DNA of 64,000 bases from Bdellovibrionales bacterium. GTDB lineage: Bacteria > Bdellovibrionota > Bdellovibrionia > Bdellovibrionales > JAUICD01. The position numbers and the translations under genes were made by a program. Every line of letters begins with the position of its first letter. Positions within the stretch are counted from its first letter, which is position 1. Below the pieces are notes generated by a model, which made no database searches, was not told the origin of the DNA, and saw nothing but the letters and a program-made list of their open reading frames with translations. Positions 1 to 64,000 of the stretch are shown one piece after another. The stretch covers positions 320,001-384,000 of the forward strand of contig OZ241865.1 in NCBI GenBank assembly GCA_965203275.1. Direction: 5' to 3'.

Positions 1-10
1 TTTCAATAAG

Positions 11-388
11 TTAATACTGTGACTTTTGTATAAAAGTTACAGTATTAAGTGTTTGTAATTGTTAGACTTTTTTAGGTCGACTTTAGAAATTTCTAATTTT
101 TCGTCTAACACAATTCTTATCGTTTATTATGACATAAAACTTTATATTTTTGTTAAAAAAAATCAAAAAAAGTGACTTTTTGTATCAAAAAGAATCACTT
201 TTTAAAGTTTTTGTATCATCTTGAAACACTTGACCAATCTTAAAGACATAAGATCAGAAAAATAAACAATAAATTTTCATTTGTGTTTTCTGATTTTTGC
301 TTTGTTTGATTTTTCAAAACAATTTTCTTGCAAAAAGTTGCCTATTTTTTGCTCTTTCAAATTGTGACTTTTATACAAAAGTTACAGT
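11..388. promoter_or_regulatory. Candidate invertible promoter segment upstream of pilin (copy 1), bounded by inverted palindromic sites at 11-48 and 361-388
   Basis: Site L is ttaatactgtgactt-TTGTATAA-aagttacagtattaa. Site R is attgtgactt-TTATACAA-aagttacagt. The 8-bp spacers are reverse complements. Near-identical copy at 38003-38380. Confidence 0.6.
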
Positions 389-423
389 GCTAAGTCCTTG
401 AAATCACTAAGCTCATTTAGAAT

Positions 424-720
424 CACTAAAAGTGGTCTGACCTCTGGTCACTTTCTGGTTGCCAGCCGAAGGCTATTCGCCTTCTTAAATGCTGGCAACC
501 TCAAAAGTTCGTTTACTTTTAGTAGGGAGGATCCCTTCGTTTCTTTACACGATGTTAAGGAAACAAGATGTCCTTTGACATGATGTTAAGGAAAAAGTTC
601 CTTCTGATGCCGGACTGCCGGATCCCAGATCCCGGATAAATACGATGTTAAGGAAAAAGTTCCTTCTGATGCCGGACTGCCGGATCCCAGATCCCGGATA
701 AATACGATGTTAAGGAAATA
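424..720. repeat. Structured ~140-nt repeat (424-562) followed by a 62-bp tandem duplication containing GGATCCC-type heptamers
   Basis: Nested hairpins tgacc-tct-ggtca, ggttgccagc..gctggcaacc and gaaggc-tattc-gccttc. gatgttaagg recurs at 582, 644 and 706. Confidence 0.85.
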
Positions 721-739
721 AGGTGTTTAAAAGGATATT

Positions 740-1399
740 ATGGACAAATCAAATCAAAAAGGCTTTTCTCTTATAGAGTTAATGGTGGTAGTAGCTATCA
801 TTGGTCTTTTAAGTGTTGTAGCTATCCCTCAATATCAAAAGTATAAACTAAAGGCACGACAGGGAGAGGCCAAGCTTGCCTTATCCACTCTTTACACAAT
901 GGAACAGCTCTTTATCACTACTTATGGCTATGGCACTGCTAACTTTGCACAGCTAGGCTATAAACCCAAAGGTGTTTATTATTACTCATCAGGATGGCCC
1001 GTAAGGCGTCAAACTAGTACTCCATATAACGTCAATGCTAGAACTAGGGCTGCTATAAATGTACCAGTGACTTACACAGGCCCTCTGGCAACTTCAACTG
1101 GTAACTATGTAAACACCAGACATGCCTGCAATGGCCCATCATCAGATCAAGCTGCCAAAAACCAAGACCGTGGTTGTTTTCTTCATTGGAAAGGAACAGC
1201 CCTCCCATCAAATCGTACTCAAGTGTATGCAAATCAATTAGGTGAAAGTAATCCTAGAGAAAATGAAGTCGTCAATATAGGCTATAGAAATGTAAAATTT
1301 TTAATTGAAACAAGAAACACAGAGTTGGACGTTTGGCTTATAACAGAGAAAAAGAAAATGGTTAATTTTTCATGGTGTAGTATAATTTCGTGCAACTAG
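740..1399 (+). CDS. Type IVa pilin-like protein
   Basis: Prepilin motif KG|FSLIELMVVVAIIGLL..AIPQY and ARQGEAK helix; RBS aagga. Confidence 0.9.
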   Translation: MDKSNQKGFSLIELMVVVAIIGLLSVVAIPQYQKYKLKARQGEAKLALSTLYTMEQLFITTYGYGTANFAQLGYKPKGVYYYSSGWPVRRQTSTPYNVNARTRAAINVPVTYTGPLATSTGNYVNTRHACNGPSSDQAAKNQDRGCFLHWKGTALPSNRTQVYANQLGESNPRENEVVNIGYRNVKFLIETRNTELDVWLITEKKKMVNFSWCSIISCN

Positions 1400-1607
1400 G
1401 ATATAAACTTTTTAATCGTAAACCTTTTAACCTAGAAAATCATTGATTTCCTCTAAATTAAAAAGCTTACATCCTAGTGGCACAAAATCTCTTTCGACTC
1501 ATAACCTACTGCTCAACTTTATTTTTGCAGGCTATCAAACTCAGGTTTTAAATCCCGAAAATTTTTATAAAAAATTGATTCGTTTTTATAGCTATAGCTT
1601 CTCATCC

Positions 1608-3065
1608 TTAAGAAGATAAGTACATACTCTCTAATTGTTCAAGTTGAGTGGCTTGTTGAGGTGTGAGACGTCCATTCACATCTTTTATAATGTAAAGATA
1701 GTGTAGTCGGCATAAAGTCAAAGAGGTTTTATCATTAAAATCGCATTTCAAAGAAGGATCATTTCGAGATTCCTCCATAAGTCTTAATGTCAATTGAGCA
1801 CGTTGATCACCAGAAGTAGCCTCTCTTTCTAACACCAATTTTCTCAAATGAAACATTTGCTCCATAACTTCTAACGTAAAGATCTCTTCAGATATTTCCT
1901 GTGTAAACCAATCTTGTCTAAAATGTTCTAATGCCTTTTGAACAACATAATAATCTACTACATAAACATTGATATAAGTACAGAACTTACGTAACTCTTT
2001 GAAAACAGGATCACATCTGTAAAGACGCTCCGTATAACTCTCCCTAGACATATTATATGTAGACCCAGTCGTTGCAACATTTAAACTTTCAATTAATTCT
2101 TTGTATGCACTATATCTCGCACTCCAAAATTTTTGATTACCATCGATTTCTAGACCATTTTTTGTTAGCTCCTCTCCTTGCCTTCGAGCTGCTCTCTTCT
2201 CCTCAATCACCTGAAGATAAGGACTGTCTACAAATTTTAACTTGATAGCACTTAAACCAAGTATAGCTGTACTAGTTGCTACACCAGCACCTACTTCACG
2301 CCATCGAATACGTGAAAAACTATTACGTGCTTGAAGTATGCGATCCTGATTCCATAAAAGTTGCATACGCGTCTTTAAAGCTCGAACAACCTTGGTACTC
2401 ATAAGCCATCTGTAGGCTCTGGCATTTCTACTCCATCTAGCAAGCCAGGTCACACCATGCTTTAATAATTTAATACCTCTGAACACTACTCCCAAGCCTT
2501 TACCTATAGCAGCCTCTTGAGCAAAACGCCCACCGAGCGTAGCAAATATGTCATTGTTAGAAATATCTCTTTTAATATTTTCAAGTAGCTGATCCGCATT
2601 GACATTGTGGGCATCTGCACAGTCTATGATGGCATTCTCAAAGCCTTCTGTTTCTATTAAAGTCTTAACATATTTTGAACGACCATGCCACCACTCTTCA
2701 TGTTGACTGTTTTCATTGGTTGTTTGATCAGCAGTCAATAAGGCACTCCTAAAGGTTTTATTCCTTATGACAAGCCACTGCATCATTCCTGCTCGATATT
2801 TCTCATCATTGACAAAAGAATTATATACAAAACCATCAGCATCTATAAATAGAACTTGATCATCAGAATCTATAGTTGCCGTAGGATGATCAACCATTGG
2901 ATTTCTACCTTCTGCACGATAGTATGTATATGCATAACAAAGCTGGCGACCTGTATCATAAGAGGTGGCCTCTGTAAGAATGTCATTCATTGCAGTAGGA
3001 TCCAAAGCATTGGCTTTTAGATTCAAAGAAAACAAAATAACAAATACAAAAAATATAAATCTCAT
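1608..3065 (-). CDS. Hypothetical secreted protein
   Basis: 485-aa ORF with signal peptide (ANA|LD), RBS aggag and an upstream sigma54-type promoter; no recognisable family. Confidence 0.7.
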   Translation of the reverse strand: MRFIFFVFVILFSLNLKANALDPTAMNDILTEATSYDTGRQLCYAYTYYRAEGRNPMVDHPTATIDSDDQVLFIDADGFVYNSFVNDEKYRAGMMQWLVIRNKTFRSALLTADQTTNENSQHEEWWHGRSKYVKTLIETEGFENAIIDCADAHNVNADQLLENIKRDISNNDIFATLGGRFAQEAAIGKGLGVVFRGIKLLKHGVTWLARWSRNARAYRWLMSTKVVRALKTRMQLLWNQDRILQARNSFSRIRWREVGAGVATSTAILGLSAIKLKFVDSPYLQVIEEKRAARRQGEELTKNGLEIDGNQKFWSARYSAYKELIESLNVATTGSTYNMSRESYTERLYRCDPVFKELRKFCTYINVYVVDYYVVQKALEHFRQDWFTQEISEEIFTLEVMEQMFHLRKLVLEREATSGDQRAQLTLRLMEESRNDPSLKCDFNDKTSLTLCRLHYLYIIKDVNGRLTPQQATQLEQLESMYLSS

Positions 3066-3095
3066 TTCAAAATCTCCTTATATTAAATACAATAT

Positions 3096-3111
3096 TGCAA
3101 TTTCATTGCCA
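3096..3111 (-). promoter_or_regulatory. Sigma54 (-24/-12) promoter
   Basis: Minus strand TGGCAA-TGAAA-TTGCA with canonical GG/GC spacing, ~30 nt upstream of the 3065 start. Confidence 0.65.
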
Positions 3112-3269
3112 AGATAAAAAGAGCATCCTTAGTTATTTTAAGGGTTAAAAAGGAATAAAATCTAATATTCATTTTTACTCCTTTTATTTATAGAATCATT
3201 GCTTTCATCAATAAAGAAAGCCCCATGTCGAGAGCATCAAAATCAAAAATGCCCAATCAAAGACAATAA

Positions 3270-3470
3270 TTAATTATTGGTAATTAAAGAATGAATTTCT
3301 GTCATCATATACTTTAAACGCCCATTGAGATCTTCAAGCCGATCAATAGAGTTCCTTAATTCTGACAGTCCATCATTGTGAGTATAAAAAGAATTATTCC
3401 ACTGAATAGTCTTATGAGAAAAATGACTAGGTTTTTGTTCTTGCAATGCGTTATTGGTTTGTAAATTCAT
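3270..3470 (-). CDS. Small hypothetical coiled-coil protein
   Basis: 66 aa, RBS aagga, heptad C-terminus LSELRNSIDRLEDLNGRLKYMM. Confidence 0.5.
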   Translation of the reverse strand: MNLQTNNALQEQKPSHFSHKTIQWNNSFYTHNDGLSELRNSIDRLEDLNGRLKYMMTEIHSLITNN

Positions 3471-3602
3471 AAAAATTCCTTTATTTCGAGTTACAGTTAA
3501 AAATTAATTTCCTTACTATTTGTTCTACTTAAAACTTAAAAATGTTCCTTAAAAAGCATTTGTTATCTTATCCCTCATTTGAGATAAAATAAAGCTTATT
3601 TT

Positions 3603-4262
3603 TTATCTATTAAAGTATGCACCATACTCACACTGTATTGATTCAATATCTATACTGCCTATATTATTTCTCACTGTTTGTTGTGATAAATGTGTAAGCA
3701 TGACACTACGATGGTCTGTATTATGGTCAAGTCCTAAAACATGTCCTAATTCATGGATCATAAGACTCTCTAAATGAAGTGCTTTACTTCCATCCATACC
3801 ACTATAATCACTTTCAGATTCTGAGTCTATGTAAAATGAATAATCTTTAGCATTAATAAGAATATCAGCATCGTAAATTTGACTTCCTGCCCAATGGACT
3901 ATTGTCTTAGCCTGTTCACTAGATTTGCTCTCATTCCATTCATCTAACCAATAAATAACAGATCGGCTATCTGCCCTATGCCGGTCTGATCTGTCTTCTT
4001 GTTCTTGTATGTCAAAAAAATCAATACCTGTTTCATTTTCCCATGCTCTCTCTGCTGCATAAAAAGCTTCTCTATATTCGTATGGAATACTTTCGTTCAT
4101 CCATAATACAATAGGTAAATTACGACTCCATGAAACCCTCTGTTTTTGAGAGTTTCGCACGAAAAAACAACTGTGTTGTGGAGGAGGGGCACATGAAATT
4201 AAAAAAACCGCTGAAAATATAACTGAACTTAATGCAAAATGGTATAATGTACTTTTCTTCAT
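3603..4262 (-). CDS. Matrixin/metzincin zinc metalloprotease lipoprotein
   Basis: HELGHVLGLDH zinc motif, SVM Met-turn, lipobox LISC. Confidence 0.85.
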   Translation of the reverse strand: MKKSTLYHFALSSVIFSAVFLISCAPPPQHSCFFVRNSQKQRVSWSRNLPIVLWMNESIPYEYREAFYAAERAWENETGIDFFDIQEQEDRSDRHRADSRSVIYWLDEWNESKSSEQAKTIVHWAGSQIYDADILINAKDYSFYIDSESESDYSGMDGSKALHLESLMIHELGHVLGLDHNTDHRSVMLTHLSQQTVRNNIGSIDIESIQCEYGAYFNR

Positions 4263-4325
4263 TTTTCTTCCTATCTCTTATTTCCAAAACATTTATATTA
4301 TTTTTTATCCTTTATAAATAAGTAA

Positions 4326-4341
4326 GGCAAATAAAATGCCA
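4326..4341 (-). promoter_or_regulatory. Sigma54 (-24/-12) promoter
   Basis: Minus strand TGGCAT-TTTAT-TTGCC upstream of the matrixin gene. Confidence 0.55.
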
Positions 4342-4557
4342 AATGACAAAAAAGCTAAGTATCTAAAATAACTCATTTTTTAAAAAAGCCCCCTCACCAC
4401 ACATAAATAATAATAGTCACAGTGATAAGAAAATATCAGAAATTATAAACACAAAAGGATAAAAATATAATTATAAGCTATTAATATTATTTATATTTTT
4501 TGTATTGTTTATTTTTTTGACATAACATGGACCTATTATGTCTATACCAACGCAAAA

Positions 4558-5799
4558 TTATGTGTACTTATGAAAAGGGGCTTTTAAAAAAGAAGCTTCT
4601 TGGCAAACAGCCAGTTCCATCAAATGTGAGACTGTGCTGTAAACATTTTCTAATGGTAAGCCATATCTATTTATTTTCAGGTCACTCATACATAATCTTT
4701 TAAAAACAGCTCCTGGGGAATTAAGATTTTCTTTTTCTGATTTTTTTCTATGAGTCCTTAAAAAACCTCCTATAAATTCATTACCAATCATATAAATCAC
4801 AGGCTCTGCTACAAAACCTTCATCATCTCTTATAGATGAAGGAATGCCTTCTTGTATAATAAGCTCTGTGATCTTGCTTTGTCCCTTTCCTCGCTTCATT
4901 TTTTGACGCATTTTATTATTCCAATTTAAAATATCTTGACCAGATGTCACCTGAGTAACGGCCATACCATAAGTTCCAGAGTTATTTTTAATAAAAACAA
5001 AGGGTTTCCATTTGATTTGTCTTTTATTGTACTCTTTTTGAATATAACCGATCATTTGATCCACTTTATTGGTTAACTCTTTAATGGAACTTTGATCCTG
5101 CCATGCAAAATGATCAATAAGCTGTGTTTCTATTGTAAAAATCCAAGGATCAAGATCTATGAGGCGACAAAACTGGTTTGCTAATTGGTTGTAAAAAGAA
5201 AAATGATTATGTTTTTTTCTGTTTTGCCAACCTAGCTCTTGAGGAGGATTAATAGGATAGTTTTTATTTTGTAAAAGAGAATATATTTGAGTAAAGTCAT
5301 TATTACTGATCACCAAATCAGGAATTATACCATCTACCATAAGCTCACCTTTTGTACTACGTGAGATCTGAGAAAGTGTGATCGTCCTACCAGCAGCAGA
5401 AACTATATGTGAAAGAAAGGCATTTTCTACAGGGAAACTAACTTTGCATTCAAATCCAGCATTTTTAATAATTTCTAAAAGAGCAAACACATTATCCCAA
5501 TAAAATAAATTACTGGTATTTTCTTCAGTGATCAGTAAAATCTTTTTGCAAGTTGATCCGTAATGTTTATGAATATACGTCCTAAAAACTTCTGGTGCAT
5601 GTTCTTTGTCCACATCACATATATTATTAAACCCTGCAGGATAAATATTTGCATCTACAGGAGTGATTTTAAATCCAGCATCTCGAATATCTACACTGGT
5701 ATAAACAGGAAAACGACACGATAAACCTTTGCGTTTAAAAAATTTTACCGCTATGTCATGTTTTTCTATAAGTTTTAAATGAATGTGTGATCTATCCAT
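4558..5799 (-). CDS. gshA: Glutamate--cysteine ligase (ATP-grasp GshA family)
   Basis: Motifs PVYTSVDIRDAGFKITPVDANIYPAGFNN, KNNSGTYGMAV, IIQEG and ENLNSPGA. Confidence 0.85.
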   Translation of the reverse strand: MDRSHIHLKLIEKHDIAVKFFKRKGLSCRFPVYTSVDIRDAGFKITPVDANIYPAGFNNICDVDKEHAPEVFRTYIHKHYGSTCKKILLITEENTSNLFYWDNVFALLEIIKNAGFECKVSFPVENAFLSHIVSAAGRTITLSQISRSTKGELMVDGIIPDLVISNNDFTQIYSLLQNKNYPINPPQELGWQNRKKHNHFSFYNQLANQFCRLIDLDPWIFTIETQLIDHFAWQDQSSIKELTNKVDQMIGYIQKEYNKRQIKWKPFVFIKNNSGTYGMAVTQVTSGQDILNWNNKMRQKMKRGKGQSKITELIIQEGIPSSIRDDEGFVAEPVIYMIGNEFIGGFLRTHRKKSEKENLNSPGAVFKRLCMSDLKINRYGLPLENVYSTVSHLMELAVCQEASFLKAPFHKYT

Positions 5800-5924
5800 A
5801 AGACTTTATTTGTTTCCCTTACAATAAACCATGCCTTTAGGATTTTAGATAGTTAGCCTCATCGTACGCTATTAATTCAATGAAGATATTTTTTAGATGT
5901 TACCTCATATAGATAAGTCTATAT

Positions 5925-7127
5925 CTATATTTGAAGCAATAACTTACGTATATCTTGCATGCTCTCCTTAATTTTAACTAAAAAGCCCACAGCTTCTCTG
6001 CCATCAATGATACGATGATCGTATGAAAGTGCTAAATACATCATCTTCCGTATAGCGATTTGACCATCTATCACAGAAGGACGATCGCTAATAGCATGCA
6101 TGCCTAGGATTCCACTTTGTGGAGGGTTTAAAATAGGTGTTGACATCATTGATCCAAAAACACCTCCATTGGTGATTGTAAAAGTACCACCACTGAGGTC
6201 ATCCATAGAGACCTTTCCTTCTTTTGCATCCAAAGCAAACTTTTTAATTTGTAGTTCAATTTTTGCTAAAGACATCTGATCAGCATCTTTGAGAACAGGA
6301 ACAATAAGCCCACGAGGCGTACTGACAGCAACTCCTATATTGTAAAAATGATTATAAACCAAATGATCTTCCTTGATGAAACCATTGACGAGAGGGAATT
6401 CTTTCAAAGCTTCTATAGAGGCTTTGACAAAAAGACTCATTAAACCAAGCTTGACACCATGTTTTTTTGTAAACTCCTCTTGATATTTTGCTCTTACATT
6501 CATGGTATCTGTTAAATCTACTTCATTAAATGTTGTGAGAATAGCTGCTGTGTTTTGAACCTCCTTAAGACGGCGAGCTATTGTCTTACGGATAGTTGAA
6601 AGAGGTTTTATTTCTGTTTTTTGTGGAACTTGAGAAGTCGGTTGAGAAGATGGTTTGTCTTTGATTTTTTCTTCAGTTGTTGGTTGCAAAATATCTTGCT
6701 TGACTTGATCTGGCTGATTAAGCAGTAAATGTCGAAGAGATGGAGGAAGCTTTCTTAACATGTCTTCTGGAATTTCTGGCTGAGAACTTTTTTGTTGTGG
6801 TACTTCTGTCTTAATAGTTTGTGTCACTTGTGGCTTTGTTGGTTTTTTCAAGGTAGTCTGTGCTTTGTGTGTCTCTTGTTTCTGAGTTTTTGTGGATGGT
6901 TCAAGAAGACCTACCTGGCTACCTATAGGGATTGTACTACCTTCTGGTTTAAGAATTTTAAGAACACCAGAACTCTCTGCTGTGATCTCCACTGAAGCCT
7001 TATCTGTTTCTAGAACTAAAAGAACATCACCTGTACTTACAGAATCACCATTTTTTTTAGACCATTCGGCAATAGTGACTTCTAAGACAGATTCTCCTAC
7101 TGAAGGAATTTTAATTTCTTGACTCAT
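5925..7127 (-). CDS. sucB: 2-oxoglutarate dehydrogenase E2, dihydrolipoamide succinyltransferase
   Basis: Lipoyl motif [37 protein letters not shown], and [13 protein letters not shown]. Confidence 0.95.
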
Positions 7128-7293
7128 CTGTTGCTATTCCTTTCTTGTTGCTATCATTTTCATTTTGTCATGTTTATAAGCACACCATCCATTAATGTAT
7201 GAAAAACAAAATCTTTATCTACTTATATGGACCTCTTTTTAGAGATATATGCTACATTGACTTAAAAAAGACAACCTGTCAATTGATCCCACT

Positions 7294-8088
7294 TTATTTT
7301 ATATTGAGCTTTTCTTTCAGGCGAGAAGTTATTCCAATCAAACTCTTAAGATCTGTTATGGCTTTTTGCTGTTTGCAAGATAAACTCCATATTTGGCTCT
7401 GCCCTTTAAATTCTGTTTGAACAGTTCTTAAGGCTTTTTGAGCTCCTTCAATAGAATATTTATCTTTATATAAAAGCTTTTTAATCAGTAAGATGGTTCT
7501 AATATCTTTTTGAGTGTACATTCTGCGATTGTTGTGAGCTTTCTTAGGTTTCAAAGCCTCAAATTCAGACTCCCAATATCGCAAGACATAAGACTTTACT
7601 CCCGTAAGAAGAGCAACCTCTCCTATCTTAAATGCCATTCTGTGAGGTACTTTCTCTAACTCTTTGAAGATGGGAGCGTATTCTCCTTGAGAATTCTCTT
7701 GAGACGAGGAAGGTTCTGTGGTTTGACTTTGATTCTCTCTTTCAAATCCTTCAAAATCATCTGAAAAGTCAGGAGAACAAAGTTTATTATCTTCTAGCTT
7801 AAATGTTTTATTCTTTCTATCTGATTCATCCGAGATAGAATCATCAGTTAGAAAAGAAGCATCTGTAGGCAATGTAGTGGAAAGCTCAGAGTCATTTGAA
7901 ATTTTTTTGGGCATATTAGAAATATCCACATCAACATGAGAGTTAGAATCAAGGTCATCTTGAAGTTCAATCTGTGAGGATGGAGTGATAGCTGATTGTA
8001 TAGAATCTTGAAAAATCACCTTATTGAGATGATCATGATCGCTATCTCTTAATTCATTTTGTATTGCTTGATCCATGCAATGCTCCAT
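7294..8088 (-). CDS. MerR-family transcriptional regulator with long acidic N-terminal extension
   Basis: FKIGEVA..GVKSYVLRYWESEF..RRMY MerR HTH; lies in the usual position downstream of ihfA. Confidence 0.85.
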   Translation of the reverse strand: MEHCMDQAIQNELRDSDHDHLNKVIFQDSIQSAITPSSQIELQDDLDSNSHVDVDISNMPKKISNDSELSTTLPTDASFLTDDSISDESDRKNKTFKLEDNKLCSPDFSDDFEGFERENQSQTTEPSSSQENSQGEYAPIFKELEKVPHRMAFKIGEVALLTGVKSYVLRYWESEFEALKPKKAHNNRRMYTQKDIRTILLIKKLLYKDKYSIEGAQKALRTVQTEFKGQSQIWSLSCKQQKAITDLKSLIGITSRLKEKLNIK

Positions 8089-8114
8089 TTGCTACCACAA
8101 CACAATAAAAATAT

Positions 8115-8426
8115 TTATTTATCATTAAGAGCATCTTTAATCAAATGGCTTGGCTTAAAAGAAAGAACTTTTCTTTTACTAATTTTAATGCGATCACCTG
8201 TTTGAGGGTTTCGTCCCATTCTTTCTTTTTTTTCCCGTACTGTAAATCGACCAAAACCTGAAATTTTTACAACTCCGTCTTTATGTTTTAAAGTCTCTTT
8301 AATAGTGTCAAAAACCATTTCAACTAAATCATAGCTTTCTTTTTTAGAAAAACCTAACTGAGCATATACCCCCTCCACAAGTTGGGCTTTTGTTATAGCA
8401 GATTGTTGTTTATGATTTGAAGTCAT
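8115..8426 (-). CDS. ihfA: Integration host factor alpha
   Basis: TKAQLVE, VKISGFGRFTVREKKERMGRNPQTG, RKVLSFKPS; ihfA-merR synteny. Confidence 0.9.
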   Translation of the reverse strand: MTSNHKQQSAITKAQLVEGVYAQLGFSKKESYDLVEMVFDTIKETLKHKDGVVKISGFGRFTVREKKERMGRNPQTGDRIKISKRKVLSFKPSHLIKDALNDK

Positions 8427-8434
8427 TGTATTCT

Positions 8435-8502
8435 CCTTTTTAATAATTTAACCTTTTTAATAATTTAACCTTTTTAATAATTTAACCTTTTTAATAATTT
8501 AA
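8435..8502. repeat. 17-bp tandem repeat x4 (cctttttaataatttaa) abutting the ihfA RBS
   Basis: Four exact units read directly. Confidence 0.9.
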
Positions 8503-8808
8503 AAGATGCATTAAAAGATGCAAAACAGTTAAAGGACGCCATTTCAAAGTTATAATGACCCCCTCCCCTAAGTTATTTATTTGTCTCATTGTTTATTAAT
8601 AGCTGATCACACACTTTGTAAGTTATAACCTAACTTAATTTATATTTATATGCAAGTCATTTTAACTAAAATAAAAATCAAAATTTATTTATTGACAAAT
8701 ATAAGGTTAAATTATAGCTATAAATTATGTTATAATCTATCAAAACTATTAAAAAATAAAAAGAAATAATTATATTCACCACTGAATGTTCATTAAAGGG
8801 AGCAAAAT

Positions 8809-9138
8809 ATGGCAAATATCAAATCAGCTAAAAAAAGAGCTAGACAAAATATTGTCAGAAGAGCCAGGAACAAAAGCACTCTTCGATCTGTACGAACAGC
8901 AGAGAAAAAGCTTCTAAAAACCTTGCCATCACCAGGGGGCCATTTGCAAAAAGAATCTTCTCAATCAAGTGACACTTCTTCTCACCCTATAACAGAAATC
9001 AAAAAGCTCTTAAGGATATATACAAGCAAAATAAGTAAAGCTACTCAAAAAGGCATGATTAAAAATAAAACAGCCTCTCGTAAAATCAGTCGTCTATCTC
9101 AACGTCTTCATAACGTCTTTAGGCACACGCACTCATAA
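8809..9138 (+). CDS. rpsT: 30S ribosomal protein S20
   Basis: MANIKSAKKRARQ...KG.IKNKTASRKISRL, with an internal Ser-rich insertion. Confidence 0.95.
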   Translation: MANIKSAKKRARQNIVRRARNKSTLRSVRTAEKKLLKTLPSPGGHLQKESSQSSDTSSHPITEIKKLLRIYTSKISKATQKGMIKNKTASRKISRLSQRLHNVFRHTHS

Positions 9139-9269
9139 AACAAAAGTACACTTTTGCAATCTGCATCTTTAAAGTCTAAAAATAAGCTTTTCTCTCTCAT
9201 CTACAAAAAGAAGAAGTCATTAGTTATCAGAAAATTAAAAGAAAATAATGTGATCCCAAGTGACAATCT

Positions 9270-11891
9270 TTAACTTCCACAAGACAGGCACTCTGAGCTA
9301 TCTAAAGAACAAGCCACATTTTGTACAGTAGCAGTGACATGATCACTAGCAGGTTGCTGTGTTGATGCCACCACCGAAGAAGACGAATCTGTACCTGTAT
9401 AACGAGAGCCACTGATAGGCATAAGTGGTGTATTTTTAGAATGTGACATTTGATGATTTGATATTTTTTCTGAAGAGACTTTATTTATTTGTTGTAACTC
9501 TTCATAATCTACCTGATCAGATGTACGAGGCGGAGTCTGATGAGCTTGAACCTGTTTAGAGACTGTATTGTGGTTATCTAACGGATATGGTTTACTTAAT
9601 TGATTGTCTTTTTTTGCTTCTTTTTTTTGTTGTAATTCTTCTGTAAATTGAATAGCTTGTGCTGCTGCCTGTGTACGTAGATAATACATACCTGTCTTCA
9701 GTCCCATCTTCCAAGTATGAAAATGCATAGAAGTCATTTTTGCAAAGTCAGGAGTCTTTAAAAAGAGATTTAAACTTTGACTCTGATCAATAAAAGCCCC
9801 CCTCTGAGCAGCCATGTCAATAAGATCTTTTTGTGAAATCTCCCATATTGTTTTATAGAGGGCTTTAATATCACCTGGAATTTCATTGATATCTTGAATA
9901 GAACCCCCTGCAAGAATAATCTTGCTTTTAATCTGTGGATTCCAGAGATTTAAACGTATCAAATCATTCATTAAATGTTTGTTGACTACAGTAAACTCTC
10001 CAGATAGAACACGACGATTGTAAATATTAGAAGTGTAAGGTTCAATACATTCATTGTTGCCTAAAATTTGTGAGGTGGAAGCTGTAGGCATAGGAGCAAG
10101 TAATAAGCTATTTCTTAATCCATACTTTTTAATATCTGCTTTGAGTGTATCCCAATCCCACCTGTCAGAAGGCGTCACATCCCACATATCATATTGCAAA
10201 ATGCCTTTGCTTGCAGGACTGCCTTTAAAAGATTGATAAGGCTCTTGTTCTTTAGCTAGCTCCATGGAAGCTTTTAAAGCTGCAAAATAAATGGTTTCAA
10301 AAATTTCTTTATTAAGCTCTTTGGCTTTAAGAGACGTGAAAGGCAAATGAAGTAGAATAAAAACATCAGCAAGTCCTTGCACCCCAATACCAATAGGTCG
10401 ATGCCTCATATTGGATTTTTTAGCTTCTTTCACAGGATAATAGTTCAGATCAATAACTTTGTTGAGGTTCTTAGTAATTATTTGTGTTACTTCAAAGAGC
10501 TTTTGATGATCAAAATGGTCTTTATTGACGAATTTAGGTAAAGCAATAGAAGCTAGATTACAAACAGCAATTTCATCTTTTGATGTGTATTCTATGATTT
10601 CAGTGCAGAGATTACTGGATTTAATAGTACCTAAGTTGTTTTGATTGGATTTTTTATTAGCATGGTCTTTATAGAGAATATAAGGAGTTCCTGTTTCAAT
10701 TTGGGATTCTAAAATTTTAAACCACAAATGTTGTGCCTTAATGGTTTGCCTTGCCCTGCCTTCTTTTTCATATTTTAAATAAAGCTTTTCAAACGCCTCT
10801 CCATAACAATCAGCAAGGCCAGGAGACTCATTAGGACAGAAAAGAGACCAATTTTTATTTTGTTTTACCCTCTGCATAAAAAGATCAGGTACCCAAAGAG
10901 CATAAAAGAGATCTCTTCCTCTTTGTTCTTCTTTACCGTGGTTCTTCCTCAAATCTAAAAAGTGAAAAATATCAGCATGCCATGGCTCTAAATAAATAGT
11001 AAAGGCTCCTTTACGCTTGCCCCCACCTTGATCCACATATCTAGCAGTATCATTGAAAACCCTCAACATAGGGACAATACCATTCGAAGTGCCATTGGTG
11101 CCACGAATATAACTACCCGTAGCCCTGATATTATGGATGCTCAAGCCAATACCTCCAGCAGATTGCGAAATCAAGGCACAATTTTTAAGAGTCTCGTAAA
11201 TACCTTCAATACTGTCCTCTGACATAGCAAGAAGAAAACAAGAAGACATTTGAGGCTTAGGAGTCCCTGCATTAAATAATGTGGGGGATGCATGAATAAA
11301 CCACTTTTCTGAAAGTAAATTATAAGTTTCAATAGCTGCTTGAATATTCTCTCTATGAATGCCAAGAGCTACACGCATGAGCATGTGTTGAGGTCTTTCT
11401 GCAATTTGACCATCAATCTTTAAAAGATAAGACCTTTCAAGAGTTTTAAAACCAAAATAATCATAATCAAAGTCTCTATCATAAATAATAGCTGAATCTA
11501 GTTGATCTTTGTATTTCATAATGATTTCAAAAATATCATCAGCAATGAGAGAGGCTTTTTCATTGTTTTTAGCACTCACATATTTATGAAGCCTTTCCAT
11601 TGTTTTAGAAAAAGATTTTTTTGTGCATTTATGAAGATTCGAAACGGCAATTCTGGCAGCCAGTAGTGCAAAGTCAGGATGCTTGGTCGTTAAGTAAGCT
11701 GCTGTTTCAGCTGCAAGGTTGTCTAGCTCTACAGTGGTCACCCCATCATAAACTCCAGATATAACTTTCTTCGCTATCTCTATGGGGTCAACAAACTCTC
11801 TGTCTAAAGCATAACAAAGCTTTCTAATGCGAGAAGTGATTTTATCAAACTTAACAGATTCTTTCCTACCATCCCTCTTGATCACATACAT
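9270..11891 (-). CDS. nrdA: Ribonucleoside-diphosphate reductase alpha subunit (class Ia, ATP-cone)
   Basis: ATP cone [42 protein letters not shown] and C-terminal CLSCGS. Confidence 0.97.
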
Positions 11892-12352
11892 AGAAAATAC
11901 CCTTCTGTTGTTTTATTTTAAAATATTAATCATCATGTTTGTTTTTTGTTTGAATTCTTAAGGTCTACTGTCATAGCATAAATGAAAAATATCTTTATAA
12001 AATTAATTTTTAAAATTATTATTATTGATTGTTTTAGAAAAATGAACACTTTTTTCTTACAAATGTCTTTCATAAAGCAATTTAATAAAGCTTAAACAAA
12101 GTTTCAATCAAAAAATGTCAATGACAAAAAATTTTAGGAATAAGGATGAATGACAAACCGTGTTAAATTTTTTGTTCAAAAGCGATTTAAAGCGATTTTC
12201 AAGAAGTTAATATAAGAATTTCTTAATTATACAATAGAATGACGCAATGCTTTTTTATTTATTTTTACTAGACAACAGTCCATAGGCACCTTAAAATATA
12301 ATAAGGTTGAGAGTATCAAAAACGTTGAGAGTACTAAAAAAGGGGGGAGGAT

Positions 12353-14068
12353 ATGCTTTTTAACTCAAAAAATGCACAAGACGTGCTATTTAAATCCAAA
12401 CATTTTTTAAAATCATCAATACCAACATTTTTATTTTTAGTAATTCCACTGCTAGTTGCCTGCACTCAAAGACAACAAACCCAAGAACAAGAAGCCACAA
12501 ATGGACAACAAGCCACTCAAAATAAAGCAACAGAAAAAATCTTTACATACTGCTCCGAAGGTTCTCCTAGCACATTAAATCCACAAATGGCATCAGATGG
12601 TAGTTCATTTACTGCTACTCGACCTATTTATAATCGCCTTTTTGATTACGAGAACGGCACAACTAATATGATTCCTAGTTTGCTTGAAAAATGGGATGAA
12701 AAAAAGGGAGTAACTCCTGATGGTTTGCAATACACATTTGAACTCAAAAAAGATGTGTCATTTCATACGACACCCTATTTTACCCCTACCAGGACGCTGA
12801 ATGCAGATGACATTATTTTTTCTTTTAAAAGGCAAATAGATCCCAAACATCCTTATCATAAGGTGAATGGAGGGATTTATCAATACGCTAATTCCACGGG
12901 TATAAATAATATCATTAAAGATATTGTCAAAATAGATGAACATAAAGTAAAGTTTATTCTCTCTCAACCCAATGCTGTTTTTACTGCTTTTCTAGCTATG
13001 GATTTTGCAGCTATTTTTTCTAAAGAGTATGCTGATGAGCTTCTTGAAGCTAAAACGCCAGAAAAAATAGACAATCAACCTATTGGTACAGGTCCTTTTG
13101 TACTTAATGAATATATCAAAGATAACCTCATTCGCTATAAAGCCCACCCTCATTACTTCGACCAAAAAGGCAATATTGATACACTTATTTTTGCTATCAC
13201 AACTGACGCTAGTGTCAGATTACAAAAGCTTAAAAATAACGAGTGTCAGCTTATGACTTATCCTGACCCTGCAGATCTCAACACAATTAAAAATGATAAA
13301 AACTTAACACTCCTTGAAGCTCAAGGTATGAACGTAGGTTATTTAACTATTAATGTGAAGAAAGAACCATTTGATAACAAACTTGTACGTCAAGCTTTAA
13401 ATCATGCCTTAAATAAAGAAGCTTATATTGCATCTATTTATTTGGGACACGCTCAAAAGGCTAGCAATATGCTCCCTCCAACAATATGGGGATATCATGA
13501 TCACCTTAAAAAATATGAATACAGTGTAGAAAAAGCAAAAGCTTTGTTAAAAAAAGCAGGAATTTCTGATGGCTTTGAGACAGACCTTTGGACTTTACCA
13601 GTTGCTAGGCCCTATCTTCCCTCTGGGAGAAGATTAGGTGAAATGATGCAAATAGATCTCTCAAAAATAGGCATACGTGTGAAATTAGTTACATTTGATT
13701 GGCCAACATATTTAGATAAAACAACTCGTGGAGAACACACTTTAGCACATCATGGATGGACGGCTGATGTACCTGATCCAGATAATTATTTCGACATACT
13801 TTTAAGTTGTGCTGCTGTTGATGGGGGACTGAATCGATCAAGATGGTGTCATAAACCTTATAGTGCATTAGTGACTCAAGCTAGAGAAATCACTCACCGT
13901 CAAAAAAGAATTGAACTCTACAGGAAGGCTCAAGAAATTTATAAAGAAGAAAGCCCAACAATCCCGATCGCTCATGCTCAACTCTACCGTGGAATGAGAA
14001 AAAATATTTCTGGTTATAAAATTTCTCCTCTAGGGCAGGATATTTTTACATATATAGACATAGAATAA
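12353..14068 (+). CDS. dppA: ABC transporter dipeptide-binding lipoprotein (DppA-like), paralog 1
   Basis: YCSEGSP, FHTT.YF.PTR.LNADD..FSF.RQ, PIGTGPF; lipobox LVAC. Confidence 0.88.
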   Translation: MLFNSKNAQDVLFKSKHFLKSSIPTFLFLVIPLLVACTQRQQTQEQEATNGQQATQNKATEKIFTYCSEGSPSTLNPQMASDGSSFTATRPIYNRLFDYENGTTNMIPSLLEKWDEKKGVTPDGLQYTFELKKDVSFHTTPYFTPTRTLNADDIIFSFKRQIDPKHPYHKVNGGIYQYANSTGINNIIKDIVKIDEHKVKFILSQPNAVFTAFLAMDFAAIFSKEYADELLEAKTPEKIDNQPIGTGPFVLNEYIKDNLIRYKAHPHYFDQKGNIDTLIFAITTDASVRLQKLKNNECQLMTYPDPADLNTIKNDKNLTLLEAQGMNVGYLTINVKKEPFDNKLVRQALNHALNKEAYIASIYLGHAQKASNMLPPTIWGYHDHLKKYEYSVEKAKALLKKAGISDGFETDLWTLPVARPYLPSGRRLGEMMQIDLSKIGIRVKLVTFDWPTYLDKTTRGEHTLAHHGWTADVPDPDNYFDILLSCAAVDGGLNRSRWCHKPYSALVTQAREITHRQKRIELYRKAQEIYKEESPTIPIAHAQLYRGMRKNISGYKISPLGQDIFTYIDIE

Positions 14069-14130
14069 AATTTGATTTCGATACCATAATTATAAAATAA
14101 AGCAATGAGGAAGTAATAAGGGGGATCACA

Positions 14131-15810
14131 ATGACTAGAAAACATAATTTAAAATTTTTTATTTTAATGCTTTGTCCTTTTTTAACAGTGGCTTGCACAC
14201 AGTCTTGTACGCAACAGTCTCCAGAGGAAGAAACTCAGACAACAGTACAAGGGGCCACACAAGAAACATCAAATAATACAACAGACAAAACCTTTGTGTA
14301 TTGTTCTGAAGGCTCTCCAGAGAATTTTAATCCTCAGTTAGCTACTTCTCGAACATCTGCAAATGCTGGTTACCCTGTTTACAATCGTCTTTTTGATTAC
14401 GAGCATGGGACAACAAAGATTATTCCCTCCTTAGCAGAAAAAAACTATGAAATCAATAATGAAGGTAAGGAATATATCATTCCTCTCAAGAAAAATATAA
14501 AATTTCATACCACAGAATATTTTACACCTACTAGAGATATGAACGCGGATGATGTGATCTTTTCCTTTAAAAGACAAATGGACCCCAAACATCCTTATCA
14601 TAATGTCTCTGGTGGTATATATGAAATATTTTCTTCTATGAGTATGAATAAAACCATTCAAGATATTGTAAAAATAGATGAACATAAAGTGAAATTTGTA
14701 CTCTCTCAACCAGATGCTCCCTTCCTTAACAATATAGCTTTTGGTATTGGATCCATTTTATCTAAAGAATATGCTGATAATATGCTAGAAGCTAAAACAC
14801 CTGAAAAGATAGATCACTACCCTATCGGTACAGGCCCTTTTGTTTTTGAAGATTACATTAAAGATAGTACAATTCAATATAAGGCCTTTCCTGATTATTT
14901 TGACAAAAGAGGCAATATCCAAACACTTGTTTTTGCCATCACACCTGATGCCAATGTAAGACTTCAAAAATTAAGAAACAATGAATGCCATCTGATAGCT
15001 TATCCTGACCCAGCTGATTTTGAAATTATCAAAAGAAATGAAAACCTCACTCTTTTAGAAAAATCTGGTTTAAATGTAGGCTATTTAGCTATTAATGTCA
15101 CTAAGAGACCTTTTGATAATGTCTTAGTACGTCAAGCTTTAAACCATGCCCTTAACAGGGACTCTTATATTAATGCAGTGTATTTAAACCATGCTCAAAT
15201 AGCCCACACACCTCTCCCCCCTGCTAGCTGGGGTCATAATGATCAGGTACAAAAATATGATTATAATATAGATAAAGCAAAGGCCTTGTTAAAAAAAGCA
15301 GGCTTAACAAGTGGCTTTGAAACAGATCTTTGGATTTTGCCTGTCTCTCGACCCTATATCCCCTCTAGCAGAAGACTAGGAGAAATGATGCAAAGAGATT
15401 TAGCCAAGGTCGGCATTCGTGTCAATTTAGTGACCTATGATTGGGGAACTTATCTAGATAAGTTGAGTAAAGGAGAGCATGTGTTAGCACAAATAGGATG
15501 GATTGGTGATACTCCTGACCCAGATAATTTTCTTTACACTCTTTTAAGCTGTGATGCTGTAAAAGGAGGTTCTAATAATACAAAGTGGTGTCATGTACCT
15601 TATGATGATCTTGTCAATAAAGCTAAGATTTCTACAGATACTCAAGAGAGAACTCAACTCTATAAGGAAGCTCAAATGATCTTTAGTCAACAAGTCCCCT
15701 GGGTACCACTAGCTTATGCTAAAGTTTATCGTGCTATTAGAAAAAATATATCAGGCTATCAGATAGATCCTTTAGGCCGTGCTGTTTTCACTTATGTGGA
15801 AGTTAAATAA
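14131..15810 (+). CDS. dppA: ABC transporter dipeptide-binding lipoprotein (DppA-like), paralog 2
   Basis: Same family-5 motifs as the upstream paralog; lipobox TVAC. Confidence 0.88.
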   Translation: MTRKHNLKFFILMLCPFLTVACTQSCTQQSPEEETQTTVQGATQETSNNTTDKTFVYCSEGSPENFNPQLATSRTSANAGYPVYNRLFDYEHGTTKIIPSLAEKNYEINNEGKEYIIPLKKNIKFHTTEYFTPTRDMNADDVIFSFKRQMDPKHPYHNVSGGIYEIFSSMSMNKTIQDIVKIDEHKVKFVLSQPDAPFLNNIAFGIGSILSKEYADNMLEAKTPEKIDHYPIGTGPFVFEDYIKDSTIQYKAFPDYFDKRGNIQTLVFAITPDANVRLQKLRNNECHLIAYPDPADFEIIKRNENLTLLEKSGLNVGYLAINVTKRPFDNVLVRQALNHALNRDSYINAVYLNHAQIAHTPLPPASWGHNDQVQKYDYNIDKAKALLKKAGLTSGFETDLWILPVSRPYIPSSRRLGEMMQRDLAKVGIRVNLVTYDWGTYLDKLSKGEHVLAQIGWIGDTPDPDNFLYTLLSCDAVKGGSNNTKWCHVPYDDLVNKAKISTDTQERTQLYKEAQMIFSQQVPWVPLAYAKVYRAIRKNISGYQIDPLGRAVFTYVEVK

Positions 15811-16189
15811 AATTAAGCTTTGAAAGTGCTACCAAAGCACTCAGTGAAATGATCAATAAAGAACCTAATTTGATAGTCATTCTAAGTTCTAATTTGGAAA
15901 TAGACTCTTTGATTTTTATAATTTCTTTTTCTAGTACTTTAATATCTCTTTTAATTTCTTGATTGCTATTTTCCAGTAATTTAATATGATTTTCCAATAA
16001 TTTAATATGATTTGTGATATCTAGAATGTCTCTTTTAGTAGCTAAATCAGACTCAATGATCTCATGTAGAATGCGAACTTGTGCCTTTGCCTGTTGATCA
16101 GGTACACCGGCAATTCTTAAATCTTCTACATGTTTTAGTGCATTAAAACCCATAGTTACGAATATATCATAAGATATATCTATAAACAA
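15803..16189 (-). CDS. DUF1640/CCDC90-like coiled-coil membrane-anchored protein (start probably MGFNAL)
   Basis: FNALK..L..AG.P.QQAKA head, LATKRD neck, coiled coil, then LRMTIKLG plus a TM helix. Confidence 0.75.
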   Translation of the reverse strand: MFIDISYDIFVTMGFNALKHVEDLRIAGVPDQQAKAQVRILHEIIESDLATKRDILDITNHIKLLENHIKLLENSNQEIKRDIKVLEKEIIKIKESISKLELRMTIKLGSLLIISLSALVALSKLNFI

Positions 16190-16385
16190 GCATTTTTTAC
16201 TGTTTTTTATGCTTTTTTATGTATTTTATATTTTTGATAACCCTCATTTATATATGTAGCATAAGTATATTTTTTATCCTCAGGATATTTTGTAGAAGCT
16301 TAAATTTTATTTTTTAATTTTTTCACATTTGTGTCGATAAGACATTAAGATATTCAAATAAAATAATCCATATAAAGGATAAAAA

Positions 16386-17489
16386 ATGAGCAATGTTTTT
16401 AGTAGTGCTGTAGATACCTTTTTAGAACCTATTGCTGATCTGTTAGACAATGAGAGCGTCACAGAAGTGATGATCAATGGACCTTACGAAATTTTTATAG
16501 AAAAATCAGGTAAAGTCCATAAGGTTAAAAATCAATTTCCTAATGAAGATGCTCTCTTAGCAGCTATCAACAATATAGCACAAAGCGTAGGTCGAGTGAT
16601 TGACCATGAAAATCCAACCTTAGATGCCCGCTTGCCTCCACCTAAAAACTATCGCATACATGCTGTCATCCCACCTTGTGCTAGGAATGGCACGACCATA
16701 GCTATTCGTAAAGCTTCGAAAGTTCAAATGACCCTCAAAGATTATATTCGTTTTAAAGCTTTGACACCTGATGTGGCTCAATTTCTTGACCTTTCTGTTT
16801 TTTTGGGAAAGAACTGCCTCATCAGTGGCGGAACAGGATCAGGTAAGACAACACTTTTAGGCATTCTAGCAGGTCGTATTCCTAAGGGCCAGAGAGTGAT
16901 TGTGATTGAAGATTCTTCAGAGCTTTCAGTAGAATACGAACATGTTGTTTTTTTTGAAACAAAAATGGCAGATGAAGATGGCAAAGGGGAAGTCAGCATT
17001 CGAGACCTTCTTAAAAGTAGTCTGAGGTTAAGGCCTGATCGTATTATTGTAGGGGAGGTGAGAGGCGGAGAGGCACTTGAACTGATCAGTGCTATGAATA
17101 CAGGACATAAAGGTTGTTTTGGTACAATCCATTCAAATTCTCCAGCTGATGCCCTGGTGAGATTAGAAGCCCTTGCTATGGGAACAGATGCTAAAATTAG
17201 TGAAAAGGCTCTTGGACAGCAAATTGGTTCAGCCATTGATCTGGTGGTGCAAATATCTCGGTTTTCTGATGGGAGCCGACGCATTCACAGTGTAGCCGAG
17301 GTGCTTAATTATGATGCTAAAGGATTTTACAACCTTCGCACTATTTATGAACTAACCAATATGGCAAAAGGAGAGGACGGTCGATTGGTCGGTGAAATTC
17401 AACCTACAGGTATAATCCCCTCTTACATGCATGAGATTGAAGCAAATCGTATCCCCTTCCCCCGAAACAAATTTAAAAAAGTAGCCTAA
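16386..17489 (+). CDS. cpaF: CpaF/TadA-family pilus assembly ATPase
   Basis: GGTGSGKTT, IEDSSEL, LRLRPDRIIVGEVRGGEA, AMNTGH.G..GTIH. Confidence 0.9.
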   Translation: MSNVFSSAVDTFLEPIADLLDNESVTEVMINGPYEIFIEKSGKVHKVKNQFPNEDALLAAINNIAQSVGRVIDHENPTLDARLPPPKNYRIHAVIPPCARNGTTIAIRKASKVQMTLKDYIRFKALTPDVAQFLDLSVFLGKNCLISGGTGSGKTTLLGILAGRIPKGQRVIVIEDSSELSVEYEHVVFFETKMADEDGKGEVSIRDLLKSSLRLRPDRIIVGEVRGGEALELISAMNTGHKGCFGTIHSNSPADALVRLEALAMGTDAKISEKALGQQIGSAIDLVVQISRFSDGSRRIHSVAEVLNYDAKGFYNLRTIYELTNMAKGEDGRLVGEIQPTGIIPSYMHEIEANRIPFPRNKFKKVA

Positions 17490-17752
17490 TCTAAAAAAAA
17501 ACAATCTCATTTTTGAAAACATCTCTTAAGCTTATTTATAAAGTATATACTTGATTATTATTTTTGCTCTTAAAGACTTAAAAATACTATAGAAGTTAAA
17601 CAAACATACATCCTTCCATGAATAGAATCTATTTTCAGCAGAGAAAGAAACATATCAAAGTTCTATATTGCATTATTTTGATGGAAAATAAACCCTGTTT
17701 TTACTTGATCTTTTATTTGATTTATATGTAGATAGTTATAAATGGAGGCTTT

Positions 17753-19117
17753 ATGAAAAATCTTCCACCTTTTAAAATTAAAATGGTAGAGAGCATTACC
17801 TTACCTCCCTTAGAGGTAAGAGAAGACAGACTTAAGAATGCTTATTTGAATATGTTTTTAATACCTGCCAAAGATGTTTATATTGATCTTCTGACAGATA
17901 GTGGCACAAGTGCTATGAGTGATCGACAATGGAGTCATTTACTTTTAGGTGATGAGTCCTATGCGGGTTCTCAAAGTTTTTATCATTTTCAAAAAGTTGC
18001 TCAAAAACTTTTTGGCCATGAATATATCATCCCTACTCATCAAGGCAGAGGAGCAGAGCATATATTCTTTTCTACATTGATAGAAAAACCTCACGTTATT
18101 ATTCCTAATAATACACATTTTGACACCACAAGAGCCAATATTGAACAACTTGGAGGTATCGCCTTAGATTTTCCATGCAAAGAAGCATTAGATATAAGTA
18201 AGCCCTATCCCTTTAAAGGTAATATGGATTTAGAAAAGTTAGAAAAGATCATTAAAGAGAAAGGCAAGGAATGCATCCCTTTTGTGATGATGACAATTAC
18301 AAACAATGCTGGTGGAGGACAACCTGCTAGCTTAGAAAACATGAAGGCTGTTAAGAAAATTTTAGATAAATATAAAATAGCATTTTTCTTAGATGCGTGT
18401 CGTTTTGCTGAAAACTGTTATTTCATTCAACAAAGAGAATCAGGATACAACAACAAATCCATCAGAGAAATTGCATTAGAAGTATTTGCTTTAAGTGATG
18501 GCTGTATTATGTCAGGGAAAAAAGACGCCCTTACAAATATTGGCGGATTTATCACTTTAAAAAAGAACAACCTCTTAAAAAAGCAATTGTTTCAGGCTCT
18601 CTGTGATCAGTTAATTTTGTGTGAAGGCTTTAGAACCTATGGAGGACTAGCTGGAAGGGACTTAGAAGCTATGGCTCAAGGTTTACAAGAGGTTGTAGAA
18701 AAGGATTATTTATCTTACCGAATAGGGCAAGTTGAAATGTTAAGCGATATGTTAAGTCAGGAAGGTATTTCTATTATGAAGCCTTCTGGAGGGCATGCTG
18801 TCTATGTGGATGCTTCTCATTTTTTGCCACATATTCTAAAAGAACACTTCCCAGGGCAGGCTCTTGTGATAGCTCTTTATCGTGATTTTGGTATTCGAGC
18901 TGTAGAAATTGGATCTGTGATGTTCCCCAACCCTCCTCCTCGGTTAGAGTTAGTTAGGTTAGCCATTCCCCGCAGGGTTTACAGCAATGATCAAATAAGG
19001 TATGTAGGAGAAGCTTTATGTCAACTGTACCACAAAAAAGATCAAATAACAGGTGTGAAGATTATAGAACAGCCACCTTTTCTAAGGCATTTCACTGCTA
19101 AGTTTGCCTCACTTTAA
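17753..19117 (+). CDS. tnaA: Tryptophanase / tyrosine phenol-lyase family (PLP beta-eliminating lyase)
   Basis: DLLTDSGT, GDESYAGS, THQGRGAE, MSGKKD and LELVRLAIPRRVY. TnaA versus Tpl cannot be resolved by eye. Confidence 0.8.
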   Translation: MKNLPPFKIKMVESITLPPLEVREDRLKNAYLNMFLIPAKDVYIDLLTDSGTSAMSDRQWSHLLLGDESYAGSQSFYHFQKVAQKLFGHEYIIPTHQGRGAEHIFFSTLIEKPHVIIPNNTHFDTTRANIEQLGGIALDFPCKEALDISKPYPFKGNMDLEKLEKIIKEKGKECIPFVMMTITNNAGGGQPASLENMKAVKKILDKYKIAFFLDACRFAENCYFIQQRESGYNNKSIREIALEVFALSDGCIMSGKKDALTNIGGFITLKKNNLLKKQLFQALCDQLILCEGFRTYGGLAGRDLEAMAQGLQEVVEKDYLSYRIGQVEMLSDMLSQEGISIMKPSGGHAVYVDASHFLPHILKEHFPGQALVIALYRDFGIRAVEIGSVMFPNPPPRLELVRLAIPRRVYSNDQIRYVGEALCQLYHKKDQITGVKIIEQPPFLRHFTAKFASL

Positions 19118-19146
19118 AATATCTTCTTTCATATTACTGTCCGTAT

Positions 19147-19389
19147 CTATGTATTTAATTTTATAATAGTGAAAGTTTCTATCAAAGGGTTATGTAGAAT
19201 ATCACGGGCTATTTTTTCGACTTGTTGATAAGAGGTATCAGGACTTTCTTCTTGCACGTCTAAAATGATATATTTGCCTATTTGACAATTTTGAACTTTA
19301 AACCCTTCATGTTGAAGAGCCTGCAAAACAGCCCTTCCTTTAGAGTCTAAAACCTCTGGCTTAGGTAAAATATGCACACCCCATTTCAT
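19147..19389 (-). CDS. purS: Phosphoribosylformylglycinamidine synthase subunit PurS
   Basis: KPEVLD.KG.AV..AL, IGK, LHNPLIE; adjacent to purC. Confidence 0.9.
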   Translation of the reverse strand: MKWGVHILPKPEVLDSKGRAVLQALQHEGFKVQNCQIGKYIILDVQEESPDTSYQQVEKIARDILHNPLIETFTIIKLNT

Positions 19390-19417
19390 TTTATAAACTC
19401 CTATAATCTACAAACAT

Positions 19418-20155
19418 CTAAGATATTTTTTGCAAACGATCTAATATTATTTGATAGCCAAGCTGAACGTCCCCTAAGTCAAAACGAAAGCGATCCTTAT
19501 CAAGTTTTTCATTTGTTTTGATATCCCAAATACGACATGTATCAGGTGAAATTTCATCTCCTAGCATAATATCACTTGCCTGTCCTATTCCAAACTCTAA
19601 TTTAAAATCCACTAAATGAAATCCTGCTAAAGTAAATACCTTTATTAAATGCTTGTTGATTTCTAAAGCCATCTTTTTGAGGGTTTGTAGTGTGGATGAA
19701 TCTGTTGCCTTTAAAAGCAAGGCATGGTCTTCGTTGATTAAAGGGTCTTTTAGTGAGTCTGATTTAAAATAGAGTTCAATGAGCGGAGGGTTTATATCCT
19801 TGCCTTCTTTAAGACCTAAGCGTTTTTTAAGAGAGCCTGCGACTTTATTCCTCACAACGACTTCTAAAGGGATCATTTTTAACTTTTGTGTTAAAAGCAT
19901 AGTATTTTGTTCTGTTATAAAATGTGTTGTTAGCCCTTGTTTTTGAAGATATTTAAAGAGCATGCAAGATATGGTATGATTTAAGAGGCCTTTATTTTTT
20001 AAAGTGGTTTTTTTTTCTCCATTAAAAGCTGTGAGACTATCTTTAAATTCTTGTAAAACAAGGTTGGGTTGATCTATCACCTGATAGATGCGTTTGGCCT
20101 TGCCTTCATAAAGTAAACAGCCTTTTTGAATATTTTGATAAGACATCTTTGTCAT
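19418..20155 (-). CDS. purC: SAICAR synthetase
   Basis: LLYEGKAK, IPLEVVVRN..AGS, LVDFKLEFG, DEISPDTCR.WD, DKDRFR. Start adjusted to MTKMS. Confidence 0.95.
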   Translation of the reverse strand: MTKMSYQNIQKGCLLYEGKAKRIYQVIDQPNLVLQEFKDSLTAFNGEKKTTLKNKGLLNHTISCMLFKYLQKQGLTTHFITEQNTMLLTQKLKMIPLEVVVRNKVAGSLKKRLGLKEGKDINPPLIELYFKSDSLKDPLINEDHALLLKATDSSTLQTLKKMALEINKHLIKVFTLAGFHLVDFKLEFGIGQASDIMLGDEISPDTCRIWDIKTNEKLDKDRFRFDLGDVQLGYQIILDRLQKIS

Positions 20156-20199
20156 AATATAGGTTATATAATCAATTAAAAGACAAATGACAATCTTTT

Positions 20200-20490
20200 T
20201 CTTTAACATGGTGTTAAAAGACGAAAGGATCCTCCCTACTAAAAGTGGTCAGACAGCAAGCTTCTCTGAAGCTTGCCATGTAACAACACTAGGTTGCCAG
20301 CCTTGATGAAAGAACTTTTTCCTTAACATCATGTTAAAAGACGAAGAGATCCTTCCCTACTAAAAGTGGTCAGACAGCAAGCTTCTCTGAAGCTTGCCAT
20401 GTAACAACACTAGGTTGCCAGCATTTGAGAAGGCGGTAGCCTTCGGCTGGCAACCAGAAAGTGACCAGAGGTCAGACCACTTTTAGTGCA
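20200..20490. repeat. Structured repeat family copies with a ~121-bp internal duplication
   Basis: ccttaaca..gttaa, ggatcc, actaaaagtggtc..gaccacttttagtg. Confidence 0.85.
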
Positions 20491-20517
20491 AATCAAAAGA
20501 ATATCCTACTGAGCGTA

Positions 20518-21207
20518 CTAAAGTCCACTGACTGTATTTTCAAGCTTTTTGTTCTGATCTAAAGTCCACTGATCATCGTAATCGTCGGTGAAATCAGGAT
20601 TACCAATAACCCCTAAATTACCCACTGCTCCTATTCTAAACGTCACTGAACTGCCCTGATTATCTATAGCTAAAGCACCAGAGCGAGGAGAGGTCCATGT
20701 TCCACTTGCACCTATGCAAGCACTTTCTGTCGTGTGTGATGAAATACTACAAGAACCACTTCTTGTTCCTTCAGTTATTTTGATGGAGCCTCCACGAAGA
20801 GATACTCCTGCATATGGAACAAGACAATCTGGACAAGCTGCATGTGTATTGACTATATTTTGATTGCTCGTAGTAGCAAGAGGACCCATATATCCTATTA
20901 ACCGGGTTGTACTGTTAATATTATTATTGACAGCATTCCTTTGAGCTGTAGGCCAACCAACCATATAACGTACATCTCCATTCACATCAAAACCTAGCTG
21001 TTCAAAATTGGACGTGCCATAGTCCCACTCCATAATAAATGATATTTCAGCAGTATAAATATTGGCCAGCATAGTTTTTGCTTCTGCCTGCATAGCCTTT
21101 ACTTTGAACTTCCGATATTGTGGAACAGCAAAAGTGGCCAATAATCCAATAATAGAAACCACCACTAAAAGTTCTATGAGAGAAAATCCTGCTTTATTGA
21201 GTTTCAT
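20518..21207 (-). CDS. Type IVa pilin-like protein
   Basis: AG|FSLIELLVVVSIIGLLA..AVPQY, AMQAEAK, C-terminal F.IGAVG..D.W.LD..K.L. Confidence 0.9.
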   Translation of the reverse strand: MKLNKAGFSLIELLVVVSIIGLLATFAVPQYRKFKVKAMQAEAKTMLANIYTAEISFIMEWDYGTSNFEQLGFDVNGDVRYMVGWPTAQRNAVNNNINSTTRLIGYMGPLATTSNQNIVNTHAACPDCLVPYAGVSLRGGSIKITEGTRSGSCSISSHTTESACIGASGTWTSPRSGALAIDNQGSSVTFRIGAVGNLGVIGNPDFTDDYDDQWTLDQNKKLENTVSGL

Positions 21208-21232
21208 AATAATTAACTCCCTTTCATATATT

Positions 21233-21946
21233 TCATAGACCGCTTTTTACATTTTCAAGGTTTTTATGTTCATCTAAAACCCATTCATCATTGATATCTC
21301 CTCCAAGATTGCCAATAGCTCCAATTACAAAAAATATATAACCACTAGGGTTATTACGTATCGCAGAGGCCCCTTTCCGCCATGCTCTATAATAATTATT
21401 CCAAGTACCACCTGCATTAGTACAAGCATTCGGATTTGCACCTGCTGCACCTTCACCTACACTACATCGACTCGCCCTGGCAGGTGTTATCTCAATAGCA
21501 TTAGCTATATTTGTTGCAGACTTATCGGCACCAGCTCGCACACAAGATGGGCAAAGCTTGTGTGTGTTGACTATATCTTGATTGGTACTAGTAGCAAGAG
21601 GGCCACGATAACCTTGAAGTCCAGCACGACTTGTGACATTGATCTGTAAAGCTCCAGATCCACCACTTCGATTGTTAGGATTCCATCCTACCATATAAGT
21701 AATCTCCCCTTGCCCCATTTCAAAACCCATTTGTTCAAGATTAACTGTACCTAGTCCCCATTCATTTATAAAAGTCATCTCTGCTGCATATATACCTGAC
21801 AAAAGAGTCTTTGCCTCTGACTGCATGGCCTTTCTTTTAAAGCTACTGTATTGAGGAATAGCTATGGTAGCTAAAACACCAATAATAGCCACTGTCACCA
21901 TGACTTCTATTAAAGAAAAACCATCCGATAACTTCAAATGTTTCAT
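21233..21946 (-). CDS. Type IVa pilin-like protein
   Basis: DG|FSLIEVMVTVAIIGVLATIAIPQY; tandem paralog of 20518-21207. Confidence 0.9.
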   Translation of the reverse strand: MKHLKLSDGFSLIEVMVTVAIIGVLATIAIPQYSSFKRKAMQSEAKTLLSGIYAAEMTFINEWGLGTVNLEQMGFEMGQGEITYMVGWNPNNRSGGSGALQINVTSRAGLQGYRGPLATSTNQDIVNTHKLCPSCVRAGADKSATNIANAIEITPARASRCSVGEGAAGANPNACTNAGGTWNNYYRAWRKGASAIRNNPSGYIFFVIGAIGNLGGDINDEWVLDEHKNLENVKSGL

Positions 21947-21999
21947 TTGTTATAAAAACCTTTTTTACATTTTTATAAAGTTAAAAAATAAATTTAATA

Positions 22000-22245
22000 A
22001 TTCCAATGATTTAGCATTGTAATCTTCACATAAGTTATTAAGATAAAGTACGTGTCATTGCTAGCTAGACCTTTGTTAGACTTTTTCACTTCCATTTATA
22101 AATGGAGGGTTTTTAATTTTTTATCTCAACATAACTTTCTTATCGTTTATTATGACACAAAACTTCATACCTTTGTTGAAAAAATCAAATATTTTTATAT
22201 TTTGTATCATAAAGAATCACTTTTTGAATTTTTGTATCATTTTAA
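22000..22245. promoter_or_regulatory. Diverged homolog of the pilin switch segment, opposite orientation relative to its pilin genes
   Basis: Shares ttgttagacttttt, ttcttatcgtttattatgaca, ttttgtatca and aagaatcacttttt with 59-220. 22001-22025 resembles the reverse complement of the pilin-proximal arm of copies 1 and 2. Confidence 0.6.
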
Positions 22246-22279
22246 ATGACTTTGAATGATTTTGAATGACTAAAATAAA

Positions 22280-22355
22280 TGGTAGGGACAGCCGGATTCG
22301 AACCGACGACATCCACTTTGTAAGAGTGACGCTCTACCAACTGAGCTATGTCCCT
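22280..22355 (-). tRNA. tRNA-Val(TAC)
   Basis: Cloverleaf with acceptor AGGGACA/TGTCCCT, D-arm GCTC-AGTTGGTA-GAGC, anticodon loop CT-TAC-AA, T-loop TTCGAAT, encoded CCA. Confidence 0.95.
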
Positions 22356-22360
22356 TGTTT

Positions 22361-22970
22361 TCACTCAAAATGAGCCACACCTCTGGTGTGTTTTTGGGCA
22401 TTGCTCTGACAGCTATCGCTGTCTAAAAAGAGCAATGCCGCAAAAAACTGCTCATTTTGAGTAGGGAGGATCTCCTCGTTTCTTAACATCATGTTAAGGA
22501 AAAAGTTCCTTCTATTATTATCTTACTTTGCAAATCTATCAGGTCAAGCCCTTTTCAGAGAATGGAAAGGTCAATTTATTTTCACTAAAAGTAAACTGAC
22601 CTCTGGTCACTTTTGGGCAGTTAGCCCGACGGCGGTAGCCGTCGGGCTAACTGCCCAAAAGTGACCAGAGGCATGATTTATTTTGAGTGAATTAGAAGCA
22701 TATCTTGTTTCCTTAACATAGTGTCAGAAGCAAGGAGATCCTTCTCTACTCAAAATGAACAAGCTTTTGAGGTAGCCAGCCTTTTACGACGGCGTGAGCC
22801 GTCGGGCTGGCTACCCAAAAGTGGCCAGAGGCCAGTTCATTTTGAGTGAGATGTTAAGGAAACAAGATATCTATTCCCGGTATCAGGCAATCAAGCATCC
22901 CGGGATCTGATGCCTGACTACCGGTTTGCCGGATCCCGGATTCCAGATCCCAGATCCCAGATCACGGGTC
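22361..22970. repeat. Cluster of structured repeats plus GC-rich heptamer repeats
   Basis: Copies at ~22361-22505, 22582-22690 and 22710-22850; ccggatc/ccagatc heptamers at ~22900-22970. Confidence 0.85.
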
Positions 22971-23406
22971 CATACAAAAGGAAAGTATCCTAGCACCTAA
23001 ACATCTATAAAAAATAAAAAATACATGATTTTTTTTAAGTTTTGTTTCAATATAATAATGCTATCTTTAATAACTAACAAATTCTAAATTCAGGGCAATC
23101 AGGCAATCAAAGTATGTAAAAATTATATAAATGTAAACAGAGCGTCAATAAAAAAGTAAATAAATTAAAAAAATATCTTAATTTTTACAAAAATTCTTGC
23201 ATTTTTTTTGAAAATAGTGCATATAAGATAAAAAATAACAGTAAAAAGTTAAAAATTTGATTTCTTTTTTTAGCTTTAATAAATTTAAATTTAGTAAACT
23301 TTAATAAAAATGTAAGCTTTAATAAAAATAAATGTTAGAAAAAACCACAATAAACAATAAAATTAATAAATATAACAATAACAAAACAATAACAAAAGGA
23401 GGAATT

Positions 23407-25068
23407 ATGAAACATTTATTATACACTTTATCATTAACATTTATTTTTGGAAATTTTGCTCAAGCAGCAAATGTACCAAAAGTATTTTGCAGTCATTCTT
23501 ACTGGCCAGCCACTGTATCAGATGTACAAGGTGTTTTAAATAGTCAGTCAGAAGCTGATTTGAATCAATCTTGTGGTGCAGAAGGTCATAGAGCCATTCA
23601 CTTTGCATTAATGCAAAATGCTGACTTTGAAACCATTAAAACTCTTGTAACAAAAGGTGCTGATGTGACAATTAAAAATGCAGCTGGTGAAAATGCTGTT
23701 TACCTTGCTTTGCAACATCCATCTCAAGAGGTTTATCAATATGTCTTAAATGCTGCCACACAAACAAACGGATATCGCACCGCTATTTTAGAGGCTGCCA
23801 TTGAAGAAATCATGACAGAAGAGACGGCTCGATTGCATTCCTTTCAAAACATGCCATCTTTTAATGATCATGCAAACAATGATAGCGAAAACTTTGATTT
23901 GTACATCCAGCAATTAGAAGATAGCATTGAAGAACTTAAAGAAAATGTTGAAACTTTTGAAGCAAGATTAGCTACAGAACAAGTCGAACAAAATAAAAAT
24001 GCATTACAAGACCGGATTAAATACAACAATAAATTATTAACGTATTATACACATTTAATAGAACATTATCAAAATGTAGCTCTACATCAACAGGAACATG
24101 GGCAAAAAGTAGCTGATTATTATACTCAATACTATAGCAATTATACACCTGATCCCTGGCACAGAAATGCTCCTGTCGGTGTTTATGTGTCTTTTGATGT
24201 AGGAACTGTTCTTAAAACCATGTTTGATTTGAATAATACTTCTGATGGTCTTCCTACAAATTGTGATACCTTCTTACCTCCTAGCTCTTTCTCATTACCT
24301 CTCACTCATACAAGTTGTATGAACTATGCAGATCGTTGGAAAACACCTTTTGAAACACAAGTGGGTGTGACAGCAGGTGTGATGTTAGGCTATGGATTTC
24401 AACCTTTCTCTACCGATAAAGTCACTCTCAGAGTTGAGGCAGAATATGCACGTCGTCAAATCAGTGGTAATAATACTTGGTCTTCTGCTGTTTTAGGGCC
24501 AAAAGATTCTGAGTTTGCCTTTACACATGAAAGCTTCTCAGAATTAAACACCAATCAGTACTTTGCAAATATTTATGCAGATTTTCCTAAACTGTTGAGC
24601 AAATTAGGTGCAGGACTTCACAATCTAACACCTTACGTAGGATTTGGTTTTGGTAATCTGGATCCCAATATGGATTACACTTCCGTCTGGTATCGGCATA
24701 AAGAAGGAGAGTCTCTCTCTCGTCAAGGCGTCAATCCTAACGCTGCAGGTACTATTTCTGTCGGAAACTTTAAATTTGAAGGAGATAATTCCCCTGCCAC
24801 ACAATGGATTTTTGGAGCAGACTACACTCTGACTAAAAGAATTAAACTAGGGCTTAGAGTACGTATGATGCAAATCCATCAAGAATTTACATCAAGTGAT
24901 CATTATTGGCAGCTTTTAAGAAACCATCAATCAAGGACATCTCCTCACAACGGTCGTCCTATCACTTATAACACCAGTGTAGATGAATTAAACTTTTCTG
25001 ATGTCACTATGCAGTTAAAAGTTTTCTTAGGTAAAAGGAGCAAAAAACCTACTCGTACCTCATTTTAA
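23407..25068 (+). CDS. Secreted protein: ankyrin repeats + coiled coil + probable outer-membrane beta-barrel
   Basis: RBS aggagga and signal peptide AQA|A; ankyrin G.RAIHFA...LVTKGADVTIKNAAGENA; barrel-type strands GYGF, RVEAEY, FANIYADF, TPYVGFGFG, QWIFGADY. Confidence 0.7.
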   Translation: MKHLLYTLSLTFIFGNFAQAANVPKVFCSHSYWPATVSDVQGVLNSQSEADLNQSCGAEGHRAIHFALMQNADFETIKTLVTKGADVTIKNAAGENAVYLALQHPSQEVYQYVLNAATQTNGYRTAILEAAIEEIMTEETARLHSFQNMPSFNDHANNDSENFDLYIQQLEDSIEELKENVETFEARLATEQVEQNKNALQDRIKYNNKLLTYYTHLIEHYQNVALHQQEHGQKVADYYTQYYSNYTPDPWHRNAPVGVYVSFDVGTVLKTMFDLNNTSDGLPTNCDTFLPPSSFSLPLTHTSCMNYADRWKTPFETQVGVTAGVMLGYGFQPFSTDKVTLRVEAEYARRQISGNNTWSSAVLGPKDSEFAFTHESFSELNTNQYFANIYADFPKLLSKLGAGLHNLTPYVGFGFGNLDPNMDYTSVWYRHKEGESLSRQGVNPNAAGTISVGNFKFEGDNSPATQWIFGADYTLTKRIKLGLRVRMMQIHQEFTSSDHYWQLLRNHQSRTSPHNGRPITYNTSVDELNFSDVTMQLKVFLGKRSKKPTRTSF

Positions 25069-25086
25069 TCCATCGTATGGTTTGGT

Positions 25087-26083
25087 TCACTAAAAGTGAA
25101 CGGACTTTTGAGGCAATGACCATTTTATCGACGGCTACCGCCGTCGTAAAAGGCTAGCTACCTCAAAAGCTTGTTCATTTTGAGTAGAGGAGGATCCTTT
25201 TATTCCTTTACAGCATGTTAAGGAAACAAGATATGTTTCTAAAATGTTTTTAAGGAGTACGGCTCTGCCTGCAATAAAAGAACTTTTTCCTTAACATTTC
25301 ACTCAAAATGAACTGGCCTCTGGCCACTTTTGGGTAGCTAGCCCGACGGCTACCGCCGTCGTAAAAGGCTAGCTACCTCAAAAGCTTGTTCATTTTGAGT
25401 AGAGGAGGATCTTTTTATTCCTTTACAGCATGTTAAGGAAACAAGATATGTTTCTAAAATGTTTTTAAGGAGTACGGCTCTGCCTGCAATAAAAGAACTT
25501 TTTCCTTAACATTTCACTCAAAATGAACTGGCCTCTGGCCACTTTTGGGTAGCTAGCCCGACGGCTACCGCCGTCGTAAAAGGCTAGCTACCTCAAAAGC
25601 TTGTTCATTTTGAGTAGAGGAGGATCCTTTTATTCCTTTACAGCATGTTAAGGAAACAAGATATGTTTCTAAAATGTTTTTAAGGAGTACGGCTCTGCCT
25701 GCAATAAAAGAACTTTTTCCTTAACATGTGGTCAAGAGACGAAGAGATCCTCCTTACTAAAAGTGGTCAGGCTTTCTAGGTTGCCAGCTTTTGAGAAGGC
25801 GAATAGCCTTCGGCTGGCAACCAGAAAGTGACCAGAGGTCAGACCACTTTTAGTGAACCAAAAACATCTTGTTTCATTAACATCGTGTTCTTCTGGGATC
25901 CGGGAACCGGGATCCGGCAACCCGGCATCAGAAAGAACTCTTTTTCCTTAACATGGTGTAAAAAAACGAGGAGATCCTCCCTACTCAAAATGAGCAGTTT
26001 TTTGCGGCATTGCTCTTTTTAGACAGCGTAAGCTGTCAGAGCAATGCCCAAAAACACACCAGAGGTGTGGCTCATTTTGAGTG
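25087..26083. repeat. Structured repeat cluster including a 215-bp unit repeated ~2.8x
   Basis: cgacggctaccgccgtcg at 25129, 25344 and 25559; reverse-orientation copies at ~25715-25856 and 25943-26083. Confidence 0.9.
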
Positions 26084-26171
26084 CGACAGACCTAAAGTCC
26101 AAACTATATTTTTTTTGAAAAAAACTATGCGAAAGGATATATTTTTTATATTTTTGTGTTAAAATAGTTAT

Positions 26172-27014
26172 ATGGAGCAAAAAACAATCATTTATATATC
26201 TATAGCAAGTATTTTATGTTTACTGGGGGTTTTTTACTTTTATAAGAGTTCATCCCCAGTAGATATAGATCAAGATATGGAAGATGCAAACTTCACTCTG
26301 TCAAAAGGAGCATTAGAGCAAGCTAGCCGAGTCCCTTCCCAAGAGACAAAAAAAAATCTACCTCTTATATTAGAAGACCCTGAAGAAGAAATTAACTTAG
26401 ATGATTATGACAGGGAAGATATAGATGAATTTTTAAACAAACATTATCCTTCCCCCAATGCTGATTATCTATGGCAAGCAGTACAAGATGACAGTGGTCA
26501 GATCACAGGATGGGTTGGTGACGGGGATGTTTCTTCATCTGATGGAATATGGGGATGGGCTAAAGAGTTAGCTCCTCTTTTTGGTGTCACACCAAATCAA
26601 ATAGCTCAACCTCAAGTCTCTGATGCAGGTACTATAGGTACTAACTACTACCTTCAACAGGTTGTCAATGGTTATGAGGTTTATGGTGCTGCTCTACAGG
26701 TCTTTGTAAATAAACAAACAGGACGCGTTTATCAAATCAATGATCATTTAAGAGAAGTCCGTGAATTTGACACAACAATACAAGTTTCAAGAGAAGAAGC
26801 CAGACAAAAGGCTATTGATCATTTTCAAGGAGATAGCCCTCAAGAGATCAATCCTAGCAAGTATCCAAATCCCCAGCTTTATGTAGGACGAGATAACTCT
26901 CAACAGCTCGGATGGATATTCGATATTAAAACAGATAACAATGTCATGAACGTTATTGTCGGAGCTATAGATGGCCAAATATTATTTAGTCAAGGCACCC
27001 GCATTTTCCACTAA
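26172..27014 (+). CDS. Membrane-anchored FTP/PepSY (M4-peptidase propeptide-like) protein without catalytic domain
   Basis: N-terminal TM; YYLQQVVNGYEVYGAALQV (FTP-like); VSREEARQKA..IVGAIDGQIL (PepSY-like); no HEXXH. Confidence 0.6.
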   Translation: MEQKTIIYISIASILCLLGVFYFYKSSSPVDIDQDMEDANFTLSKGALEQASRVPSQETKKNLPLILEDPEEEINLDDYDREDIDEFLNKHYPSPNADYLWQAVQDDSGQITGWVGDGDVSSSDGIWGWAKELAPLFGVTPNQIAQPQVSDAGTIGTNYYLQQVVNGYEVYGAALQVFVNKQTGRVYQINDHLREVREFDTTIQVSREEARQKAIDHFQGDSPQEINPSKYPNPQLYVGRDNSQQLGWIFDIKTDNNVMNVIVGAIDGQILFSQGTRIFH

Positions 27015-27077
27015 AAATCAATATATTTCTTATTATTTCAGGATGCTCAAATCTCAAATATTATAGAATTTCACAGC

Positions 27078-28355
27078 TTATATAATATTTTTGTTAAAAG
27101 TTTTAGAAGGGGGAGAGGATTCCATATAGAGAGGAAAAGACTGGCTGAGTTGTTTGACCTCTTGCTTTATAGATTGCAATTTTTCTTTATGGTCTATACA
27201 GTGGATAGCTTTATGGATCCAAGAAGCAATGCATTTCATCTCTGTGGAACCCATGCCTCTTGTGGTTAAAGCTGGTGTTCCAATTCTTATACCACTTGTC
27301 ACAAAAGGAGATCTTTTTTCATTAGGGACAGTATTTTTATTCACTGTGATGCCTGCCATACCTAGAGCTTTTTCCGCAACTTTACCTGTGATCTCCGTAC
27401 GTGATAAGTCTAATAGCAAGAGATGATTGTCTGTCCCTCCTGTGACCAAATCAAAATTTTTATTCAAAAGCTCATCGGCTAAAATTTGAGCATTGTCTAT
27501 GACTTTTTGTGTGTATGCTTTAAACTCAGAGGTCAGAGCCTCTTTAAAGGCAACTGCTTTAGCTGCAATGACATGTTCTAAAGGGCCTCCCTGTAGACCA
27601 GGGAAAATCTTTGAATTGATTTTTCGAGCGTTTTCTTCTGTTTGAGTTAAGATCAATCCCCCCCGAGGTCCACGTAAGGTTTTATGTGTTGTGCTGGTGA
27701 TAAAATCAGCTACATCTACAGGGGAGTCATGCACTCCGCCTGCTACGAGTCCTGCAAAGTGAGCCATGTCCACGAGCAGAGTTGCTCCCACCTCAGAAGC
27801 TATTTCCTTAAATTTTACAAAGTCTAATTGACGGGGGTAGGCACTATAGCCTGCAATCAAAATATGAGGCTTATATTCTTTAGCTAAGGCACGAATATGA
27901 TCATAGTTAAGAAGATTTGTTTGAGGGTCTAACCCATAAGAAACTACAGAAAAAAGTAACCCACTGAAATTAACAGGAGATCCATGAGTTAAGTGACCTC
28001 CATGACAAAGGTCCATCCCCATAATCACATCCCCTGGCTTGGCCACAGCAAGATAGGTTGCCATATTGGCTTGTGACCCTGAATGGGGTTGTACATTTGC
28101 ATAAGCTACATTAAAAAGCTCTTTTGCTCTATCAATAGCTATTTGTTCTATTTGATCTATAAATTGGCAACCTCCATAATATCTCCGCCGGGGATACCCT
28201 TCTGCATATTTATTAGTTAAAATAGAACCTTGAGCCTGCATGACTGCGTCAGAGACATAATTTTCAGAAGCAATCATCTCTAACCCATGTAGCTGTCTTA
28301 TTTTTTCTTGTTCAATAGCCTCTTGAATTTGGAAGTCTGTTTGTTTTAAATCCAT
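27078..28355 (-). CDS. glyA: Serine hydroxymethyltransferase
   Basis: [42 protein letters not shown]. Confidence 0.98.
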
Positions 28356-28538
28356 AAATTCTCTTTTTAAATAGCTTTAGTTTTATTTTTTTTTGTATAC
28401 TTAAAATAAATCTTTTTATTTGATTATTTTTGATTATTGACAAATGAGTTTACAAGTAGAGTTTAAACATTTTAGCATAGAAGTAAAGTTATTTCAAGAT
28501 TTTATGGATGGCCAATATACAAATAAAAACTTTATTGT

Positions 28539-29342
28539 TTGAAGCTTCTTATGAAAAAATATAATTTTTGGTTTTATTTGCTTGTCTTTTCAAGTGTGTT
28601 TATACACACAGCTTGCAGTCATAAGTCTCAACGTAGAGTCCATCAAACAAATCTTCATTTACAACTAGGCAGTCAATTTTTAAGTGCGGGTAATTATCCA
28701 GCAGCTTTTAGGCAATTGACTAGAGCTAAAGATTTACATCCTAATGACCCTGTAGTACATAATCTTTTGGCCTTAACTTACACTGCTAGAAATAAATTTC
28801 AGTTAGCAGAAACTTATTTTAAAAGGGCTTTACAATTAGATCCCCAATATTCAGAAGCTAGAAATAACTTAGGCCGTCTGTATATTCGACTCAAAAGATA
28901 CCCCAGTGCTATCCGAGAGATTAAAAAGGCTATGGAAGATCTCAAGTACCATTCACCAGAAAAAAGTCATGTCAATTTAGGAATAGTGTATTACGTGACA
29001 GATCGACTTCATTTAGCAGAAGAGAATTTTTTACAAGCTCTTGAATTAAATAATAAATATTGTCCTGGATACATTTTTCATGGGAAAACACTTTTAAAAC
29101 AAAGGAAATTTCAACAAGCTTCTACGACCTTTGATGATGCTATCAAGGTTTGTGATAATTTTGATGAGCCTTTTTATTATAGTGGATTAAGCCATTGGCA
29201 TGCAGGTTCTAAAGCGAAGGCTAAAGTGAGATTTGAAAACCTCTTAACTATTTACCCTCAAACAAAATATCGTAACAAAACTCAAATATATCTTAACAAA
29301 TACTTTGCTGAAAACAAAACAGCTCCACAAAATGCTTACTAA
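28539..29342 (+). CDS. Type IV pilus TPR lipoprotein (PilF/PilW/Tgl-like pilotin)
   Basis: Lipobox HTAC; TPRs EARNNLG..Y; Y.SPEK.HVNLG signature. Confidence 0.75.
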   Translation: MKLLMKKYNFWFYLLVFSSVFIHTACSHKSQRRVHQTNLHLQLGSQFLSAGNYPAAFRQLTRAKDLHPNDPVVHNLLALTYTARNKFQLAETYFKRALQLDPQYSEARNNLGRLYIRLKRYPSAIREIKKAMEDLKYHSPEKSHVNLGIVYYVTDRLHLAEENFLQALELNNKYCPGYIFHGKTLLKQRKFQQASTTFDDAIKVCDNFDEPFYYSGLSHWHAGSKAKAKVRFENLLTIYPQTKYRNKTQIYLNKYFAENKTAPQNAY

Positions 29343-29408
29343 ATGAAATTATAAGTAAGTTAAACTTTGATGATTTGAAAGCCTCAAAATCTATAAATTC
29401 TAAAGAAT

Positions 29409-30662
29409 TTAAGTCTTATCTTGACAAGCTTTTAAAAAAGCCAAAGCTTCTTTTTTACTTTGCACTTTATTATTTAGTTGGGCTTTTCTTAAAGCTTTAA
29501 GCATATATCCTAAACGTTGACCTGAGGGAAACCCCATGGCTTTTAAATCATGCCCTGAAAAAAAATGTGGGGGTAGTTGTGGGTAATCTTGTTTTATTTG
29601 AGAAAGCTTATTTAAAATATCTTTTCTTTCAAATGTTTTAAGCAAAGAACAAATGTCTTCAAAATGAGGATCAGCGACAATCTGTCTGAAATCAGCTAAA
29701 GATTTATTTTCTATGCCGTCTCTGACAAGACAAGACAAAGATAAAATCCAATGGATATTTTTGTCAGACATCTTTATTTTTTTAAAAAAAACTTTTGTAT
29801 ATTTAAGAGGCCAATGATAGGTCATAGCTGCTAAGCGGGCATTGAGAGAGCCATAAAGAGTGATCACAGGCCATTGCAAACAGGGAAGATCTACACCTTT
29901 TAAAAAAGCATCAAAAAGATTTGTGGATTCGAGCAATTCAAGTCCTTTTTGATGGTTTGGGGCCATCAAAGTTTTAGAAAGTTCTTGTTTGATACGCTCT
30001 ATGCTCACCAAAGTGATTTGAGATCTTTTAACTTTAATGGCTTTAAGTGTTTTACTTTCTATGTTCCAATTGAGTTGAGCAGCAAAACGGATGGCACGCA
30101 ATAACCTTAAAGCATCTTCTGAGAATCGTTCTTCGGCTATGCCAATGGCTCGGATTTGTTTCTGCACAATATCTTTATAGCCTTCTACAAAATCCATTAG
30201 TTTATTATTGAGTGTATCAAAAAACAAACCATTGCAGGTAAAGTCTCTTCTCTGTGCATCTGTTTCAGGTGTTGCAGATGTGATTTGTTCAGGGTGTCTT
30301 CCATCTTTATAATCACCGTCGCTTCGGAAAGAAGTGATTTCATAATCTTGAGTGTTTCCGCATACAATGATTGTGCCGAAGGCTTTCCCCACAGAAAGTG
30401 TCTTAGGAAAAAGCTTTTCTATATCAGAAGCCAGAGCATCTGTTGCAAAGTCAATATCTGTAGGTGTTATACCGCATAAGGCATCTCGCAGGCAACCTCC
30501 TACAAGCCATGCCTTATAGCCAGCTTTATTAAAATGTTGAACAATATATTGAATATCGGGCCATTGTGGTAAAGATTGAAAAAACAATAAAAGGTCTGTT
30601 GAATGAAAAGTCATTTTTTTATTCATGGCATACATATTTTTATTTGTCAAACTACAAAACAA
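29409..30662 (-). CDS. cca: CCA tRNA nucleotidyltransferase
   Basis: VGGCLRD..G..PTDIDFAT, RRDFTCN, EDALRLLRAIRF, SIERI..EL. Confidence 0.9.
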   Translation of the reverse strand: MFCSLTNKNMYAMNKKMTFHSTDLLLFFQSLPQWPDIQYIVQHFNKAGYKAWLVGGCLRDALCGITPTDIDFATDALASDIEKLFPKTLSVGKAFGTIIVCGNTQDYEITSFRSDGDYKDGRHPEQITSATPETDAQRRDFTCNGLFFDTLNNKLMDFVEGYKDIVQKQIRAIGIAEERFSEDALRLLRAIRFAAQLNWNIESKTLKAIKVKRSQITLVSIERIKQELSKTLMAPNHQKGLELLESTNLFDAFLKGVDLPCLQWPVITLYGSLNARLAAMTYHWPLKYTKVFFKKIKMSDKNIHWILSLSCLVRDGIENKSLADFRQIVADPHFEDICSLLKTFERKDILNKLSQIKQDYPQLPPHFFSGHDLKAMGFPSGQRLGYMLKALRKAQLNNKVQSKKEALAFLKACQDKT

Positions 30663-30721
30663 TCATGTATAGCCAGAGGCTTTAGTAATGATAAAGAGAG
30701 CTTTTTTTAACATCGTATTTA

Positions 30722-31430
30722 TCCGGGATCTGGGATCCCGGGATCCGGGATCTGGCAACCCGGCATCAAAAGGAACTCTTTTTCCTTAACATTTCACTCA
30801 AAATGAGCCACACCTCTGGTGTGTTTTTGGGCATTGCTCTGACAGCTATCGCTGTCCAAAAAGAGCAATGCCTCAAAAATCTGCTCATTTTGAGTAGGGC
30901 GGATCTCCTTGCTTCTGACACCATGTTAGGGAAAATTTCTTTTATTACCTCAAGGGCAAGCGGATTTACGAATGAAGGACTTTTTCCTTAACATCGTGTA
31001 AAGAGACAAGAGGATTCTTCCTACTAAAAATAAACGGATTTTTGAGGCAATCAGCCTTTGATCGACGGCGAGAGCCGTCGGAAGGTGTAAGAAAGAACGT
31101 TTTCCTTAACATGGAGTTAAGGAACGAAGATATCCTTCCTACTAAAAGTGGTCAAGCTTTCTAGGCAATGACCATTTTGTCAATGGCGAAAGCCATTGCG
31201 GTCATTGCCCAAGGTGTAAGAAAGAACTTTTTCCTTAACATGTGGTCAAGAGACGAAGAGATCCTTCTTCCTAAAATTGAACAAGCTTTTGAGGTAGCCA
31301 GCCTTTGATCGACGACGACAGTCGTCGGGCTGGCTATCCAAAAGTGACCAGAGGTCAGTTCAATTTTAGGGAAACAGAGGCATGATGCATTTTGAGTGAA
31401 AATGACGGCTGGTTTACTTTTAGTGAAACA
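30722..31430. repeat. Heptamer repeats plus structured repeat cluster
   Basis: ccgggatc heptamers at 30722-30768; full and partial structured units at 30795-31430 in both orientations. Confidence 0.85.
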
Positions 31431-31546
31431 AATGATGTATTTAGACAAAAGAGTCCCTTGTGGTCTCTTTTTTTATTTAAAGTTTAAAGATTTGATTGTC
31501 TTTTTATTTATACCATAATAGTCTTTTAAAAAATAAGGGGGATATT

Positions 31547-32485
31547 ATGCTATTTCAAAGGAAAAAAATTGCTGTGATTGGCAGTGGATTTGTAGGAGCA
31601 ACAGCTGCCCATCAATTAGCTTTTAAGGAGCTAGGAGATGTGGTTCTGTTAGACATTCATGAAGGTATGACAAAAGGTAAAGCTCTTGATTTGTTGGAGT
31701 CTTCCCCTATTTCATATTTTGATAGCCACATTACAGGAACAAAAGACTACAAAGATATTTCCAATTCTGATCTCATCATTATAACAGCTGGATTACCTCG
31801 CAAGCCAGGCATGAGCCGTGATGACTTACTTGCTACTAATGCTAAAATTATGAAGGAAGTTTGCTCAGGCATTAAGCAACATGCACCTGACAGTATTGTC
31901 ATTGTAGTCTCTAACCCTTTAGATGCTATGGCCTACATTGCTAAAAAAGAGCTAAACTTTCCAAGAAATCGCATTTTAGGTATGGCAGGTGTTTTAGATA
32001 GCGGTAGATTTAAAACCTTCATTGCTCAAGAACTTCATGTTTCTGTTAAAGATGTACATGCTTTTGTTTTAGGAGGACATGGGGATACTATGGTCCCTTT
32101 ACCACGTCTTTGCTCTGTGGGAGGTATTCCTTTATTAGAGCTACTCAGTCAAAATCAGGTGGATGCTTTAGTAGAGAGAACACGTAAGGGAGGGGCTGAA
32201 ATTGTTAGGCTTTTAAAAACAGGTTCGGCTTATTATGCTCCCTCTGCCAGTGCTGTGCAAATGGCTGAAGCTATTTTAAAAGGACAAAATCGCCTTTTAC
32301 CTTGTACTGCTTATTTAAAAGGGGAATTTGCTGTCCATGATCTTTTTATTGGAGTGCTTTGTGTTTTAGGTGCAAATGGATTAGAAAGAGTCATTGAGTT
32401 TCAATTAACACCAGAAGAACAAAAACACTTTGATCATTCTGTTCGTGCTGTCAAAGAGCTTGTCAACAAACTTGAAACCTTTTAA
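31547..32485 (+). CDS. mdh: Malate dehydrogenase (LDH-like)
   Basis: GSGFVG, TAGLPRKPGMSRDDL, VSNPLDAM, LGGHGDTMVP. Start set at the ATG after gggga. Confidence 0.95.
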   Translation: MLFQRKKIAVIGSGFVGATAAHQLAFKELGDVVLLDIHEGMTKGKALDLLESSPISYFDSHITGTKDYKDISNSDLIIITAGLPRKPGMSRDDLLATNAKIMKEVCSGIKQHAPDSIVIVVSNPLDAMAYIAKKELNFPRNRILGMAGVLDSGRFKTFIAQELHVSVKDVHAFVLGGHGDTMVPLPRLCSVGGIPLLELLSQNQVDALVERTRKGGAEIVRLLKTGSAYYAPSASAVQMAEAILKGQNRLLPCTAYLKGEFAVHDLFIGVLCVLGANGLERVIEFQLTPEEQKHFDHSVRAVKELVNKLETF

Positions 32486-32552
32486 TATGTGTGCTTTTTA
32501 AATATTTCTAATATGCAATAACTTTTAGACAGAAAAATAAAGCACATCTTAA

Positions 32553-34405
<1,853 letters not shown>

Positions 34406-34469
34406 GATATAAGTTCCTCTCTATTTTTGTTTGTCTTGTTTGTCATAACTTTGTCATAACCATAAATGA

Positions 34470-34769
34470 TTAGTTATGTTTTTTACGGGCTATCGTTTTA
34501 TTTAAATCGTTTCTTAACTCCTTGCCCACTTTAAAAAAAGGTAACTTTTTTTGCTTAATAGAAATCACACGGCCTGTCCTAGGATTTCTCCCTTTATAGG
34601 CATTGTATTGACGATTGGCAAAAGAGCCAAACCCTCTAATTTCAATGCGAGCATTTTTTAATATAGCATCTTTCATGGTATTAAAAATAGTATCTACCAC
34701 TAATTCTGCCTTCCCCTTTGTGATCTTTGCCTTTTGAGCAATGACTTGCACCAAATCTGATTTGTTCAT
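34470..34769 (-). CDS. ihfB: Integration host factor beta / HU-family protein
   Basis: MNKSDL, RIEIRGFGSF, Y.GRNPRTG, PFFKVGKELR. Confidence 0.8.
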   Translation of the reverse strand: MNKSDLVQVIAQKAKITKGKAELVVDTIFNTMKDAILKNARIEIRGFGSFANRQYNAYKGRNPRTGRVISIKQKKLPFFKVGKELRNDLNKTIARKKHN

Positions 34770-35090
34770 TGTAACCTTCCTCTCTGTTTGAAATTAAATA
34801 TTTCATAAGTTTATTCTTATCTTAATCTATATATTTTCTAAAATATAGCATCTTTCATTATAAATATCACATCTATTAAAATATAAAGTGTTTATTTTGT
34901 AAACAGAATATGTCTATTATGTAGTCACATTTAAGTTATTGAAAATATTATGCTTTTGCAAAATACCCCTATTTAAAGGCTTTATTATAGTCACTTTAAA
35001 TTTTATCTCGTCATAGAGATATTTGAGGGTCTGTGTTTAAAACATAATAATTTTAAGTACTTATATGTTTTTTTTAATATTCTAAAAGTT

Positions 35091-35106
35091 TGGCAACTTC
35101 TTTGCA
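35091..35106 (+). promoter_or_regulatory. Sigma54 (-24/-12) promoter
   Basis: TGGCAA-CTTCT-TTGCA with canonical spacing, ~85 nt upstream of 35190. Confidence 0.65.
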
Positions 35107-35189
35107 ACATAATTTTTTGAGGAGAATTGTATTTTTTGCGAGCCGTTTTTGCGGGTTGCTGTAACAAACCATAAGAGAAGGGGTAAATC

Positions 35190-37097
35190 ATGAAAAATAA
35201 ATTATATGTCTTTTTATTAATTCCAATGGCTTTTGCTATGACATCTTTTAATATACAAACCCTTAACCATGAGGGAAGATCTGAAATGGCTAGTAATAGT
35301 GATCCAAATGCATTAAAACATGCCTTAAGAGCATCAAGAGGAGCATCAGGCGGTCTTATTTCTGCTCCTTCTTTATTAACACAACAAACTGGAACAACTA
35401 TAGAAACTCCTGTTTTAGAAAGCCGTAGCATTGTATCAGGAAATCCAGCACCAGCACCAGCAGAAGTAGCTGAACCTGAAACAGTTGAACAAGATGCAGA
35501 AGCTTCAGATGCAGGTGCAAATGAAGTAGGTGGACAAAATGTAGGAACTTCAAGTGTAGCTGAAGGTACTACAGCAGTAGAGGTTGCAGATGAACAACCA
35601 GAAGAACCAGCAGAAGCTACTACAGTAGAGGTTGCAGATGCAGATGAACCAGAAGAACCAGCAGCAGACAATAACCCTACTACTACAGCTCCAGCAAATA
35701 CACCTATAGCTGAGCTAATCCAAAATATGCAAAAGGTTGTTTCCGGCATTGGTCCTACAGATCTTCCTTTTGATGTAAATGGAGATAGAAAAGCAGATAC
35801 TCATTTAAAGGTAAGTTTTGAAGAAGTCACATCTTCTGGTCCGCGTCCTCTCAATGTTAATAGTGGAAATGATGAGGATAAGGTTATTTTAAAGGTTGAA
35901 TCTAACACTTTTGAAAGTATTGGTTTAGAGGCAGAATCAGGAGTTTCTTGTGAATGCGATAATGAACAGAGCTTTCAGATAGAATTGACACGGAGTGATC
36001 TTGGTTTAGAACCTGGTGAAGATTTAGATGAAGAAAAAATCAAAAAAATTGTAACTAATCATGCTGATCAAATCATTGCTCAGATCAACAATAATAGAAA
36101 TGCACAACATCAGGCCAGCCTGGAAGAGCAAGATTGTAGCAAAAAAGGACATAAAAGTGCAAAACTAAGATGTTTTATTAAGCAAGTTAAAGACAATAAA
36201 GATAAAGATGAATCTTTAGCTACCATTGAGGAGATATTAGATGATCTAGCTTACAGTACAAAAAAGTCAGACGAGAGGCTTTTTGAACAGACTTTAAAGA
36301 AGCTAAAAGGTGATGAGGACCTTGTGGCATTAAAAGAGAAGTTTGAAAAAAGCCAAGAGGTGAGAGTTGCTGCTGATGAGCATAAAGAAAAAATGCATAA
36401 TTGGAATAAAGAGATCACAGAAGCGACAGAAGCTTATAACACAGCAGAAAATTATATGGCTCAGATAGAAATGCGTGGTTTTAGTACTCCTATGGATCAA
36501 CATAATTATCAAATAGCACTTCAGAATATGCGTCATGCTGAAACAGTGATGTACTCCACACAGCTTAAGATGCATACAGCTCGAAGAGCTTTTAACACTC
36601 ACTTTAACAGCATTGTTGGAAATTTAAGTTCAAGTCAAGTCACTGCTGCTAGAAATTATGCTTTCCCTAAGAGCCTCAGAAACAATATGGCTGTTATACC
36701 TTCAAGTAGCCGATTTGGACTTTCTACAACATTGGGAGGAGGCCCTCTTTCAAGACGACCTCTCCGTTCAAGAAACTTTAGAGATGGTTCTTTTATGGAT
36801 AGAAGAGATCGTTACTCTTTAAGAACTCCTTCAATTCTTTTAGATGATGGGGTATCTCACAGATCAGGTCGTAATGATCTACGCGGTGGTGGTTATAATA
36901 TCAGAAGCAGAAGAGGAAGAGGTGTGCGTACACCGTATCAATTTGATGCTTTGAGTAGACCTAGAGATTTAAATATTGATAGAGTAGCTCCAAGACAACA
37001 AGCCCCAAGAGTTCGTTCACAGAGGAGTCAAAGAGTTCCTAGGAGAAGGGGCGGTGGTTATGTCCAAAGAACAAGTAACAACAACAGAACCCGATAG
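35190..37097 (+). CDS. Hypothetical exported protein with acidic repeat N-region, coiled coil and Arg-rich C-tail
   Basis: Signal-like N-terminus, duplicated TT.VEVAD..PEEPA, strongly basic last ~120 aa. Confidence 0.7.
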   Translation: MKNKLYVFLLIPMAFAMTSFNIQTLNHEGRSEMASNSDPNALKHALRASRGASGGLISAPSLLTQQTGTTIETPVLESRSIVSGNPAPAPAEVAEPETVEQDAEASDAGANEVGGQNVGTSSVAEGTTAVEVADEQPEEPAEATTVEVADADEPEEPAADNNPTTTAPANTPIAELIQNMQKVVSGIGPTDLPFDVNGDRKADTHLKVSFEEVTSSGPRPLNVNSGNDEDKVILKVESNTFESIGLEAESGVSCECDNEQSFQIELTRSDLGLEPGEDLDEEKIKKIVTNHADQIIAQINNNRNAQHQASLEEQDCSKKGHKSAKLRCFIKQVKDNKDKDESLATIEEILDDLAYSTKKSDERLFEQTLKKLKGDEDLVALKEKFEKSQEVRVAADEHKEKMHNWNKEITEATEAYNTAENYMAQIEMRGFSTPMDQHNYQIALQNMRHAETVMYSTQLKMHTARRAFNTHFNSIVGNLSSSQVTAARNYAFPKSLRNNMAVIPSSSRFGLSTTLGGGPLSRRPLRSRNFRDGSFMDRRDRYSLRTPSILLDDGVSHRSGRNDLRGGGYNIRSRRGRGVRTPYQFDALSRPRDLNIDRVAPRQQAPRVRSQRSQRVPRRRGGGYVQRTSNNNRTR

Positions 37098-37104
37098 ATA
37101 TTTT

Positions 37105-37925
37105 CAAAGTGTGACCGACGGTTCAGTGCCGTCGGGCTAACTACCTAGAAAATCCATTTATTTAATTCACTAAAAGTAAACCAGCCTCTGGCTGTTTTTG
37201 GGCATTGGCTCACTAAAAGTGGTCTAGCCTCTGGCTACTTTCTGGTTGCCAGCCGAAGGCTATTCGCCTTCTCAAAAGCTGGCAACCTAGAAAGCTTGAC
37301 CACTTTTAGTAGGAAGGAAACCTTCATTTCTTAACACCATGTTAAGGAAAAAGTTCTTTCTTACACCTTTTGGCTACCGCCGTCGATCAAAGGCTGATTG
37401 CCTCAAAAATCCGTTTACTTTTAGTAATGAGGATCCCTTCGTCTCTTTACACGATGTTAAGGAAAAAGTTCCTTCTGTTTCACTAAAAGTGGTCTAGCCT
37501 CTGTTTCCCTAAAATTGAACTAGCCTCGGCTACTTTTGGGCAGTTAGCCCGACGGCTACTGCCGTCGATCAAAGGCTAACTGCCTAGAAAATCCATTTAT
37601 TTTGAGTAGGGGAGGATCCTTTTTTCTCTTAACAGCATGTTAAGGAAAAAGTTCTTTTTGAACCCGCCAAGGGCTCAGGAGGAAATTTTTTAGATGCAAA
37701 AATTCATTACAATCAATGCTCTGATGCCGGTTTGCTGGATCCCGGATCCTGGATCCCGGATCCCGGTTCCCGGATCCCAGATCCCGGATGAAAATCATGT
37801 TAGGGAAACAAGATGTTTATCGCAATGGCTTTCGCCATTGGCAAAATGGTCATTGCCTCAAAAATCTATACATTTTGAGTAGGGGAGGATCTCCTTGCTT
37901 TTTAACACCATGTTAGGGAAACAAG
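37105..37925. repeat. Structured repeat cluster plus heptamer run
   Basis: Units at ~37210-37350 and 37507-37650; (cc/ct)ggatc heptamers at 37722-37790. Confidence 0.85.
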
Positions 37926-38002
37926 ATATTCGTTTTTATGGATTTCTTTGAAAAGGTAAGGAATTTAGGTTTGAAAATTAGAAATCAAGTGATTTCAGCT
38001 AT

Positions 38003-38380
38003 TTAATACTGTGACTTTTGTATAAAAGTTACAGTATTAAGTGTTTGTAATTGTTAGACTTTTTTAGGTCGACTTTAGAAATTTCTAATTTTTCGTCTAA
38101 CACAATTCTTATCGTTTATTATGACATAAAACTTTATATTTTTGTTAAAAAAAATCAAAAAAAGTGACATTTTGTATCAAAAAGAATCACTTTTTTTAAT
38201 TTTTGTATCATCTTGAAACACTTTACTAATCTTTAAGACATAAGATCAGAAAAATGAGCAATGGTTTTTCATTTTTGTTTTATAACTTTTGATTTGTTTG
38301 ATTTTTCAAAACAATTTTCTTGCAAAAAATTGCCTGTTTTTTGCTCTTTCAAATTGTGACTTTTATACAAAAGTTACAGT
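38003..38380. promoter_or_regulatory. Candidate invertible promoter segment upstream of pilin (copy 2)
   Basis: Colinear near-identical copy of 11-388 (offset 37992); sites at 38003-38040 and 38353-38380. Confidence 0.6.
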
Positions 38381-38416
38381 GCTAAGTCATTGAAATCACT
38401 AGGTCGTTTAGGATGG

Positions 38417-38927
38417 GTTCATTAAAAGTGGCCAGAAGCTGGTTTACTTTTAGTGAAAAGGAAATCAATAGAAGGAAATCTTTTTCCTTAACATTGTGTA
38501 GAGGAGTAAAAGGATCCTTCTCTACTCAAAATAAACAGACTTTTGAGACATTGCTCTTTTTGGACAGCGATAGCTGTCAGAGCAAACGTCAGAAGGAGAT
38601 CTTTTTCCTTAACATCGTGTCAAAAGAGGAAAGGATCCTTCCTACTAAAAGTGGTCAGGCTTTTGAGGCAATGACCATTTTGTCAAAGGCGAAAGCCTTT
38701 GCGGTCATTGCCCAAGGTGTAAGAAGGAACTTTTTCCTTAACATCTTGTTAAAAAACGAGGAGATCCTCTCTACTAAAAGTAAACGGACTTTTGAGATAG
38801 CCAGCCTTTGATCGACGGTGAGAGCCGTCGGGCTGGCTATCCAAAAGTGACCAGAGGTCAGTTTACTTTTAGTGAAACAGAGGCTAGACCACTTTTAGTG
38901 AAACAGAGGCATGATTTATTTTGAGTG
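38417..38927. repeat. Structured repeat cluster between the switch and the pilin
   Basis: Partial units and a full reverse-orientation unit at ~38733-38875. Confidence 0.85.
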
Positions 38928-38948
38928 AAACAAACCGTGGAGGTTATT

Positions 38949-39641
38949 ATGGAACGTTTAATTAAGAATCAAAAAGGTTTTAGTTTAATTGAATTAATGG
39001 TCGTCGTGGCTATTATTGGATTATTGGCCGCTATTGCTATACCACAGTATAGTCGGTTTCAAAAAAGGGCAATTCAAACAGAGGCAAAAAGTGGTTTAAG
39101 TGGTTTATTTGTAGCACAAAAGGCATTTATAACAGAATGGAATTATGCAACATCCGATATGGACCAGCTAGGTTATGATATTGATGGAAATCAAAATAAT
39201 TATACTATTGGCTTTGCAGGAGCAACTACCAGCACAAGAGATGCAGAGTCGAATCCAGCTAATTATAGAGGACCAAAAGCAGAATCTAATAACGCAAATC
39301 AAAATTTCAATGTGGGTAAAACTATGCCTGCAACAGTAACAGCTAATAATGACGCAGCTTTTAGCGGTACGGCAGGACATGCATGTGCTGATAATGCAGG
39401 CGGTACAGCTTGTGATGCTGCTTCTGTCGCTGCAAACTGTGTTTGGCGAGGTGGCTCTTGTCAAGCACCACTTCAAAATGGTCTATATATAAGTGGAACA
39501 AGCGGGATAAATTATTTAGCTGGAGCTGTGGGATACCTGGGAACAAAAGACACAGGTATAGTTGATGATGATCTTGATGTTTGGACTATTAACCATGAGC
39601 GTACGTTAGTGGTTAGTCAGGACGGAACAGATAAAGATTAA
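38949..39641 (+). CDS. pilA: Type IVa pilin, probable major pilin
   Basis: RBS ggagg; NQKG|FSLIELMVVVAIIGLLAAIAIPQY; AIQTEAKSGL; followed by a terminator. Confidence 0.85.
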   Translation: MERLIKNQKGFSLIELMVVVAIIGLLAAIAIPQYSRFQKRAIQTEAKSGLSGLFVAQKAFITEWNYATSDMDQLGYDIDGNQNNYTIGFAGATTSTRDAESNPANYRGPKAESNNANQNFNVGKTMPATVTANNDAAFSGTAGHACADNAGGTACDAASVAANCVWRGGSCQAPLQNGLYISGTSGINYLAGAVGYLGTKDTGIVDDDLDVWTINHERTLVVSQDGTDKD

Positions 39642-39680
39642 TCACATAATCCTTTAATTTTAAGGTTTAAGCATGATGAG

Positions 39681-39717
39681 TATATGGGTCGTTTGCTACG
39701 GCCCATATATTTTTTTT
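39681..39717 (+). terminator. Rho-independent terminator after pilA
   Basis: tatatgggtcgt-ttgct-acggcccatata hairpin followed by a T-run. Confidence 0.7.
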
Positions 39718-39788
39718 AACAATAAGGGTTTAACGGCCCTTTTATTTTAGTTTTATTAATTTTTAACCAAACCATAAGGGGGTAAATT

Positions 39789-40022
39789 ATGCCAGTACAA
39801 GTTTTATATTTTTTAACAGGTTTTGCACTTAGCGAACTTAGACATATTCATTATCATGGAGGCCTAAACGAATGCAAAAGGGCAGGCGGTGACTTTAATA
39901 AAGTTAGACCATTACACAAAAACCAGGATGTAATGGATTCTATAAAAGACATGTTCAGACAGACAGCGTTTCTTTACAAGTCATTTGAAGGATTTTTCTC
40001 TAAGAAATCTTTTAAGAAGTAA
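39789..40022 (+). CDS. Small hypothetical protein
   Basis: RBS aagggg, 77 aa, followed by a hairpin and T-run at ~40041-40068. Confidence 0.5.
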   Translation: MPVQVLYFLTGFALSELRHIHYHGGLNECKRAGGDFNKVRPLHKNQDVMDSIKDMFRQTAFLYKSFEGFFSKKSFKK

Positions 40023-40136
40023 AGTGGAAAACATGTTTTTAAGGGCTTAACCGCCCTTTTGTTTTTTTATCATTTTGATACAAATCACTGATATTTCTTA
40101 AAAAATTCTCAAATAATAGTTAAGTCCCTTGAAAAG

Positions 40137-41306
40137 ATGCCGATACAGTACTTAAGGCTATTAAGTAGCTTAGAGAAGTATATGTATCTTAGAATAACCA
40201 TTATCTTATTGTGTTTGTCTTTATTTGGATGCGGTGGGAGCAAGTCATCCACTTCCATAACACCAACACCATCACCAGACAAGTCAGGACCCGGAGTAAA
40301 TCAAAGCCCGAGTCCAGTAGCAAGTCCAAGCCCGACATTGCCAAATTGCAATTCAAAGTTTATTGGCTTGCCTATTCTTAATATAAGAAAACCATTAATC
40401 AATGAAGCCACTGTTGATGATGGAGAGGCTTTAAGACGAGCTAGTGAAGATGGACATGTAGAAAATGTAAAGGCATTGCTAGAAAAGGGTACAGATATAA
40501 ATAGTCAAGACAGCAAATATGGCAAGACGGCCTTAATGTTGGCTAGTCAGTCTAATCATATAGAGATTGTAGGGTTATTGCTAGCGACTGATGCCAATGT
40601 GAACATTCAAGACAACTATGGCACGACGGCTTTAATGTATGCTAGCAATGGTCGTAAACACCATCACCAACACCAGACTGAGATTGTAAAGCTATTGCTA
40701 GCGACCGATGCCAATGTGAACATTCAAGACAACTATGGCATGACGGCTTTAATGTTGGCTAGTCGTGAGGGCTATGGCTATATAGAGATTGTAAAGCTAT
40801 TGCTAGCGACTTGTGCTGATGTCAATCATCAAGACAAATATGGCACGACGGCTTTAATGTATGCTAGCAATGGTCGTACTGAGATTGTAAAGCTATTGCT
40901 AGAGGCCGGAGCGAACGTCAATCATCAAACAAAAAAAGGATGGACGGCTTTAATGCATGCTAGTCGTACTGAGATTGTAAAGCTATTGCTAGCGGCCGGA
41001 GCTGATACCGACTTTCAAGACAGAAGAGGCCGAACAGCTTTAATATGGGCAAGCTTATATGGCCATGTTGAGCTTGTAAGGCTATTGCTAGCGGCCGGAG
41101 CTAACGTCAATATTCGAAATAATGAAGGGAATACGGCTTTAATAGCCGGTTTAAGAAGAGATATTGAGATTGTAAGGTTATTGTTAGAGGCCGGTGCTGA
41201 CGTTAACCTTCAAAACAAAGCAGGGAAAACGGCTTTATATTATGCAAGACAGGATGGTCGTACTGAAGTTGTAAGGTTATTGCTAGCGGCCGGAGCTACA
41301 GAATAA
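40137..41306 (+). CDS. Ankyrin-repeat lipoprotein with Pro/Ser linker (start probably 40182)
   Basis: Lipobox LFGC, PSP linker, about nine G.TALM.AS...IVKLLL.AGA repeats. Confidence 0.9.
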   Translation: MPIQYLRLLSSLEKYMYLRITIILLCLSLFGCGGSKSSTSITPTPSPDKSGPGVNQSPSPVASPSPTLPNCNSKFIGLPILNIRKPLINEATVDDGEALRRASEDGHVENVKALLEKGTDINSQDSKYGKTALMLASQSNHIEIVGLLLATDANVNIQDNYGTTALMYASNGRKHHHQHQTEIVKLLLATDANVNIQDNYGMTALMLASREGYGYIEIVKLLLATCADVNHQDKYGTTALMYASNGRTEIVKLLLEAGANVNHQTKKGWTALMHASRTEIVKLLLAAGADTDFQDRRGRTALIWASLYGHVELVRLLLAAGANVNIRNNEGNTALIAGLRRDIEIVRLLLEAGADVNLQNKAGKTALYYARQDGRTEVVRLLLAAGATE

Positions 41307-41398
41307 TACCAATTCTATATTTGTCTCAAAGTGAGAATCTTTTTTTTTATCTTTTTTTCACATAAATCATTAAGTCAGACTAAAGTCATACCGATATT

Positions 41399-42169
41399 AT
41401 GCTTATGGCAGGTTTTATTATTATTTCTCTAGCAATATTTTTTTGTTTTTTGATCTTTGGCAATCGGTCAGATCCCAGGAAACAATTATTGTATGCTTGT
41501 GATAACGGACATACAGATGTTGTAGGGATATTGATAGAAAGTAAAGCTGATATTGACATTAAAGGAGAAGCTGGCCAGAGGGGTTTAATGATGGCAAGCT
41601 ATAACGGATATACAGATATTGTATTGTTATTGCTAGAGGCTGGAGTCGATGTCAATATTCAAAGCCAAGATGGCTGGACGGCTTTATTATTTGCTAGTAC
41701 AAACGGCCACGAGGAAATTGTAAGGCTTTTATTATTATCAAATGCAAATGCTGATATTCAAACTTATAAAGAAGGCTTTACGGCTTTACTAGTAGCAAGT
41801 GCTAAAGGTCATATAAAGATTGTAAGGCTTTTATTAGCAGATGGTGCAAATCCAGATATTCAAGACAATGACAATGGAACAGCTTTATTGGGAGCTTGTA
41901 TATTTGGTCATATAGGGATTATAAGGCTTTTATTGGACTTTGGAGCAAACATCGACGTCCAGGGGAAAAAAGGTATGACAGCTTTAATGTTGGCTAGTTA
42001 TTTAGGACGTACAGAGATAGTAAGGATGTTGCTAGAAGACAATGCAGACGTAGAAATAAAAACCAGAGATGGGTGGTCGGCTATAAGCATAGCTCTTTCA
42101 AAGAATTACAAAGACATATATGATATGTTGTTTATGGCTATGGTTAGAAAATATAAATTAATAAGTTAG
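41399..42169 (+). CDS. Ankyrin-repeat protein with N-terminal TM
   Basis: Repeated G.TAL..A...GH..IV.LLL..GA units. Confidence 0.9.
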   Translation: MLMAGFIIISLAIFFCFLIFGNRSDPRKQLLYACDNGHTDVVGILIESKADIDIKGEAGQRGLMMASYNGYTDIVLLLLEAGVDVNIQSQDGWTALLFASTNGHEEIVRLLLLSNANADIQTYKEGFTALLVASAKGHIKIVRLLLADGANPDIQDNDNGTALLGACIFGHIGIIRLLLDFGANIDVQGKKGMTALMLASYLGRTEIVRMLLEDNADVEIKTRDGWSAISIALSKNYKDIYDMLFMAMVRKYKLIS

Positions 42170-42342
42170 CTATTATATATTGAGATTTGTCTCACATATC
42201 AATCTTTATTCTTATATTGATTGCCATGCCTTCTTTGAAGTCTCAAACATCGAAACTTTACAAACCATTCTATTAAACCCACTGGATGATACTTGATTGT
42301 TTTTTTCTATAAAACCATGTATCTTTTGACTTTTTTAAAGCT

Positions 42343-42531
42343 GTGTTGCACTTTGAAGTAAACCAGAGTGGGAGACACAGCTTGAATATCAAACAATATG
42401 TAGCTTATTATAGAGTATCAACATCAAGGCAAACTATTGGCTTGCAAGCTCAGGAGACAATGGTCAAAGCCTATCTTAAAGATCAATGCCCCCCTATCAA
42501 ATCATTCACAGAAAAGGAAAGTGGCAAGTAA
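42343..42531 (+). pseudogene. Truncated serine recombinase (resolvase N-terminus)
   Basis: YVAYYRVSTSRQ..GLQAQ...F.EKESGK, then a stop; the rest of the catalytic domain is absent. Confidence 0.75.
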
Positions 42532-42707
42532 TACAGGGACTCAATCAAGAGTAGCCGACTTTAATCATTATGATAAATTCTGACAACAATAAAAATATCG
42601 ACACGAAGGGTCAAAGGAGTTGACTTCGATGATGATCTTTTACGTTCTGTGTGGTAGGTAAATAAATATTTAAATATTCCAAAGAAATATCCTTTATAGG
42701 AGGTAAA

Positions 42708-43130
42708 ATGGAAAAGAAATTAATAACAGTTTTGATTTTCACAGTGACTTTGCTGAATCAAAGTCTTACATGGGCTACCTGGGGCTATCTGGATAGATAT
42801 CCAAATCATGGTTTTGAGCCTAAAGCCATTACAGATGTTAGCATTAAGGCAAACTGGACGTGTTGCGAAAGAACGCAGTTAATGTATCATAGCTCCGAAG
42901 GCAATACCAGTAAGGTAAAGGAATTGCTAGAGACCGGTGCCGATCCAAATGTTCAAGATGATAATGGCTGGACACCTTTAAATTATGCTACTTATAACGG
43001 ACATATTGAAATTGTAAAGCTACTGCTAGATGCTGAAGTAGACATCAGGCCTCAAGACATAAGGTTATCTAGAGAGGGCGGGCATGAGGATATTGAAAAT
43101 CTCTTATTAGATGCCATTGATACAGAATAA
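42708..43130 (+). CDS. Secreted short ankyrin-repeat protein
   Basis: RBS aggagg, signal peptide, LLETGADPNVQDDNGWTPL..A..NGH.EIVKLLL. Confidence 0.85.
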   Translation: MEKKLITVLIFTVTLLNQSLTWATWGYLDRYPNHGFEPKAITDVSIKANWTCCERTQLMYHSSEGNTSKVKELLETGADPNVQDDNGWTPLNYATYNGHIEIVKLLLDAEVDIRPQDIRLSREGGHEDIENLLLDAIDTE

Positions 43131-43616
43131 GACCAAAGATTGGTAGGACTCCCACTTATAGTTTTTATTAAAATAGGTATTAAGGCTTGACATTAAAACA
43201 AAATAGGTTATAGATAATTGCCAAACAGGGGAGGAAGCAGAAGGATAGTTAATTGATTTTAAAGATTCTTAAATGTTTTCATAATGGATTTTATCACAGG
43301 CATACATTAAAGCGGTCTTACCTTTATTTTCAGTCATAGTTCATCTCCTCTCTGTTTGTTAAAAAAATCATTTTAAACTTTGAAAGTGAGTTTATTTGAG
43401 TTTCATAATTTTTTTATGTTTTTTATTGTCTCTTTTAGAGACACTTAAATAAAAACGTCTATCTTTTCTCTAAAGTTTATGCTACGAAATCCCGACTAAA
43501 TAGACGTGCATGCTCTAAAGGCTAAATCACTATCGAAACCAATTTATATTCATGAATAAAAAATAAACATAAATAATAAAAAAACATGGATAATAAAAGA
43601 GAGAGGAAAACACTTT

Positions 43617-43991
43617 ATGAATTGATCCATCAGTAGATATTAATTTGATCTTGGATTTTTTTGTAAAACATCCTATATTTTCCCTTATTATATTATTTAT
43701 TGCAGGGATGATATGGTTCTGTTTTTGGACTTTATATCGACAGCTATCTAACCATTTATCTACACAAATCAAAGAGATTAAGGAAGATATTAAAGAAGTG
43801 AAACAAGAGGTTAAAGAAAAGATTAACGAGGTTAAGGAAGATATAAGAAGGTTCAAGATGATAATGTAAAAATAAAAGAAGATAATGTAAAAATAATAGA
43901 AACCATAAATATATTGGGTAAAAACGTTGAGAAGTTAATGACAATCCAAGAAAAGACAGTATCTTTGCTTAAAAAAAATAATATACTATAA
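43617..43991 (+). pseudogene. Frameshifted TM + coiled-coil gene
   Basis: The ATG at 43617 after an RBS is out of frame with ORF 43645-43869. KEDIKEV heptads continue in another frame as VQDDNVKIKEDNVKI to a stop at 43991. Confidence 0.5.
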
Positions 43992-44134
43992 TTAATTTCT
44001 ACTGTTGTAGATGCTTCGCCTACTACTTCTTTGGTTTTTGCTATTCTGTATATAGAATTTCTACTTCCGCAGACTCCGCTTGCTCCTTAAAAACATTTTA
44101 GAAGTATATCTTGTTTCTTTAACATGGTATTTAT

Positions 44135-45437
44135 CCGGGATCCCGGGATCTGGGATCCGGCAGTCAGGCAAGGATAAAACGAACGCTTTCTTTCCTTAAC
44201 ATTTCACTCAAAATGAGCCACACCGCTGGTGTGTTTTTTGGTGTTGCCTGCAAAGGCTTTCGCCTTTGACAAAATAGGCAACACCTAAAAAATCCGCTCA
44301 TTTTGAGTAGAGAAGGATCCTTTTATTCTTTTACACCATGTTAAGGAAATTTTTCTTTTATTGTCTTTACAATGAAGGAACTTTTTCCTTAATATTTCAC
44401 TCAAAATGAGCCACACCGCTGGTGTGTTTTTTGGTGTTGCCTGCAAAGGCTTTCGCCTTTGACAAAATAGGCAACACCTAAAAAATCCGCTCATTTTGAG
44501 TAGAGGAGGATCCTTTTATTTTTTTACACCATGTTAAGGAAATTTTTCTTTTATTGTCTTTACAATGAAGGAACTTTTTCCTTAACATTTCACTCAAAAT
44601 GAGCCACACCGCTGGTGTGTTTTTTGGTGTTGCCTGCAAAGGCTTTCGCCTTTGACAAAATAGGCAACACCTAAAAAATCTGCTCATTTTGAGTAGAGAA
44701 GGATCCTTTTATTCTTTTACACCATGTTAAGGAAATTTTTCTTTTATTGTCTTTACAATGAAGGAACTTTTTCCTTAACATGGAGTTAAGGGACGAAGGG
44801 ATCCTCCCTACTAAAAGTAAACGGACTTTTGAGGTAGCCAGCCTTTGATCGACGGCGGTAGCCGTCGGGCTGGCTACCCAAAAGTGACCAGAGGTCAGTT
44901 TACTTTTAGTGCAAAATAGAAGGTCCAAAAAGTAAGAATGATATATACAAAGAAATTGAAGTAAAAACAAATTTTAGTAGTGAGCGTCTAGCCGATCGCC
45001 TCAAAATTGACCTTTCGTTTCTCTGAAAAGGGCTTGACCTGGTGGATATATGAAATTAGAAATAGAATATTCAAGGAAAGGAAATTTTTCCTTAACATTT
45101 CACTCAAAATGAGCCACACCGCTGGTGTGTTTTTTGGTGTTGCCTGCAAAGGCTTTCGCCTTTGACAAAATAGGCAACACCTAAAAAATCCGCTCATTTT
45201 GAGTAGAGGAGGATCCTTTTATTCTTTTACACCATGTTAAGGAAATTTTTCTTTTATTGTCTTAAGAGCAAGCTCAATGCAATGAAGGAACTTTTTCCTT
45301 AACATGGAGTAAAAAAATGAGGAGATCCTCCCTACTAAAAGTAAACGGACTTTTGAGGTAGCCAGCCTTTGATCGACGGCGGTAGCCGTCGGGCTGGCTA
45401 CCCAAAAGTGACCAGAGGTCAGTTTACTTTTAGTGCA
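44135..45437. repeat. Structured repeat cluster: 193-bp unit x3 plus a repeated forward/reverse unit pair before mglA
   Basis: Units start at ~44205, 44398, 44591 and 45101; reverse units at ~44770-44912 and 45293-45437. Confidence 0.92.
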
Positions 45438-45456
45438 AAATAGATAGAAGGTCCAA

Positions 45457-46041
45457 ATGTCGTTTGTAAATTATAATGCAAAAGAAATTCATTGTAAGAT
45501 TGTCTACTATGGTCCGTCTTTAGGGGGCAAGACCACCAATGTGCAGTGGATTTTCCAAAAGACCACACAAGATCCTAAATCTAAATTAATGAGTTTAAAT
45601 ATAGAAAATGAAAGAACAGTTTTTTTTGATTTCTTACCTTTATCACTTGGTGATATTCGGGGTTTTAAAACACGCTTTCATCTTTATTCTGTTCCTGGGC
45701 AAATGGTGTATGATGCTAGTCGAAAGCTTATTTTAAAGGGGCTGGATGGTGTTATCTTTGTAGCTGATAGTCAAATAGAGAGGATGGAAGAAAACTTACA
45801 ATCTCTTGAAAATCTTAAAACCAATTTAGAACAACAAGGTTATAATATTCATCAAATTCCCTTAATTTTTCAATACAATAAAAGAGATTTACCTAATATT
45901 ATGCTTGTCAATGAGTTGCGATCGCAACTGAATAAATACAATGCTCCTGATTTTGAAGCCAGTGCAGTGCAAGGGGTTGGAGTTTTTGAATCTCTTAAAC
46001 CTCTTTCTAAAAAAATCATTAATATTTTAAAGGGTGGGTAG
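45457..46041 (+). CDS. mglA: Small Ras-like GTPase MglA
   Basis: EIHCKIVYYGPSLGGKTTN, RTVFFDFLPL, VPGQ, DGVIFVADSQ, QYNKRDL. Confidence 0.95.
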   Translation: MSFVNYNAKEIHCKIVYYGPSLGGKTTNVQWIFQKTTQDPKSKLMSLNIENERTVFFDFLPLSLGDIRGFKTRFHLYSVPGQMVYDASRKLILKGLDGVIFVADSQIERMEENLQSLENLKTNLEQQGYNIHQIPLIFQYNKRDLPNIMLVNELRSQLNKYNAPDFEASAVQGVGVFESLKPLSKKIINILKGG

Positions 46042-46057
46042 TTTTGTCTCACTTGAT

Positions 46058-47728
46058 CTAGGTATTTTTATATTGAGGTCCTCCGCCTCCTTCTGGAGGA
46101 GTCCATGAAATATTATCAAAGGGACACTTAATATCGCAGGTTTTACAGTGAATGCAATTGGTATAGTTGATTTGAAGTCTTTTTTGATTTGTTTTTTGTC
46201 CTGAATTATTTTCTTGAGGGACCATTTCATAGACATGGGCAGGGCAGAAAAAATGACAAGGGGAGCCAAATTTTTCATAACAGGTCTGGCTACAAATATT
46301 TGTATCTTGAACAAGTAAATGATTGGGTGAATCTTCTTCGTGTTGAGTACCGGTTAAATAGACACTAGAGAGTTTATCAAAAAAAAGCTTTCCATCTGGG
46401 GGTGGTAACTGATTGTCTGGATGTTTCTCTCTATCGGACCCCCATATATCTAAAATAGGTGCTGTCGTTTGAAAATCTTTTGGAATAACATGCTTTACCA
46501 TAGAACGACCTTTCATCAATGTTTGCATGGCTAATAGAGGGGCTGATACAAAGAGACCTTGACTGAGGGTGTGATGAAAGTTACGCACTTTATAAAGTTC
46601 TTTTTGAATATAACTGCTGGCAACCTTTGCTTGGTAAGATTTTAATGTTTGTTGAGAAAAGTCATTTTGAACAAGAGCATCACAGGCTACTTCTGCTGCT
46701 AACATACCTGATTTCATAGCCAGATGAATACCTTTAAGTTTTTGATCGTCTACCATTCCAGCCGTATCTCCAACGACCATCATGCTGTCATGGTAAAGTT
46801 GAGGCATAGAATGCCATCCTCCAGCGGGGATGACTCTTCCTCCATACTCGATGACTTCTCCTCCTTGGATCATTTTATAAATAAAGGGATGCTTTTTAAA
46901 TTTTTGAAGTTCTCTATGAGGATCAAACAAAGGGTCTTGTGTTGACAAGTATCCTACGAGGCCAATAATGATGCGATCTTCTTTCAATGTATAGATAAAC
47001 GTGCCACCCATAGACTCTTTGAGTGGGTATCCAAGTGTATGAATGACTTGACCGGGGGGTGTAGTGCCTTGAGGCATTTGGATTATTTCCTTAACTCCTT
47101 CAGAATAGGTGTCAGGAGCTTTGTTTTTTCTGAGATGAAGTTGTGTTGCTACTTTTTTAAAAAGGGAACCTCTAGGACCTTCTGCAAAGATAGTTATTTT
47201 AGCTTTTAGGTCCATACCCATTTCAAAGTTAGATTTTTTAAGCCCTTTTTTATCCCGCCCTTTATCGCCAGTTCTGACACCTACGATTCGGTTGTTTTCA
47301 TAAAGGGCTTGAGTGGCAGCAAAGCCAGGTAAAACATCAATGCCTAAGTTTTCTGCCTTTTGAGCTAACCATTGATTGAGTAAAGAAAGAGAGATAATAA
47401 AATAGCCTTTGTTATTGAGTGGAGGAGGTATGAAAGGAAATTTTATTTTACAGTGATCTGTTAAATAATAGATGGCTTCTTTTTTTACGGGTGTGGCTAG
47501 GCAAGCTGATAGAGCTTCAGAGATTTCTTGAGGTTCAAGGAGTTCTTTTAAGGCTATGGTATTGAGTATAGCTCCTGAAAGGCTATGGTTACCTATTTGA
47601 CAGCCTTTTTCTAAAACCAAAATAGAAGGCTGATCTATGTGCTTATTGCGTTTAATTAATTGTTGAAGGTGAATGGCTGTTGATAAACCAGCAACCCCTC
47701 CACCTATAATAAGAATGTCAACTTCCAT
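46058..47728 (-). CDS. Electron transfer flavoprotein-ubiquinone oxidoreductase
   Basis: GGGVAGL FAD motif, KGIHLAMKSG.LAAE, FCPAHVYE, NCIHCKTCDIKCP..NI.WTPPEGGGGP.Y. Confidence 0.93.
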   Translation of the reverse strand: MEVDILIIGGGVAGLSTAIHLQQLIKRNKHIDQPSILVLEKGCQIGNHSLSGAILNTIALKELLEPQEISEALSACLATPVKKEAIYYLTDHCKIKFPFIPPPLNNKGYFIISLSLLNQWLAQKAENLGIDVLPGFAATQALYENNRIVGVRTGDKGRDKKGLKKSNFEMGMDLKAKITIFAEGPRGSLFKKVATQLHLRKNKAPDTYSEGVKEIIQMPQGTTPPGQVIHTLGYPLKESMGGTFIYTLKEDRIIIGLVGYLSTQDPLFDPHRELQKFKKHPFIYKMIQGGEVIEYGGRVIPAGGWHSMPQLYHDSMMVVGDTAGMVDDQKLKGIHLAMKSGMLAAEVACDALVQNDFSQQTLKSYQAKVASSYIQKELYKVRNFHHTLSQGLFVSAPLLAMQTLMKGRSMVKHVIPKDFQTTAPILDIWGSDREKHPDNQLPPPDGKLFFDKLSSVYLTGTQHEEDSPNHLLVQDTNICSQTCYEKFGSPCHFFCPAHVYEMVPQENNSGQKTNQKRLQINYTNCIHCKTCDIKCPFDNISWTPPEGGGGPQYKNT

Positions 47729-47733
47729 AATAT

Positions 47734-48021
47734 TTAGCTTAGATTGTTTAGTTTTTTCTGTATTTCTCGTATTTTGTTCTCTGTGGACTCTGTGATTTTT
47801 GCAATGGTTGAAATATCCATGTTATTTTTAAGCATTTTTAAGATAATATCTTGCCTACCTTCTTGCCTACCTTCTTGCCTACCTTCTTGCCTACCTTCTT
47901 GCCTACCTTTCTCTCGGCCAATCTGAATGCCTTTCTCTTGGCCAATCTGAATGCCTTCTTCTCGGCCAATCTGAATGCCTTTTTTCATAGTTCCTTCTAT
48001 GGTAAAATCAAATGCTTCCAT
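47734..48021 (-). CDS. Putative internally translated Rpn C-terminal small protein (RpnS-like, 95 aa)
   Basis: In-frame ATG at 48021 preceded by AGGAGG (ttaggaggagaaaatattATG). Confidence 0.6.
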   Translation of the reverse strand: MEAFDFTIEGTMKKGIQIGREEGIQIGQEKGIQIGREKGRQEGRQEGRQEGRQEGRQDIILKMLKNNMDISTIAKITESTENKIREIQKKLNNLS

Positions 48022-48924
48022 AATATTTTCTCCTCCTAATTGTTGGGTCACTTCTTTTGAAGCTGATTGAACAACTTCTTTACTTAACTGATTATTGTAC
48101 TGATAAAAATAAGTCATCGCTTTAGTGATGAGTTCTATTATATACTTTTTATCGGTACTTTGCGACACTTTTTTCACAAATGAAAAAAATTTTATGAAAA
48201 AATCATGCTGTTCCTTTGTACTTTTTCTACTATCTAAAGACCAAATACCCTGAAATAAATGCAAAATAGGGCTGATCATTGAACCTTTTGCCTTCGCTTC
48301 TATATCATAAACCGATAGATCAAATGGTACATAAGAAAAATTCATAAGGTAAGGAGCAATAAGACTGCGAGAATGATCAGGAAAATAACCTTGAGATTCT
48401 AAGTAATCATGGAAAGAAATAGGCACTGTCCATTTTTTCATCCCGTGATAAAAAACAATAGGAATTACTGGATAACCATATTTTTCATAGACTGTAGCCT
48501 GATATTTTAACAATTGTTTTAAGACATTATGGTCTGGCCAGCTTTTGTGTTCTAAGAGAAAGATAAATTTGACTGTTTTTTGAGAGTTTTTAAGGGTCAA
48601 TGAAATAAGAAGATCTATTTGCATTTCTATACCTGCTATTAAAACATTCTTTTCTATTTTGAGCGAATCAAGGTTAAAAAGATTTAGAAATGCCTGAGAA
48701 AAAACAAGTTTTAGAAAAGCTAATATGTTCTCTACATTATCAAAAAATCTCTTGAAAGACAAGTCATGGACATGAGCTTGAGAAATAGCTTGTTGCCTTT
48801 CTTTTTGAGCTTGATTCTTAAGATGATTTTGTTTCACTTGATTCATTTTGCATAGAATAAACATATCTTGATGGAATGTCAAATACGTTTGTTTCATTGT
48901 TTCACTAAAAGTGGGCTGTTTCAC
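47734..48924 (-). CDS. Rpn-family PD-(D/E)XK nuclease (true start likely further downstream, ~48846)
   Basis: HD..FK, IDLL, LLEHKS.PD, Q..KY, PVIPIVFYHG; C-terminal G.QIG.E.G/GRQE repeats and KML..MDISTIAKIT HTH. Confidence 0.88.
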   Translation of the reverse strand: MKQPTFSETMKQTYLTFHQDMFILCKMNQVKQNHLKNQAQKERQQAISQAHVHDLSFKRFFDNVENILAFLKLVFSQAFLNLFNLDSLKIEKNVLIAGIEMQIDLLISLTLKNSQKTVKFIFLLEHKSWPDHNVLKQLLKYQATVYEKYGYPVIPIVFYHGMKKWTVPISFHDYLESQGYFPDHSRSLIAPYLMNFSYVPFDLSVYDIEAKAKGSMISPILHLFQGIWSLDSRKSTKEQHDFFIKFFSFVKKVSQSTDKKYIIELITKAMTYFYQYNNQLSKEVVQSASKEVTQQLGGENIMEAFDFTIEGTMKKGIQIGREEGIQIGQEKGIQIGREKGRQEGRQEGRQEGRQEGRQDIILKMLKNNMDISTIAKITESTENKIREIQKKLNNLS

Positions 48925-49700
48925 TAAAAGTGGTCTAGCCTCTGGCTACTTTTGGGCAATGACCGCAAAGGCTTTCGCCTTTGACAAAATGGTCATTGCC
49001 TCATTTGATTTGCACTAAAAGTAAACTAGCCTCTGGCTACTTTTGGACATTGCTCTGACAGCTATCGCTGTCCAAAAAGAGCAATGTCTCAAAAGTCCGT
49101 TTACTTTTAGTAGGGAAAGATCCTCTTGTCTCTTAACATGATGTTAAGGAAAAAGTTCCTTCATTGTAACCCGCTTGCTCTTAAGACAATAAAAGAAAAA
49201 TTTCCTTAACATGGTGTAAAGGAATAAAAAGATCCTTTTCTACTCAAAATAAATGGATTTTCTAGGTAGTTAGCCTTTGATCGACGGCGACAGCCGTCGG
49301 GCTAACTGCCAGAAAACATGCCAGAGGCATGATTTATTTTGAGTGAAATGTTAAGGAAAAAGTCGTCCTCTTTCTACCGCCCACACACGGGCGAGGTTGG
49401 CTCACTAAAAGTGGTCTAGCCTCTGGCTACTTTTGGGCAATGACCGCAAAGGCTTTCGCCTTTGACAAAATGGTCATTGCCTCAAAAGCCTGACCACTTT
49501 TAGTAATGAGGATCCTCTCGTCTCTTAACCACATGTTAAGGAAAAATTTCCTTAACATGGTGTCAGAAGCAAGGAGATCCGCTCTACTCAAAATGAGCAG
49601 ATTTTTGAGGCATTGCTCTTTTGGGACAGCGTGAGCTGTCAGAGCAATGCCCAAAAACACACCAGAGGTGTGGCTCATTTTGAGTGAAATGTTAAGGAAA
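48903..49700. repeat. Structured repeat cluster abutting the CRISPR trailer
   Basis: Units at ~49012-49155, 49200-49345, 49402-49545 and 49548-49686. Confidence 0.88.
49370..49393 (-). CRISPR. Orphan truncated CRISPR repeat (24 of 28 nt)
   Basis: ctttctaccgcccacacacgggcg, preceded by the same ~33-nt flank as the terminal array repeat. Confidence 0.85.
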
Positions 49701-49710
49701 AAGTCGTCCT

Positions 49711-50461
49711 CTTTCTACCGCCCACACACGGGCGTAACATAATGAGGCTCTAACTAAAACCCTTAAAGTTCTTTCTACCGCCCACACACGGGCGTAACAC
49801 GTTCCTAGTGAGACAATTAATGACGTTAAACTTTCTACCGCCCACACACGGGCGTAACAATTACCTCTCAGTGTAATATCCTCGTCCATTCTTTCTACCG
49901 CCCACACACGGGCGTAACAATTACCTCTCAGTGTAATATCCTCGTCCATTCTTTCTACCGCCCACACACGGGCGTAACAATTACCTCTCAGTGTAATATC
50001 CTCGTCCATTCTTTCTACCGCCCACACACGGGCGTAACTTAAAGACGATGAGTTTAGGATTCAAGTGCTTGCTTTCTACCGCCCACACACGGGCGTAACT
50101 TAAAGACGATGAGTTTAGGATTCAAGTGCTTGCTTTCTACCGCCCACACACGGGCGTAACTTAAAGACGATGAGTTTAGGATTCAAGTGCTTGCTTTCTA
50201 CCGCCCACACACGGGCGTAACGAGGTACTCTAGTCATTGCTTCTTCTTTTACACTTTCTACCGCCCACACACGGGCGTAACTCACACTCACTGCCAAAGT
50301 TGGCACACTTCTTCTTTCTACCGCCCACACACGGGCGTAACAAATTCTAAGAGAGTTTTGGAAAAAAGAAAAACTTTCTACCGCCCACACACGGGCGTAA
50401 CAAAAATCACATTGTAAGTGAAGATAGCCGGTTCTTTCTACCGCCCACACACGGGCGTAAC
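49711..50461 (-). CRISPR. CRISPR array: 13 identical 28-bp repeats (GTTACGCCCGTGTGTGGGCGGTAGAAAG), 12 spacers of 32-33 bp, 8 unique
   Basis: Read directly. Hairpin CGCCC-GTGTGT-GGGCG followed by an 8-nt handle GTAGAAAG; lies immediately downstream of cas2. Confidence 0.98.
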
Positions 50462-50503
50462 ACTTCTATAAAAACATTTAACAATAACAAATAGTTAAAC
50501 ATT
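50462..50503 (-). promoter_or_regulatory. Short AT-rich CRISPR leader with IHF-like site (50485-50497)
   Basis: taacaaatagtta is one mismatch from WATCAANNNNTTR and lies ~23 bp from the first repeat. Confidence 0.5.
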
Positions 50504-50788
50504 TCAATTTATTTCTATTAAATGATTAAAAATACCTTCATCAGTTTGACGGCTCTTTAAATCACCAAAAACATAAGAGCGAAACCCTAAGTGATGAGTC
50601 CCATCAGACCATATAAACACCACTCTAAAATCTTCATTATTTTTTCTTAACTCTTTTAAAATATCTTCTCTAATACCATTTTTAGGCCAAACCCATACAT
50701 CCATTGCAATTCTCCAGCAATATCTGCCAATGATCCCACGGGCTTTATGACTTTTTTCTTTTAAAGCATCATTAATAATAACAATCAT
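50504..50788 (-). CDS. cas2: Stand-alone Cas2 (type I-E-like)
   Basis: 94 aa overlapping the cas1 stop; RG..........VW....IREDIL..L...RVVFIW....GF...FG....DEG resembles I-E Cas2. Confidence 0.75.
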   Translation of the reverse strand: MIVIINDALKEKSHKARGIIGRYCWRIAMDVWVWPKNGIREDILKELRKNNEDFRVVFIWSDGTHHLGFRSYVFGDLKSRQTDEGIFNHLIEIN

Positions 50789-51657
50789 TTGCTTTCTTGC
50801 TTAAAAACTTCATTCAATGTTTTGACTAAATAATCTAAAACATCTATTCCTAAAACTAATTTCATAAACTGATTCTTTATTTCTGTTAAACTCCACTCTT
50901 TTTTAACAGCAAGAAAAGACAACTCTAAAGCAATCACAGGTTTAACCACATCAGCGAGATCGTAAGACAAACCTCCTCCTTTTGTCCTGCCATGCAGTAT
51001 GCCAATATTAGGATCATAACCTAAATGTAAAATTGTTAAATCTGCAAGTGAATAAGACAAAAAGTTTAAAAAAGTCAGAGGATCTTTTTTACCTCTATAA
51101 GGCTTTCCTCTTTTCACAAAAGGCACTCCATAATCAATAGCTAATAACTTATAAGCCTCTCTAGCCCATGCTCCTTCCTTTGCTAAAAGGGTATTAATAT
51201 TGTCCCCTTCTTGAGCAGATGGAAATTCAAGTAATTTCACAGAAGAATATTTTTTTATAAAAGTAGCTCTCTTTTGAAAAAGAATCTTTGCAACATTTAT
51301 TCTTCTTTTCTCATCAAATATGACATCATGTTGCCTGATACGAGGAGAAGGAGATCTATGCTGTGTAGAGCATAAATAAAGAGGAGCAGCATTCCCACCC
51401 ATCACACCAATCAAGCAACCTCTCGATGAGATAATTCTCATAGATTCTGATGTGATACTTGTCCCTGGCCCTAAAAACAACCCCCCTATTCCACACACAG
51501 GAATAGAATACTCCTCTTTTAAACCCTTCTTGAAAATTCTTATATCGTTATCCTTTCTCTTGATCTTACTATATTCTATATAATAAAAAGGAATTCTTCT
51601 CGATAGAGGAATCAAGGGTTGTACTTCATCAATACTTATATACTTTCTTTTATTCAT
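50785..51657 (-). CDS. cas1: Cas1 (I-E/I-F clade)
   Basis: IP.....LFLGPGTSIT..SMR, KEG...R..Y, N..SY, LGY.P.IGILHGRT.GGGL.YDLAD..K. Confidence 0.92.
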   Translation of the reverse strand: MNKRKYISIDEVQPLIPLSRRIPFYYIEYSKIKRKDNDIRIFKKGLKEEYSIPVCGIGGLFLGPGTSITSESMRIISSRGCLIGVMGGNAAPLYLCSTQHRSPSPRIRQHDVIFDEKRRINVAKILFQKRATFIKKYSSVKLLEFPSAQEGDNINTLLAKEGAWAREAYKLLAIDYGVPFVKRGKPYRGKKDPLTFLNFLSYSLADLTILHLGYDPNIGILHGRTKGGGLSYDLADVVKPVIALELSFLAVKKEWSLTEIKNQFMKLVLGIDVLDYLVKTLNEVFKQESK

Positions 51658-51674
51658 TTTTTAATTAACATATT

Positions 51675-54191
51675 TTATTTCTTTAAAATTTTTAATAAAT
51701 CTTCTTTAACCAATCCAAACTTTTTATGATACACCCGATGCTCTGTTTTATTGTTATCTTGATCTTTGAGATGTTCTGATAAGCATTGATTAATTTCTTC
51801 ATCAACATGAGAACACAATAAAGGTCTCTCTAACTTAAAGCCATAAATCTTAATGTACTTATTAAATTCAAAAACTTCTTCACTATTATTGATTTGATTA
51901 GCCTTTTGACATTTACTTTTTGTTTCTAAACATACCCTCATAGCTTCTGTTATTTTTGTAATAAACCAGTCTCTACTTTCACTGAGCAAACAGACTCCTT
52001 GCAATTGCTTGACTGGTTGGCCATCATCATCTACAACACAGGCACTTAAAAGCCGAGATTCCCCTCTAAATAAACTATTAAACACTTGTGCTTTTTTGTT
52101 TTTCCCTGATAAAGACCTTTTTGGAATATACTTATTCAAATCTTTAATAGCTTCTGTTTGTTGTCGCTCTAAAATTTCACAAGATACTTTGATATTTTCA
52201 TCAGTCCAAAAATTATCATAAGCTTTCATAAGATCTCTTATGGTGATAAAATTTCCATCCTGCTGTTGAATAAAATCTAAAAGATAACCCTGCCATTTTT
52301 TATGAATTTCTTGAAAATCAGCTTTTCTTTTATTAAAAAACTTTTCTGTCTCATCATTGTAGATAAAACATATCTGTGCATCTTTTTTATTCTCAAATCG
52401 ATTGATTCTTCCAGCAGTTTGACAGTCCGCATGAGGTTGCGATAATTCTACAAGAGCTTTTTGAAAGCTTAAGTTATAAGAAGATTGCAACATCTTTGAT
52501 GTGATCACTGATTTGTCACTGATGAGTATCTTTTTTGATCCATGCTCTTGCAAAATAGATTCTAATAATTCTTTTTTATCCTCATCAGTGAAATAAGAAT
52601 GAATAAGTTTTATTTGATCTGTCTGTGCTTTTAAAAGTTTAGCAAAAATTTCTTGGCTATTTTCTACTCTTAAAAAAGAATACAAACAATCAGGTTTAAA
52701 TGTATTGATTTTTTCTATTTTCATGCTTTGAGCAGAGATTTTAAATTTATGGTTCTCTCTGGCTGAAAGCTGATCTCTTTTAAAAACACAGCTATCTTCT
52801 ACAGAGATGTATTTTAATAAAGAAGGGTCTGGTGTGCCACTCAACATCAACGTTTTAACTTCTGAGTGAAGCCAACGGCTCCTTATTGTGAGTATTTCTT
52901 TTAAAGCAGGGATCATTTTAGGGTGTTCTTTAAACTCATGGAATTCATCTAAAACCAAATGAGAGCGAAGCATCTTAATAAATTCAGAAGACTGGCTCCT
53001 CTTATAATAAGGGCTTAAAAACCTATCAAAAACCATAATATTAATATCTGAAGTTAAAAGCTCGCTACTTTTTTCTGCCTCCGGATTACAACGTTTTCTT
53101 TCTCCATTAAAAACACCTTCTATTTTGATATTATGATATTTACCATAAATTCTTTTACAATCTTCCTTAATGGAATAAAACAAACCTGTCACCTGATGTT
53201 GTCTTGGCAAAGCTATGATCAATGGATGTTTATTTTGACAGTGATGCCACCAATAAAGAGCAATGCTGGTCTTACCTCCAGCAGGATCAACTCCACAAAC
53301 AGCAAGTTTTTTATTAGACTTAGACATTTTATAAGCTAAATCATTTTGTTCTTTGCTCTTTGAGTTTTTATTAAGATTTTCCATAATATGAAATGGTAGC
53401 TTTTTTTCTGCAAAAATTGATTTTCTATCTTTCCAGTTTTGTAAAAACTCTTGAAGTTCAGTGATATCCCATAAAGACACAGCTCTATCAGATTCAAGAA
53501 GTAAGTTAAGACAAATTTGTTTAAAGGCATTATCATAAACAGTTTCTGATTCGTGTTTGAAAAACTTAGGACATTGTATTTCTTCAATATCATCATTGGG
53601 TTCTTCTAAATCAGGTTTATTGCTATTCTGATCATACAAAGGAAAAGAATCAAAAAGCTCTTTAACAAACTTATATATATTCTGTTTTATATTGTCTTCT
53701 TCTATTTTCTCAAATATGACTTTAGAATTTTCAAATCTTAATGTATCTTCTTTATCATTACAATTAGCAGGATGATGCCAATAAACAGAATGACGAACAA
53801 TATCTTTAATTTTTCCATTATTAAATCTTACAAAGTTAGCAATGTAGGCCCATGAAATTTCATTATGAAATGGTCCTTTAAAACTTTTTGGCCTAAAAGA
53901 TTCAGCATCCATGGGTATCTCTTTGAAATCATCTTTGACGTTTGATTTGCTGTGAATATATTTTTGAAAATCTTTTGAGACCTTCCCTATATCATGGAGC
54001 AGGCCAGCAGAGATCAAACATTTATTGAGTTGTCTTTCTTTATCAGGTTTGAAGTTTAATGATTTGAGCAGTAAGTGACCATAAAGGGCTACAGCCATAG
54101 AATGCTCTTTTAAAGGTTGCCCTTTTGTGTTAGCTAATAAAGTGCTTTCATTATTTTTTTGCTTTTGATTCATTGTCTTTTTCCCAATCAT
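51675..54191 (-). CDS. cas3: Cas3 HD nuclease-helicase, not fused to Cas2
   Basis: EHS, LLHDIGK, HNEIS and WHH (HD domain); PAGGKT, VLDEFH, LSGT, LIHS.F and QTAGRINR (SF2 helicase). Confidence 0.9.
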   Translation of the reverse strand: MIGKKTMNQKQKNNESTLLANTKGQPLKEHSMAVALYGHLLLKSLNFKPDKERQLNKCLISAGLLHDIGKVSKDFQKYIHSKSNVKDDFKEIPMDAESFRPKSFKGPFHNEISWAYIANFVRFNNGKIKDIVRHSVYWHHPANCNDKEDTLRFENSKVIFEKIEEDNIKQNIYKFVKELFDSFPLYDQNSNKPDLEEPNDDIEEIQCPKFFKHESETVYDNAFKQICLNLLLESDRAVSLWDITELQEFLQNWKDRKSIFAEKKLPFHIMENLNKNSKSKEQNDLAYKMSKSNKKLAVCGVDPAGGKTSIALYWWHHCQNKHPLIIALPRQHQVTGLFYSIKEDCKRIYGKYHNIKIEGVFNGERKRCNPEAEKSSELLTSDINIMVFDRFLSPYYKRSQSSEFIKMLRSHLVLDEFHEFKEHPKMIPALKEILTIRSRWLHSEVKTLMLSGTPDPSLLKYISVEDSCVFKRDQLSARENHKFKISAQSMKIEKINTFKPDCLYSFLRVENSQEIFAKLLKAQTDQIKLIHSYFTDEDKKELLESILQEHGSKKILISDKSVITSKMLQSSYNLSFQKALVELSQPHADCQTAGRINRFENKKDAQICFIYNDETEKFFNKRKADFQEIHKKWQGYLLDFIQQQDGNFITIRDLMKAYDNFWTDENIKVSCEILERQQTEAIKDLNKYIPKRSLSGKNKKAQVFNSLFRGESRLLSACVVDDDGQPVKQLQGVCLLSESRDWFITKITEAMRVCLETKSKCQKANQINNSEEVFEFNKYIKIYGFKLERPLLCSHVDEEINQCLSEHLKDQDNNKTEHRVYHKKFGLVKEDLLKILKK

Positions 54192-55317
54192 ATTTTTTAA
54201 ATTCTTTTATTCCTGCTTTTCTTAATTGATATATCTCTACAAAAATTGGATCTTTTGTCTCATAACCACGTCCCATTTCCTCAAGGCCATCATAATCCAC
54301 AAAAACCACACCTCCTTCGCCCCATCTAGCTAGGTTTGGCCCTTGTTTGAACTTTTGGATCATATCTTCCCAAGCCGAGGAATTTTGGTTTTCTTCAAAA
54401 GCTTCTTGTGATAAATAAATATCAAAATCCACACAAGCAATATAAGCCGGTGTCCCCCTCACAACAGAATAATATTGTTTATCTATCCATTGTTTGGTAT
54501 TATTCAAATCAGTAAAAACACTAAATTTGCCATAACGAGATTTTTTTATTTGATCTAAAAAATCAGTATCTAAGTCACATAAATGGCAAATTTTTTCTAT
54601 CAGCTTTAAAACTTGTGTACTTATAGATTTTTCATCTTGTATTCTTTTTAAAGCTGTATTGATACCATCTTTTAATTTTGATTGAGGGATTTTTTCATCT
54701 ATAATTTGACTTAGTTTGAGTGCATCTTGTTTTAACTTTTCATATTCTTCTTTATTTTTCTTATATGTAATAACAGTTTCTTGAAAGAGAGAATAAATAT
54801 TTGAAAGAGATAAAGACAAGGAAGCAGATTGTAATATCTTCACTAAAGGCTTTCCTAAAAGTTTTATTGTGGGATCCGCATGTTCAAAAGGATGGTTATG
54901 GAGATTCACTTTAGGGTGATCAGAAAATTCAGATTTTTTATAATGGGTGTCTTTCCTTTCAAAAAAAGTCGTGATATGAGGTTCTGATATTTTTTTAATA
55001 GCTACTGTTTGTACTATGGCATCTAAGGTAGAATTAAGCTTTTGAATAGACGGCTTTTGACTATCTTCTATTTTCTTTATCTTTTGCGTCTCCCCCATAA
55101 GGTAAGAAAATAATCCCTTGAGAGAACTCTCCCTGACAAGAGATAAGACTTTTTGAGAGCTATGTTTGGGGTGAGGAATTAATTTAATATCCTTTTCTCC
55201 TGTCTCTTGTGGTGGATAAAGAAATAATTTGCCAATTTTTATTCTCTCCCATGCTTTGTCTTGCCTGATATAAATACCGCCTGACCGGACTTTTAATTTA
55301 ATGTATGACATAATCAA
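54151..55317 (-). CDS. cas5: Cas5fv-like subunit (type I-F2), divergent
   Basis: SSLKGLFSYLMGETQKI resembles the Cas5 N-terminal motif, with a central helical insert and C-terminal GPNLARWGEGGVVFV glycine loop; follows cas7fv. Confidence 0.6.
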   Translation of the reverse strand: MIMSYIKLKVRSGGIYIRQDKAWERIKIGKLFLYPPQETGEKDIKLIPHPKHSSQKVLSLVRESSLKGLFSYLMGETQKIKKIEDSQKPSIQKLNSTLDAIVQTVAIKKISEPHITTFFERKDTHYKKSEFSDHPKVNLHNHPFEHADPTIKLLGKPLVKILQSASLSLSLSNIYSLFQETVITYKKNKEEYEKLKQDALKLSQIIDEKIPQSKLKDGINTALKRIQDEKSISTQVLKLIEKICHLCDLDTDFLDQIKKSRYGKFSVFTDLNNTKQWIDKQYYSVVRGTPAYIACVDFDIYLSQEAFEENQNSSAWEDMIQKFKQGPNLARWGEGGVVFVDYDGLEEMGRGYETKDPIFVEIYQLRKAGIKEFKKYDWEKDNESKAKK

Positions 55318-56246
55318 TCCTCAGTTACTTCTTTAAATTCTTTGAAAAAATGATGAAATTCTATCTTACTTAATTCTTCTTTCAGTTTAGACTCTTCAGC
55401 ATCTATTGTATCTTCACCATCAAAAAAAGAAACTTTAAGTGATCCCTTTTGATAAGCTAATCTGGATCCTGCTTTTAACCCATGAATACTACGTATTCTT
55501 AGAAAAACAACTTTCACAAGGTGCCTTATTTGTTTTTGATTCAATAAAATCCCCTCTCTTGGAACTTTATAAATAGCATCTTTGTCAATGTATTTTTTGA
55601 TTTCAAGAGCAGAGTCGACACCATGTTTTTCAAAATACTCTTTAAGAAGCTCTAAACATTTATCTTTATCTTTTTTGTTGATCATAGAAAAATCGTTATC
55701 TACCCCATAGAGAGATAAAAATTGAAGCTCTTTAAGATTTATCCCACCTAAAAGCTTTTGTTTCCTATAGGGCAGGTTATCTTTTGAAAACATGGACGTA
55801 TCACTTTTATCTTCACCCTTTTTATTTTTCTCTTTTCCTTCTTTTGGCTTAGAACTACTCCCTTGATCAAAAACAATATCTAAATGATCAGTAGTTACCG
55901 CATCTGCTATATGTAAAGGAGAACATTTTTTAAATCCATCATCGGGTGATAAATAACCTCTTAAAAGCCCTACTTCTGAGGCTACCATTTCAATAAATTT
56001 ATCAGCAAAAATTTTATTTGAAGGTTGTCTGGGTTGAAGGTCTTTAAATATCTCATGCCTCAAACAACGCGAAGATGTGTAATCTTTTCTTCTCTTTTGA
56101 CTTTGATCTACATTTTGAATTTCAGTGAAAGTCTTTGCACACAAATGATTCTCATGTCCATCTCTTTTACCAACTTTGTTGTAATTATAGACACCCCAAA
56201 CATCTAAAAGACCTTCAAAGGTAATAGTTTTAATTGATTGACTCAT
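55314..56246 (-). CDS. cas7: Cas7fv backbone subunit (type I-F2 / I-Fv)
   Basis: IKTITF..GVYNYN..NH..K, Y.S..CLRH.IF, AS..GLLRGY, K..SPL, TSMFSK, LQFLSL and GILLN match my recollection of the Shewanella Cas7fv motif order. Confidence 0.8.
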   Translation of the reverse strand: MSQSIKTITFEGLLDVWGVYNYNKVGKRDGHENHLCAKTFTEIQNVDQSQKRRKDYTSSRCLRHEIFKDLQPRQPSNKIFADKFIEMVASEVGLLRGYLSPDDGFKKCSPLHIADAVTTDHLDIVFDQGSSSKPKEGKEKNKKGEDKSDTSMFSKDNLPYRKQKLLGGINLKELQFLSLYGVDNDFSMINKKDKDKCLELLKEYFEKHGVDSALEIKKYIDKDAIYKVPREGILLNQKQIRHLVKVVFLRIRSIHGLKAGSRLAYQKGSLKVSFFDGEDTIDAEESKLKEELSKIEFHHFFKEFKEVTED

Positions 56247-56257
56247 AATAATCCTCC

Positions 56258-56815
56258 TTATTTCATTAAAATTAATCCATAGCCGTAGGATTTTCTAGAT
56301 CCTACGCCCTTACTTAAAGCTTGATTGAATTTATGATGATCTAAAATATGAAATTTTCCCTCAATGCTAAAAATATTGTGAATAGTAAAATAAATATCCT
56401 TTTTATCTTCTCTCCGAGGTCCAAGAAACTGACAGGATACCTGATCTCCCTTGAGACCTGTCATAAAGCAAAACTTCTCTAAGGCTTTATCTTGGTTTAT
56501 TTGAGGATAGATGTTTTTTTGTCCTCTTTTATTTTCCGGAATAATATTTTTTTTGTGTCTATTGCAAAACGAAACATGAGTTTCTAATGCCACTGTCTTA
56601 TCATCCTCATTGATTAGACTCATTTTTTGAGTGCTGTGATGTAATGGTTTAGCAGGTGGAAGTGTGGAAAGAACATACAGCAAATCACCTTGAGACAGTG
56701 ACGGACAGATATTTTGAGGAGAATTAAATAACTCTCTAATCAATGAATGAACAGAAGAATAACCAGCTTCAAATAAAGAAAAACAATAAATATTTACTTG
56801 ATTTTTCAATGTCAA
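56258..56815 (-). CDS. cas6: Cas6 endoribonuclease (Cas6e-like)
   Basis: YS.VH..I..LF N-terminus, L.VLS..PP, and C-terminal F..AL.KGVGSRKSYGYGLI G-rich loop. Confidence 0.82.
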   Translation of the reverse strand: MTLKNQVNIYCFSLFEAGYSSVHSLIRELFNSPQNICPSLSQGDLLYVLSTLPPAKPLHHSTQKMSLINEDDKTVALETHVSFCNRHKKNIIPENKRGQKNIYPQINQDKALEKFCFMTGLKGDQVSCQFLGPRREDKKDIYFTIHNIFSIEGKFHILDHHKFNQALSKGVGSRKSYGYGLILMK

Positions 56816-56844
56816 AATGACCTCACTTTAAATTGAGAAAAAAA

Positions 56845-56889
56845 CTGAACAGAAATATTCTGAGCAGAAATATTCTGAACAGAAAGATT
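56845..56889. repeat. 15-bp direct repeat x3 (ctgaacagaaatatt) upstream of cas6
   Basis: ctgaacagaaatatt / ctgagcagaaatatt / ctgaacagaaagatt. Confidence 0.85.
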
Positions 56890-57321
56890 TAAGTTTCTTC
56901 TTTCAAATTTTTCTTGGAACTCTTTTCCTTGTTTTTTGTCAAAGTTTGATGAGGGGATGGATTGTCAAACTACATTAAAATATTTTCCTAACCACATTAA
57001 CCTCTCCCCCTTTTCATAATCTATCGTCATAGTCAGACCAAGACTTTAGTCTTTATGAAAGGAAATTTTATTTATATGAAAAGTGTTTCATATTGAGGCA
57101 AAAAAGCAGGGCAGGACTCTTTAAACCCTTAAGTGCTAGATTCTAAATGCTCGATTTACTGCAATGAACAAAGAGAATACAAAGAGCGTCATTATAATAA
57201 TACTGAAAATCTACATGAACATTTGAAGGTTGTTAAGCTCAGGCAAACTCAGGAAAAAACAGATATTGTCATCCCTAACCTAAACTGAGAGGCCCCAAAA
57301 AAGCTTTGCTGGTATTTTTAT

Positions 57322-58721
57322 GAGCTTGTCCCTGATATCGGTGAAAATAGACGGCTCATAAATTAGTTTTTAATTGTTTTTTCTTTTTGTCAATAATAAT
57401 TTTTTTTAAACTTTGTTCTAATTGTTCTAAATCTTTAAATCCTTTAATGCTTTTGAAATGTTTTTCTGCTTCCAATAGACTCACAGCAGACCATCTTAAA
57501 ACTTGATCTGAAGAAGAACTCCAATTCTTTACCCTCCGAACTTTTTCCCTCACAACTGAAAAAACAGACTCAATAGGATTTGTCGATGATAATGACCTCC
57601 TTAAAAGTAATGAAACTCCAAGCTTGATCGTTGTCAGTGTCTCCATCTCTGCCTCTTTTAAAGATGTGAATGCTGAATGATTGACCCGCTTTAACCAGCT
57701 TAATAAAGACTCATGCTCTAACTTCGATGACAACTCATCTGGCATACCATGTAACTTCTTCCAACGACTCTTAAACTCTATGTGACGACTTGGAGGTAAG
57801 CAACTCAGAATATTTCTCTCTTTATGCTGAATACAACGCTGAACTACTGAACGACCTGAAAATACTCTATCTATTCCCTTCCTTAATGCTTTGCTACCAT
57901 CAATCACAAAAAGATAACCCTTCTCTTTATCAAGACCACGACCTATAAGTCCCTCCAGAAGATCACGGCAAACTTCCCAACTCTCTGTATTGCCTTCTTT
58001 AAGACCTAATATAACCTTCTTACCTTGATCTGTGATTCCTAAGGCCACTATAACCAGCGTAGAACCAATACCCACTCCATCTATCATTATCGCTGGAAAC
58101 CTGTACTTACTTAAATCACGATTGTTAATCGACTCAAGGGCTTGTTTAGATGACTTATTAAAAACTCTACTCACACTACTCCTAGAAAGTTTAAGCCCTC
58201 CTGAAATATCATCTAAAAGATGATTGTAATTCCGTGATGAAACTCCACTCATGGCATGTTTTAAAACACGATCACTGAGTATGTCATAGTGTTGAAGGGC
58301 TGAATAGATCTTAAGCCTCACTTCACGACCTGACTGCTTAACACGAGGCTTCCTAACCTGCAACTTTTGACCACCTGCAAGTATGCTACCTTTATCACTA
58401 CCAGCTCTATGATATGGTGTATCTCTATGACGACCATAACGCTCACCGCAAAGCTCTAATAGCTCTGCTTCAAAAAAACCATAGACCGAACAAAGAATAG
58501 ATGACTTGATCTCATCCTCTACAATCTGACGAATTTCTGACAAAGTATTGGCTGAAACTTGAAATGAATGACTATTTTTGGTACACTTCATAATGGCTCC
58601 TTTCTTTTTATTTTTAAAAGTTAATTGTTAATAAAATTTGGTTGGCTGAAATATGCCAACCAGGAGCCTTCTATCTTAACATCTTCTCTAAGAAAAATTC
58701 ACCGAATTATAGGACATGCTC
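57322..58721 (-). mobile_element. IS256-family insertion sequence (1400 bp) with imperfect terminal IRs and an 8-bp target duplication
   Basis: IRs gagcttgtccctgatatcggtgaa and (rc) gagcatgtcctataattcggtgaa; atttttat duplicated at 57314-57321 and 58722-58729. Confidence 0.92.
57356..58591 (-). CDS. IS256-family (Mutator) DDE transposase
   Basis: GVSSRNY, IMIDG, ALGI...G.K.ILG, FVIDGSK.L, QRCIQHK.RN, STNPIES. Confidence 0.92.
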   Translation of the reverse strand: MKCTKNSHSFQVSANTLSEIRQIVEDEIKSSILCSVYGFFEAELLELCGERYGRHRDTPYHRAGSDKGSILAGGQKLQVRKPRVKQSGREVRLKIYSALQHYDILSDRVLKHAMSGVSSRNYNHLLDDISGGLKLSRSSVSRVFNKSSKQALESINNRDLSKYRFPAIMIDGVGIGSTLVIVALGITDQGKKVILGLKEGNTESWEVCRDLLEGLIGRGLDKEKGYLFVIDGSKALRKGIDRVFSGRSVVQRCIQHKERNILSCLPPSRHIEFKSRWKKLHGMPDELSSKLEHESLLSWLKRVNHSAFTSLKEAEMETLTTIKLGVSLLLRRSLSSTNPIESVFSVVREKVRRVKNWSSSSDQVLRWSAVSLLEAEKHFKSIKGFKDLEQLEQSLKKIIIDKKKKQLKTNL

Positions 58722-58725
58722 ATTT

Positions 58726-60039
58726 TTATTCTTTTGAAGGAGTGTAGGGGCTAATATAAAGGGTTAAATTTTCTATTTTTTTAACTATCACTTCCTGATC
58801 TAATGTGACTTGAGAGTCACTGATGGCATTCCAAATACTTCCACCTAGGGCTACTTTGCATTTTCTATCTGAAATATTAGAAACCTGTACAACCACCCCT
58901 TTATCCATTAACACACTTTCTTGACCATAGTGAAAACCAGGAAGGCTACGTGTTTTTAATGCAATACGCCCTAACAAAATCATCAACAAACCAAAGCCTA
59001 TAGCAACAGGGATCATACTGATCAAAGGAAGTTCATAGCCAAATTTATTTTCATCAAATAAAAAAACACCTCCCATCACAAAAGACACAATGCCACCTAT
59101 TCCTAAAGCTCCAAAGCTAGGAACAAAAGCTTCCCCTATCATAAATCCAATGCCAACTAACATAAGCAGTAATCCTGCCCAAGAAACATCTAACTTATGA
59201 AAACTCATTAAAGAGATGACAAGTCCTATAATCCCTGCCACCCCTGGGACAAGAGTTCCTGGATGAGTGATCTCATAATATAAAAGCAGTAGACTCCCCA
59301 TAAATATAAAATAAATAAGAAAAGGCTCTGTGAAAATATCTAAAAGTTTGAAGCGAAAGCCTATATGAAATGGTTTAATGGATGATGTTTTTACAGATGT
59401 GACCTGACCTGATACCATTTGCACCTCTTTCCCTGAAGCTTGCTGTAAAAAGTCTGCCTTTGATATGGCTACAAAATCAATAGCCCCCATTTCAAGAGCT
59501 TCTTTTGCTCCTACAGATTTGGCTTCTGTGACCATATCTCTGCCAAATTTTTGACTGCGACCACGTTTTTCTATTAAGCCCTCAATCCAGCTGAGGGTAT
59601 CATTGATAACCTTTTTTTTCATATCTTCGGGTATATCTTGACCTCCAGCTTGTATGGGAGTTGCAGCTCCTATATTGGTAGATTCCATTGCCCCTGCTAT
59701 GTGGCAAGCTTGCATAATAATAGCTCCAGCACTGGCTGCATGAGCTCCTGCAGGATAAATTAAGCAAAGGTAAGGGATAGGAGAATTGAGAATTTGCTCT
59801 ACAATCAAACGGGTTGTTTGCATCACTCCACCCGGAGTATTCACTAATAAAAGAATGCTAGAACAAGATTCTGAGATAGCCTTTTGTTGTCCCCTTTCAA
59901 TATAATCATAAACAGCTACACCAATGCTACTTTCTATTTTCATCTCTAAGGTGCAATTAGCCTGCACTTGTATGGGGAAAATAAACAAATAAAGTCCTAT
60001 TAAATAAAAAAATATTATTTTAAAACACATTTTGTGCAT
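58726..60039 (-). CDS. nfeD: NfeD-family membrane serine protease
   Basis: NTPGG, AASAG..I..A..IA.M...TNIGAATP, TM bundle, and C-terminal G.IWNA.S OB domain. Confidence 0.9.
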   Translation of the reverse strand: MHKMCFKIIFFYLIGLYLFIFPIQVQANCTLEMKIESSIGVAVYDYIERGQQKAISESCSSILLLVNTPGGVMQTTRLIVEQILNSPIPYLCLIYPAGAHAASAGAIIMQACHIAGAMESTNIGAATPIQAGGQDIPEDMKKKVINDTLSWIEGLIEKRGRSQKFGRDMVTEAKSVGAKEALEMGAIDFVAISKADFLQQASGKEVQMVSGQVTSVKTSSIKPFHIGFRFKLLDIFTEPFLIYFIFMGSLLLLYYEITHPGTLVPGVAGIIGLVISLMSFHKLDVSWAGLLLMLVGIGFMIGEAFVPSFGALGIGGIVSFVMGGVFLFDENKFGYELPLISMIPVAIGFGLLMILLGRIALKTRSLPGFHYGQESVLMDKGVVVQVSNISDRKCKVALGGSIWNAISDSQVTLDQEVIVKKIENLTLYISPYTPSKE

Positions 60040-60293
60040 TTTATGCTTTCACCTCAATGATCATTTTTATGCGTTTTGCTTGAATAAATAAAGGTTCTAT
60101 AAAATATTCATATTTCTTACCTTACCTATATTATCTTATACTTTGAGGAGTAAATAAAATAAAATCTTATTATAAGTATAAGCAATATTTATTTTCTAAC
60201 TTTTTGTTTTTGTTTTGAATCTATAAGATATTTTCTCTTAAAGGATACATCGGCTTTATGGATTCTTATTTTGAGACAAATATAGAATTGATA

Positions 60294-61574
60294 TTATTCT
60301 GTAGCTCCGGCCTCTTGCAATAACCTTGCAATTTCAGTACGGTTATGTCCACTAGATTGACGTCTAGTAGTCCATAATAAAGCCGTACGGCCATTATTGT
60401 CTTGATGATTGACGTTAGCTCCGGCCGCTATCAATAACTTTACAATCTCTACATGGCCTCTATCACTAAAAACATTTCTTATCCAGTCTATAGATTCGTT
60501 ATAATGATCGATTGAAGACACCACTATTGGATACTTTCCTTTCTGTAGGAGTCCATTAACAGCATGCATTAAAGGTGTCTCCCCATCTGCATTTGCTCGA
60601 TTGACGTTAGCTCCGGCCGCTATCAATAGCTTTACAATCTCTGTATGGCCCCACTTACTAGCCAGCAATAAAGCTGTCTCGTCCTTCTTTGAGAAATAAC
60701 GCACAAATCGACTTCTAATGTTTGGATCGGCTCCAGCCGCTAGCAATAACTTTACAACCTCTGTATAGCCATCCTTACTAGCCCACATTAAAGCCGTATA
60801 GCCACCATAGCCTTGATAATTGACGTTAGCTCCGGCCGCTATCAATAACTTTACAGATTCAATGGTTTCAAGCATGAAGGGAGTCTTGCCACTAGCATAC
60901 ATTAAAAGTGTATTGTGGGTTTTGTCCACCGGCATATTAACATTCATACAAGTACTTTTTAAAAATAGCTTTAAAATTTCTGTATTTTTGACAAGGGACT
61001 TTCTAAACAAAGAATACCCTTTATAAGAAACCTTGTTATTATGTATAAAACCACCCTCAGAGTCTCCAGCCTCGTCCTCTTTAGTATACGAAAGACTACC
61101 AGGGTCTGCTCCGGCCGCTAGCAAATTCTTTATACCCTCTATATCACCATTAATAACAGCCTGTTTTAAATTTGCACGACCATGACGAGGCCTGCAAGTG
61201 TATGTTGTTGGAGTTGGTCTTAAAACTACCTGTGGAGCTGGAGTTGGTCCTGGAATCAGAGTTGCCGTTGGTTCTGGAATCCGATCTGGAGTTGGTCCTG
61301 GAATTGGAGCTGTAGATGGTCCCGGAGTTGGAGATGGTCCGGGAGTCGGAGCTGGAGTTGCCGTTGGTCCTGGAGTCGAAGTTGTAGATGGTCCTGGAAC
61401 CGGAACTGGAATCGAAGCTGGCTTTTGTTCTATTTGAGAACTGGACGTCTTACTGTCAAAACGGCTTTTCGCACAGTTGTTAAAACTGAATACCAAACAA
61501 GACAAAATAAGCAATGCTAACGATAAATAAGCAAGCCTTTTTTTAGATTTTAGATTTTTAAACATTTTAAACAT
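60294..61574 (-). CDS. Ankyrin-repeat lipoprotein with Pro/Thr-rich linker
   Basis: FSFNNC lipobox-like sequence, (PT/PGP)n linker, ankyrin repeats ending AGATE. Confidence 0.9.
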   Translation of the reverse strand: MFKMFKNLKSKKRLAYLSLALLILSCLVFSFNNCAKSRFDSKTSSSQIEQKPASIPVPVPGPSTTSTPGPTATPAPTPGPSPTPGPSTAPIPGPTPDRIPEPTATLIPGPTPAPQVVLRPTPTTYTCRPRHGRANLKQAVINGDIEGIKNLLAAGADPGSLSYTKEDEAGDSEGGFIHNNKVSYKGYSLFRKSLVKNTEILKLFLKSTCMNVNMPVDKTHNTLLMYASGKTPFMLETIESVKLLIAAGANVNYQGYGGYTALMWASKDGYTEVVKLLLAAGADPNIRSRFVRYFSKKDETALLLASKWGHTEIVKLLIAAGANVNRANADGETPLMHAVNGLLQKGKYPIVVSSIDHYNESIDWIRNVFSDRGHVEIVKLLIAAGANVNHQDNNGRTALLWTTRRQSSGHNRTEIARLLQEAGATE

Positions 61575-61745
61575 GTTGTACCGACCTTAATAAAGATTGA
61601 TTTATTTATTTATCTAAATACCTTATCGGCAGGTTTTAAAATTTACTTAAAAAAATATAGGGAAATTAACTTAAAATGCATAGATTTTTGAGACAATGAC
61701 CATTTTAGTGACCATTTTATTGACAGCGTGAGCCGTTAACGTTTT

Positions 61746-62800
61746 TCCGGGATCCGGGATCTGGCATCCGGCAACCGGCAACCCGGGATCCGGGATCTGG
61801 GATCTGGGATCCGGCAACCGGCAACCCGGGATCCGGCAGTCAGGCATCAGGCAACAGATCCCGGAACCCGGAATGCCTGCTTGCCTGATCCCGGATCCCG
61901 GGACCCGGGATCTGGGATCTGGGAACCGGCAACCCGGCATCAAAATGACTTTTTCCTTAACATGTAGTTAAGAGATGAGGAGATCCTCCTTACTAAAAAT
62001 AAACGGATTTTTGAGGCAATCAGCCTTTGATCGACGATCCTTTTATTCCTCTACACCATGTTAGGGAAACAAGATATTCGAGAGCCGTCGGGCTGATTGC
62101 CCAAAAACAGCCAGAGGCTGGTTTATTTTTAGTGAAACAACTCCTTAACATTGTGTTTATCCGGAATCTAGGATCCGGGATCTGGCAACCGGCAACCCGG
62201 CATCAGAAAGAACTCTTTTTCCTTAACATGGTGTCAAAAAACGAAGAGATTCTTCCTACTAAAAATAAACGGATTTTTGAGGTTGCCAGCATTTAAGAAG
62301 GCGAATAGCCTTCGGCTGGCAACCCAAAAGTGACCAGAGGTCAGTTTACTTTTAGTGAAACAAACTCCTTAACATCGTGTTTTTCCGGGATACGGGATCA
62401 GGAAACCGGCAACCCGGCATCAGAAAGAACTCTTTTTCCTTAACATGGTGTCAAAAAACGAAGAGATTCTTCCTACTAAAAATAAACGGATTTTTGAGGC
62501 AATCAGCCTTTGATCGACGACGAAAGTCGTCGGGCTGATTGCCCAAAAACAGCCAGAGGCTGGTTTATTTTTAGTGAAACAACTCCTTAACATCGTGTTT
62601 TTCCGGGATACGGGATCAGGAAACCGGCAACCCGGCATCAGAAGGAAATCTTTTTCCTTAACATGGTGTCAAAAAACGAAGAGATCCTCCTCTACTCAAA
62701 ATAAATGAATTTTCTAGGCAGTTAGCCTTTGATCGACGACGACAGTCGTCGGGCTAACTGCCAGAAAACATGCCAGAGGCATGATTTATTTTGAGTGAAA
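61746..62800. repeat. Long heptamer run (61746-61942) plus structured repeat cluster
   Basis: ccgggat/ctgggat/ccggcaa heptamers; units at ~62220-62358, 62437-62577 and 62654-62797. Confidence 0.9.
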
Positions 62801-62929
62801 ATAATACAAACTATAAGAAAAATTTATGCATAGAGGATTTTTTATTTTACATACTTCATTTATTATATTATGACTTTTTTAAAATTAAAAACAGCAATTC
62901 AAACATAACAAAAACAGGAGGATTAAAAT

Positions 62930-64000
62930 ATGAGAAAACAACTTAGATGGACTATAACTGATCCAACAAGACCTATGCTTTATCTATATCCTATAGATAG
63001 CGTAAGTCTTTCACCTATGACTATTTTAAATCGTATATCTATTGGTCAAAGTTCAAGCAATCATTTGCAATTACCTTGCTCTGGTGTGTCAAAATACCAT
63101 TTGTGCATTGAAAAAAGCGATAAAGGCTTTCTTGCTAGAGATTTAGGGAGTGAGACAGGCACTTACTTAAACGGAACTCATATCAATGAAGCCTATTTAT
63201 CTGAAGGAGATCGCTTAAGGATAGGTCATCAAGAATGGCTGATCTCTTTTATCCATAAAGACAATCACTTCCAAGAAGAAAATAATACTTATCTTCAATC
63301 TCAAAACGAAGTATGGAATAAAAGTCTACAATGCTTATCAAGGTATAGTAAAAAAGACTTACCTATTTTACTTCAAGGAGAATCAGGTGTAGGCAAGGAA
63401 GTCATTGCAAGGCATATCCATGACAAGTCTCCTCGCCGGCATGGTTTATTTGTTGCTGTGAATTGTAGTTCTCTTAAAGATTCTTTGATAGAAAGTGAAC
63501 TTTTTGGCCATATTAAAGGTAGTTTTACAGGAGCTACTTCTAATCGAAAAGGAGCATTTGAAGCAGCTCGCAGGGGAACTTTGTTTTTAGATGAAATAGG
63601 AGATCTTGATATTCATCTTCAACCTAAACTTTTAAGAGCTATTGAAAACAAAGAAATCCGTCCTGTAGGAAGTGATTCTACAATTAAAACAGACGTAAGA
63701 ATCATTGCAGCCACTCATAGAGATCTACCATCATTGATTCTACAGGATAAATTTCGATCTGATCTTTTCTTTAGATTAAATGTGATTCAAATAAAGATCC
63801 CAGCTCTAAGAGAACGTATGGAAGATTTTGAAAGCATTTTATTCAAATTTGCAAGAGAGATGCAGGTAAAATTCCATCAACCTGTGATTCAAAAAATTAA
63901 AGGATATCATTGGCCGGGTAATATCAGGGAGTTAAAGAACTTTGTAGCTCGTGCATCTGTTGTATGCAAAGATAAAGTGTGTGTTACTGATTTACCATAT
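62930..64000 (+). CDS. FHA-domain sigma54-dependent enhancer-binding activator (runs off the window end)
   Basis: My translation gives an FHA-like region (IG..S...VSKYH..DLGSETGTYLNG), GESGVGKE, ESELFGH.KGSFTGA, GTLFLDEIG and WPGNIREL; RBS aggagga. Confidence 0.9.
   Translation, partial: MRKQLRWTITDPTRPMLYLYPIDSVSLSPMTILNRISIGQSSSNHLQLPCSGVSKYHLCIEKSDKGFLARDLGSETGTYLNGTHINEAYLSEGDRLRIGHQEWLISFIHKDNHFQEENNTYLQSQNEVWNKSLQCLSRYSKKDLPILLQGESGVGKEVIARHIHDKSPRRHGLFVAVNCSSLKDSLIESELFGHIKGSFTGATSNRKGAFEAARRGTLFLDEIGDLDIHLQPKLLRAIENKEIRPVGSDSTIKTDVRIIAATHRDLPSLILQDKFRSDLFFRLNVIQIKIPALRERMEDFESILFKFAREMQVKFHQPVIQKIKGYHWPGNIRELKNFVARASVVCKDKVCVTDLPY

Follow-up and report, generated by a model that had tools for sequence, protein, structure and literature searches.

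A dispersed family of putative invertible promoters upstream of type IV pilin genes in a Bdellovibrionales bacterium

Does the short AT-rich segment that lies between two palindromes upstream of a type IV pilin gene in this Bdellovibrionales bacterium act as an invertible promoter, and if so, which enzyme inverts it? The locus that raises the question lies at the left end of the window, by which we mean the whole 64,000-nucleotide stretch that was analyzed (G000:320001-384000, where G000 denotes this genome, a 2.57-Mb single contig). A first-pass annotation of the locus had proposed a fimS-type switch that turns the pilin on and off by inversion. Herein, we describe a computational follow-up of that proposal, for which the sole other genome of the genus, G001, served as the same-genus comparison.

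Results

The window element belongs to a family of 22 cassettes

The proposed AT-rich segment between inverted palindromic sites was borne out. Two 28-bp sites, each consisting of 11-bp arms around a 6-bp core, are spaced 345 bp apart in inverted orientation and enclose the segment (Table 1); the palindrome of the left site reaches out to positions 11-48. Inverted site pairs of this kind occur twice in the window, as compared to none in each of 20 resampled windows. The consensus used for integration host factor (IHF) was WATCAANNNNTTR, and the 13-mers outside both sites, which had been described as resembling it, are each one base off and closely abut the sites. Genome-wide, 27 of 44 outer flanks match the consensus with at most one mismatch, against a background of 0.15%, and two IHF/HU-family genes (PF00216) are encoded inside the window. 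The minus-strand motif TGTCATAAT, said to point away from the pilin, is present and directed as described.

Table 1. Coordinates of the features in the window (position 1 is its first nucleotide)
Feature	Position	Strand	Remarks
IHF-like accessory motif, outer flank type A (pilin-distal)	1..13	+	1 mismatch to consensus; predicted
Left 28-bp recombination-type site, 11-6-11	16..43	+	Arms 16-26 and 33-43; core TGTATA 27-32
Invertible core, 317 bp, 77% A+T	44..360	.	22 full copies, 87-100% identical to window copy
Extended -10-like motif TGTCATAAT, predicted promoter	126..134	-	Directed away from pilin; conserved in cassettes
Proximal copy of 10-bp direct repeat TGATACAAAA, predicted activator site	178..187	-	Conservation; putative role
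Distal copy of 10-bp direct repeat TGATACAAAA	209..218	-	
Right 28-bp site, inverted relative to left	361..388	-	Core TATACA at 372-377 on +
IHF-like accessory motif, outer flank type B (pilin side)	391..403	-	1 mismatch to consensus; predicted
Leader between cassette and pilin: hairpin and direct repeats	425..726	.	Two terminator-like hairpins on +
Type IV pilin gene, 219 aa	740..1399	+	N-terminal pilin motif TIGR02532 above cut-off
Site-less copy of promoter module, 78% identical	22073..22252	-	Directed at two pilin genes 127 bp away
Pilin gene downstream of site-less promoter copy	21233..21946	-	PF07963
Second complete cassette, orientation same as first	38008..38380	+	
Type IV pilin gene behind second cassette	38949..39641	+	PF07963

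The element had been presented as a single switch. Instead, window positions 16-388 are one of 22 near-identical cassettes dispersed over the genome, with a second copy in the window and 20 more elsewhere. The suggested genome-wide search for the site returned 51 copies at up to one mismatch, of which 44 form 22 inverted pairs 344-346 bp apart and seven are single. The cassette cores are 87-100% identical to that of the window, and the mean pairwise identity of the cassettes including their sites is 94%. The 6-bp core TGTATA is invariant in 44/44 paired sites, with variation at several arm positions; within each of the 22 pairs the cores are reverse-complementary and the arms differ at one to four positions. 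Beyond the sites, two fixed flank types, A and B, are conserved over 60-100 bp.

The family is narrowly distributed. A pattern scan of a genome collection yielded 24 loci, 21 of them from one Bdellovibrionales bacterium metagenome-assembled genome (MAG) and one from another Bdellovibrionota MAG; the remaining two were single matches in unrelated bacteria and were taken as chance. A metagenome pattern scan for the cassette gave zero matches, and when 40 relatives were searched at the DNA level, no full cassette turned up beyond the genus. The site itself has multiplied in this genus alone, with 51 and 40 copies as compared to three or fewer in 249 further genomes from the same order (control, four or fewer).

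Six single sites (G000 469347, 1693227, 1755286, 1900241, 1905098, and 1982019; one is half-degenerate) each retain ∼58 bp of a cassette end followed by a separate promoter-like match, TTGACT-17-TATAAA, and precede ankyrin-repeat genes (6/6 match Pfam Ank). It should also be noted that the cumulative GC skew of the genome is nearly flat (range -2015 to +1127), which suggests frequent rearrangement.

Cassettes are found in both orientations

Inversion at these sites, as had been proposed, is evident from paralogues that occur in both orientations, at 2 of 22 loci in G000 and 1 of 18 in G001. The same core end touches flank A in 20 of the 22 G000 cassettes and flank B at G000:1721694 and 1793011. 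The B flank of the flipped locus at 1721694 is identical at 97/112 positions to the B flanks of two unflipped loci.

The related genome provides a more precise case. G001 contains 40 sites, 36 of which form 18 pairs 135-136 bp apart; their arms are related to those of G000 and their core, CGTACA, differs, the central dinucleotide TA being common to both. Seventeen pairs are oriented one way and one is opposite. The flipped locus, 1186614, has a duplicate at 1719674 that matches it over 503 identical bp on the gene side and 67 on the far side, with identical sites. Between these sites, the two 111-bp cores are exact reverse complements (111/111). A check of related genomes had been called for, and this pair is a precise inversion within the sites, with no substitution since.

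The same pairs bear on the length of the exchange core. The first-pass annotation had read the spacers as 8-bp reverse complements. Their inverted relation stands, and a length of 6 bp is the better reading for the exchange core: in G001 the 6-mer matches within 18/18 pairs and the 8-mer within only 9/18. DNA comparison detected no homology between the G001 and G000 cores beyond the sites, and no clear promoter was found in the G001 core. In addition, two single sites of G001, at 1006327 and 1012449, are inverted relative to each other at a distance of 6.1 kb, and each precedes a pilin gene that points outward.

Sequencing reads were analyzed as well. Thirteen runs matched, with no RNA run among those listed, and four of the 13 were examined, as contigs throughout. 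Among the contig pieces listed for these four runs no joint was present at either window site; the pieces were short, mostly ∼60 bases inside the repeat, where they broke. The window core was covered 7-18x deeper than the unique flank, a depth that fits a real repeat and does not give a copy number. One contig of run X3 contained an opposite-strand joint, L001 14943 to 15060, off any site. Four runs labeled as sponge metagenome contain 0.21-0.28 of the words, and a sponge habitat is a hint only.

Most cassettes precede a variable repertoire of pilin genes

Most cassettes are positioned in front of type IV pilin genes, a different one in each case. A pilin start lies within 1.3 kb on the B side of 20 of 22 cassettes, as compared to 4.4% of random non-coding points. 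The next gene on that side is a type IV pilin for 19 of the 22. Of the other three cassettes, one has a pilin as the second gene, after a lipoprotein-like gene; one precedes an 846-aa lipoprotein-like gene that lacks a Pfam match; and one has nothing but repeats on this side. In an alignment of the 20 pilins linked to cassettes, identity is 78% in the first 30 columns and 26% beyond column 70.

Within G000, 38 genes matched the prepilin motif, of which four were set aside by eye as pseudopilin-like and 34 were kept. A cassette is found no more than 3.5 kb ahead of 23 of the latter; the other 11 are without a complete cassette in that range. The prepilin model gave 25 matches in G001 and 6-10 in three other relatives. 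The 18 pairs of G001 precede eight pilin genes, two large proteins with a prepilin-like start, and eight large lipoprotein-like genes; two of the large downstream proteins are without a Pfam match. A pilin at G000:213045 is a 99.5% identical copy of the window pilin with the same leader repeats and no cassette, and the pilin at G000:890225 keeps flank A with the cassette absent.

Genes for a sigma-54 activator, a sensor kinase, and PilC-like and PilT-like proteins are found at L001:1322-6887, 8-14 kb before the window. These constitute a candidate pilus regulatory cluster, the last three genes having been named by eye.

The core carries a likely promoter module

The hexamer CATAAT is kept in 22/22 cassette cores, and the full motif TGTCATAAT in 21/22. 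Upstream of the motif, two copies of a 10-bp direct repeat (TGATACAAAA) are located 31 bp apart in 22/22 cassettes and in three of four copies of the module that lack a site pair. All four of these unpaired copies have CATAAT, and all four have a gene start 127-352 bp away in the direction of the -10 motif. Two of the copies are directed at pilins, of which one is at 21946 in the window; a third is directed at a pilin-companion gene and the fourth at another gene. The copy in the window directly adjoins a tRNA-Val(TAC) at 22280-22355.

Because 4/4 unpaired copies are directed at a gene, the module that carries the -10 motif is likely a promoter, and the majority orientation, which includes the window locus, is likely OFF. 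The tentative OFF call that had been made for the window locus thus gains support. The promoter prediction draws on the -10 motif and its conservation, as a scan of window positions 1-1200 listed no sigma-70 site with a -35 element. A sigma-54 promoter around the cassettes was also considered and rejected, the motif being found at 1 of 40 loci.

The leaders behind the cassettes differ in length. The flipped loci at 1721694 and 1793011 have short leaders of 85 and 106 bp to the start codon. At the window locus, the pilin lies 352 bp from the cassette, behind repeats that include two terminator-like hairpins. This leader may block expression, so that the window pilin may be poorly expressed even after a flip. 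The repeats of this leader are also found around many other cassettes, and an exact 62-bp tandem duplication occupies window positions 582-705. In its present orientation, the predicted promoter at the window locus is directed at a Ser/Thr kinase gene 429 bp upstream.

A small tyrosine recombinase is the likely invertase

A PF00589 profile search of the genome found only two tyrosine recombinases in G000, and G001 likewise has only two, of the same two kinds. The smaller enzyme is a 187-aa protein (G000:2047789-2048352) above the PF00589 cut-off that consists of the catalytic domain only, without the N-terminal SAM domain; its gene is 1.7 Mb away from the window switch. The other is an XerD-like protein of 307 aa (G000:312139-313062, L001:7139-8062) with Q for the H of HxxR (QFRH). 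Its gene lies 7 kb before the window cassette and 2.9 kb from a single site. These being the only two PF00589 matches genome-wide, no separate XerC was found in G000. Serine recombinases are represented by eight resolvase-family matches, three of them in long open frames, and intact ones are present. The IS110/Piv-type domain PF02371 gave zero matches in G000, whose assembly is 90% complete.

Orthologues of the 187-aa enzyme, 46-72% identical, are encoded in 31 of 40 relatives, and the catalytic R, K, HxxR, H, and Y are invariant in 21/21 aligned orthologues. Of the 31 relatives that have the recombinase gene, 19 also have a like site no more than 6 kb from it, usually 110-250 bp upstream, between the gene and a divergent helix-turn-helix-like gene. 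The site in these relatives has mostly the core TAGTTA, followed by the same IHF-like flank. The suggested search for orphan tyrosine recombinases therefore turned up an enzyme that is tied to a like site in relatives. Based on this gene-site linkage and on the anatomy of the site, we infer that the flipping enzyme is likely the distant 187-aa recombinase. The best matches of this enzyme among solved structures are XerH and archaeal Xer, and a phage search with it returned distant integrases only, the best listed being ∼31% identical.

The arrangement in relatives amounts to an order-wide module of a divergent helix-turn-helix-like gene, one 28-bp site, and a 175-187-aa recombinase (e.g., G040 L107:16721-17458; L040-L059); in G015 and G018, the site is separated from the recombinase gene by ∼5 kb of other genes. 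Partner sites for the single sites of relatives were absent within the DNA examined except in G002 (L118:4559-4650), where two sites with inverted cores, 69 bp apart, lie upstream of the recombinase gene and form a possible miniature invertible element. No site was found beside the 187-aa recombinase gene in G000. A single site is located at L001:10961-10988 (G000:315961), 4 kb before the window and 2.9 kb from the xerD-like gene. This site and the one beside the G001 recombinase gene have the neighboring motif TTAATGAAACATAATACG in common, and the G000:315961 site is probably the ancestral home site.

The dif site and XerCD have been treated for Bdellovibrio bacteriovorus (PMC11318664, PMC2731167). 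The recombinase-site locus of G040 is 12 kb from a separate canonical dif, at the GC-skew switch, which resembles the dif given for B. bacteriovorus HD100 in the available text of PMC2731167; that of G148 is 25 kb from a dif-like match. With the pattern used, such proximity was not seen in G009, G020, G030, and G089, which leaves terminus linkage of the ancestral site partly supported. Whether the 28-bp site is itself the dif of G000 was also considered and rejected, as the dif pattern gave 15 weak matches versus eight in the control, none at these sites.

Discussion

Our current hypothesis, to which we assign a probability of roughly 70%, is that the window segment is an invertible promoter that switches the downstream pilin ON and OFF and is probably flipped by one distant 187-aa tyrosine recombinase. 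The enzyme would bind the site arms and exchange strands across the 6-bp core, with the IHF-like sites on the outer flanks assisting inversion. The core would hold an activator-assisted extended -10 promoter that fires out of one end. At the 20 of 22 loci where this end faces away, the window locus included, the pilin would be silent; at the two loci where it faces the gene in the assembled consensus, the gene would be expressed. The predicted ON loci are the pilin operon at G000:1721694 and the 846-aa lipoprotein-like gene at G000:1793011. Cells could thereby change the pili on their surface, with phase and antigenic variation across a set of ∼20 pilins that average 26% identity in their C-terminal parts.

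Several other explanations were weighed against this hypothesis. The cassettes might invert and yet act on a fixed promoter in the flank, the part that flips being a transcription block or a site for an activator or for IHF. Such an arrangement would suit a core without a -35 match and the short repeat TTGATRTTTTT that the 111-bp G001 core and the fixed gene-side flank have in common, and it has a counterpart in C. difficile, where cwpV and flagella are described, in the available text of PMC7241687, as under post-transcriptional orientation control. We nevertheless consider it unlikely, since what the unpaired copies have kept is the -10-like motif with its two repeats, directed at a gene in 4/4 cases, and no conserved sigma-54 motif surrounds the cassettes (matches at 1/40 loci). 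Equally unlikely is that the cassettes are co-duplicated regulatory modules in which the palindromes are operators, the recombinase-like protein is a DNA-binding repressor, and the flipped copies are rare past accidents, now locked, that arose via homologous recombination between the inverted repeats. An asymmetric core that is complementary within 40/40 pairs yet different between species is not something that operators need, flipped copies are present in both genomes, one of them without a substitution against its duplicate, and the catalytic residues of the small recombinase are invariant. These observations outweigh the operator-like position of the single site in relatives, between the recombinase gene and a divergent gene, and the lack of a flip in the read contigs of four runs, which are short and broken in the repeat. 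The recombinase-derived repressor MrpR also offers a parallel, as a distant Atlas cluster has the MrpR catalytic-like domain in 15% of its members.

The switches could also be real and flipped by another enzyme, either the XerD-like protein (G000:312139-313062) or a serine recombinase. The XerD-like gene lies 7 kb before the window cassette and 2.9 kb from a single site; however, its product has Q for the H of HxxR, and it is the small recombinase gene with which the site travels in 19/31 relatives. For a serine recombinase there are the eight resolvase-family matches, three in long open frames. The TA dinucleotide at the center of both the G000 and the G001 cores also counts for another enzyme, and against it stands the finding that all six core bases are matched, as fits tyrosine-type strand exchange. 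We judge another enzyme to be improbable. A miniature mobile element of the MITE type, with terminal inverted repeats and insertion either way, would account for the dispersal of so many near-identical copies through a genome rich in repeats. It would not account for 20/22 copies before pilins versus 4.4% by chance, for outer flanks that are conserved over 60-100 bp past the repeats rather than being unrelated target DNA, or for site-less core copies that serve as ordinary upstream regions, and this explanation, by far the least probable, is largely refuted.

With the promoter-inversion hypothesis as the preferred reading, the system can be placed among known ones. FimB and FimE are small recombinases that consist of the catalytic domain only and are assisted by IHF, and Mpi is a serine recombinase. 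Neisseria pilE/pilS conversion and Moraxella Piv inversion vary type IV pilins by moving coding sequence. The present system is like these last two in switching among variant type IV pilins and unlike them in that whole pilin genes are fixed and an upstream segment flips. A Piv-type inversion as in Moraxella was rejected, as PF02371 gave no match in the 90% complete G000 assembly and the segment that inverts is located ahead of the pilin genes, outside their coding sequence.

In Escherichia coli, fimS is a ∼300-bp promoter-carrying segment before a pilus subunit gene, according to the available text of PMC7241687. The window element has a predicted promoter segment of similar size in the same position, and its candidate enzyme is also limited to the catalytic domain. 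Whereas fimS is one locus with adjacent enzymes and controls type 1 fimbriae, the cassettes are dispersed, a type IV prepilin motif lies downstream, and the enzyme is 1.7 Mb away. The 187-aa enzyme scores 35-39 bits against tyrosine-type DNA invertase models whose cut-offs are 221-222. The fimS-type label of the first-pass annotation could thus not be upheld; with invertase scores far below cut-off, a remote enzyme gene, and type IV pilins in place of fimA, the element is not a fimS/FimB member.

In architecture, the system resembles the mpl genes of Mycoplasma penetrans (P35 family), for which the available text of PMC10502178 and PMC2268961 describes 38 paralogous surface-protein genes, each with its own adjacent invertible promoter, that switch independently, with tyrosine recombinases proposed as the enzymes. 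Both systems have a large paralogous family of surface genes with a per-gene invertible promoter, a predicted one in the present case. As far as that text describes them, mpl genes encode lipoproteins and form three clusters, near which candidate recombinases are encoded, whereas here type IV pilins would be controlled from 22 loci round the chromosome, through a near-identical copied cassette and a Bdellovibrionota-specific enzyme. In Bacteroides fragilis, Mpi inverts seven promoters, and in C. difficile the tyrosine recombinase RecV inverts several unlinked elements upstream of surface genes (available text of PMC7241687). The present system resembles such global invertases in having many unlinked invertible elements with one site (51 copies in G000, 40 in G001); the targets described for Mpi and RecV are unrelated loci (capsules, CwpV, flagella, regulators), in contrast to one gene family here. 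With XerCD/dif and the single-enzyme systems XerS and XerH the system has in common a 28-bp 11-6-11 site and, in relatives, one site beside one recombinase gene. It departs from the XerCD dif, a single terminus copy with XerC and XerD arms, in its 51 dispersed copies with symmetric arms.

Taken together, the system is best described as a dispersed, probable invertible-promoter network with many loci over a type IV pilin repertoire. It is real, is much larger than first seen, and has an ancestral enzyme and site that can be traced. To our knowledge, established mechanisms of type IV pilus variation relocate coding sequence, whereas in this genome copied promoter switches appear to select from an unchanging set of ∼20 highly divergent pilins. 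We found no paper on phase variation by DNA inversion in the Bdellovibrio lineage in a search that was thin on subscription journals, and surveys of invertible elements or their supplements might list elements from Bdellovibrionota. Relatives, cultured Bdellovibrio species among them, retain the ancestral arrangement of a single site next to the enzyme gene, and therefore both the rise of a global invertase and the function of this conserved enzyme are directly testable. A small enzyme with a species-specific core is also a candidate for orthogonal DNA switches.

A wider reading, which we offer tentatively and would not give even odds, is that an order-wide, terminus-linked single-site recombinase was recruited, within one genus, to operate a switchboard that spans the chromosome, with ∼20 hypervariable pilins behind copied flip-promoters and roughly one pilin locus ON at a time. 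Under this reading, two species would have built different cassettes from the same site, with the core changed. As one core is common to all 51 sites, the enzyme may also recombine cassettes with one another and with the single ankyrin-gene sites, and such cross-recombination would reshuffle the chromosome, in line with its flat GC skew. The switchboard, if true, would add a new mechanism by which type IV pili vary antigenically, and it would allow the origin of a global invertase to be traced.

Follow-up and report, generated by a model that had tools for sequence, protein, structure and literature searches.

An abundant, strand-polar three-way-junction repeat family in the intergenic DNA of an uncultured Bdellovibrionales bacterium

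Results

Repeat clusters in the window and across the genome

The window analysed here is a 64,000-nt stretch of a Bdellovibrionales bacterium (assembly GCA_965203275.1, contig OZ241865.1, positions 320,001-384,000, forward strand). The genome under study, referred to as G000, comes from an uncultured, Bdellovibrio-like organism with a 2.6-Mb chromosome and is 90% complete by markers. The window contains a tRNA gene, pilin genes, an Rpn/YhgA-family gene, and a CRISPR array, and a profile search identified 40 non-overlapping copies of a single repeat (28 of them full length) in 10 clusters that extend from position 424 to 62797 on both strands. These counts bear out the initial annotation, which had estimated about 30 copies in some 10 clusters in both orientations; the repeat unit that it had described is real, but its size is ~150-160 nt rather than ~140 nt once linkers are included.

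424..560, minus: full copy whose outer stem is mosaic, with minus as its folding (B) strand; located upstream of a pilin gene
20203..20488, plus: cluster of two, one partial and one with an extra internal hairpin
22362..22848, no strand assigned: cluster of three, adjoining a tRNA gene (22283-22355)
25088..26083, no strand assigned: cluster of five, in which element plus flank form a 215-bp tandem array
30795..31369, no strand assigned: cluster of four, two full and two truncated by nesting
37168..37918, minus: cluster of five, stacked fragments with a heptamer tract at ~37726-37791
38486..38874, plus: cluster of three, upstream of a pilin gene
44205..45435, no strand assigned: cluster of six, with a 193-bp tandem array and head-to-head pairs
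47734..48924, minus: Rpn/YhgA-family gene (PF04754), 5' end abutting an element tail
48922..49686, no strand assigned: cluster of five, between the Rpn gene and the CRISPR array
49370..49393, plus: CRISPR repeat 4 nt short, cut at the hairpin foot and fused to an element tail
49711..50461, no strand assigned: Type I-Fv-like CRISPR array of 13 repeats, cas-distal end invaded by the repeat
61669..62797, plus: cluster of six, with heptamer tracts at ~61739-61955 and 217/218-bp spacing

The outer arms of the copy at 424-560 derive from two different alleles, and head-plus-heptamer mini-units follow this copy to ~720. About 55 nt, comprising a head plus a partial CRISPR repeat, are duplicated at ~49680-49734.

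Genome-wide, the same profile search detected 1,281 copies, which make up 5.7% of G000, and returned no match in the reversed genome. Both strands carry copies alike (plus for 363 of 749 full copies), no strand preference appears along the genome, and only 3 of the 1,281 lie inside open reading frames of at least 150 amino acids. Among 686 copies there are 591 distinct sequences, with helix alleles reassorted between copies, and 37 groups of identical copies have members more than 5 kb apart. The repeat overlaps 40 of the genome's 126 near-exact tandem duplications. Neighbouring copies are arranged head to head in 131 cases versus tail to tail in 29, with recurrent gaps of 53-55 nt.

A conserved three-way junction

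Helix parsing fits a three-way junction to 689 of 720 full copies, as laid out in one exemplar:

44773..44781, plus: head, the invariant 9-nt motif, 5'-terminal on the folding strand
44782..44808, plus: weak 3' arm of the head hairpin and purine-rich, hypervariable single-stranded spacer
44809..44911, plus: three-way junction
44809-44822/44898-44911, plus: P1, with basal T·G, then a 3-nt linker
44826-44831/44879-44884, plus: P2a
44832, plus: bulged A
44833-44842/44869-44878, plus: P2b
44843-44849, plus: internal loop
44850-44867, plus: P3, with a GNNA loop at 44857-44860
44885-44897, plus: P4 (side hairpin), with an AGA loop at 44890-44892
44912..44919, plus: A-rich 3' tail linker

A variable A-rich linker is found 5-27 nt upstream of the exemplar head, and tail linkers span 0-13 nt (mode 8), often with C last.

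As the initial annotation had proposed, the stems vary in sequence yet stay paired. Partner arms are 90-99% Watson-Crick, versus 59-78% with shuffled partners, and both sides have changed in 32 of 46 pairs across three organisms, a count made among paralogues and uncorrected for phylogeny. A mutual-information scan on a MAFFT alignment was blurred by indels. For three copies, folding z scores range from -4.9 to -12.0 on both strands. All of the stem alleles named beforehand were found together with their complements, as were the side-hairpin loop (TCT/AGA, 675/689 copies), the single bulge (A, 657/689), and GNNA-type apical loops on one strand (GNNA tetraloop, 619/689; GNNNA pentaloop, 58/689). 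Two further elements of that description survive in part: the GGATCC-like motif is not retained in the relative G001, and the terminal palindrome is invariant as a 9-nt sequence motif but weak as a hairpin (79% paired, one pair broken in 30 of 48 sequences, covariation in only 1 of 5 pairs). Three organisms share the bulged A, the internal loop, the T·G, and the 9-nt head. The structured repeat family is confirmed.

Strand polarity of the fold

The T·G at the stem base is present in 689/689 copies, and a C-G pair closes the apical loop in 681/689. The 619 tetraloops comprise 397 GNRA and 222 GNYA loops; GNNA tetraloops and GNA triloops are described in PMC10085684 as stable DNA loops. Rare stem changes on the B strand are more often C→T than G→A (33 versus 12 unique events, p=0.002), a bias that transcription, or selection for an RNA fold, could also produce. 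Because of the 222 non-GNRA C(GNNA)G loops, the invariant T·G, and the C→T bias on the folding strand, the fold looks strand specific and more DNA-like than RNA-like. Where a selected single-stranded DNA (ssDNA) or RNA fold had been suggested, selection and strand specificity are supported, with ssDNA the better fit and RNA the worse.

Upstream of genes, the B orientation prevails (183 versus 43), while copies downstream of genes are predominantly in the opposite sense (167 versus 101); the rule is therefore that the tail faces the gene and not that B is transcribed. An Rfam scan returned no repeat match at the gathering score, which only a tRNA reached; weak miRNA-type hairpin matches fell far under the cut-off. 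With these results, a hammerhead core in 0/689 copies on either strand, and the GNYA loops, a structured noncoding RNA, as suggested earlier, or a ribozyme is disfavoured.

Nested junctions and imprecise ends

Newer copies are nested in older ones with a strong polarity: tail junctions within the junction body are on the same strand in 446 cases versus 16 on the opposite strand (97 versus 7 distinct types). Of the 446, 279 surround the P4 loop, between positions 115 and 124. Junction types have been amplified and are therefore not independent; when distinct types are counted, 54 of 97 lie near unpaired positions, which account for 31 of 91 positions, and the preference for hairpin targets is weaker. 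A preference of tails for rejoining upstream of their own head was not supported (61 upstream versus 57 downstream of 766).

Among 497 clusters, 48 filled/empty paralogue pairs show no constant target duplication, with gaps spread across the range searched (-40 to +12 only). Flanking direct repeats of at least 10 nt occur at 8 of 59 solitary copies, 4 of which represent one event, and the Rpn site, with 11 bp, provides an example of variable-length duplication. Junctions carry variable linkers, and ends vary by up to ~20 nt; linkers recur together with captured donor flank, and short homologies are present at junctions. By eye, the commonest nested junction types share no common dinucleotide, although their donors are unknown and the junctions were possibly altered later. 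Many short tail-only fragments are present. No empty allele was seen in the contigs compared, which break at repeats, and no dif-like site was identifiable.

Neighbouring genes and CRISPR arrays

A copy lies within 300 bp of 11/11 four-helix-bundle loci and 37/38 Rpn loci, compared with 229/1,014 single-copy genes; pilin loci are enriched too (23/28). Of 304 heptamer tracts, 248 have a head within 60 nt, and the repeat is physically entangled with the four-helix-bundle cassette in both G000 and G001. The repeat often breaks four-helix-bundle and Rpn genes alike. Four copies sit at codon ~210 of Rpn, directly before an internal ribosome-binding site and ATG, where they would abolish the toxin and spare the antitoxin. 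The Rpn gene at 47734..48924 is a target or passenger, and a mobilising role for it is only a candidate one. Two CRISPR arrays in G000 have been invaded, cut at the hairpin foot or loop; no CRISPR spacer matches the repeat.

Search for a mobilising enzyme

A RAYT/IS200 TnpA or an integrase flanked by the repeat, as the initial annotation envisaged, was not found in G000 by profile, regex, or tblastn searches. The RAYT/Y1 transposase profile PF01797 scored 0/1 in G000, NF047646 (RAYT) gave 0 matches in G000 and G001, and a six-frame HUH regex gave 12 matches in G000, none RAYT-like. Searches of G000 by tblastn with the Y1 proteins of G001 and G002 were negative; the single Y1 of G001 is IS200-like and lacks flanking repeats, and G002 carries RAYT-like genes with short inverted repeats. 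The best IS91 (Y2, PF04986) match in G000 had an E value of 0.11, which failed the cut-off, and both repeat ends are variable; an IS91/ISCR rolling-circle derivative, which would have a fixed ori end and a target tetranucleotide, was rejected. For reverse transcriptases, RVT_1 (PF00078), the one family searched, scored 0/1 in G000, with no candidates.

No integron integrase was found in G000, and neither of its only two tyrosine recombinases is flanked by the repeat; an XerD-like tyrosine recombinase scored 55 against an integron model with a cut-off of 265. A short tyrosine recombinase was rejected as the mobiliser, being order-wide (matches in 28/31 genomes of the order). Also rejected were PF07282, whose sole match is a 1,365-amino-acid Cas12-like frame, and GIY-YIG, found as one frame of 612-653 amino acids in each of five genomes. 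Open reading frames flanked on both sides in G000 and G004 included no recombinase-like candidate by eye.

Distribution and sister families

Under strict filters, the covariance model R1 matched none of 150 further genomes from the phylum. Two pattern scans, one metagenomic and one viral, gave nothing, blastn against plasmids and phages gave no match, and a pattern scan of genome contigs gave matches in at least two places, both in one record. In the related genome G004, 9 pattern matches all fall on three small contigs, which we treat as mis-binned DNA of a third organism because they duplicate ribosomal-protein genes of the G004 main contigs and lack G004's own repeat. A search of openly accessible papers yielded no description of the G000 family.

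Two related genomes, G003 and G004, carry different structure-conserved families of their own. The G003 family has 44 copies, of which 9, counted by hand, have an Rpn gene within ~1.5 kb; G003 encodes 16 Rpn genes and has no copy of the G000 repeat, and the G000 and G003 profiles do not cross-match. G004 encodes 19 four-helix-bundle genes with heptamer arms; its own contigs lack the G000 repeat, and its own family is not enriched at these genes (5/19 versus 171/1,139). The four-helix-bundle proteins of G000 and G004 are ~70-75% identical, compared with a median of 47%.

Discussion

For this repeat we observed the fold with its strand polarity, the intergenic location of the copies, their polar nesting and imprecise ends, and the mosaics and tandem arrays. 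Our best reading is that it is not an attC site, a MITE, or an Rfam RNA, and we think it somewhat probable that it is a non-autonomous, BIME-like selfish ssDNA element without a recognised mobiliser, whose active B strand folds as a three-way junction. The active form would be the single B strand, head first and tail last, read via the invariant 9-nt head and the fixed non-canonical features. A single-stranded copy with a few flanking bases may be inserted through its tail end into a second single strand of the same polarity, within or close to an unpaired hairpin position. The head side would then be joined 5-27 nt beyond the head, or via homology to a resident head, with a variable stretch of the target deleted or duplicated. 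Homologous recombination among the ~1,300 copies could subsequently swap whole helices and junction types and generate tandem arrays. The most likely enzyme would be an ssDNA nuclease/strand-transferase that reads structure and acts in trans, either lost or unrecognised, a situation that we liken to REP families without their own RAYT.

Spread without an enzyme is unlikely in our view, though it accounts for several observations. Replication would stall at hairpins and the nascent strand switch templates, copying from head to tail and being released upon closing of the long stem, with covariation arising partly by quasi-palindrome correction and not by selection. The variable target deletions and duplications, captured flanks, and short junction homologies are consistent with this, as are the lack of a dedicated enzyme in our searches and the finding of RecA, RuvB, RuvC, MutS, and MutL motifs (by regex). 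However, correction ought to erase bulges, and the bulged A, internal loop, T·G, and head persist; an invariant unpaired motif implies a reader.

That the four-helix-bundle cassette (PF05635, Avd/IVS-like) or the Rpn PD-(D/E)XK nucleases supply mobility in trans is decidedly doubtful. The proximity of copies to nearly all of these loci, of heads to heptamer tracts, and of some G003 sister copies to Rpn genes points to such a supply, as does the elevated identity of the four-helix-bundle protein between G000 and G004. Against it, G004 possesses four-helix-bundle genes and G003 Rpn genes while both lack the G000 repeat, the G004 family shows no enrichment at its four-helix-bundle genes, and in G000 the repeat frequently disrupts genes of either type, including Rpn at codon ~210. 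Since pilin loci are enriched too, spread with duplicated genes can explain the gene link. A transposase role for Rpn is called highly unlikely in PMC10400941, and RpnA showed no preference for a cruciform in PMC5350276.

Just as doubtful, in our view, is an RNA element selected by the host (as mRNA stabiliser, regulator, or small RNA), or a site that organises the chromosome, with gene conversion as the means of spread. The B orientation upstream of genes, the tolerance of G·T on B, the GNRA majority among tetraloops, and the transcription of the analogous bcr1 repeat (PMC3184786) would fit an RNA; DNA is the better fit for the GNYA loops and AGA triloops, downstream copies are reversed, no Rfam family matches, and copies destroy each other, CRISPR repeats, and genes.

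A SINE-like retroelement, in which reverse transcription at nicks would copy a B-strand RNA that is A-rich at its 3' end, is very unlikely: the A-rich tail, the variable duplications (such as that at the Rpn site), and the many tail-only fragments agree with it, but G000 has no RVT_1 match or candidate, the loops are of DNA type, and truncated copies that retain the head outnumber those that retain the tail (1,026 versus 931 intact ends among profile hits). Integron attC sites have RYYYAAC and GTTRRRY core sites that close the stem and are served by IntI within a cassette array. An attC-like or Xer-type site for a tyrosine recombinase, also offered initially, shares a long stem with an extrahelical base and a head resembling half a GTT box and half a XerD arm but is largely refuted and hardly credible, given RYYYAAC in 0/689 copies, GTTRRRY near the tail in 2/689, imprecise ends, no IntI, and tyrosine recombinases without flanking repeats.

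Beyond the BIME-like reading, we tentatively entertain a broader scheme that is possible but improbable as a whole. The repeats may represent an undescribed class of RAYT-independent, self-targeting ssDNA elements, built from an invariant handle and an interchangeable folded body, with a separate radiation in every host-associated lineage of a single Bdellovibrionales family. These elements would be moved by an unrecognised hairpin-aiming enzyme, possibly tied to the widespread four-helix-bundle/heptamer cassette, and in the process Rpn toxins would be disarmed, CRISPR arrays invaded, and genes for pilins and ankyrins duplicated.

Both PMC8266576 and PMC3733652 treat the spread of abundant structured repeats in genomes without RAYT as an open question, and any enzyme found would constitute a new ssDNA-processing activity. 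Because ~700 full copies can be parsed, their nested targets are known, the active strand is clear, and there are two sister families, fold requirements and junction rules are directly testable here. At its share of the chromosome, the repeat is a major force on the G000 genome, interrupting Rpn toxin genes before the internal antitoxin start, invading two CRISPR arrays, and travelling with duplicated pilin and ankyrin genes.

Comparison with known systems

Like integron attC sites, the repeat folds as a single strand with extrahelical bases and keeps structure over sequence; unlike them, it has no core boxes, IntI, or cassette array, and its junctions are imprecise. The four-helix-bundle gene between heptamer arms, a 23S rRNA IVS-like cassette, is likewise a stem-closed insertable unit with no established mode of mobility (cf. 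PMC4990558), but it consists of a gene plus tandem heptamers, has no three-way junction, and occurs in G004 without the G000 repeat.

REP/BIME/REPIN sequences with RAYT (PMC8266576, PMC6006769) resemble the repeat in being intergenic at copy numbers in the hundreds to thousands, in forming linker-joined inverted pairs and tandem mosaics, in having only one strand active as ssDNA, and in their conserved stem irregularity and flexible junctions near the hairpin. The REP/REPIN-like HUH substrate proposed initially therefore stands as to intergenic location, clustering, inverted pairs, tandem arrays, and mosaics, but not as to enzyme or tag. REPs are palindromes of 20-50 nt with a 5' GTAG or similar tag and a cognate tnpA-REP (RAYT) that joins at CT; the G000 repeat is ~150 nt and branched, is T-rich or C-rich 5' of the stem and carries GTAG only on the non-folding strand, at the 3' foot, has no common CT by eye, and has no RAYT that we found. 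CGTC-tagged repeats, including Rickettsia RPEs, are similarly abundant and structured, with no dedicated transposase found (PMC3733652), but the G000 repeat lacks a terminal CGTC, is branched with allele sets, and almost never lies inside intact genes.

MITEs (ERIC/IRU, Correia, and RUP), as outlined in PMC3184786, match in size, intergenic location, and stable fold. The G000 repeat differs in having no defined terminal inverted repeats and no constant target duplication; with the 48 filled/empty pairs and the variable end linkers, we rejected a MITE. The bcr1 repeat of the Bacillus cereus group, from the same source, is also ~155 bp, mobile, and noncoding, with a branched, cruciform-like fold and compensatory changes; bcr1 has 5-bp direct repeats and is transcribed, whereas the G000 repeat has no fixed duplication and is set apart by its ~1,300 copies, polar self-nesting, and DNA-type loops.

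Abundance and placement of the repeat

Window positions 424-560 served as the seed of an nhmmer profile, which was iterated and run against the source genome G000 (2.57 Mb, single contig). The profile returned 1,281 non-overlapping matches in 415 clusters (749 full length), amounting to 145,893 bases or 5.7% of the genome, while the reversed genome, used as a control, gave 0 matches. The window holds 40 matches (28 full) in 10 clusters, confirming the abundant, clustered family described in the initial annotation. In four public runs, contig depth at repeat clusters is tens to hundreds of times that of flanking genes, which rules out an assembly artefact. Two of these runs, from one study, are labeled as sponge metagenome and contain flanking-gene pieces of up to ~580 nt.

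Only 3 of the 1,281 copies lie within open reading frames of 150 amino acids or more, and there is no genome-strand bias. With strand B defined as the one starting with the CCTTAACAT head, B runs forward upstream of genes in 183 cases versus backward in 43, and backward downstream in 167 versus forward in 101; the repeat tail, the 3′ end of B, therefore points at the gene on both sides.

G000 also carries other repeats and gene families. A 300-bp region that precedes pilin genes is duplicated (window 1-420 and 37993-38292) and contains a long palindrome whose core 16-mer has about 51 copies in the genome, which encodes about 33 pilin-like paralogues. Another intergenic hairpin family of about 50 copies has a look-alike in G001, a genome of the same genus, and on contigs binned with the related genome G004; a remnant of this family makes up the spacer of about 54 nt that separates head-to-head repeat pairs. 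Small repeats like the ends of what we take to be IS1634 are also present. Ankyrin-repeat genes in the window (40137-43130, 60294-61574, and 23332-25068) belong to a similarity cluster of about 100 open reading frames in G000, many adjoining the repeat; genes of this kind are typical of host-associated bacteria.

A covarying three-way junction

One three-way junction geometry fits 689 of the 720 copies intact at both ends, with up to 8 mismatches allowed and the remaining 31 left out.

Helices of the junction: geometry; Watson-Crick pairing (689 copies); pairing with partner arms shuffled among copies
P1: 14 bp, then a 3-nt linker; 90.5%; 73%
P2a: 6 bp, then a bulged base (A in 657/689); 98.8%; 78%
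P2b: 9-11 bp, then an asymmetric internal loop; 97.4%; 59%
P3: 7 bp, GNNA loop; 95.1%; 74%
P4 (side hairpin): 5-6 bp, AGA loop in 675/689; 98.6%; 60%

Each helix has about 5-15 common alleles, which are reassorted among copies, and allele sharing between paired arms (adjusted mutual information, 0.73-0.89) exceeds that of neighboring unpaired segments. We aligned 48 sequences taken from G000, G001, and contigs binned with G004; 92.9% of cells pair and 32 of 46 pairs show double-sided change, as raw counts that ignore kinship among sequences; 0 of 500 shuffles reached the observed covariation, and pairing drops to 35-48% in slid controls. Together, these results bear out the earlier proposal that the stems vary yet stay paired. 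Pairing in the head hairpin is weak (79%), and an invariant motif makes up the 5′ arm of this hairpin.

Strand B and DNA versus RNA

Folding energy by itself barely distinguishes the two strands. On B, a T·G opens P1 in 689/689 copies and a C-G pair closes the apical loop in 681/689. This loop reads GNNA in 619/689 (397 GNRA plus 222 GNYA) and GNNNA in 58/689. The free third position of the apical loop fits the DNA GNNA family (PMC10085684) better than the RNA tetraloop rule, GNRA.

Among rare single stem changes on B, C→T outnumbers G→A by 33 to 12 unique cases (P = 0.002; 87 versus 22 by copy), with A→G versus T→C at 4 to 2. The C→T bias is a sign that B is exposed in single-stranded form or that the B fold tolerates G·T; deamination linked to transcription may be the cause instead.

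Polar nesting and probable recombination

A search of 497 clusters for filled and empty paralogues, allowing gaps only from −40 to +12, yielded 48 pairs; their gaps spread across the searched range, with no constant target duplication. The “empty” sites are often repeats themselves and thus imperfect ancestors.

Tail ends enter another repeat copy in 590 of 1,407 cases. Those joined within the junction body are on the same strand in 446 cases versus 16 on the opposite one (97 versus 7 by distinct position-plus-linker types). Same-strand joins concentrate around the P4 loop (positions 115-124; 279/446), and 303/446 copies and 54/97 types lie at most 1 base from an unpaired position, such positions accounting for 31/91. 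An additional 95 tails enter the head loop in reverse orientation, giving units headed at both ends. Tail linkers measure 0-13 nt (mode, 8); head-side linkers measure about 5-27 nt and recur carrying parts of earlier flanks. Left and right junction types are freely combined and target gaps range from negative to >100 nt, a pattern that implies recombination between repeat copies. Near-exact tandem duplications number 126 in G000; 40 of them overlap the repeat, the unit being element plus flank.

Two CRISPR arrays are interrupted. In the type I-Fv-like array of the window, the cas-distal CRISPR repeat is 4 nt short at the hairpin foot and fused to an element tail, with about 55 nt duplicated; a second array, beside a 1,365-amino-acid Cas12-like frame, is broken within the CRISPR repeat loop. 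In the window array (locus 49711-56815), two of the spacers each occur as three tandem copies. The array is accompanied by cas1, cas3, a Cas7fv-like gene (score 105, cutoff 200), an unassigned 388-amino-acid gene, and a weak cas6 match; an IS256-family gene (57356-58591) lies directly upstream.

Search for a mobilizer

No Y1/RAYT transposase, Y2 transposase, or RVT_1 was found in G000, and the repeat flanks neither of its two tyrosine recombinases (one XerD-like, one order-wide). The repeat-flanked RAYT/IS200 TnpA or integrase envisaged in the initial annotation thus did not emerge. L012:1417-1980 (G000 2047789-2048352) encodes a 187-amino-acid tyrosine recombinase without the usual N-terminal domain, with 46-63% identity to a gene carried by 21 of 30 further genomes from the order; G000 encodes a single full-length Xer.

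A repeat copy lies within 300 bp of 11/11 four-helix-bundle loci (PF05635, Avd/IVS-like) and 37/38 Rpn nuclease loci, versus 229/1,014 single-copy genes, and of 23/28 pilin loci. There is no association at IS256-like loci (2/8) or at those presumed to be IS1634-like (1/9). Neither gene family is a sufficient cause: in G004, 19 four-helix-bundle genes sit within heptamer arms and the genome's own contigs carry 0 repeat copies, and the related genome G003 has 16 Rpn genes with 0 copies. In G000, 14 PF05635 genes or fragments lie between heptamer arms (e.g., 472364-472669 and 2111804-2112109), and a hairpin spans the ribosome-binding site; 248 of about 300 heptamer tracts genome-wide adjoin a head motif.

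Four Rpn paralogues share one element-plus-heptamer insert at about codon 210. It is accompanied by an 11-bp duplication and immediately precedes the internal ribosome-binding site and ATG of a small C-terminal protein.

Split Rpn genes (G000 positions)
893180
908254
1707820
2025618

Rpn genes encode toxins together with an intragenic antitoxin, and a transposase role for them has been judged unlikely (PMC10400941; PMC5350276). The simpler reading would therefore be toxin knockout combined with dispersal alongside duplicated genes.

Related genomes and their own repeat families

Matches to the head pattern number 253 in G001 and 9 in G004; the related genome G002 has a single one, a chance match, and G003 has 0. 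The G004 matches sit on three small contigs, C1, C4, and C11 (L112, L037, and L036/L202/L203), which duplicate ribosomal-protein genes of G004 contig C14 at 55-79% identity and lack G004's own repeat; they are therefore probably misbinned DNA of a third organism. Across 150 further genomes from the phylum, the covariance model had no match.

G003 carries a family of its own (L107-L110, L120-L139; 44 matches). Its unit of ~124 nt combines a handle on one side only with a long A-tract stem, a bulge, internal loops, and GNA triloops; the stems covary, and the family forms tandem arrays and interrupts Rpn genes. The G004 family (L060-L079, L151-L206; 137-151 handles) places two fixed handles around interchangeable hairpin bodies, nested and in tandem. 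Both handle motifs are common to these two families; their resemblance to the head region of the G000 repeat is no more than suggestive, given that the profiles fail to cross-hit, and the five compared genomes (G000-G004) are kin rather than independent tests. The few repeats in a 346-kb sample of G002 are mainly short palindromes resembling those beside its RAYT-like genes; 31 16-mers are seen at least 5 times, versus 2,848 in an equal G000 stretch. The RAYT-like genes of G002 (L018, L019) have short inverted repeats on both sides, in a genome without these long repeat families.

Comparison with known systems

We conclude that the repeat is real, very abundant, lineage restricted, and structure selected. 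On balance, we lean toward a non-autonomous single-stranded DNA element with polar self-nesting, whose mobilizer was lost or is unrecognized. Membership tests for MITE, attC, IS91, Rfam, and retroelement identities came out negative, which speaks against the attC-like site proposed earlier and leaves the suggested Rfam comparison without a family; the literature searched held no description of the G000 family. The REP/REPIN-like reading survives in part: the repeat is closest to REP/BIME in its way of working and differs in size, tag, and enzyme. The REP/BIME enzyme, as one report describes it, processes one single strand, requires a stem bulge, and cleaves on either the 5′ or the 3′ side of the hairpin (PMC8266576). 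The CGTC repeats set a precedent for abundant families that lack a dedicated transposase (PMC3733652), and bcr1 does so for a branched repeat, 155 bp long, that shows compensatory changes (PMC3184786).

Follow-up and report, generated by a model that had tools for sequence, protein, structure and literature searches.

The stretch of DNA analysed here (the window; 64,000 nucleotides of contig OZ241865.1 from a Bdellovibrionales bacterium) carries a minimal type I CRISPR-Cas system that is probably an early-branching relative of type I-F, with an I-F2-like three-protein Cascade, from the lineage that donated the effector of I-F2. The chances are about even that it represents a type I branch at subtype level, sister of all I-F, which predates both the Cas2-Cas3 fusion and Cas6f; in that case the Cas8-less Cascade would be ancient and I-F2 a hybrid produced by an effector swap. 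Judged by its sequence, the locus is a complete and very compact chromosomal CRISPR system. Its six intact ORFs follow one another head-to-tail on the minus strand as cas6-cas7-cas5-cas3-cas1-cas2, with the array behind them:

56258..56815, minus strand: cas6, 185 aa; Cas6e-type fold, predicted crRNA maturase
55314..56246, minus strand: cas7, 310 aa; divergent Cas7fv (Cas7f2) backbone subunit
54151..55311, minus strand: cas5, 386 aa; Cas5fv fold with an inserted helical domain, predicted 5'-handle binder and PAM reader
51675..54191, minus strand: stand-alone cas3, 838 aa; HD nuclease and SF2 helicase of the I-F2 lineage
50785..51657, minus strand: cas1, 290 aa; distinct deep clade
50504..50788, minus strand: separate cas2, 94 aa; slight preference for Cas2e over the I-F Cas2 domain
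50462..50503, minus strand: very short AT-rich leader, 42 bp from the cas2 stop to the first repeat
49711..50461, minus strand: CRISPR array, 13 identical 28-bp repeats and 12 spacers
49370..49392, minus strand: isolated partial repeat in a duplicated segment downstream of the array (repeat family D15)

The longest open stretches next to the locus comprise 51 codons upstream of the operon (56816-57355) and 93 codons downstream of the array (48925-49710), leaving no space for Cas8 or Cas11. In addition, Pfam searches for Csy1, Cse1 and Cse2 gave no match each in the source genome, which is 90.4% complete, at a limited sensitivity, as the controls were matched in one of 14 genomes each. The gene order and the lack of a Cas8 or Cas11 ORF stated in the preliminary description are confirmed. 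The remaining CRISPR loci of the genome look like class 2, and an IS256-family gene is located upstream of the locus. Contigs of X3, a public run that may have a link with the source sample, span positions 50434-57000 with zero letter differences. The gene order also recurs in all six confirmed related genome loci, five of them in Bdellovibrionota, and their repeats match those of the window locus. None of the six ORFs is disrupted in the window or in three of these loci (L002, L003 and L005), and the other three carry lesions; the flanks of the related loci have no extra gene in common. The dN/dS ratio was 0.08-0.25 in nine of twelve gene pairs and saturated in the other three, and the genes are under purifying selection. 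Among viral contigs, no relative was found via Cas7, the repeat pattern, Cas1 alignment or one distant Cas5.

Nine of the spacers are 32 nt and three are 33 nt long; eight are distinct and two occur in triplicate. Repeat and spacer lengths are I-F-sized, as had been noted earlier. The repeat forms a hairpin (-10.1 kcal/mol, z -2.3) with a 5-bp GC stem, behind which an 8-nt 3' tail remains, and the innermost stem pair in the repeats of the relatives is A-U or G-C. An Rfam search gave no CRISPR family match. The leader measures 17-61 bp in all seven loci, the window locus included. Spacers of the L005 array had no match in phage sequences; for the window array a single 35-nt match of 86% at E 0.8 was taken as chance. 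One spacer had no match in viral contigs, the seven loci inspected from 301 genomes of the host class were all repeats or noise, and no full-length self-target occurred beyond the array. One contig of run X3 matches a triplicated 32-nt spacer (49859-49890) and then runs into non-array sequence, and may possibly represent a live target. No protospacer including its PAM side was recovered from the phage, viral-contig, class-genome or run X3 comparisons.

Cas7 scored 104.6 bits against the Cas7fv profile NF040577, below the cut-off of 200, and matched 5O6U and 9G44 at E-values of about 8e-10 (5O6U 7.8e-10). Together with a profile-profile match to I-F2 Cas7 (99.6%, E 1e-24), this agrees with the Cas7fv features recognized earlier. 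The neighbouring unannotated 386-aa ORF, whose ATG at 55311 agrees with its homologues, gave no Cas profile match in Pfam, NCBIfam or PADLOC. Searches of PDB sequences with the protein or its profile returned nothing meaningful, the ESM Atlas held no usable match, and the profile-profile probability was 2.7%. Its AF2 model (pLDDT 89.4) had only two Foldseek matches at E<=0.001, namely to 5o6u_F (E 3.7e-6) and 9g44_B (E 1.4e-4). VIA-align placed it on 5o6u_F with Z 10.0, rmsd 5.8, 267 aligned residues and 12% identity, the next match having Z 5.6; TM-scores were 0.36-0.40. With the modelled structure alone as its basis, the product of the ORF at 54151 is identified as a Cas5fv-type Cas5. This fold rules out that the protein is Cas8, a possibility that the preliminary description had left to be checked; there was also no Cas8 chain among the matches listed, which alone excludes nothing. 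For both Cas5 and Cas7, structural matches were limited to I-F2.

Cas3 matched PADLOC Cas3fv at E 3e-55, beginning at profile position 100, past the Cas2 part, and its sole match in the PDB was 9g44_A (E 7e-29). It carries the HD, DEFH and VI motifs, and the first HD-domain motif is located at residues 25-31, confirming that the protein opens with HD and lacks a Cas2 fusion. The Walker A motif retains GKT; the third residue ahead of its Lys is Ala, as opposed to Gly in the references. In a tblastn search of plasmids, all four matches fell in I-F2-type records, and the three loci inspected are annotated with cas7fv/cas5fv. Identity to I-F2 Cas3 was 26-29% across the locus family, and the score against Cas3f1 was about 0 bits. 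In a tree from a quick search without bootstrap, the family grouped with I-F2 with SH-aLRT 100, as sister to I-F2 Cas3 only, and I-F1 plus I-F2 as a single clade was rejected (p-AU 0.0004); the tree gives no branching order among I-E, I-F1 and the joint group of locus family and I-F2.

The Cas1 profile scores were nearly level (Cas1e 114.3 bits, Cas1f 113.2 bits), and residues E161, H222 and D236 are invariant. The 15 Cas1 rows of the locus family, 11 of which have no visible gene context, formed one deep clade of their own (100/99), sister to all ten I-F rows (98/96), within which I-F2 was nested in I-F1. The two trees, of 40 and 24 rows, are affected by skewed composition and long branches; the I-F2 reference set consists of three sequences from two genera. 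A cas2-type ORF occurs at the matching place in all six related loci and is N-terminally damaged in L004. Cas2 matched PF09707 at E 1.2e-4, below the gathering score, and hhalign gave probabilities of 21% for Cas2e, 2% for I-F1 and 1% for I-F2. Atlas leads for Cas2 were weak (Cas2 clusters at 0.77-0.79), and the prediction of a Cas1(2)+Cas2(2) complex scored 0.09, a value that speaks neither for nor against such a complex. Of the earlier proposal of a separate, I-E-like Cas2, the separate gene behind cas1 is thus established, and the I-E likeness is weak.

Cas6 matched PF08798 at E 8e-8 over the C-terminal glycine loop, and both this glycine-rich loop and His23 are invariant in an alignment of eight family members. 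The AF2 model (pLDDT 81.7) had E. coli CasE 4u7u_D as its top structural match (Z 15.2, rmsd 3.1, 163 aligned residues), and Foldseek aligned it to T. thermophilus Cse3 at E 3e-8, bearing out the Cas6e-like character that had been assigned. Given the agreement of the model with Cas6e, an AMA-1 match was put down to chance. By hhalign, the probability was 95.6% for Cas6e and 0.15-0.64% for Cas6f, the lower value being that for I-F2; neither Cas6 nor Cas2 thus groups with canonical I-F2. Both are E-like only distantly.

The minimal three-protein Cascade of Cas7fv-, Cas5fv- and Cas6e-like parts proposed initially is therefore borne out in its components by profiles and folds, and 'intermediate' between I-E and I-F is an appropriate term for the system. 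'Chimeric' or 'recombinant' fits less well, since no gene of the locus lies near its sampled I-E or I-F counterparts. A rival reading is an old chimera: I-F2-type cas7fv/cas5fv/cas3 genes would have gained Cas6e, Cas2e and perhaps Cas1 from I-E or IV-A and then diverged, and the product would still function as a three-protein Cascade; we regard this as unlikely but worth weighing. It would account for the Cas6e fold, for Cas2e as the best score of Cas2 and for the cas1-cas2-array order typical of I-E, a grouping of Cas1 with I-E was not rejected (p-AU 0.066), and frequent shuffling of modules has been described (PMC12669027). On the other hand, Cas1 favours I-F both in the tree and in a further profile comparison (277 versus 234 for I-E), the only I-E system sampled from this phylum (L066) is distant from the locus family in Cas1, Cas3 and Cas6, a quick Cas6 tree placed the family weakly beside Cas6f (82) and not within I-E, and both the repeat length and the 32-nt spacers resemble I-F. 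The locus appears to represent a lineage that separated long ago and not a hybrid of recent origin.

A locus that is inactive or in decay, or a Cascade that requires an unrecognised large subunit encoded elsewhere, is improbable. The two triplicated spacers, the upstream IS256-family gene, the lesions in three of six relatives and the slightly atypical Walker A motif would fit this reading; against it stand the intact ORFs in four loci, purifying selection, the lack of a common flanking gene and of Csy1, Cse1 and Cse2 matches, the class 2 appearance of the other CRISPR loci and the possible target in run X3. An ordinary I-F2 system that was rearranged and evolved fast, with Cas2-3 split and Cas6f and Cas1 diverged past recognition, would explain the three-protein Cascade, the repeat and spacer sizes (PMC11343773) and the I-F2 signals of Cas7 (profile), Cas5 (fold) and Cas3 (profile, tree), but is the least credible reading and largely refuted by Cas1, for which a clade with I-F2 was rejected (p-AU 6e-5), by the Cas6e fold with its 0.15% against I-F2 Cas6f, and by Cas2, which reaches 1% against the I-F2 domain while the I-F1 and I-F2 domains reach 100% with each other.

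Canonical I-F2, in turn, is evidently a clear mosaic, in which Cas1 and the Cas2 domain are I-F1-like and Cas3, Cas7 and Cas5 belong with the locus family. Between I-F2 and I-F1 of Methylococcaceae, identity is 70-74% for Cas1 and 76-78% for the Cas2 domain but 23-24% for the remainder of Cas3, and the alignment of I-F2 Cas2-3 changes to window-like HD sequence directly behind the Cas2 domain. Similarly, Shewanella I-F and I-Fv have been reported to share 99-100% identity in Cas1 and 100% in the first 94 aa of Cas3, with no similarity beyond (PMC4605320). The DNA-targeting genes of I-F2 thus probably came from the lineage of this locus. A cas3-cas7-cas5 block of such kind would have taken the place of the effector genes in an I-F1 locus, with the junction directly behind the Cas2 domain and the I-F1 cas1, cas2 and cas6f retained, and the lineage described here would have kept the unfused Cas2 and Cas6e-like states. 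As the locus family is a sister of the I-F2 effector (26-29% in Cas3), the actual donor is not among the sampled sequences.

Among known systems, I-F2 (I-Fv; Shewanella putrefaciens CN-32; 5O6U, 5O7H, 9G44; PAM GG, PMC4605320) likewise lacks Cas8 and Cas11 and shares the Cas7fv- and Cas5fv-type subunits, the Cas3 lineage, the 28-bp repeat and the 32-nt spacers, its Cascade genes occupying 2.4-2.8 kb compared to about 2.65 kb in the window. The window locus differs by its Cas6e fold in place of Cas6f, a Cas2 not fused to Cas3, a Cas1 of a separate clade (28-31% identity; sister to I-F, not inside), a Cas5 just 12-13% identical that Cas5fv profiles miss, the order cas6-7-5-3-1-2-array instead of cas1-2/3-7-5-6, and, for the family, the 17-61 bp leader and mostly Bdellovibrionota hosts. 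The Cas6e fold, stand-alone Cas3, separate Cas2 (weakly Cas2e-like) and terminal cas1-cas2-array are shared with I-E (E. coli and T. thermophilus Cascade), from which the locus departs by lacking Cas8e and Cas11e, by non-I-E Cas7, Cas5 and Cas3, by a Cas1 outside I-E in the best tree and by the 28-bp repeat. With I-F1, including the compact system of phage ICP1, repeat and spacer sizes agree and Cas1 is sister to the whole clade, but Cas8f (Csy1), Csy2, Csy3, Cas6f and the Cas2-3 fusion are missing, and Cas3 has next to no score against Cas3f1. Searches of accessible literature texts found no description of this architecture. A rare unclassified 'I-F variant intermediate between I-F1 and I-F2', likewise I-F-related, is mentioned in one sentence (PMC12669027, referring to its Extended Data Fig. 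1) that names neither Cas6e nor an unfused Cas2; it may be the same system, already shown in that figure.

As their orientation suggests, operon and array would be transcribed one way. By analogy to Cas6e and Cas6f, the Cas6e-fold nuclease would cut at the 3' base of the repeat hairpin, yielding a crRNA of about 60 nt with an 8-nt 5' handle, on which one Cas5, six Cas7 and one Cas6 may assemble into a Cascade without large or small subunit. In I-F2, the PAM is read by the Cas5 helical domain and the displaced strand is guided by the Cas7 backbone (PMC12956352), and the homologous subunits may act in the same way here. Free Cas3, given its motifs, is predicted to dock on Cas7/Cas5 and degrade the target, and Cas1 with free Cas2 would insert 32-nt spacers at the short leader.

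I-F2 commonly passes for a reduced form of I-F, and reductive evolution has been proposed (PMC4605320). The Cas3 body, Cas7 and Cas5 of I-F2 have no close I-F1 counterparts, and the locus family supplies a source lineage for them which has a complete adaptation module of its own. Several questions therefore become testable: how old Cas8-independent targeting is, what primed acquisition gains from the Cas2-Cas3 fusion, for which a natural I-F-related Cas1 with free Cas2 is available here, and how spacers are integrated at a leader of 17-61 bp. As Cas5 escapes the current Pfam, NCBIfam and PADLOC profiles, such systems are probably missed or mis-typed; they would provide dozens of new compact Cascades (about 2.65 kb) whose Cas3 is stand-alone by nature and whose PAMs may differ. 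If the lineage is indeed the sister of all I-F, the Cas8-less Cascade would be ancient and not a reduction of I-F1.

The minus strand carries six head-to-tail ORFs in the order cas6-cas7-cas5-cas3-cas1-cas2, as had been read from the sequence in the preliminary description, and the operon is flanked by a CRISPR array and an IS256-family gene:

49711-56815, minus strand, cas6-cas7-cas5-cas3-cas1-cas2 and CRISPR array
57356-58591, IS256-family gene flanking the six-ORF operon

The locus leaves no room for a Cas8 or Cas11 ORF, and searches of the same genome (2.57 Mb, 90.4% complete) with Csy1, Cse1 and Cse2 profiles retrieved nothing, which upholds the proposed absence of both subunits. The array consists of 13 identical repeats of 28 bp, the length reported before, and 12 spacers (nine of 32 nt and three of 33 nt; eight distinct). 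The repeat folds into a stem of 5 bp with 8 unpaired bases behind it; the stem is kept in relatives, with A-U or G-C as its innermost pair. A duplicated array end at 49307-49393 resembles a unit of repeat, 155 nt and degenerate repeat in the related locus L001 (8271-8481 and 16610-16820), of which one copy lies some 1 kb upstream of cas6 and the other at the array end; this unit may be a mini-array with a regulatory role, or else a mobile element into which the repeat was captured. Nearby lie members of a long palindromic, MITE- or REP-like interspersed repeat family (44175-45444 and 48914-49700), one patch of which gave 3902 BLAST matches in about 279 clusters genome-wide, and an Rpn/YhgA-like (ISNCY) nuclease gene (47734-48924) in which a 12-bp tandem repeat lies close to the 3' end.

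The same genome (G000:C1) contains three further CRISPR loci:

238802-245700, further CRISPR locus
1990534-1995100, further CRISPR locus
2266383-2278444, further CRISPR locus

Going by ORF size and layout alone, one of these loci resembles a type V system and the other two resemble type II. In two of the three, cas1 is broken or truncated, and in one a 274-aa ORF separates the large nuclease gene from cas1.

Cas7 is a divergent Cas7fv, as its motifs had led us to expect. Searches of Pfam, NCBIfam, PADLOC and PDB sequences gave no Cas match for the 386-aa ORF; a scan of 32 relatives gave faint matches to Cas5fv in two (E 0.003 and 0.03) and to other Cas5 profiles in two. An AF2 model of this ORF built from 53 sequences (pLDDT 89.4) was compared by Foldseek, and 5O6U chain F and 9G44 chain B were the only two matches at E<=0.001; against 5O6U chain F, Z was 10.0, the second-best chain reaching 5.6. 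As the matches carry entry titles alone, we take both chains to be Cas5fv on the basis of length, 331-336 residues versus 315-322 in Cas7 chains. In the AF2 model, residues ~147-266 form a helical insert; relatives have insertions as long as about 115 aa in this region. Cas6 was modeled from eight sequences (AF2, pLDDT 81.7) and matched Cas6e best, Cas3 starts with its HD domain and has I-F2 Cas3 as its sole PDB match, and Cas1 scored equally against Cas1e and Cas1f profiles; the Cas6e-like, stand-alone and mixed I-E/I-F characters ascribed to these three proteins were thus recovered. Cas2 is the least secure of the six gene assignments. A distant Cas5 homologue of 565 aa on a 6.8-kb contig (P0130) is an apparent natural fusion to a Cas6e-like domain.

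Homologue searches yielded 56 of 1319 candidates for Cas7, 35 of 4107 for Cas5 (in addition to 43 representatives at 50% clustering) and 49 of 1255 for Cas1. A genome scan confirmed 6 loci out of 60 pattern matches, five from Bdellovibrionota MAGs and one from an unclassified bacterium, and the gene order including the array was the same in all six:

L002, L003 and L005, intact
L001, cas3 split
L006, cas7 split
L004, 11073-14602, decayed, with cas5 fused in frame to an HD-less cas3 and cas1 mostly deleted

The system is rare: of 401 genomes in the phylum three carry it, its own included; one of 105 metagenome matches was a contig with cas6-cas7-cas5 reaching the contig end. Near-identical DNA occurs in runs from several studies, among them sponge metagenomes. 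Comparison with L002 and L003 gave dN/dS values of 0.08-0.25 in 9 of 12 pairs, the other three being saturated. The system is real and conserved and probably functional. As for single loci, L004 sits in a ribosomal protein gene cluster, inserted after secY; in L003 a GC palindrome (8766-8792), similar to a type I-E repeat, directly follows the last array repeat; and many repeats of the L002 array (15964-16915 and 18225-18446) have internal duplications of their 3' part, which could be assembly error or slippage. Three related genomes (L073, L074, L075) carry single repeats or short arrays of the family's type, and family Cas7 was found in none of the three.

In a Cas1 tree of 40 rows, which excluded near-duplicate, truncated and type II sequences, the 15 rows of the family (four from the loci studied here and 11 homologues without visible gene context, three of these on contigs equal in length to contigs with Cas7 matches) formed one clade (support 100/99), sister (98/96) to a clade of seven I-F1 rows with three I-F2 rows nested among them. 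Grouping of the family with I-F2 was rejected (p-AU 6e-5), that with I-E was not (p-AU 0.066). A quick Cas3 tree of 24 rows with Cas2 domains removed united the family with I-F2 (SH-aLRT 100), the node below lacking clear resolution, and an I-F1 plus I-F2 grouping was rejected (p-AU 0.0004). Compared with I-F1 of Methylococcaceae, I-F2 shares 70-74% identity in Cas1 and 76-78% in the Cas2 domain, but just 23-24% in the rest of Cas3. This remainder of I-F2 Cas3 reaches 82-110 bits with the Cas3 of the window and of three close relatives and 60 bits with that of L005, but about 0 bits with I-F1; the change of partner comes immediately behind the Cas2 domain. I-F2 Cas6f is interleaved with I-F1 Cas6f. 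Together, trees, pairwise identities and Cas6f interleaving show canonical I-F2 to be mosaic: its cas1, cas2 and cas6f are I-F1 genes, whereas its cas3-cas7-cas5 block is foreign and has its nearest known kin in the present family. The consulted part of PMC4605320 already notes a sharp border within Cas2-3, naming no source.

The window's own genes have no close I-E or I-F partner, which speaks against the proposed I-E/I-F recombinant. If I-F derives from an I-E-like ancestor, Cas6e and free Cas2 can accordingly be taken for retained ancestral states; less probably, they may have been acquired from I-E or IV-A long ago.

Literature searches returned no match for the architecture. PMC12669027 mentions an I-F variant that stands between I-F1 and I-F2 and shows it in a figure alone, the accessible text and supplement holding no variant of such architecture; in the available parts, PMC11343773 gives 93 I-F2 systems of five genes each, and PMC7162821 and PMC10734277 contain no description of the system. 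This minimal type I system would share its mode of working with I-F2 but has no Cas6f, no Cas2-3 fusion and a Cas1 not inside I-F; unlike I-E, it is without large and small subunits.

By analogy with I-F2 as described in PMC12956352, PAM sensing would fall to the helical domain of Cas5, the guide and the displaced strand would be borne by six Cas7, and Cas3 would dock directly on Cas7/Cas5; a GG PAM cannot be assumed because Cas5 identity is 12%. The leader measures 17-61 bp in 7/7 loci, far below the 150-bp leader folded by Cas1-2/3 and IHF in the accessible part of 10.1101/2023.05.26.542337, and we therefore speculate that spacer integration may be IHF-independent or use the cas2 end. In a public sequencing run with contigs covering the locus (X3), one contig matches the triplicated spacer at 49859, followed by at least 255 unrelated letters, and is a candidate protospacer. 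The family is of value mainly as the likely kind of lineage from which the I-F2 effector came and, with its free Cas2, as a natural counterpart to adaptation in I-F.
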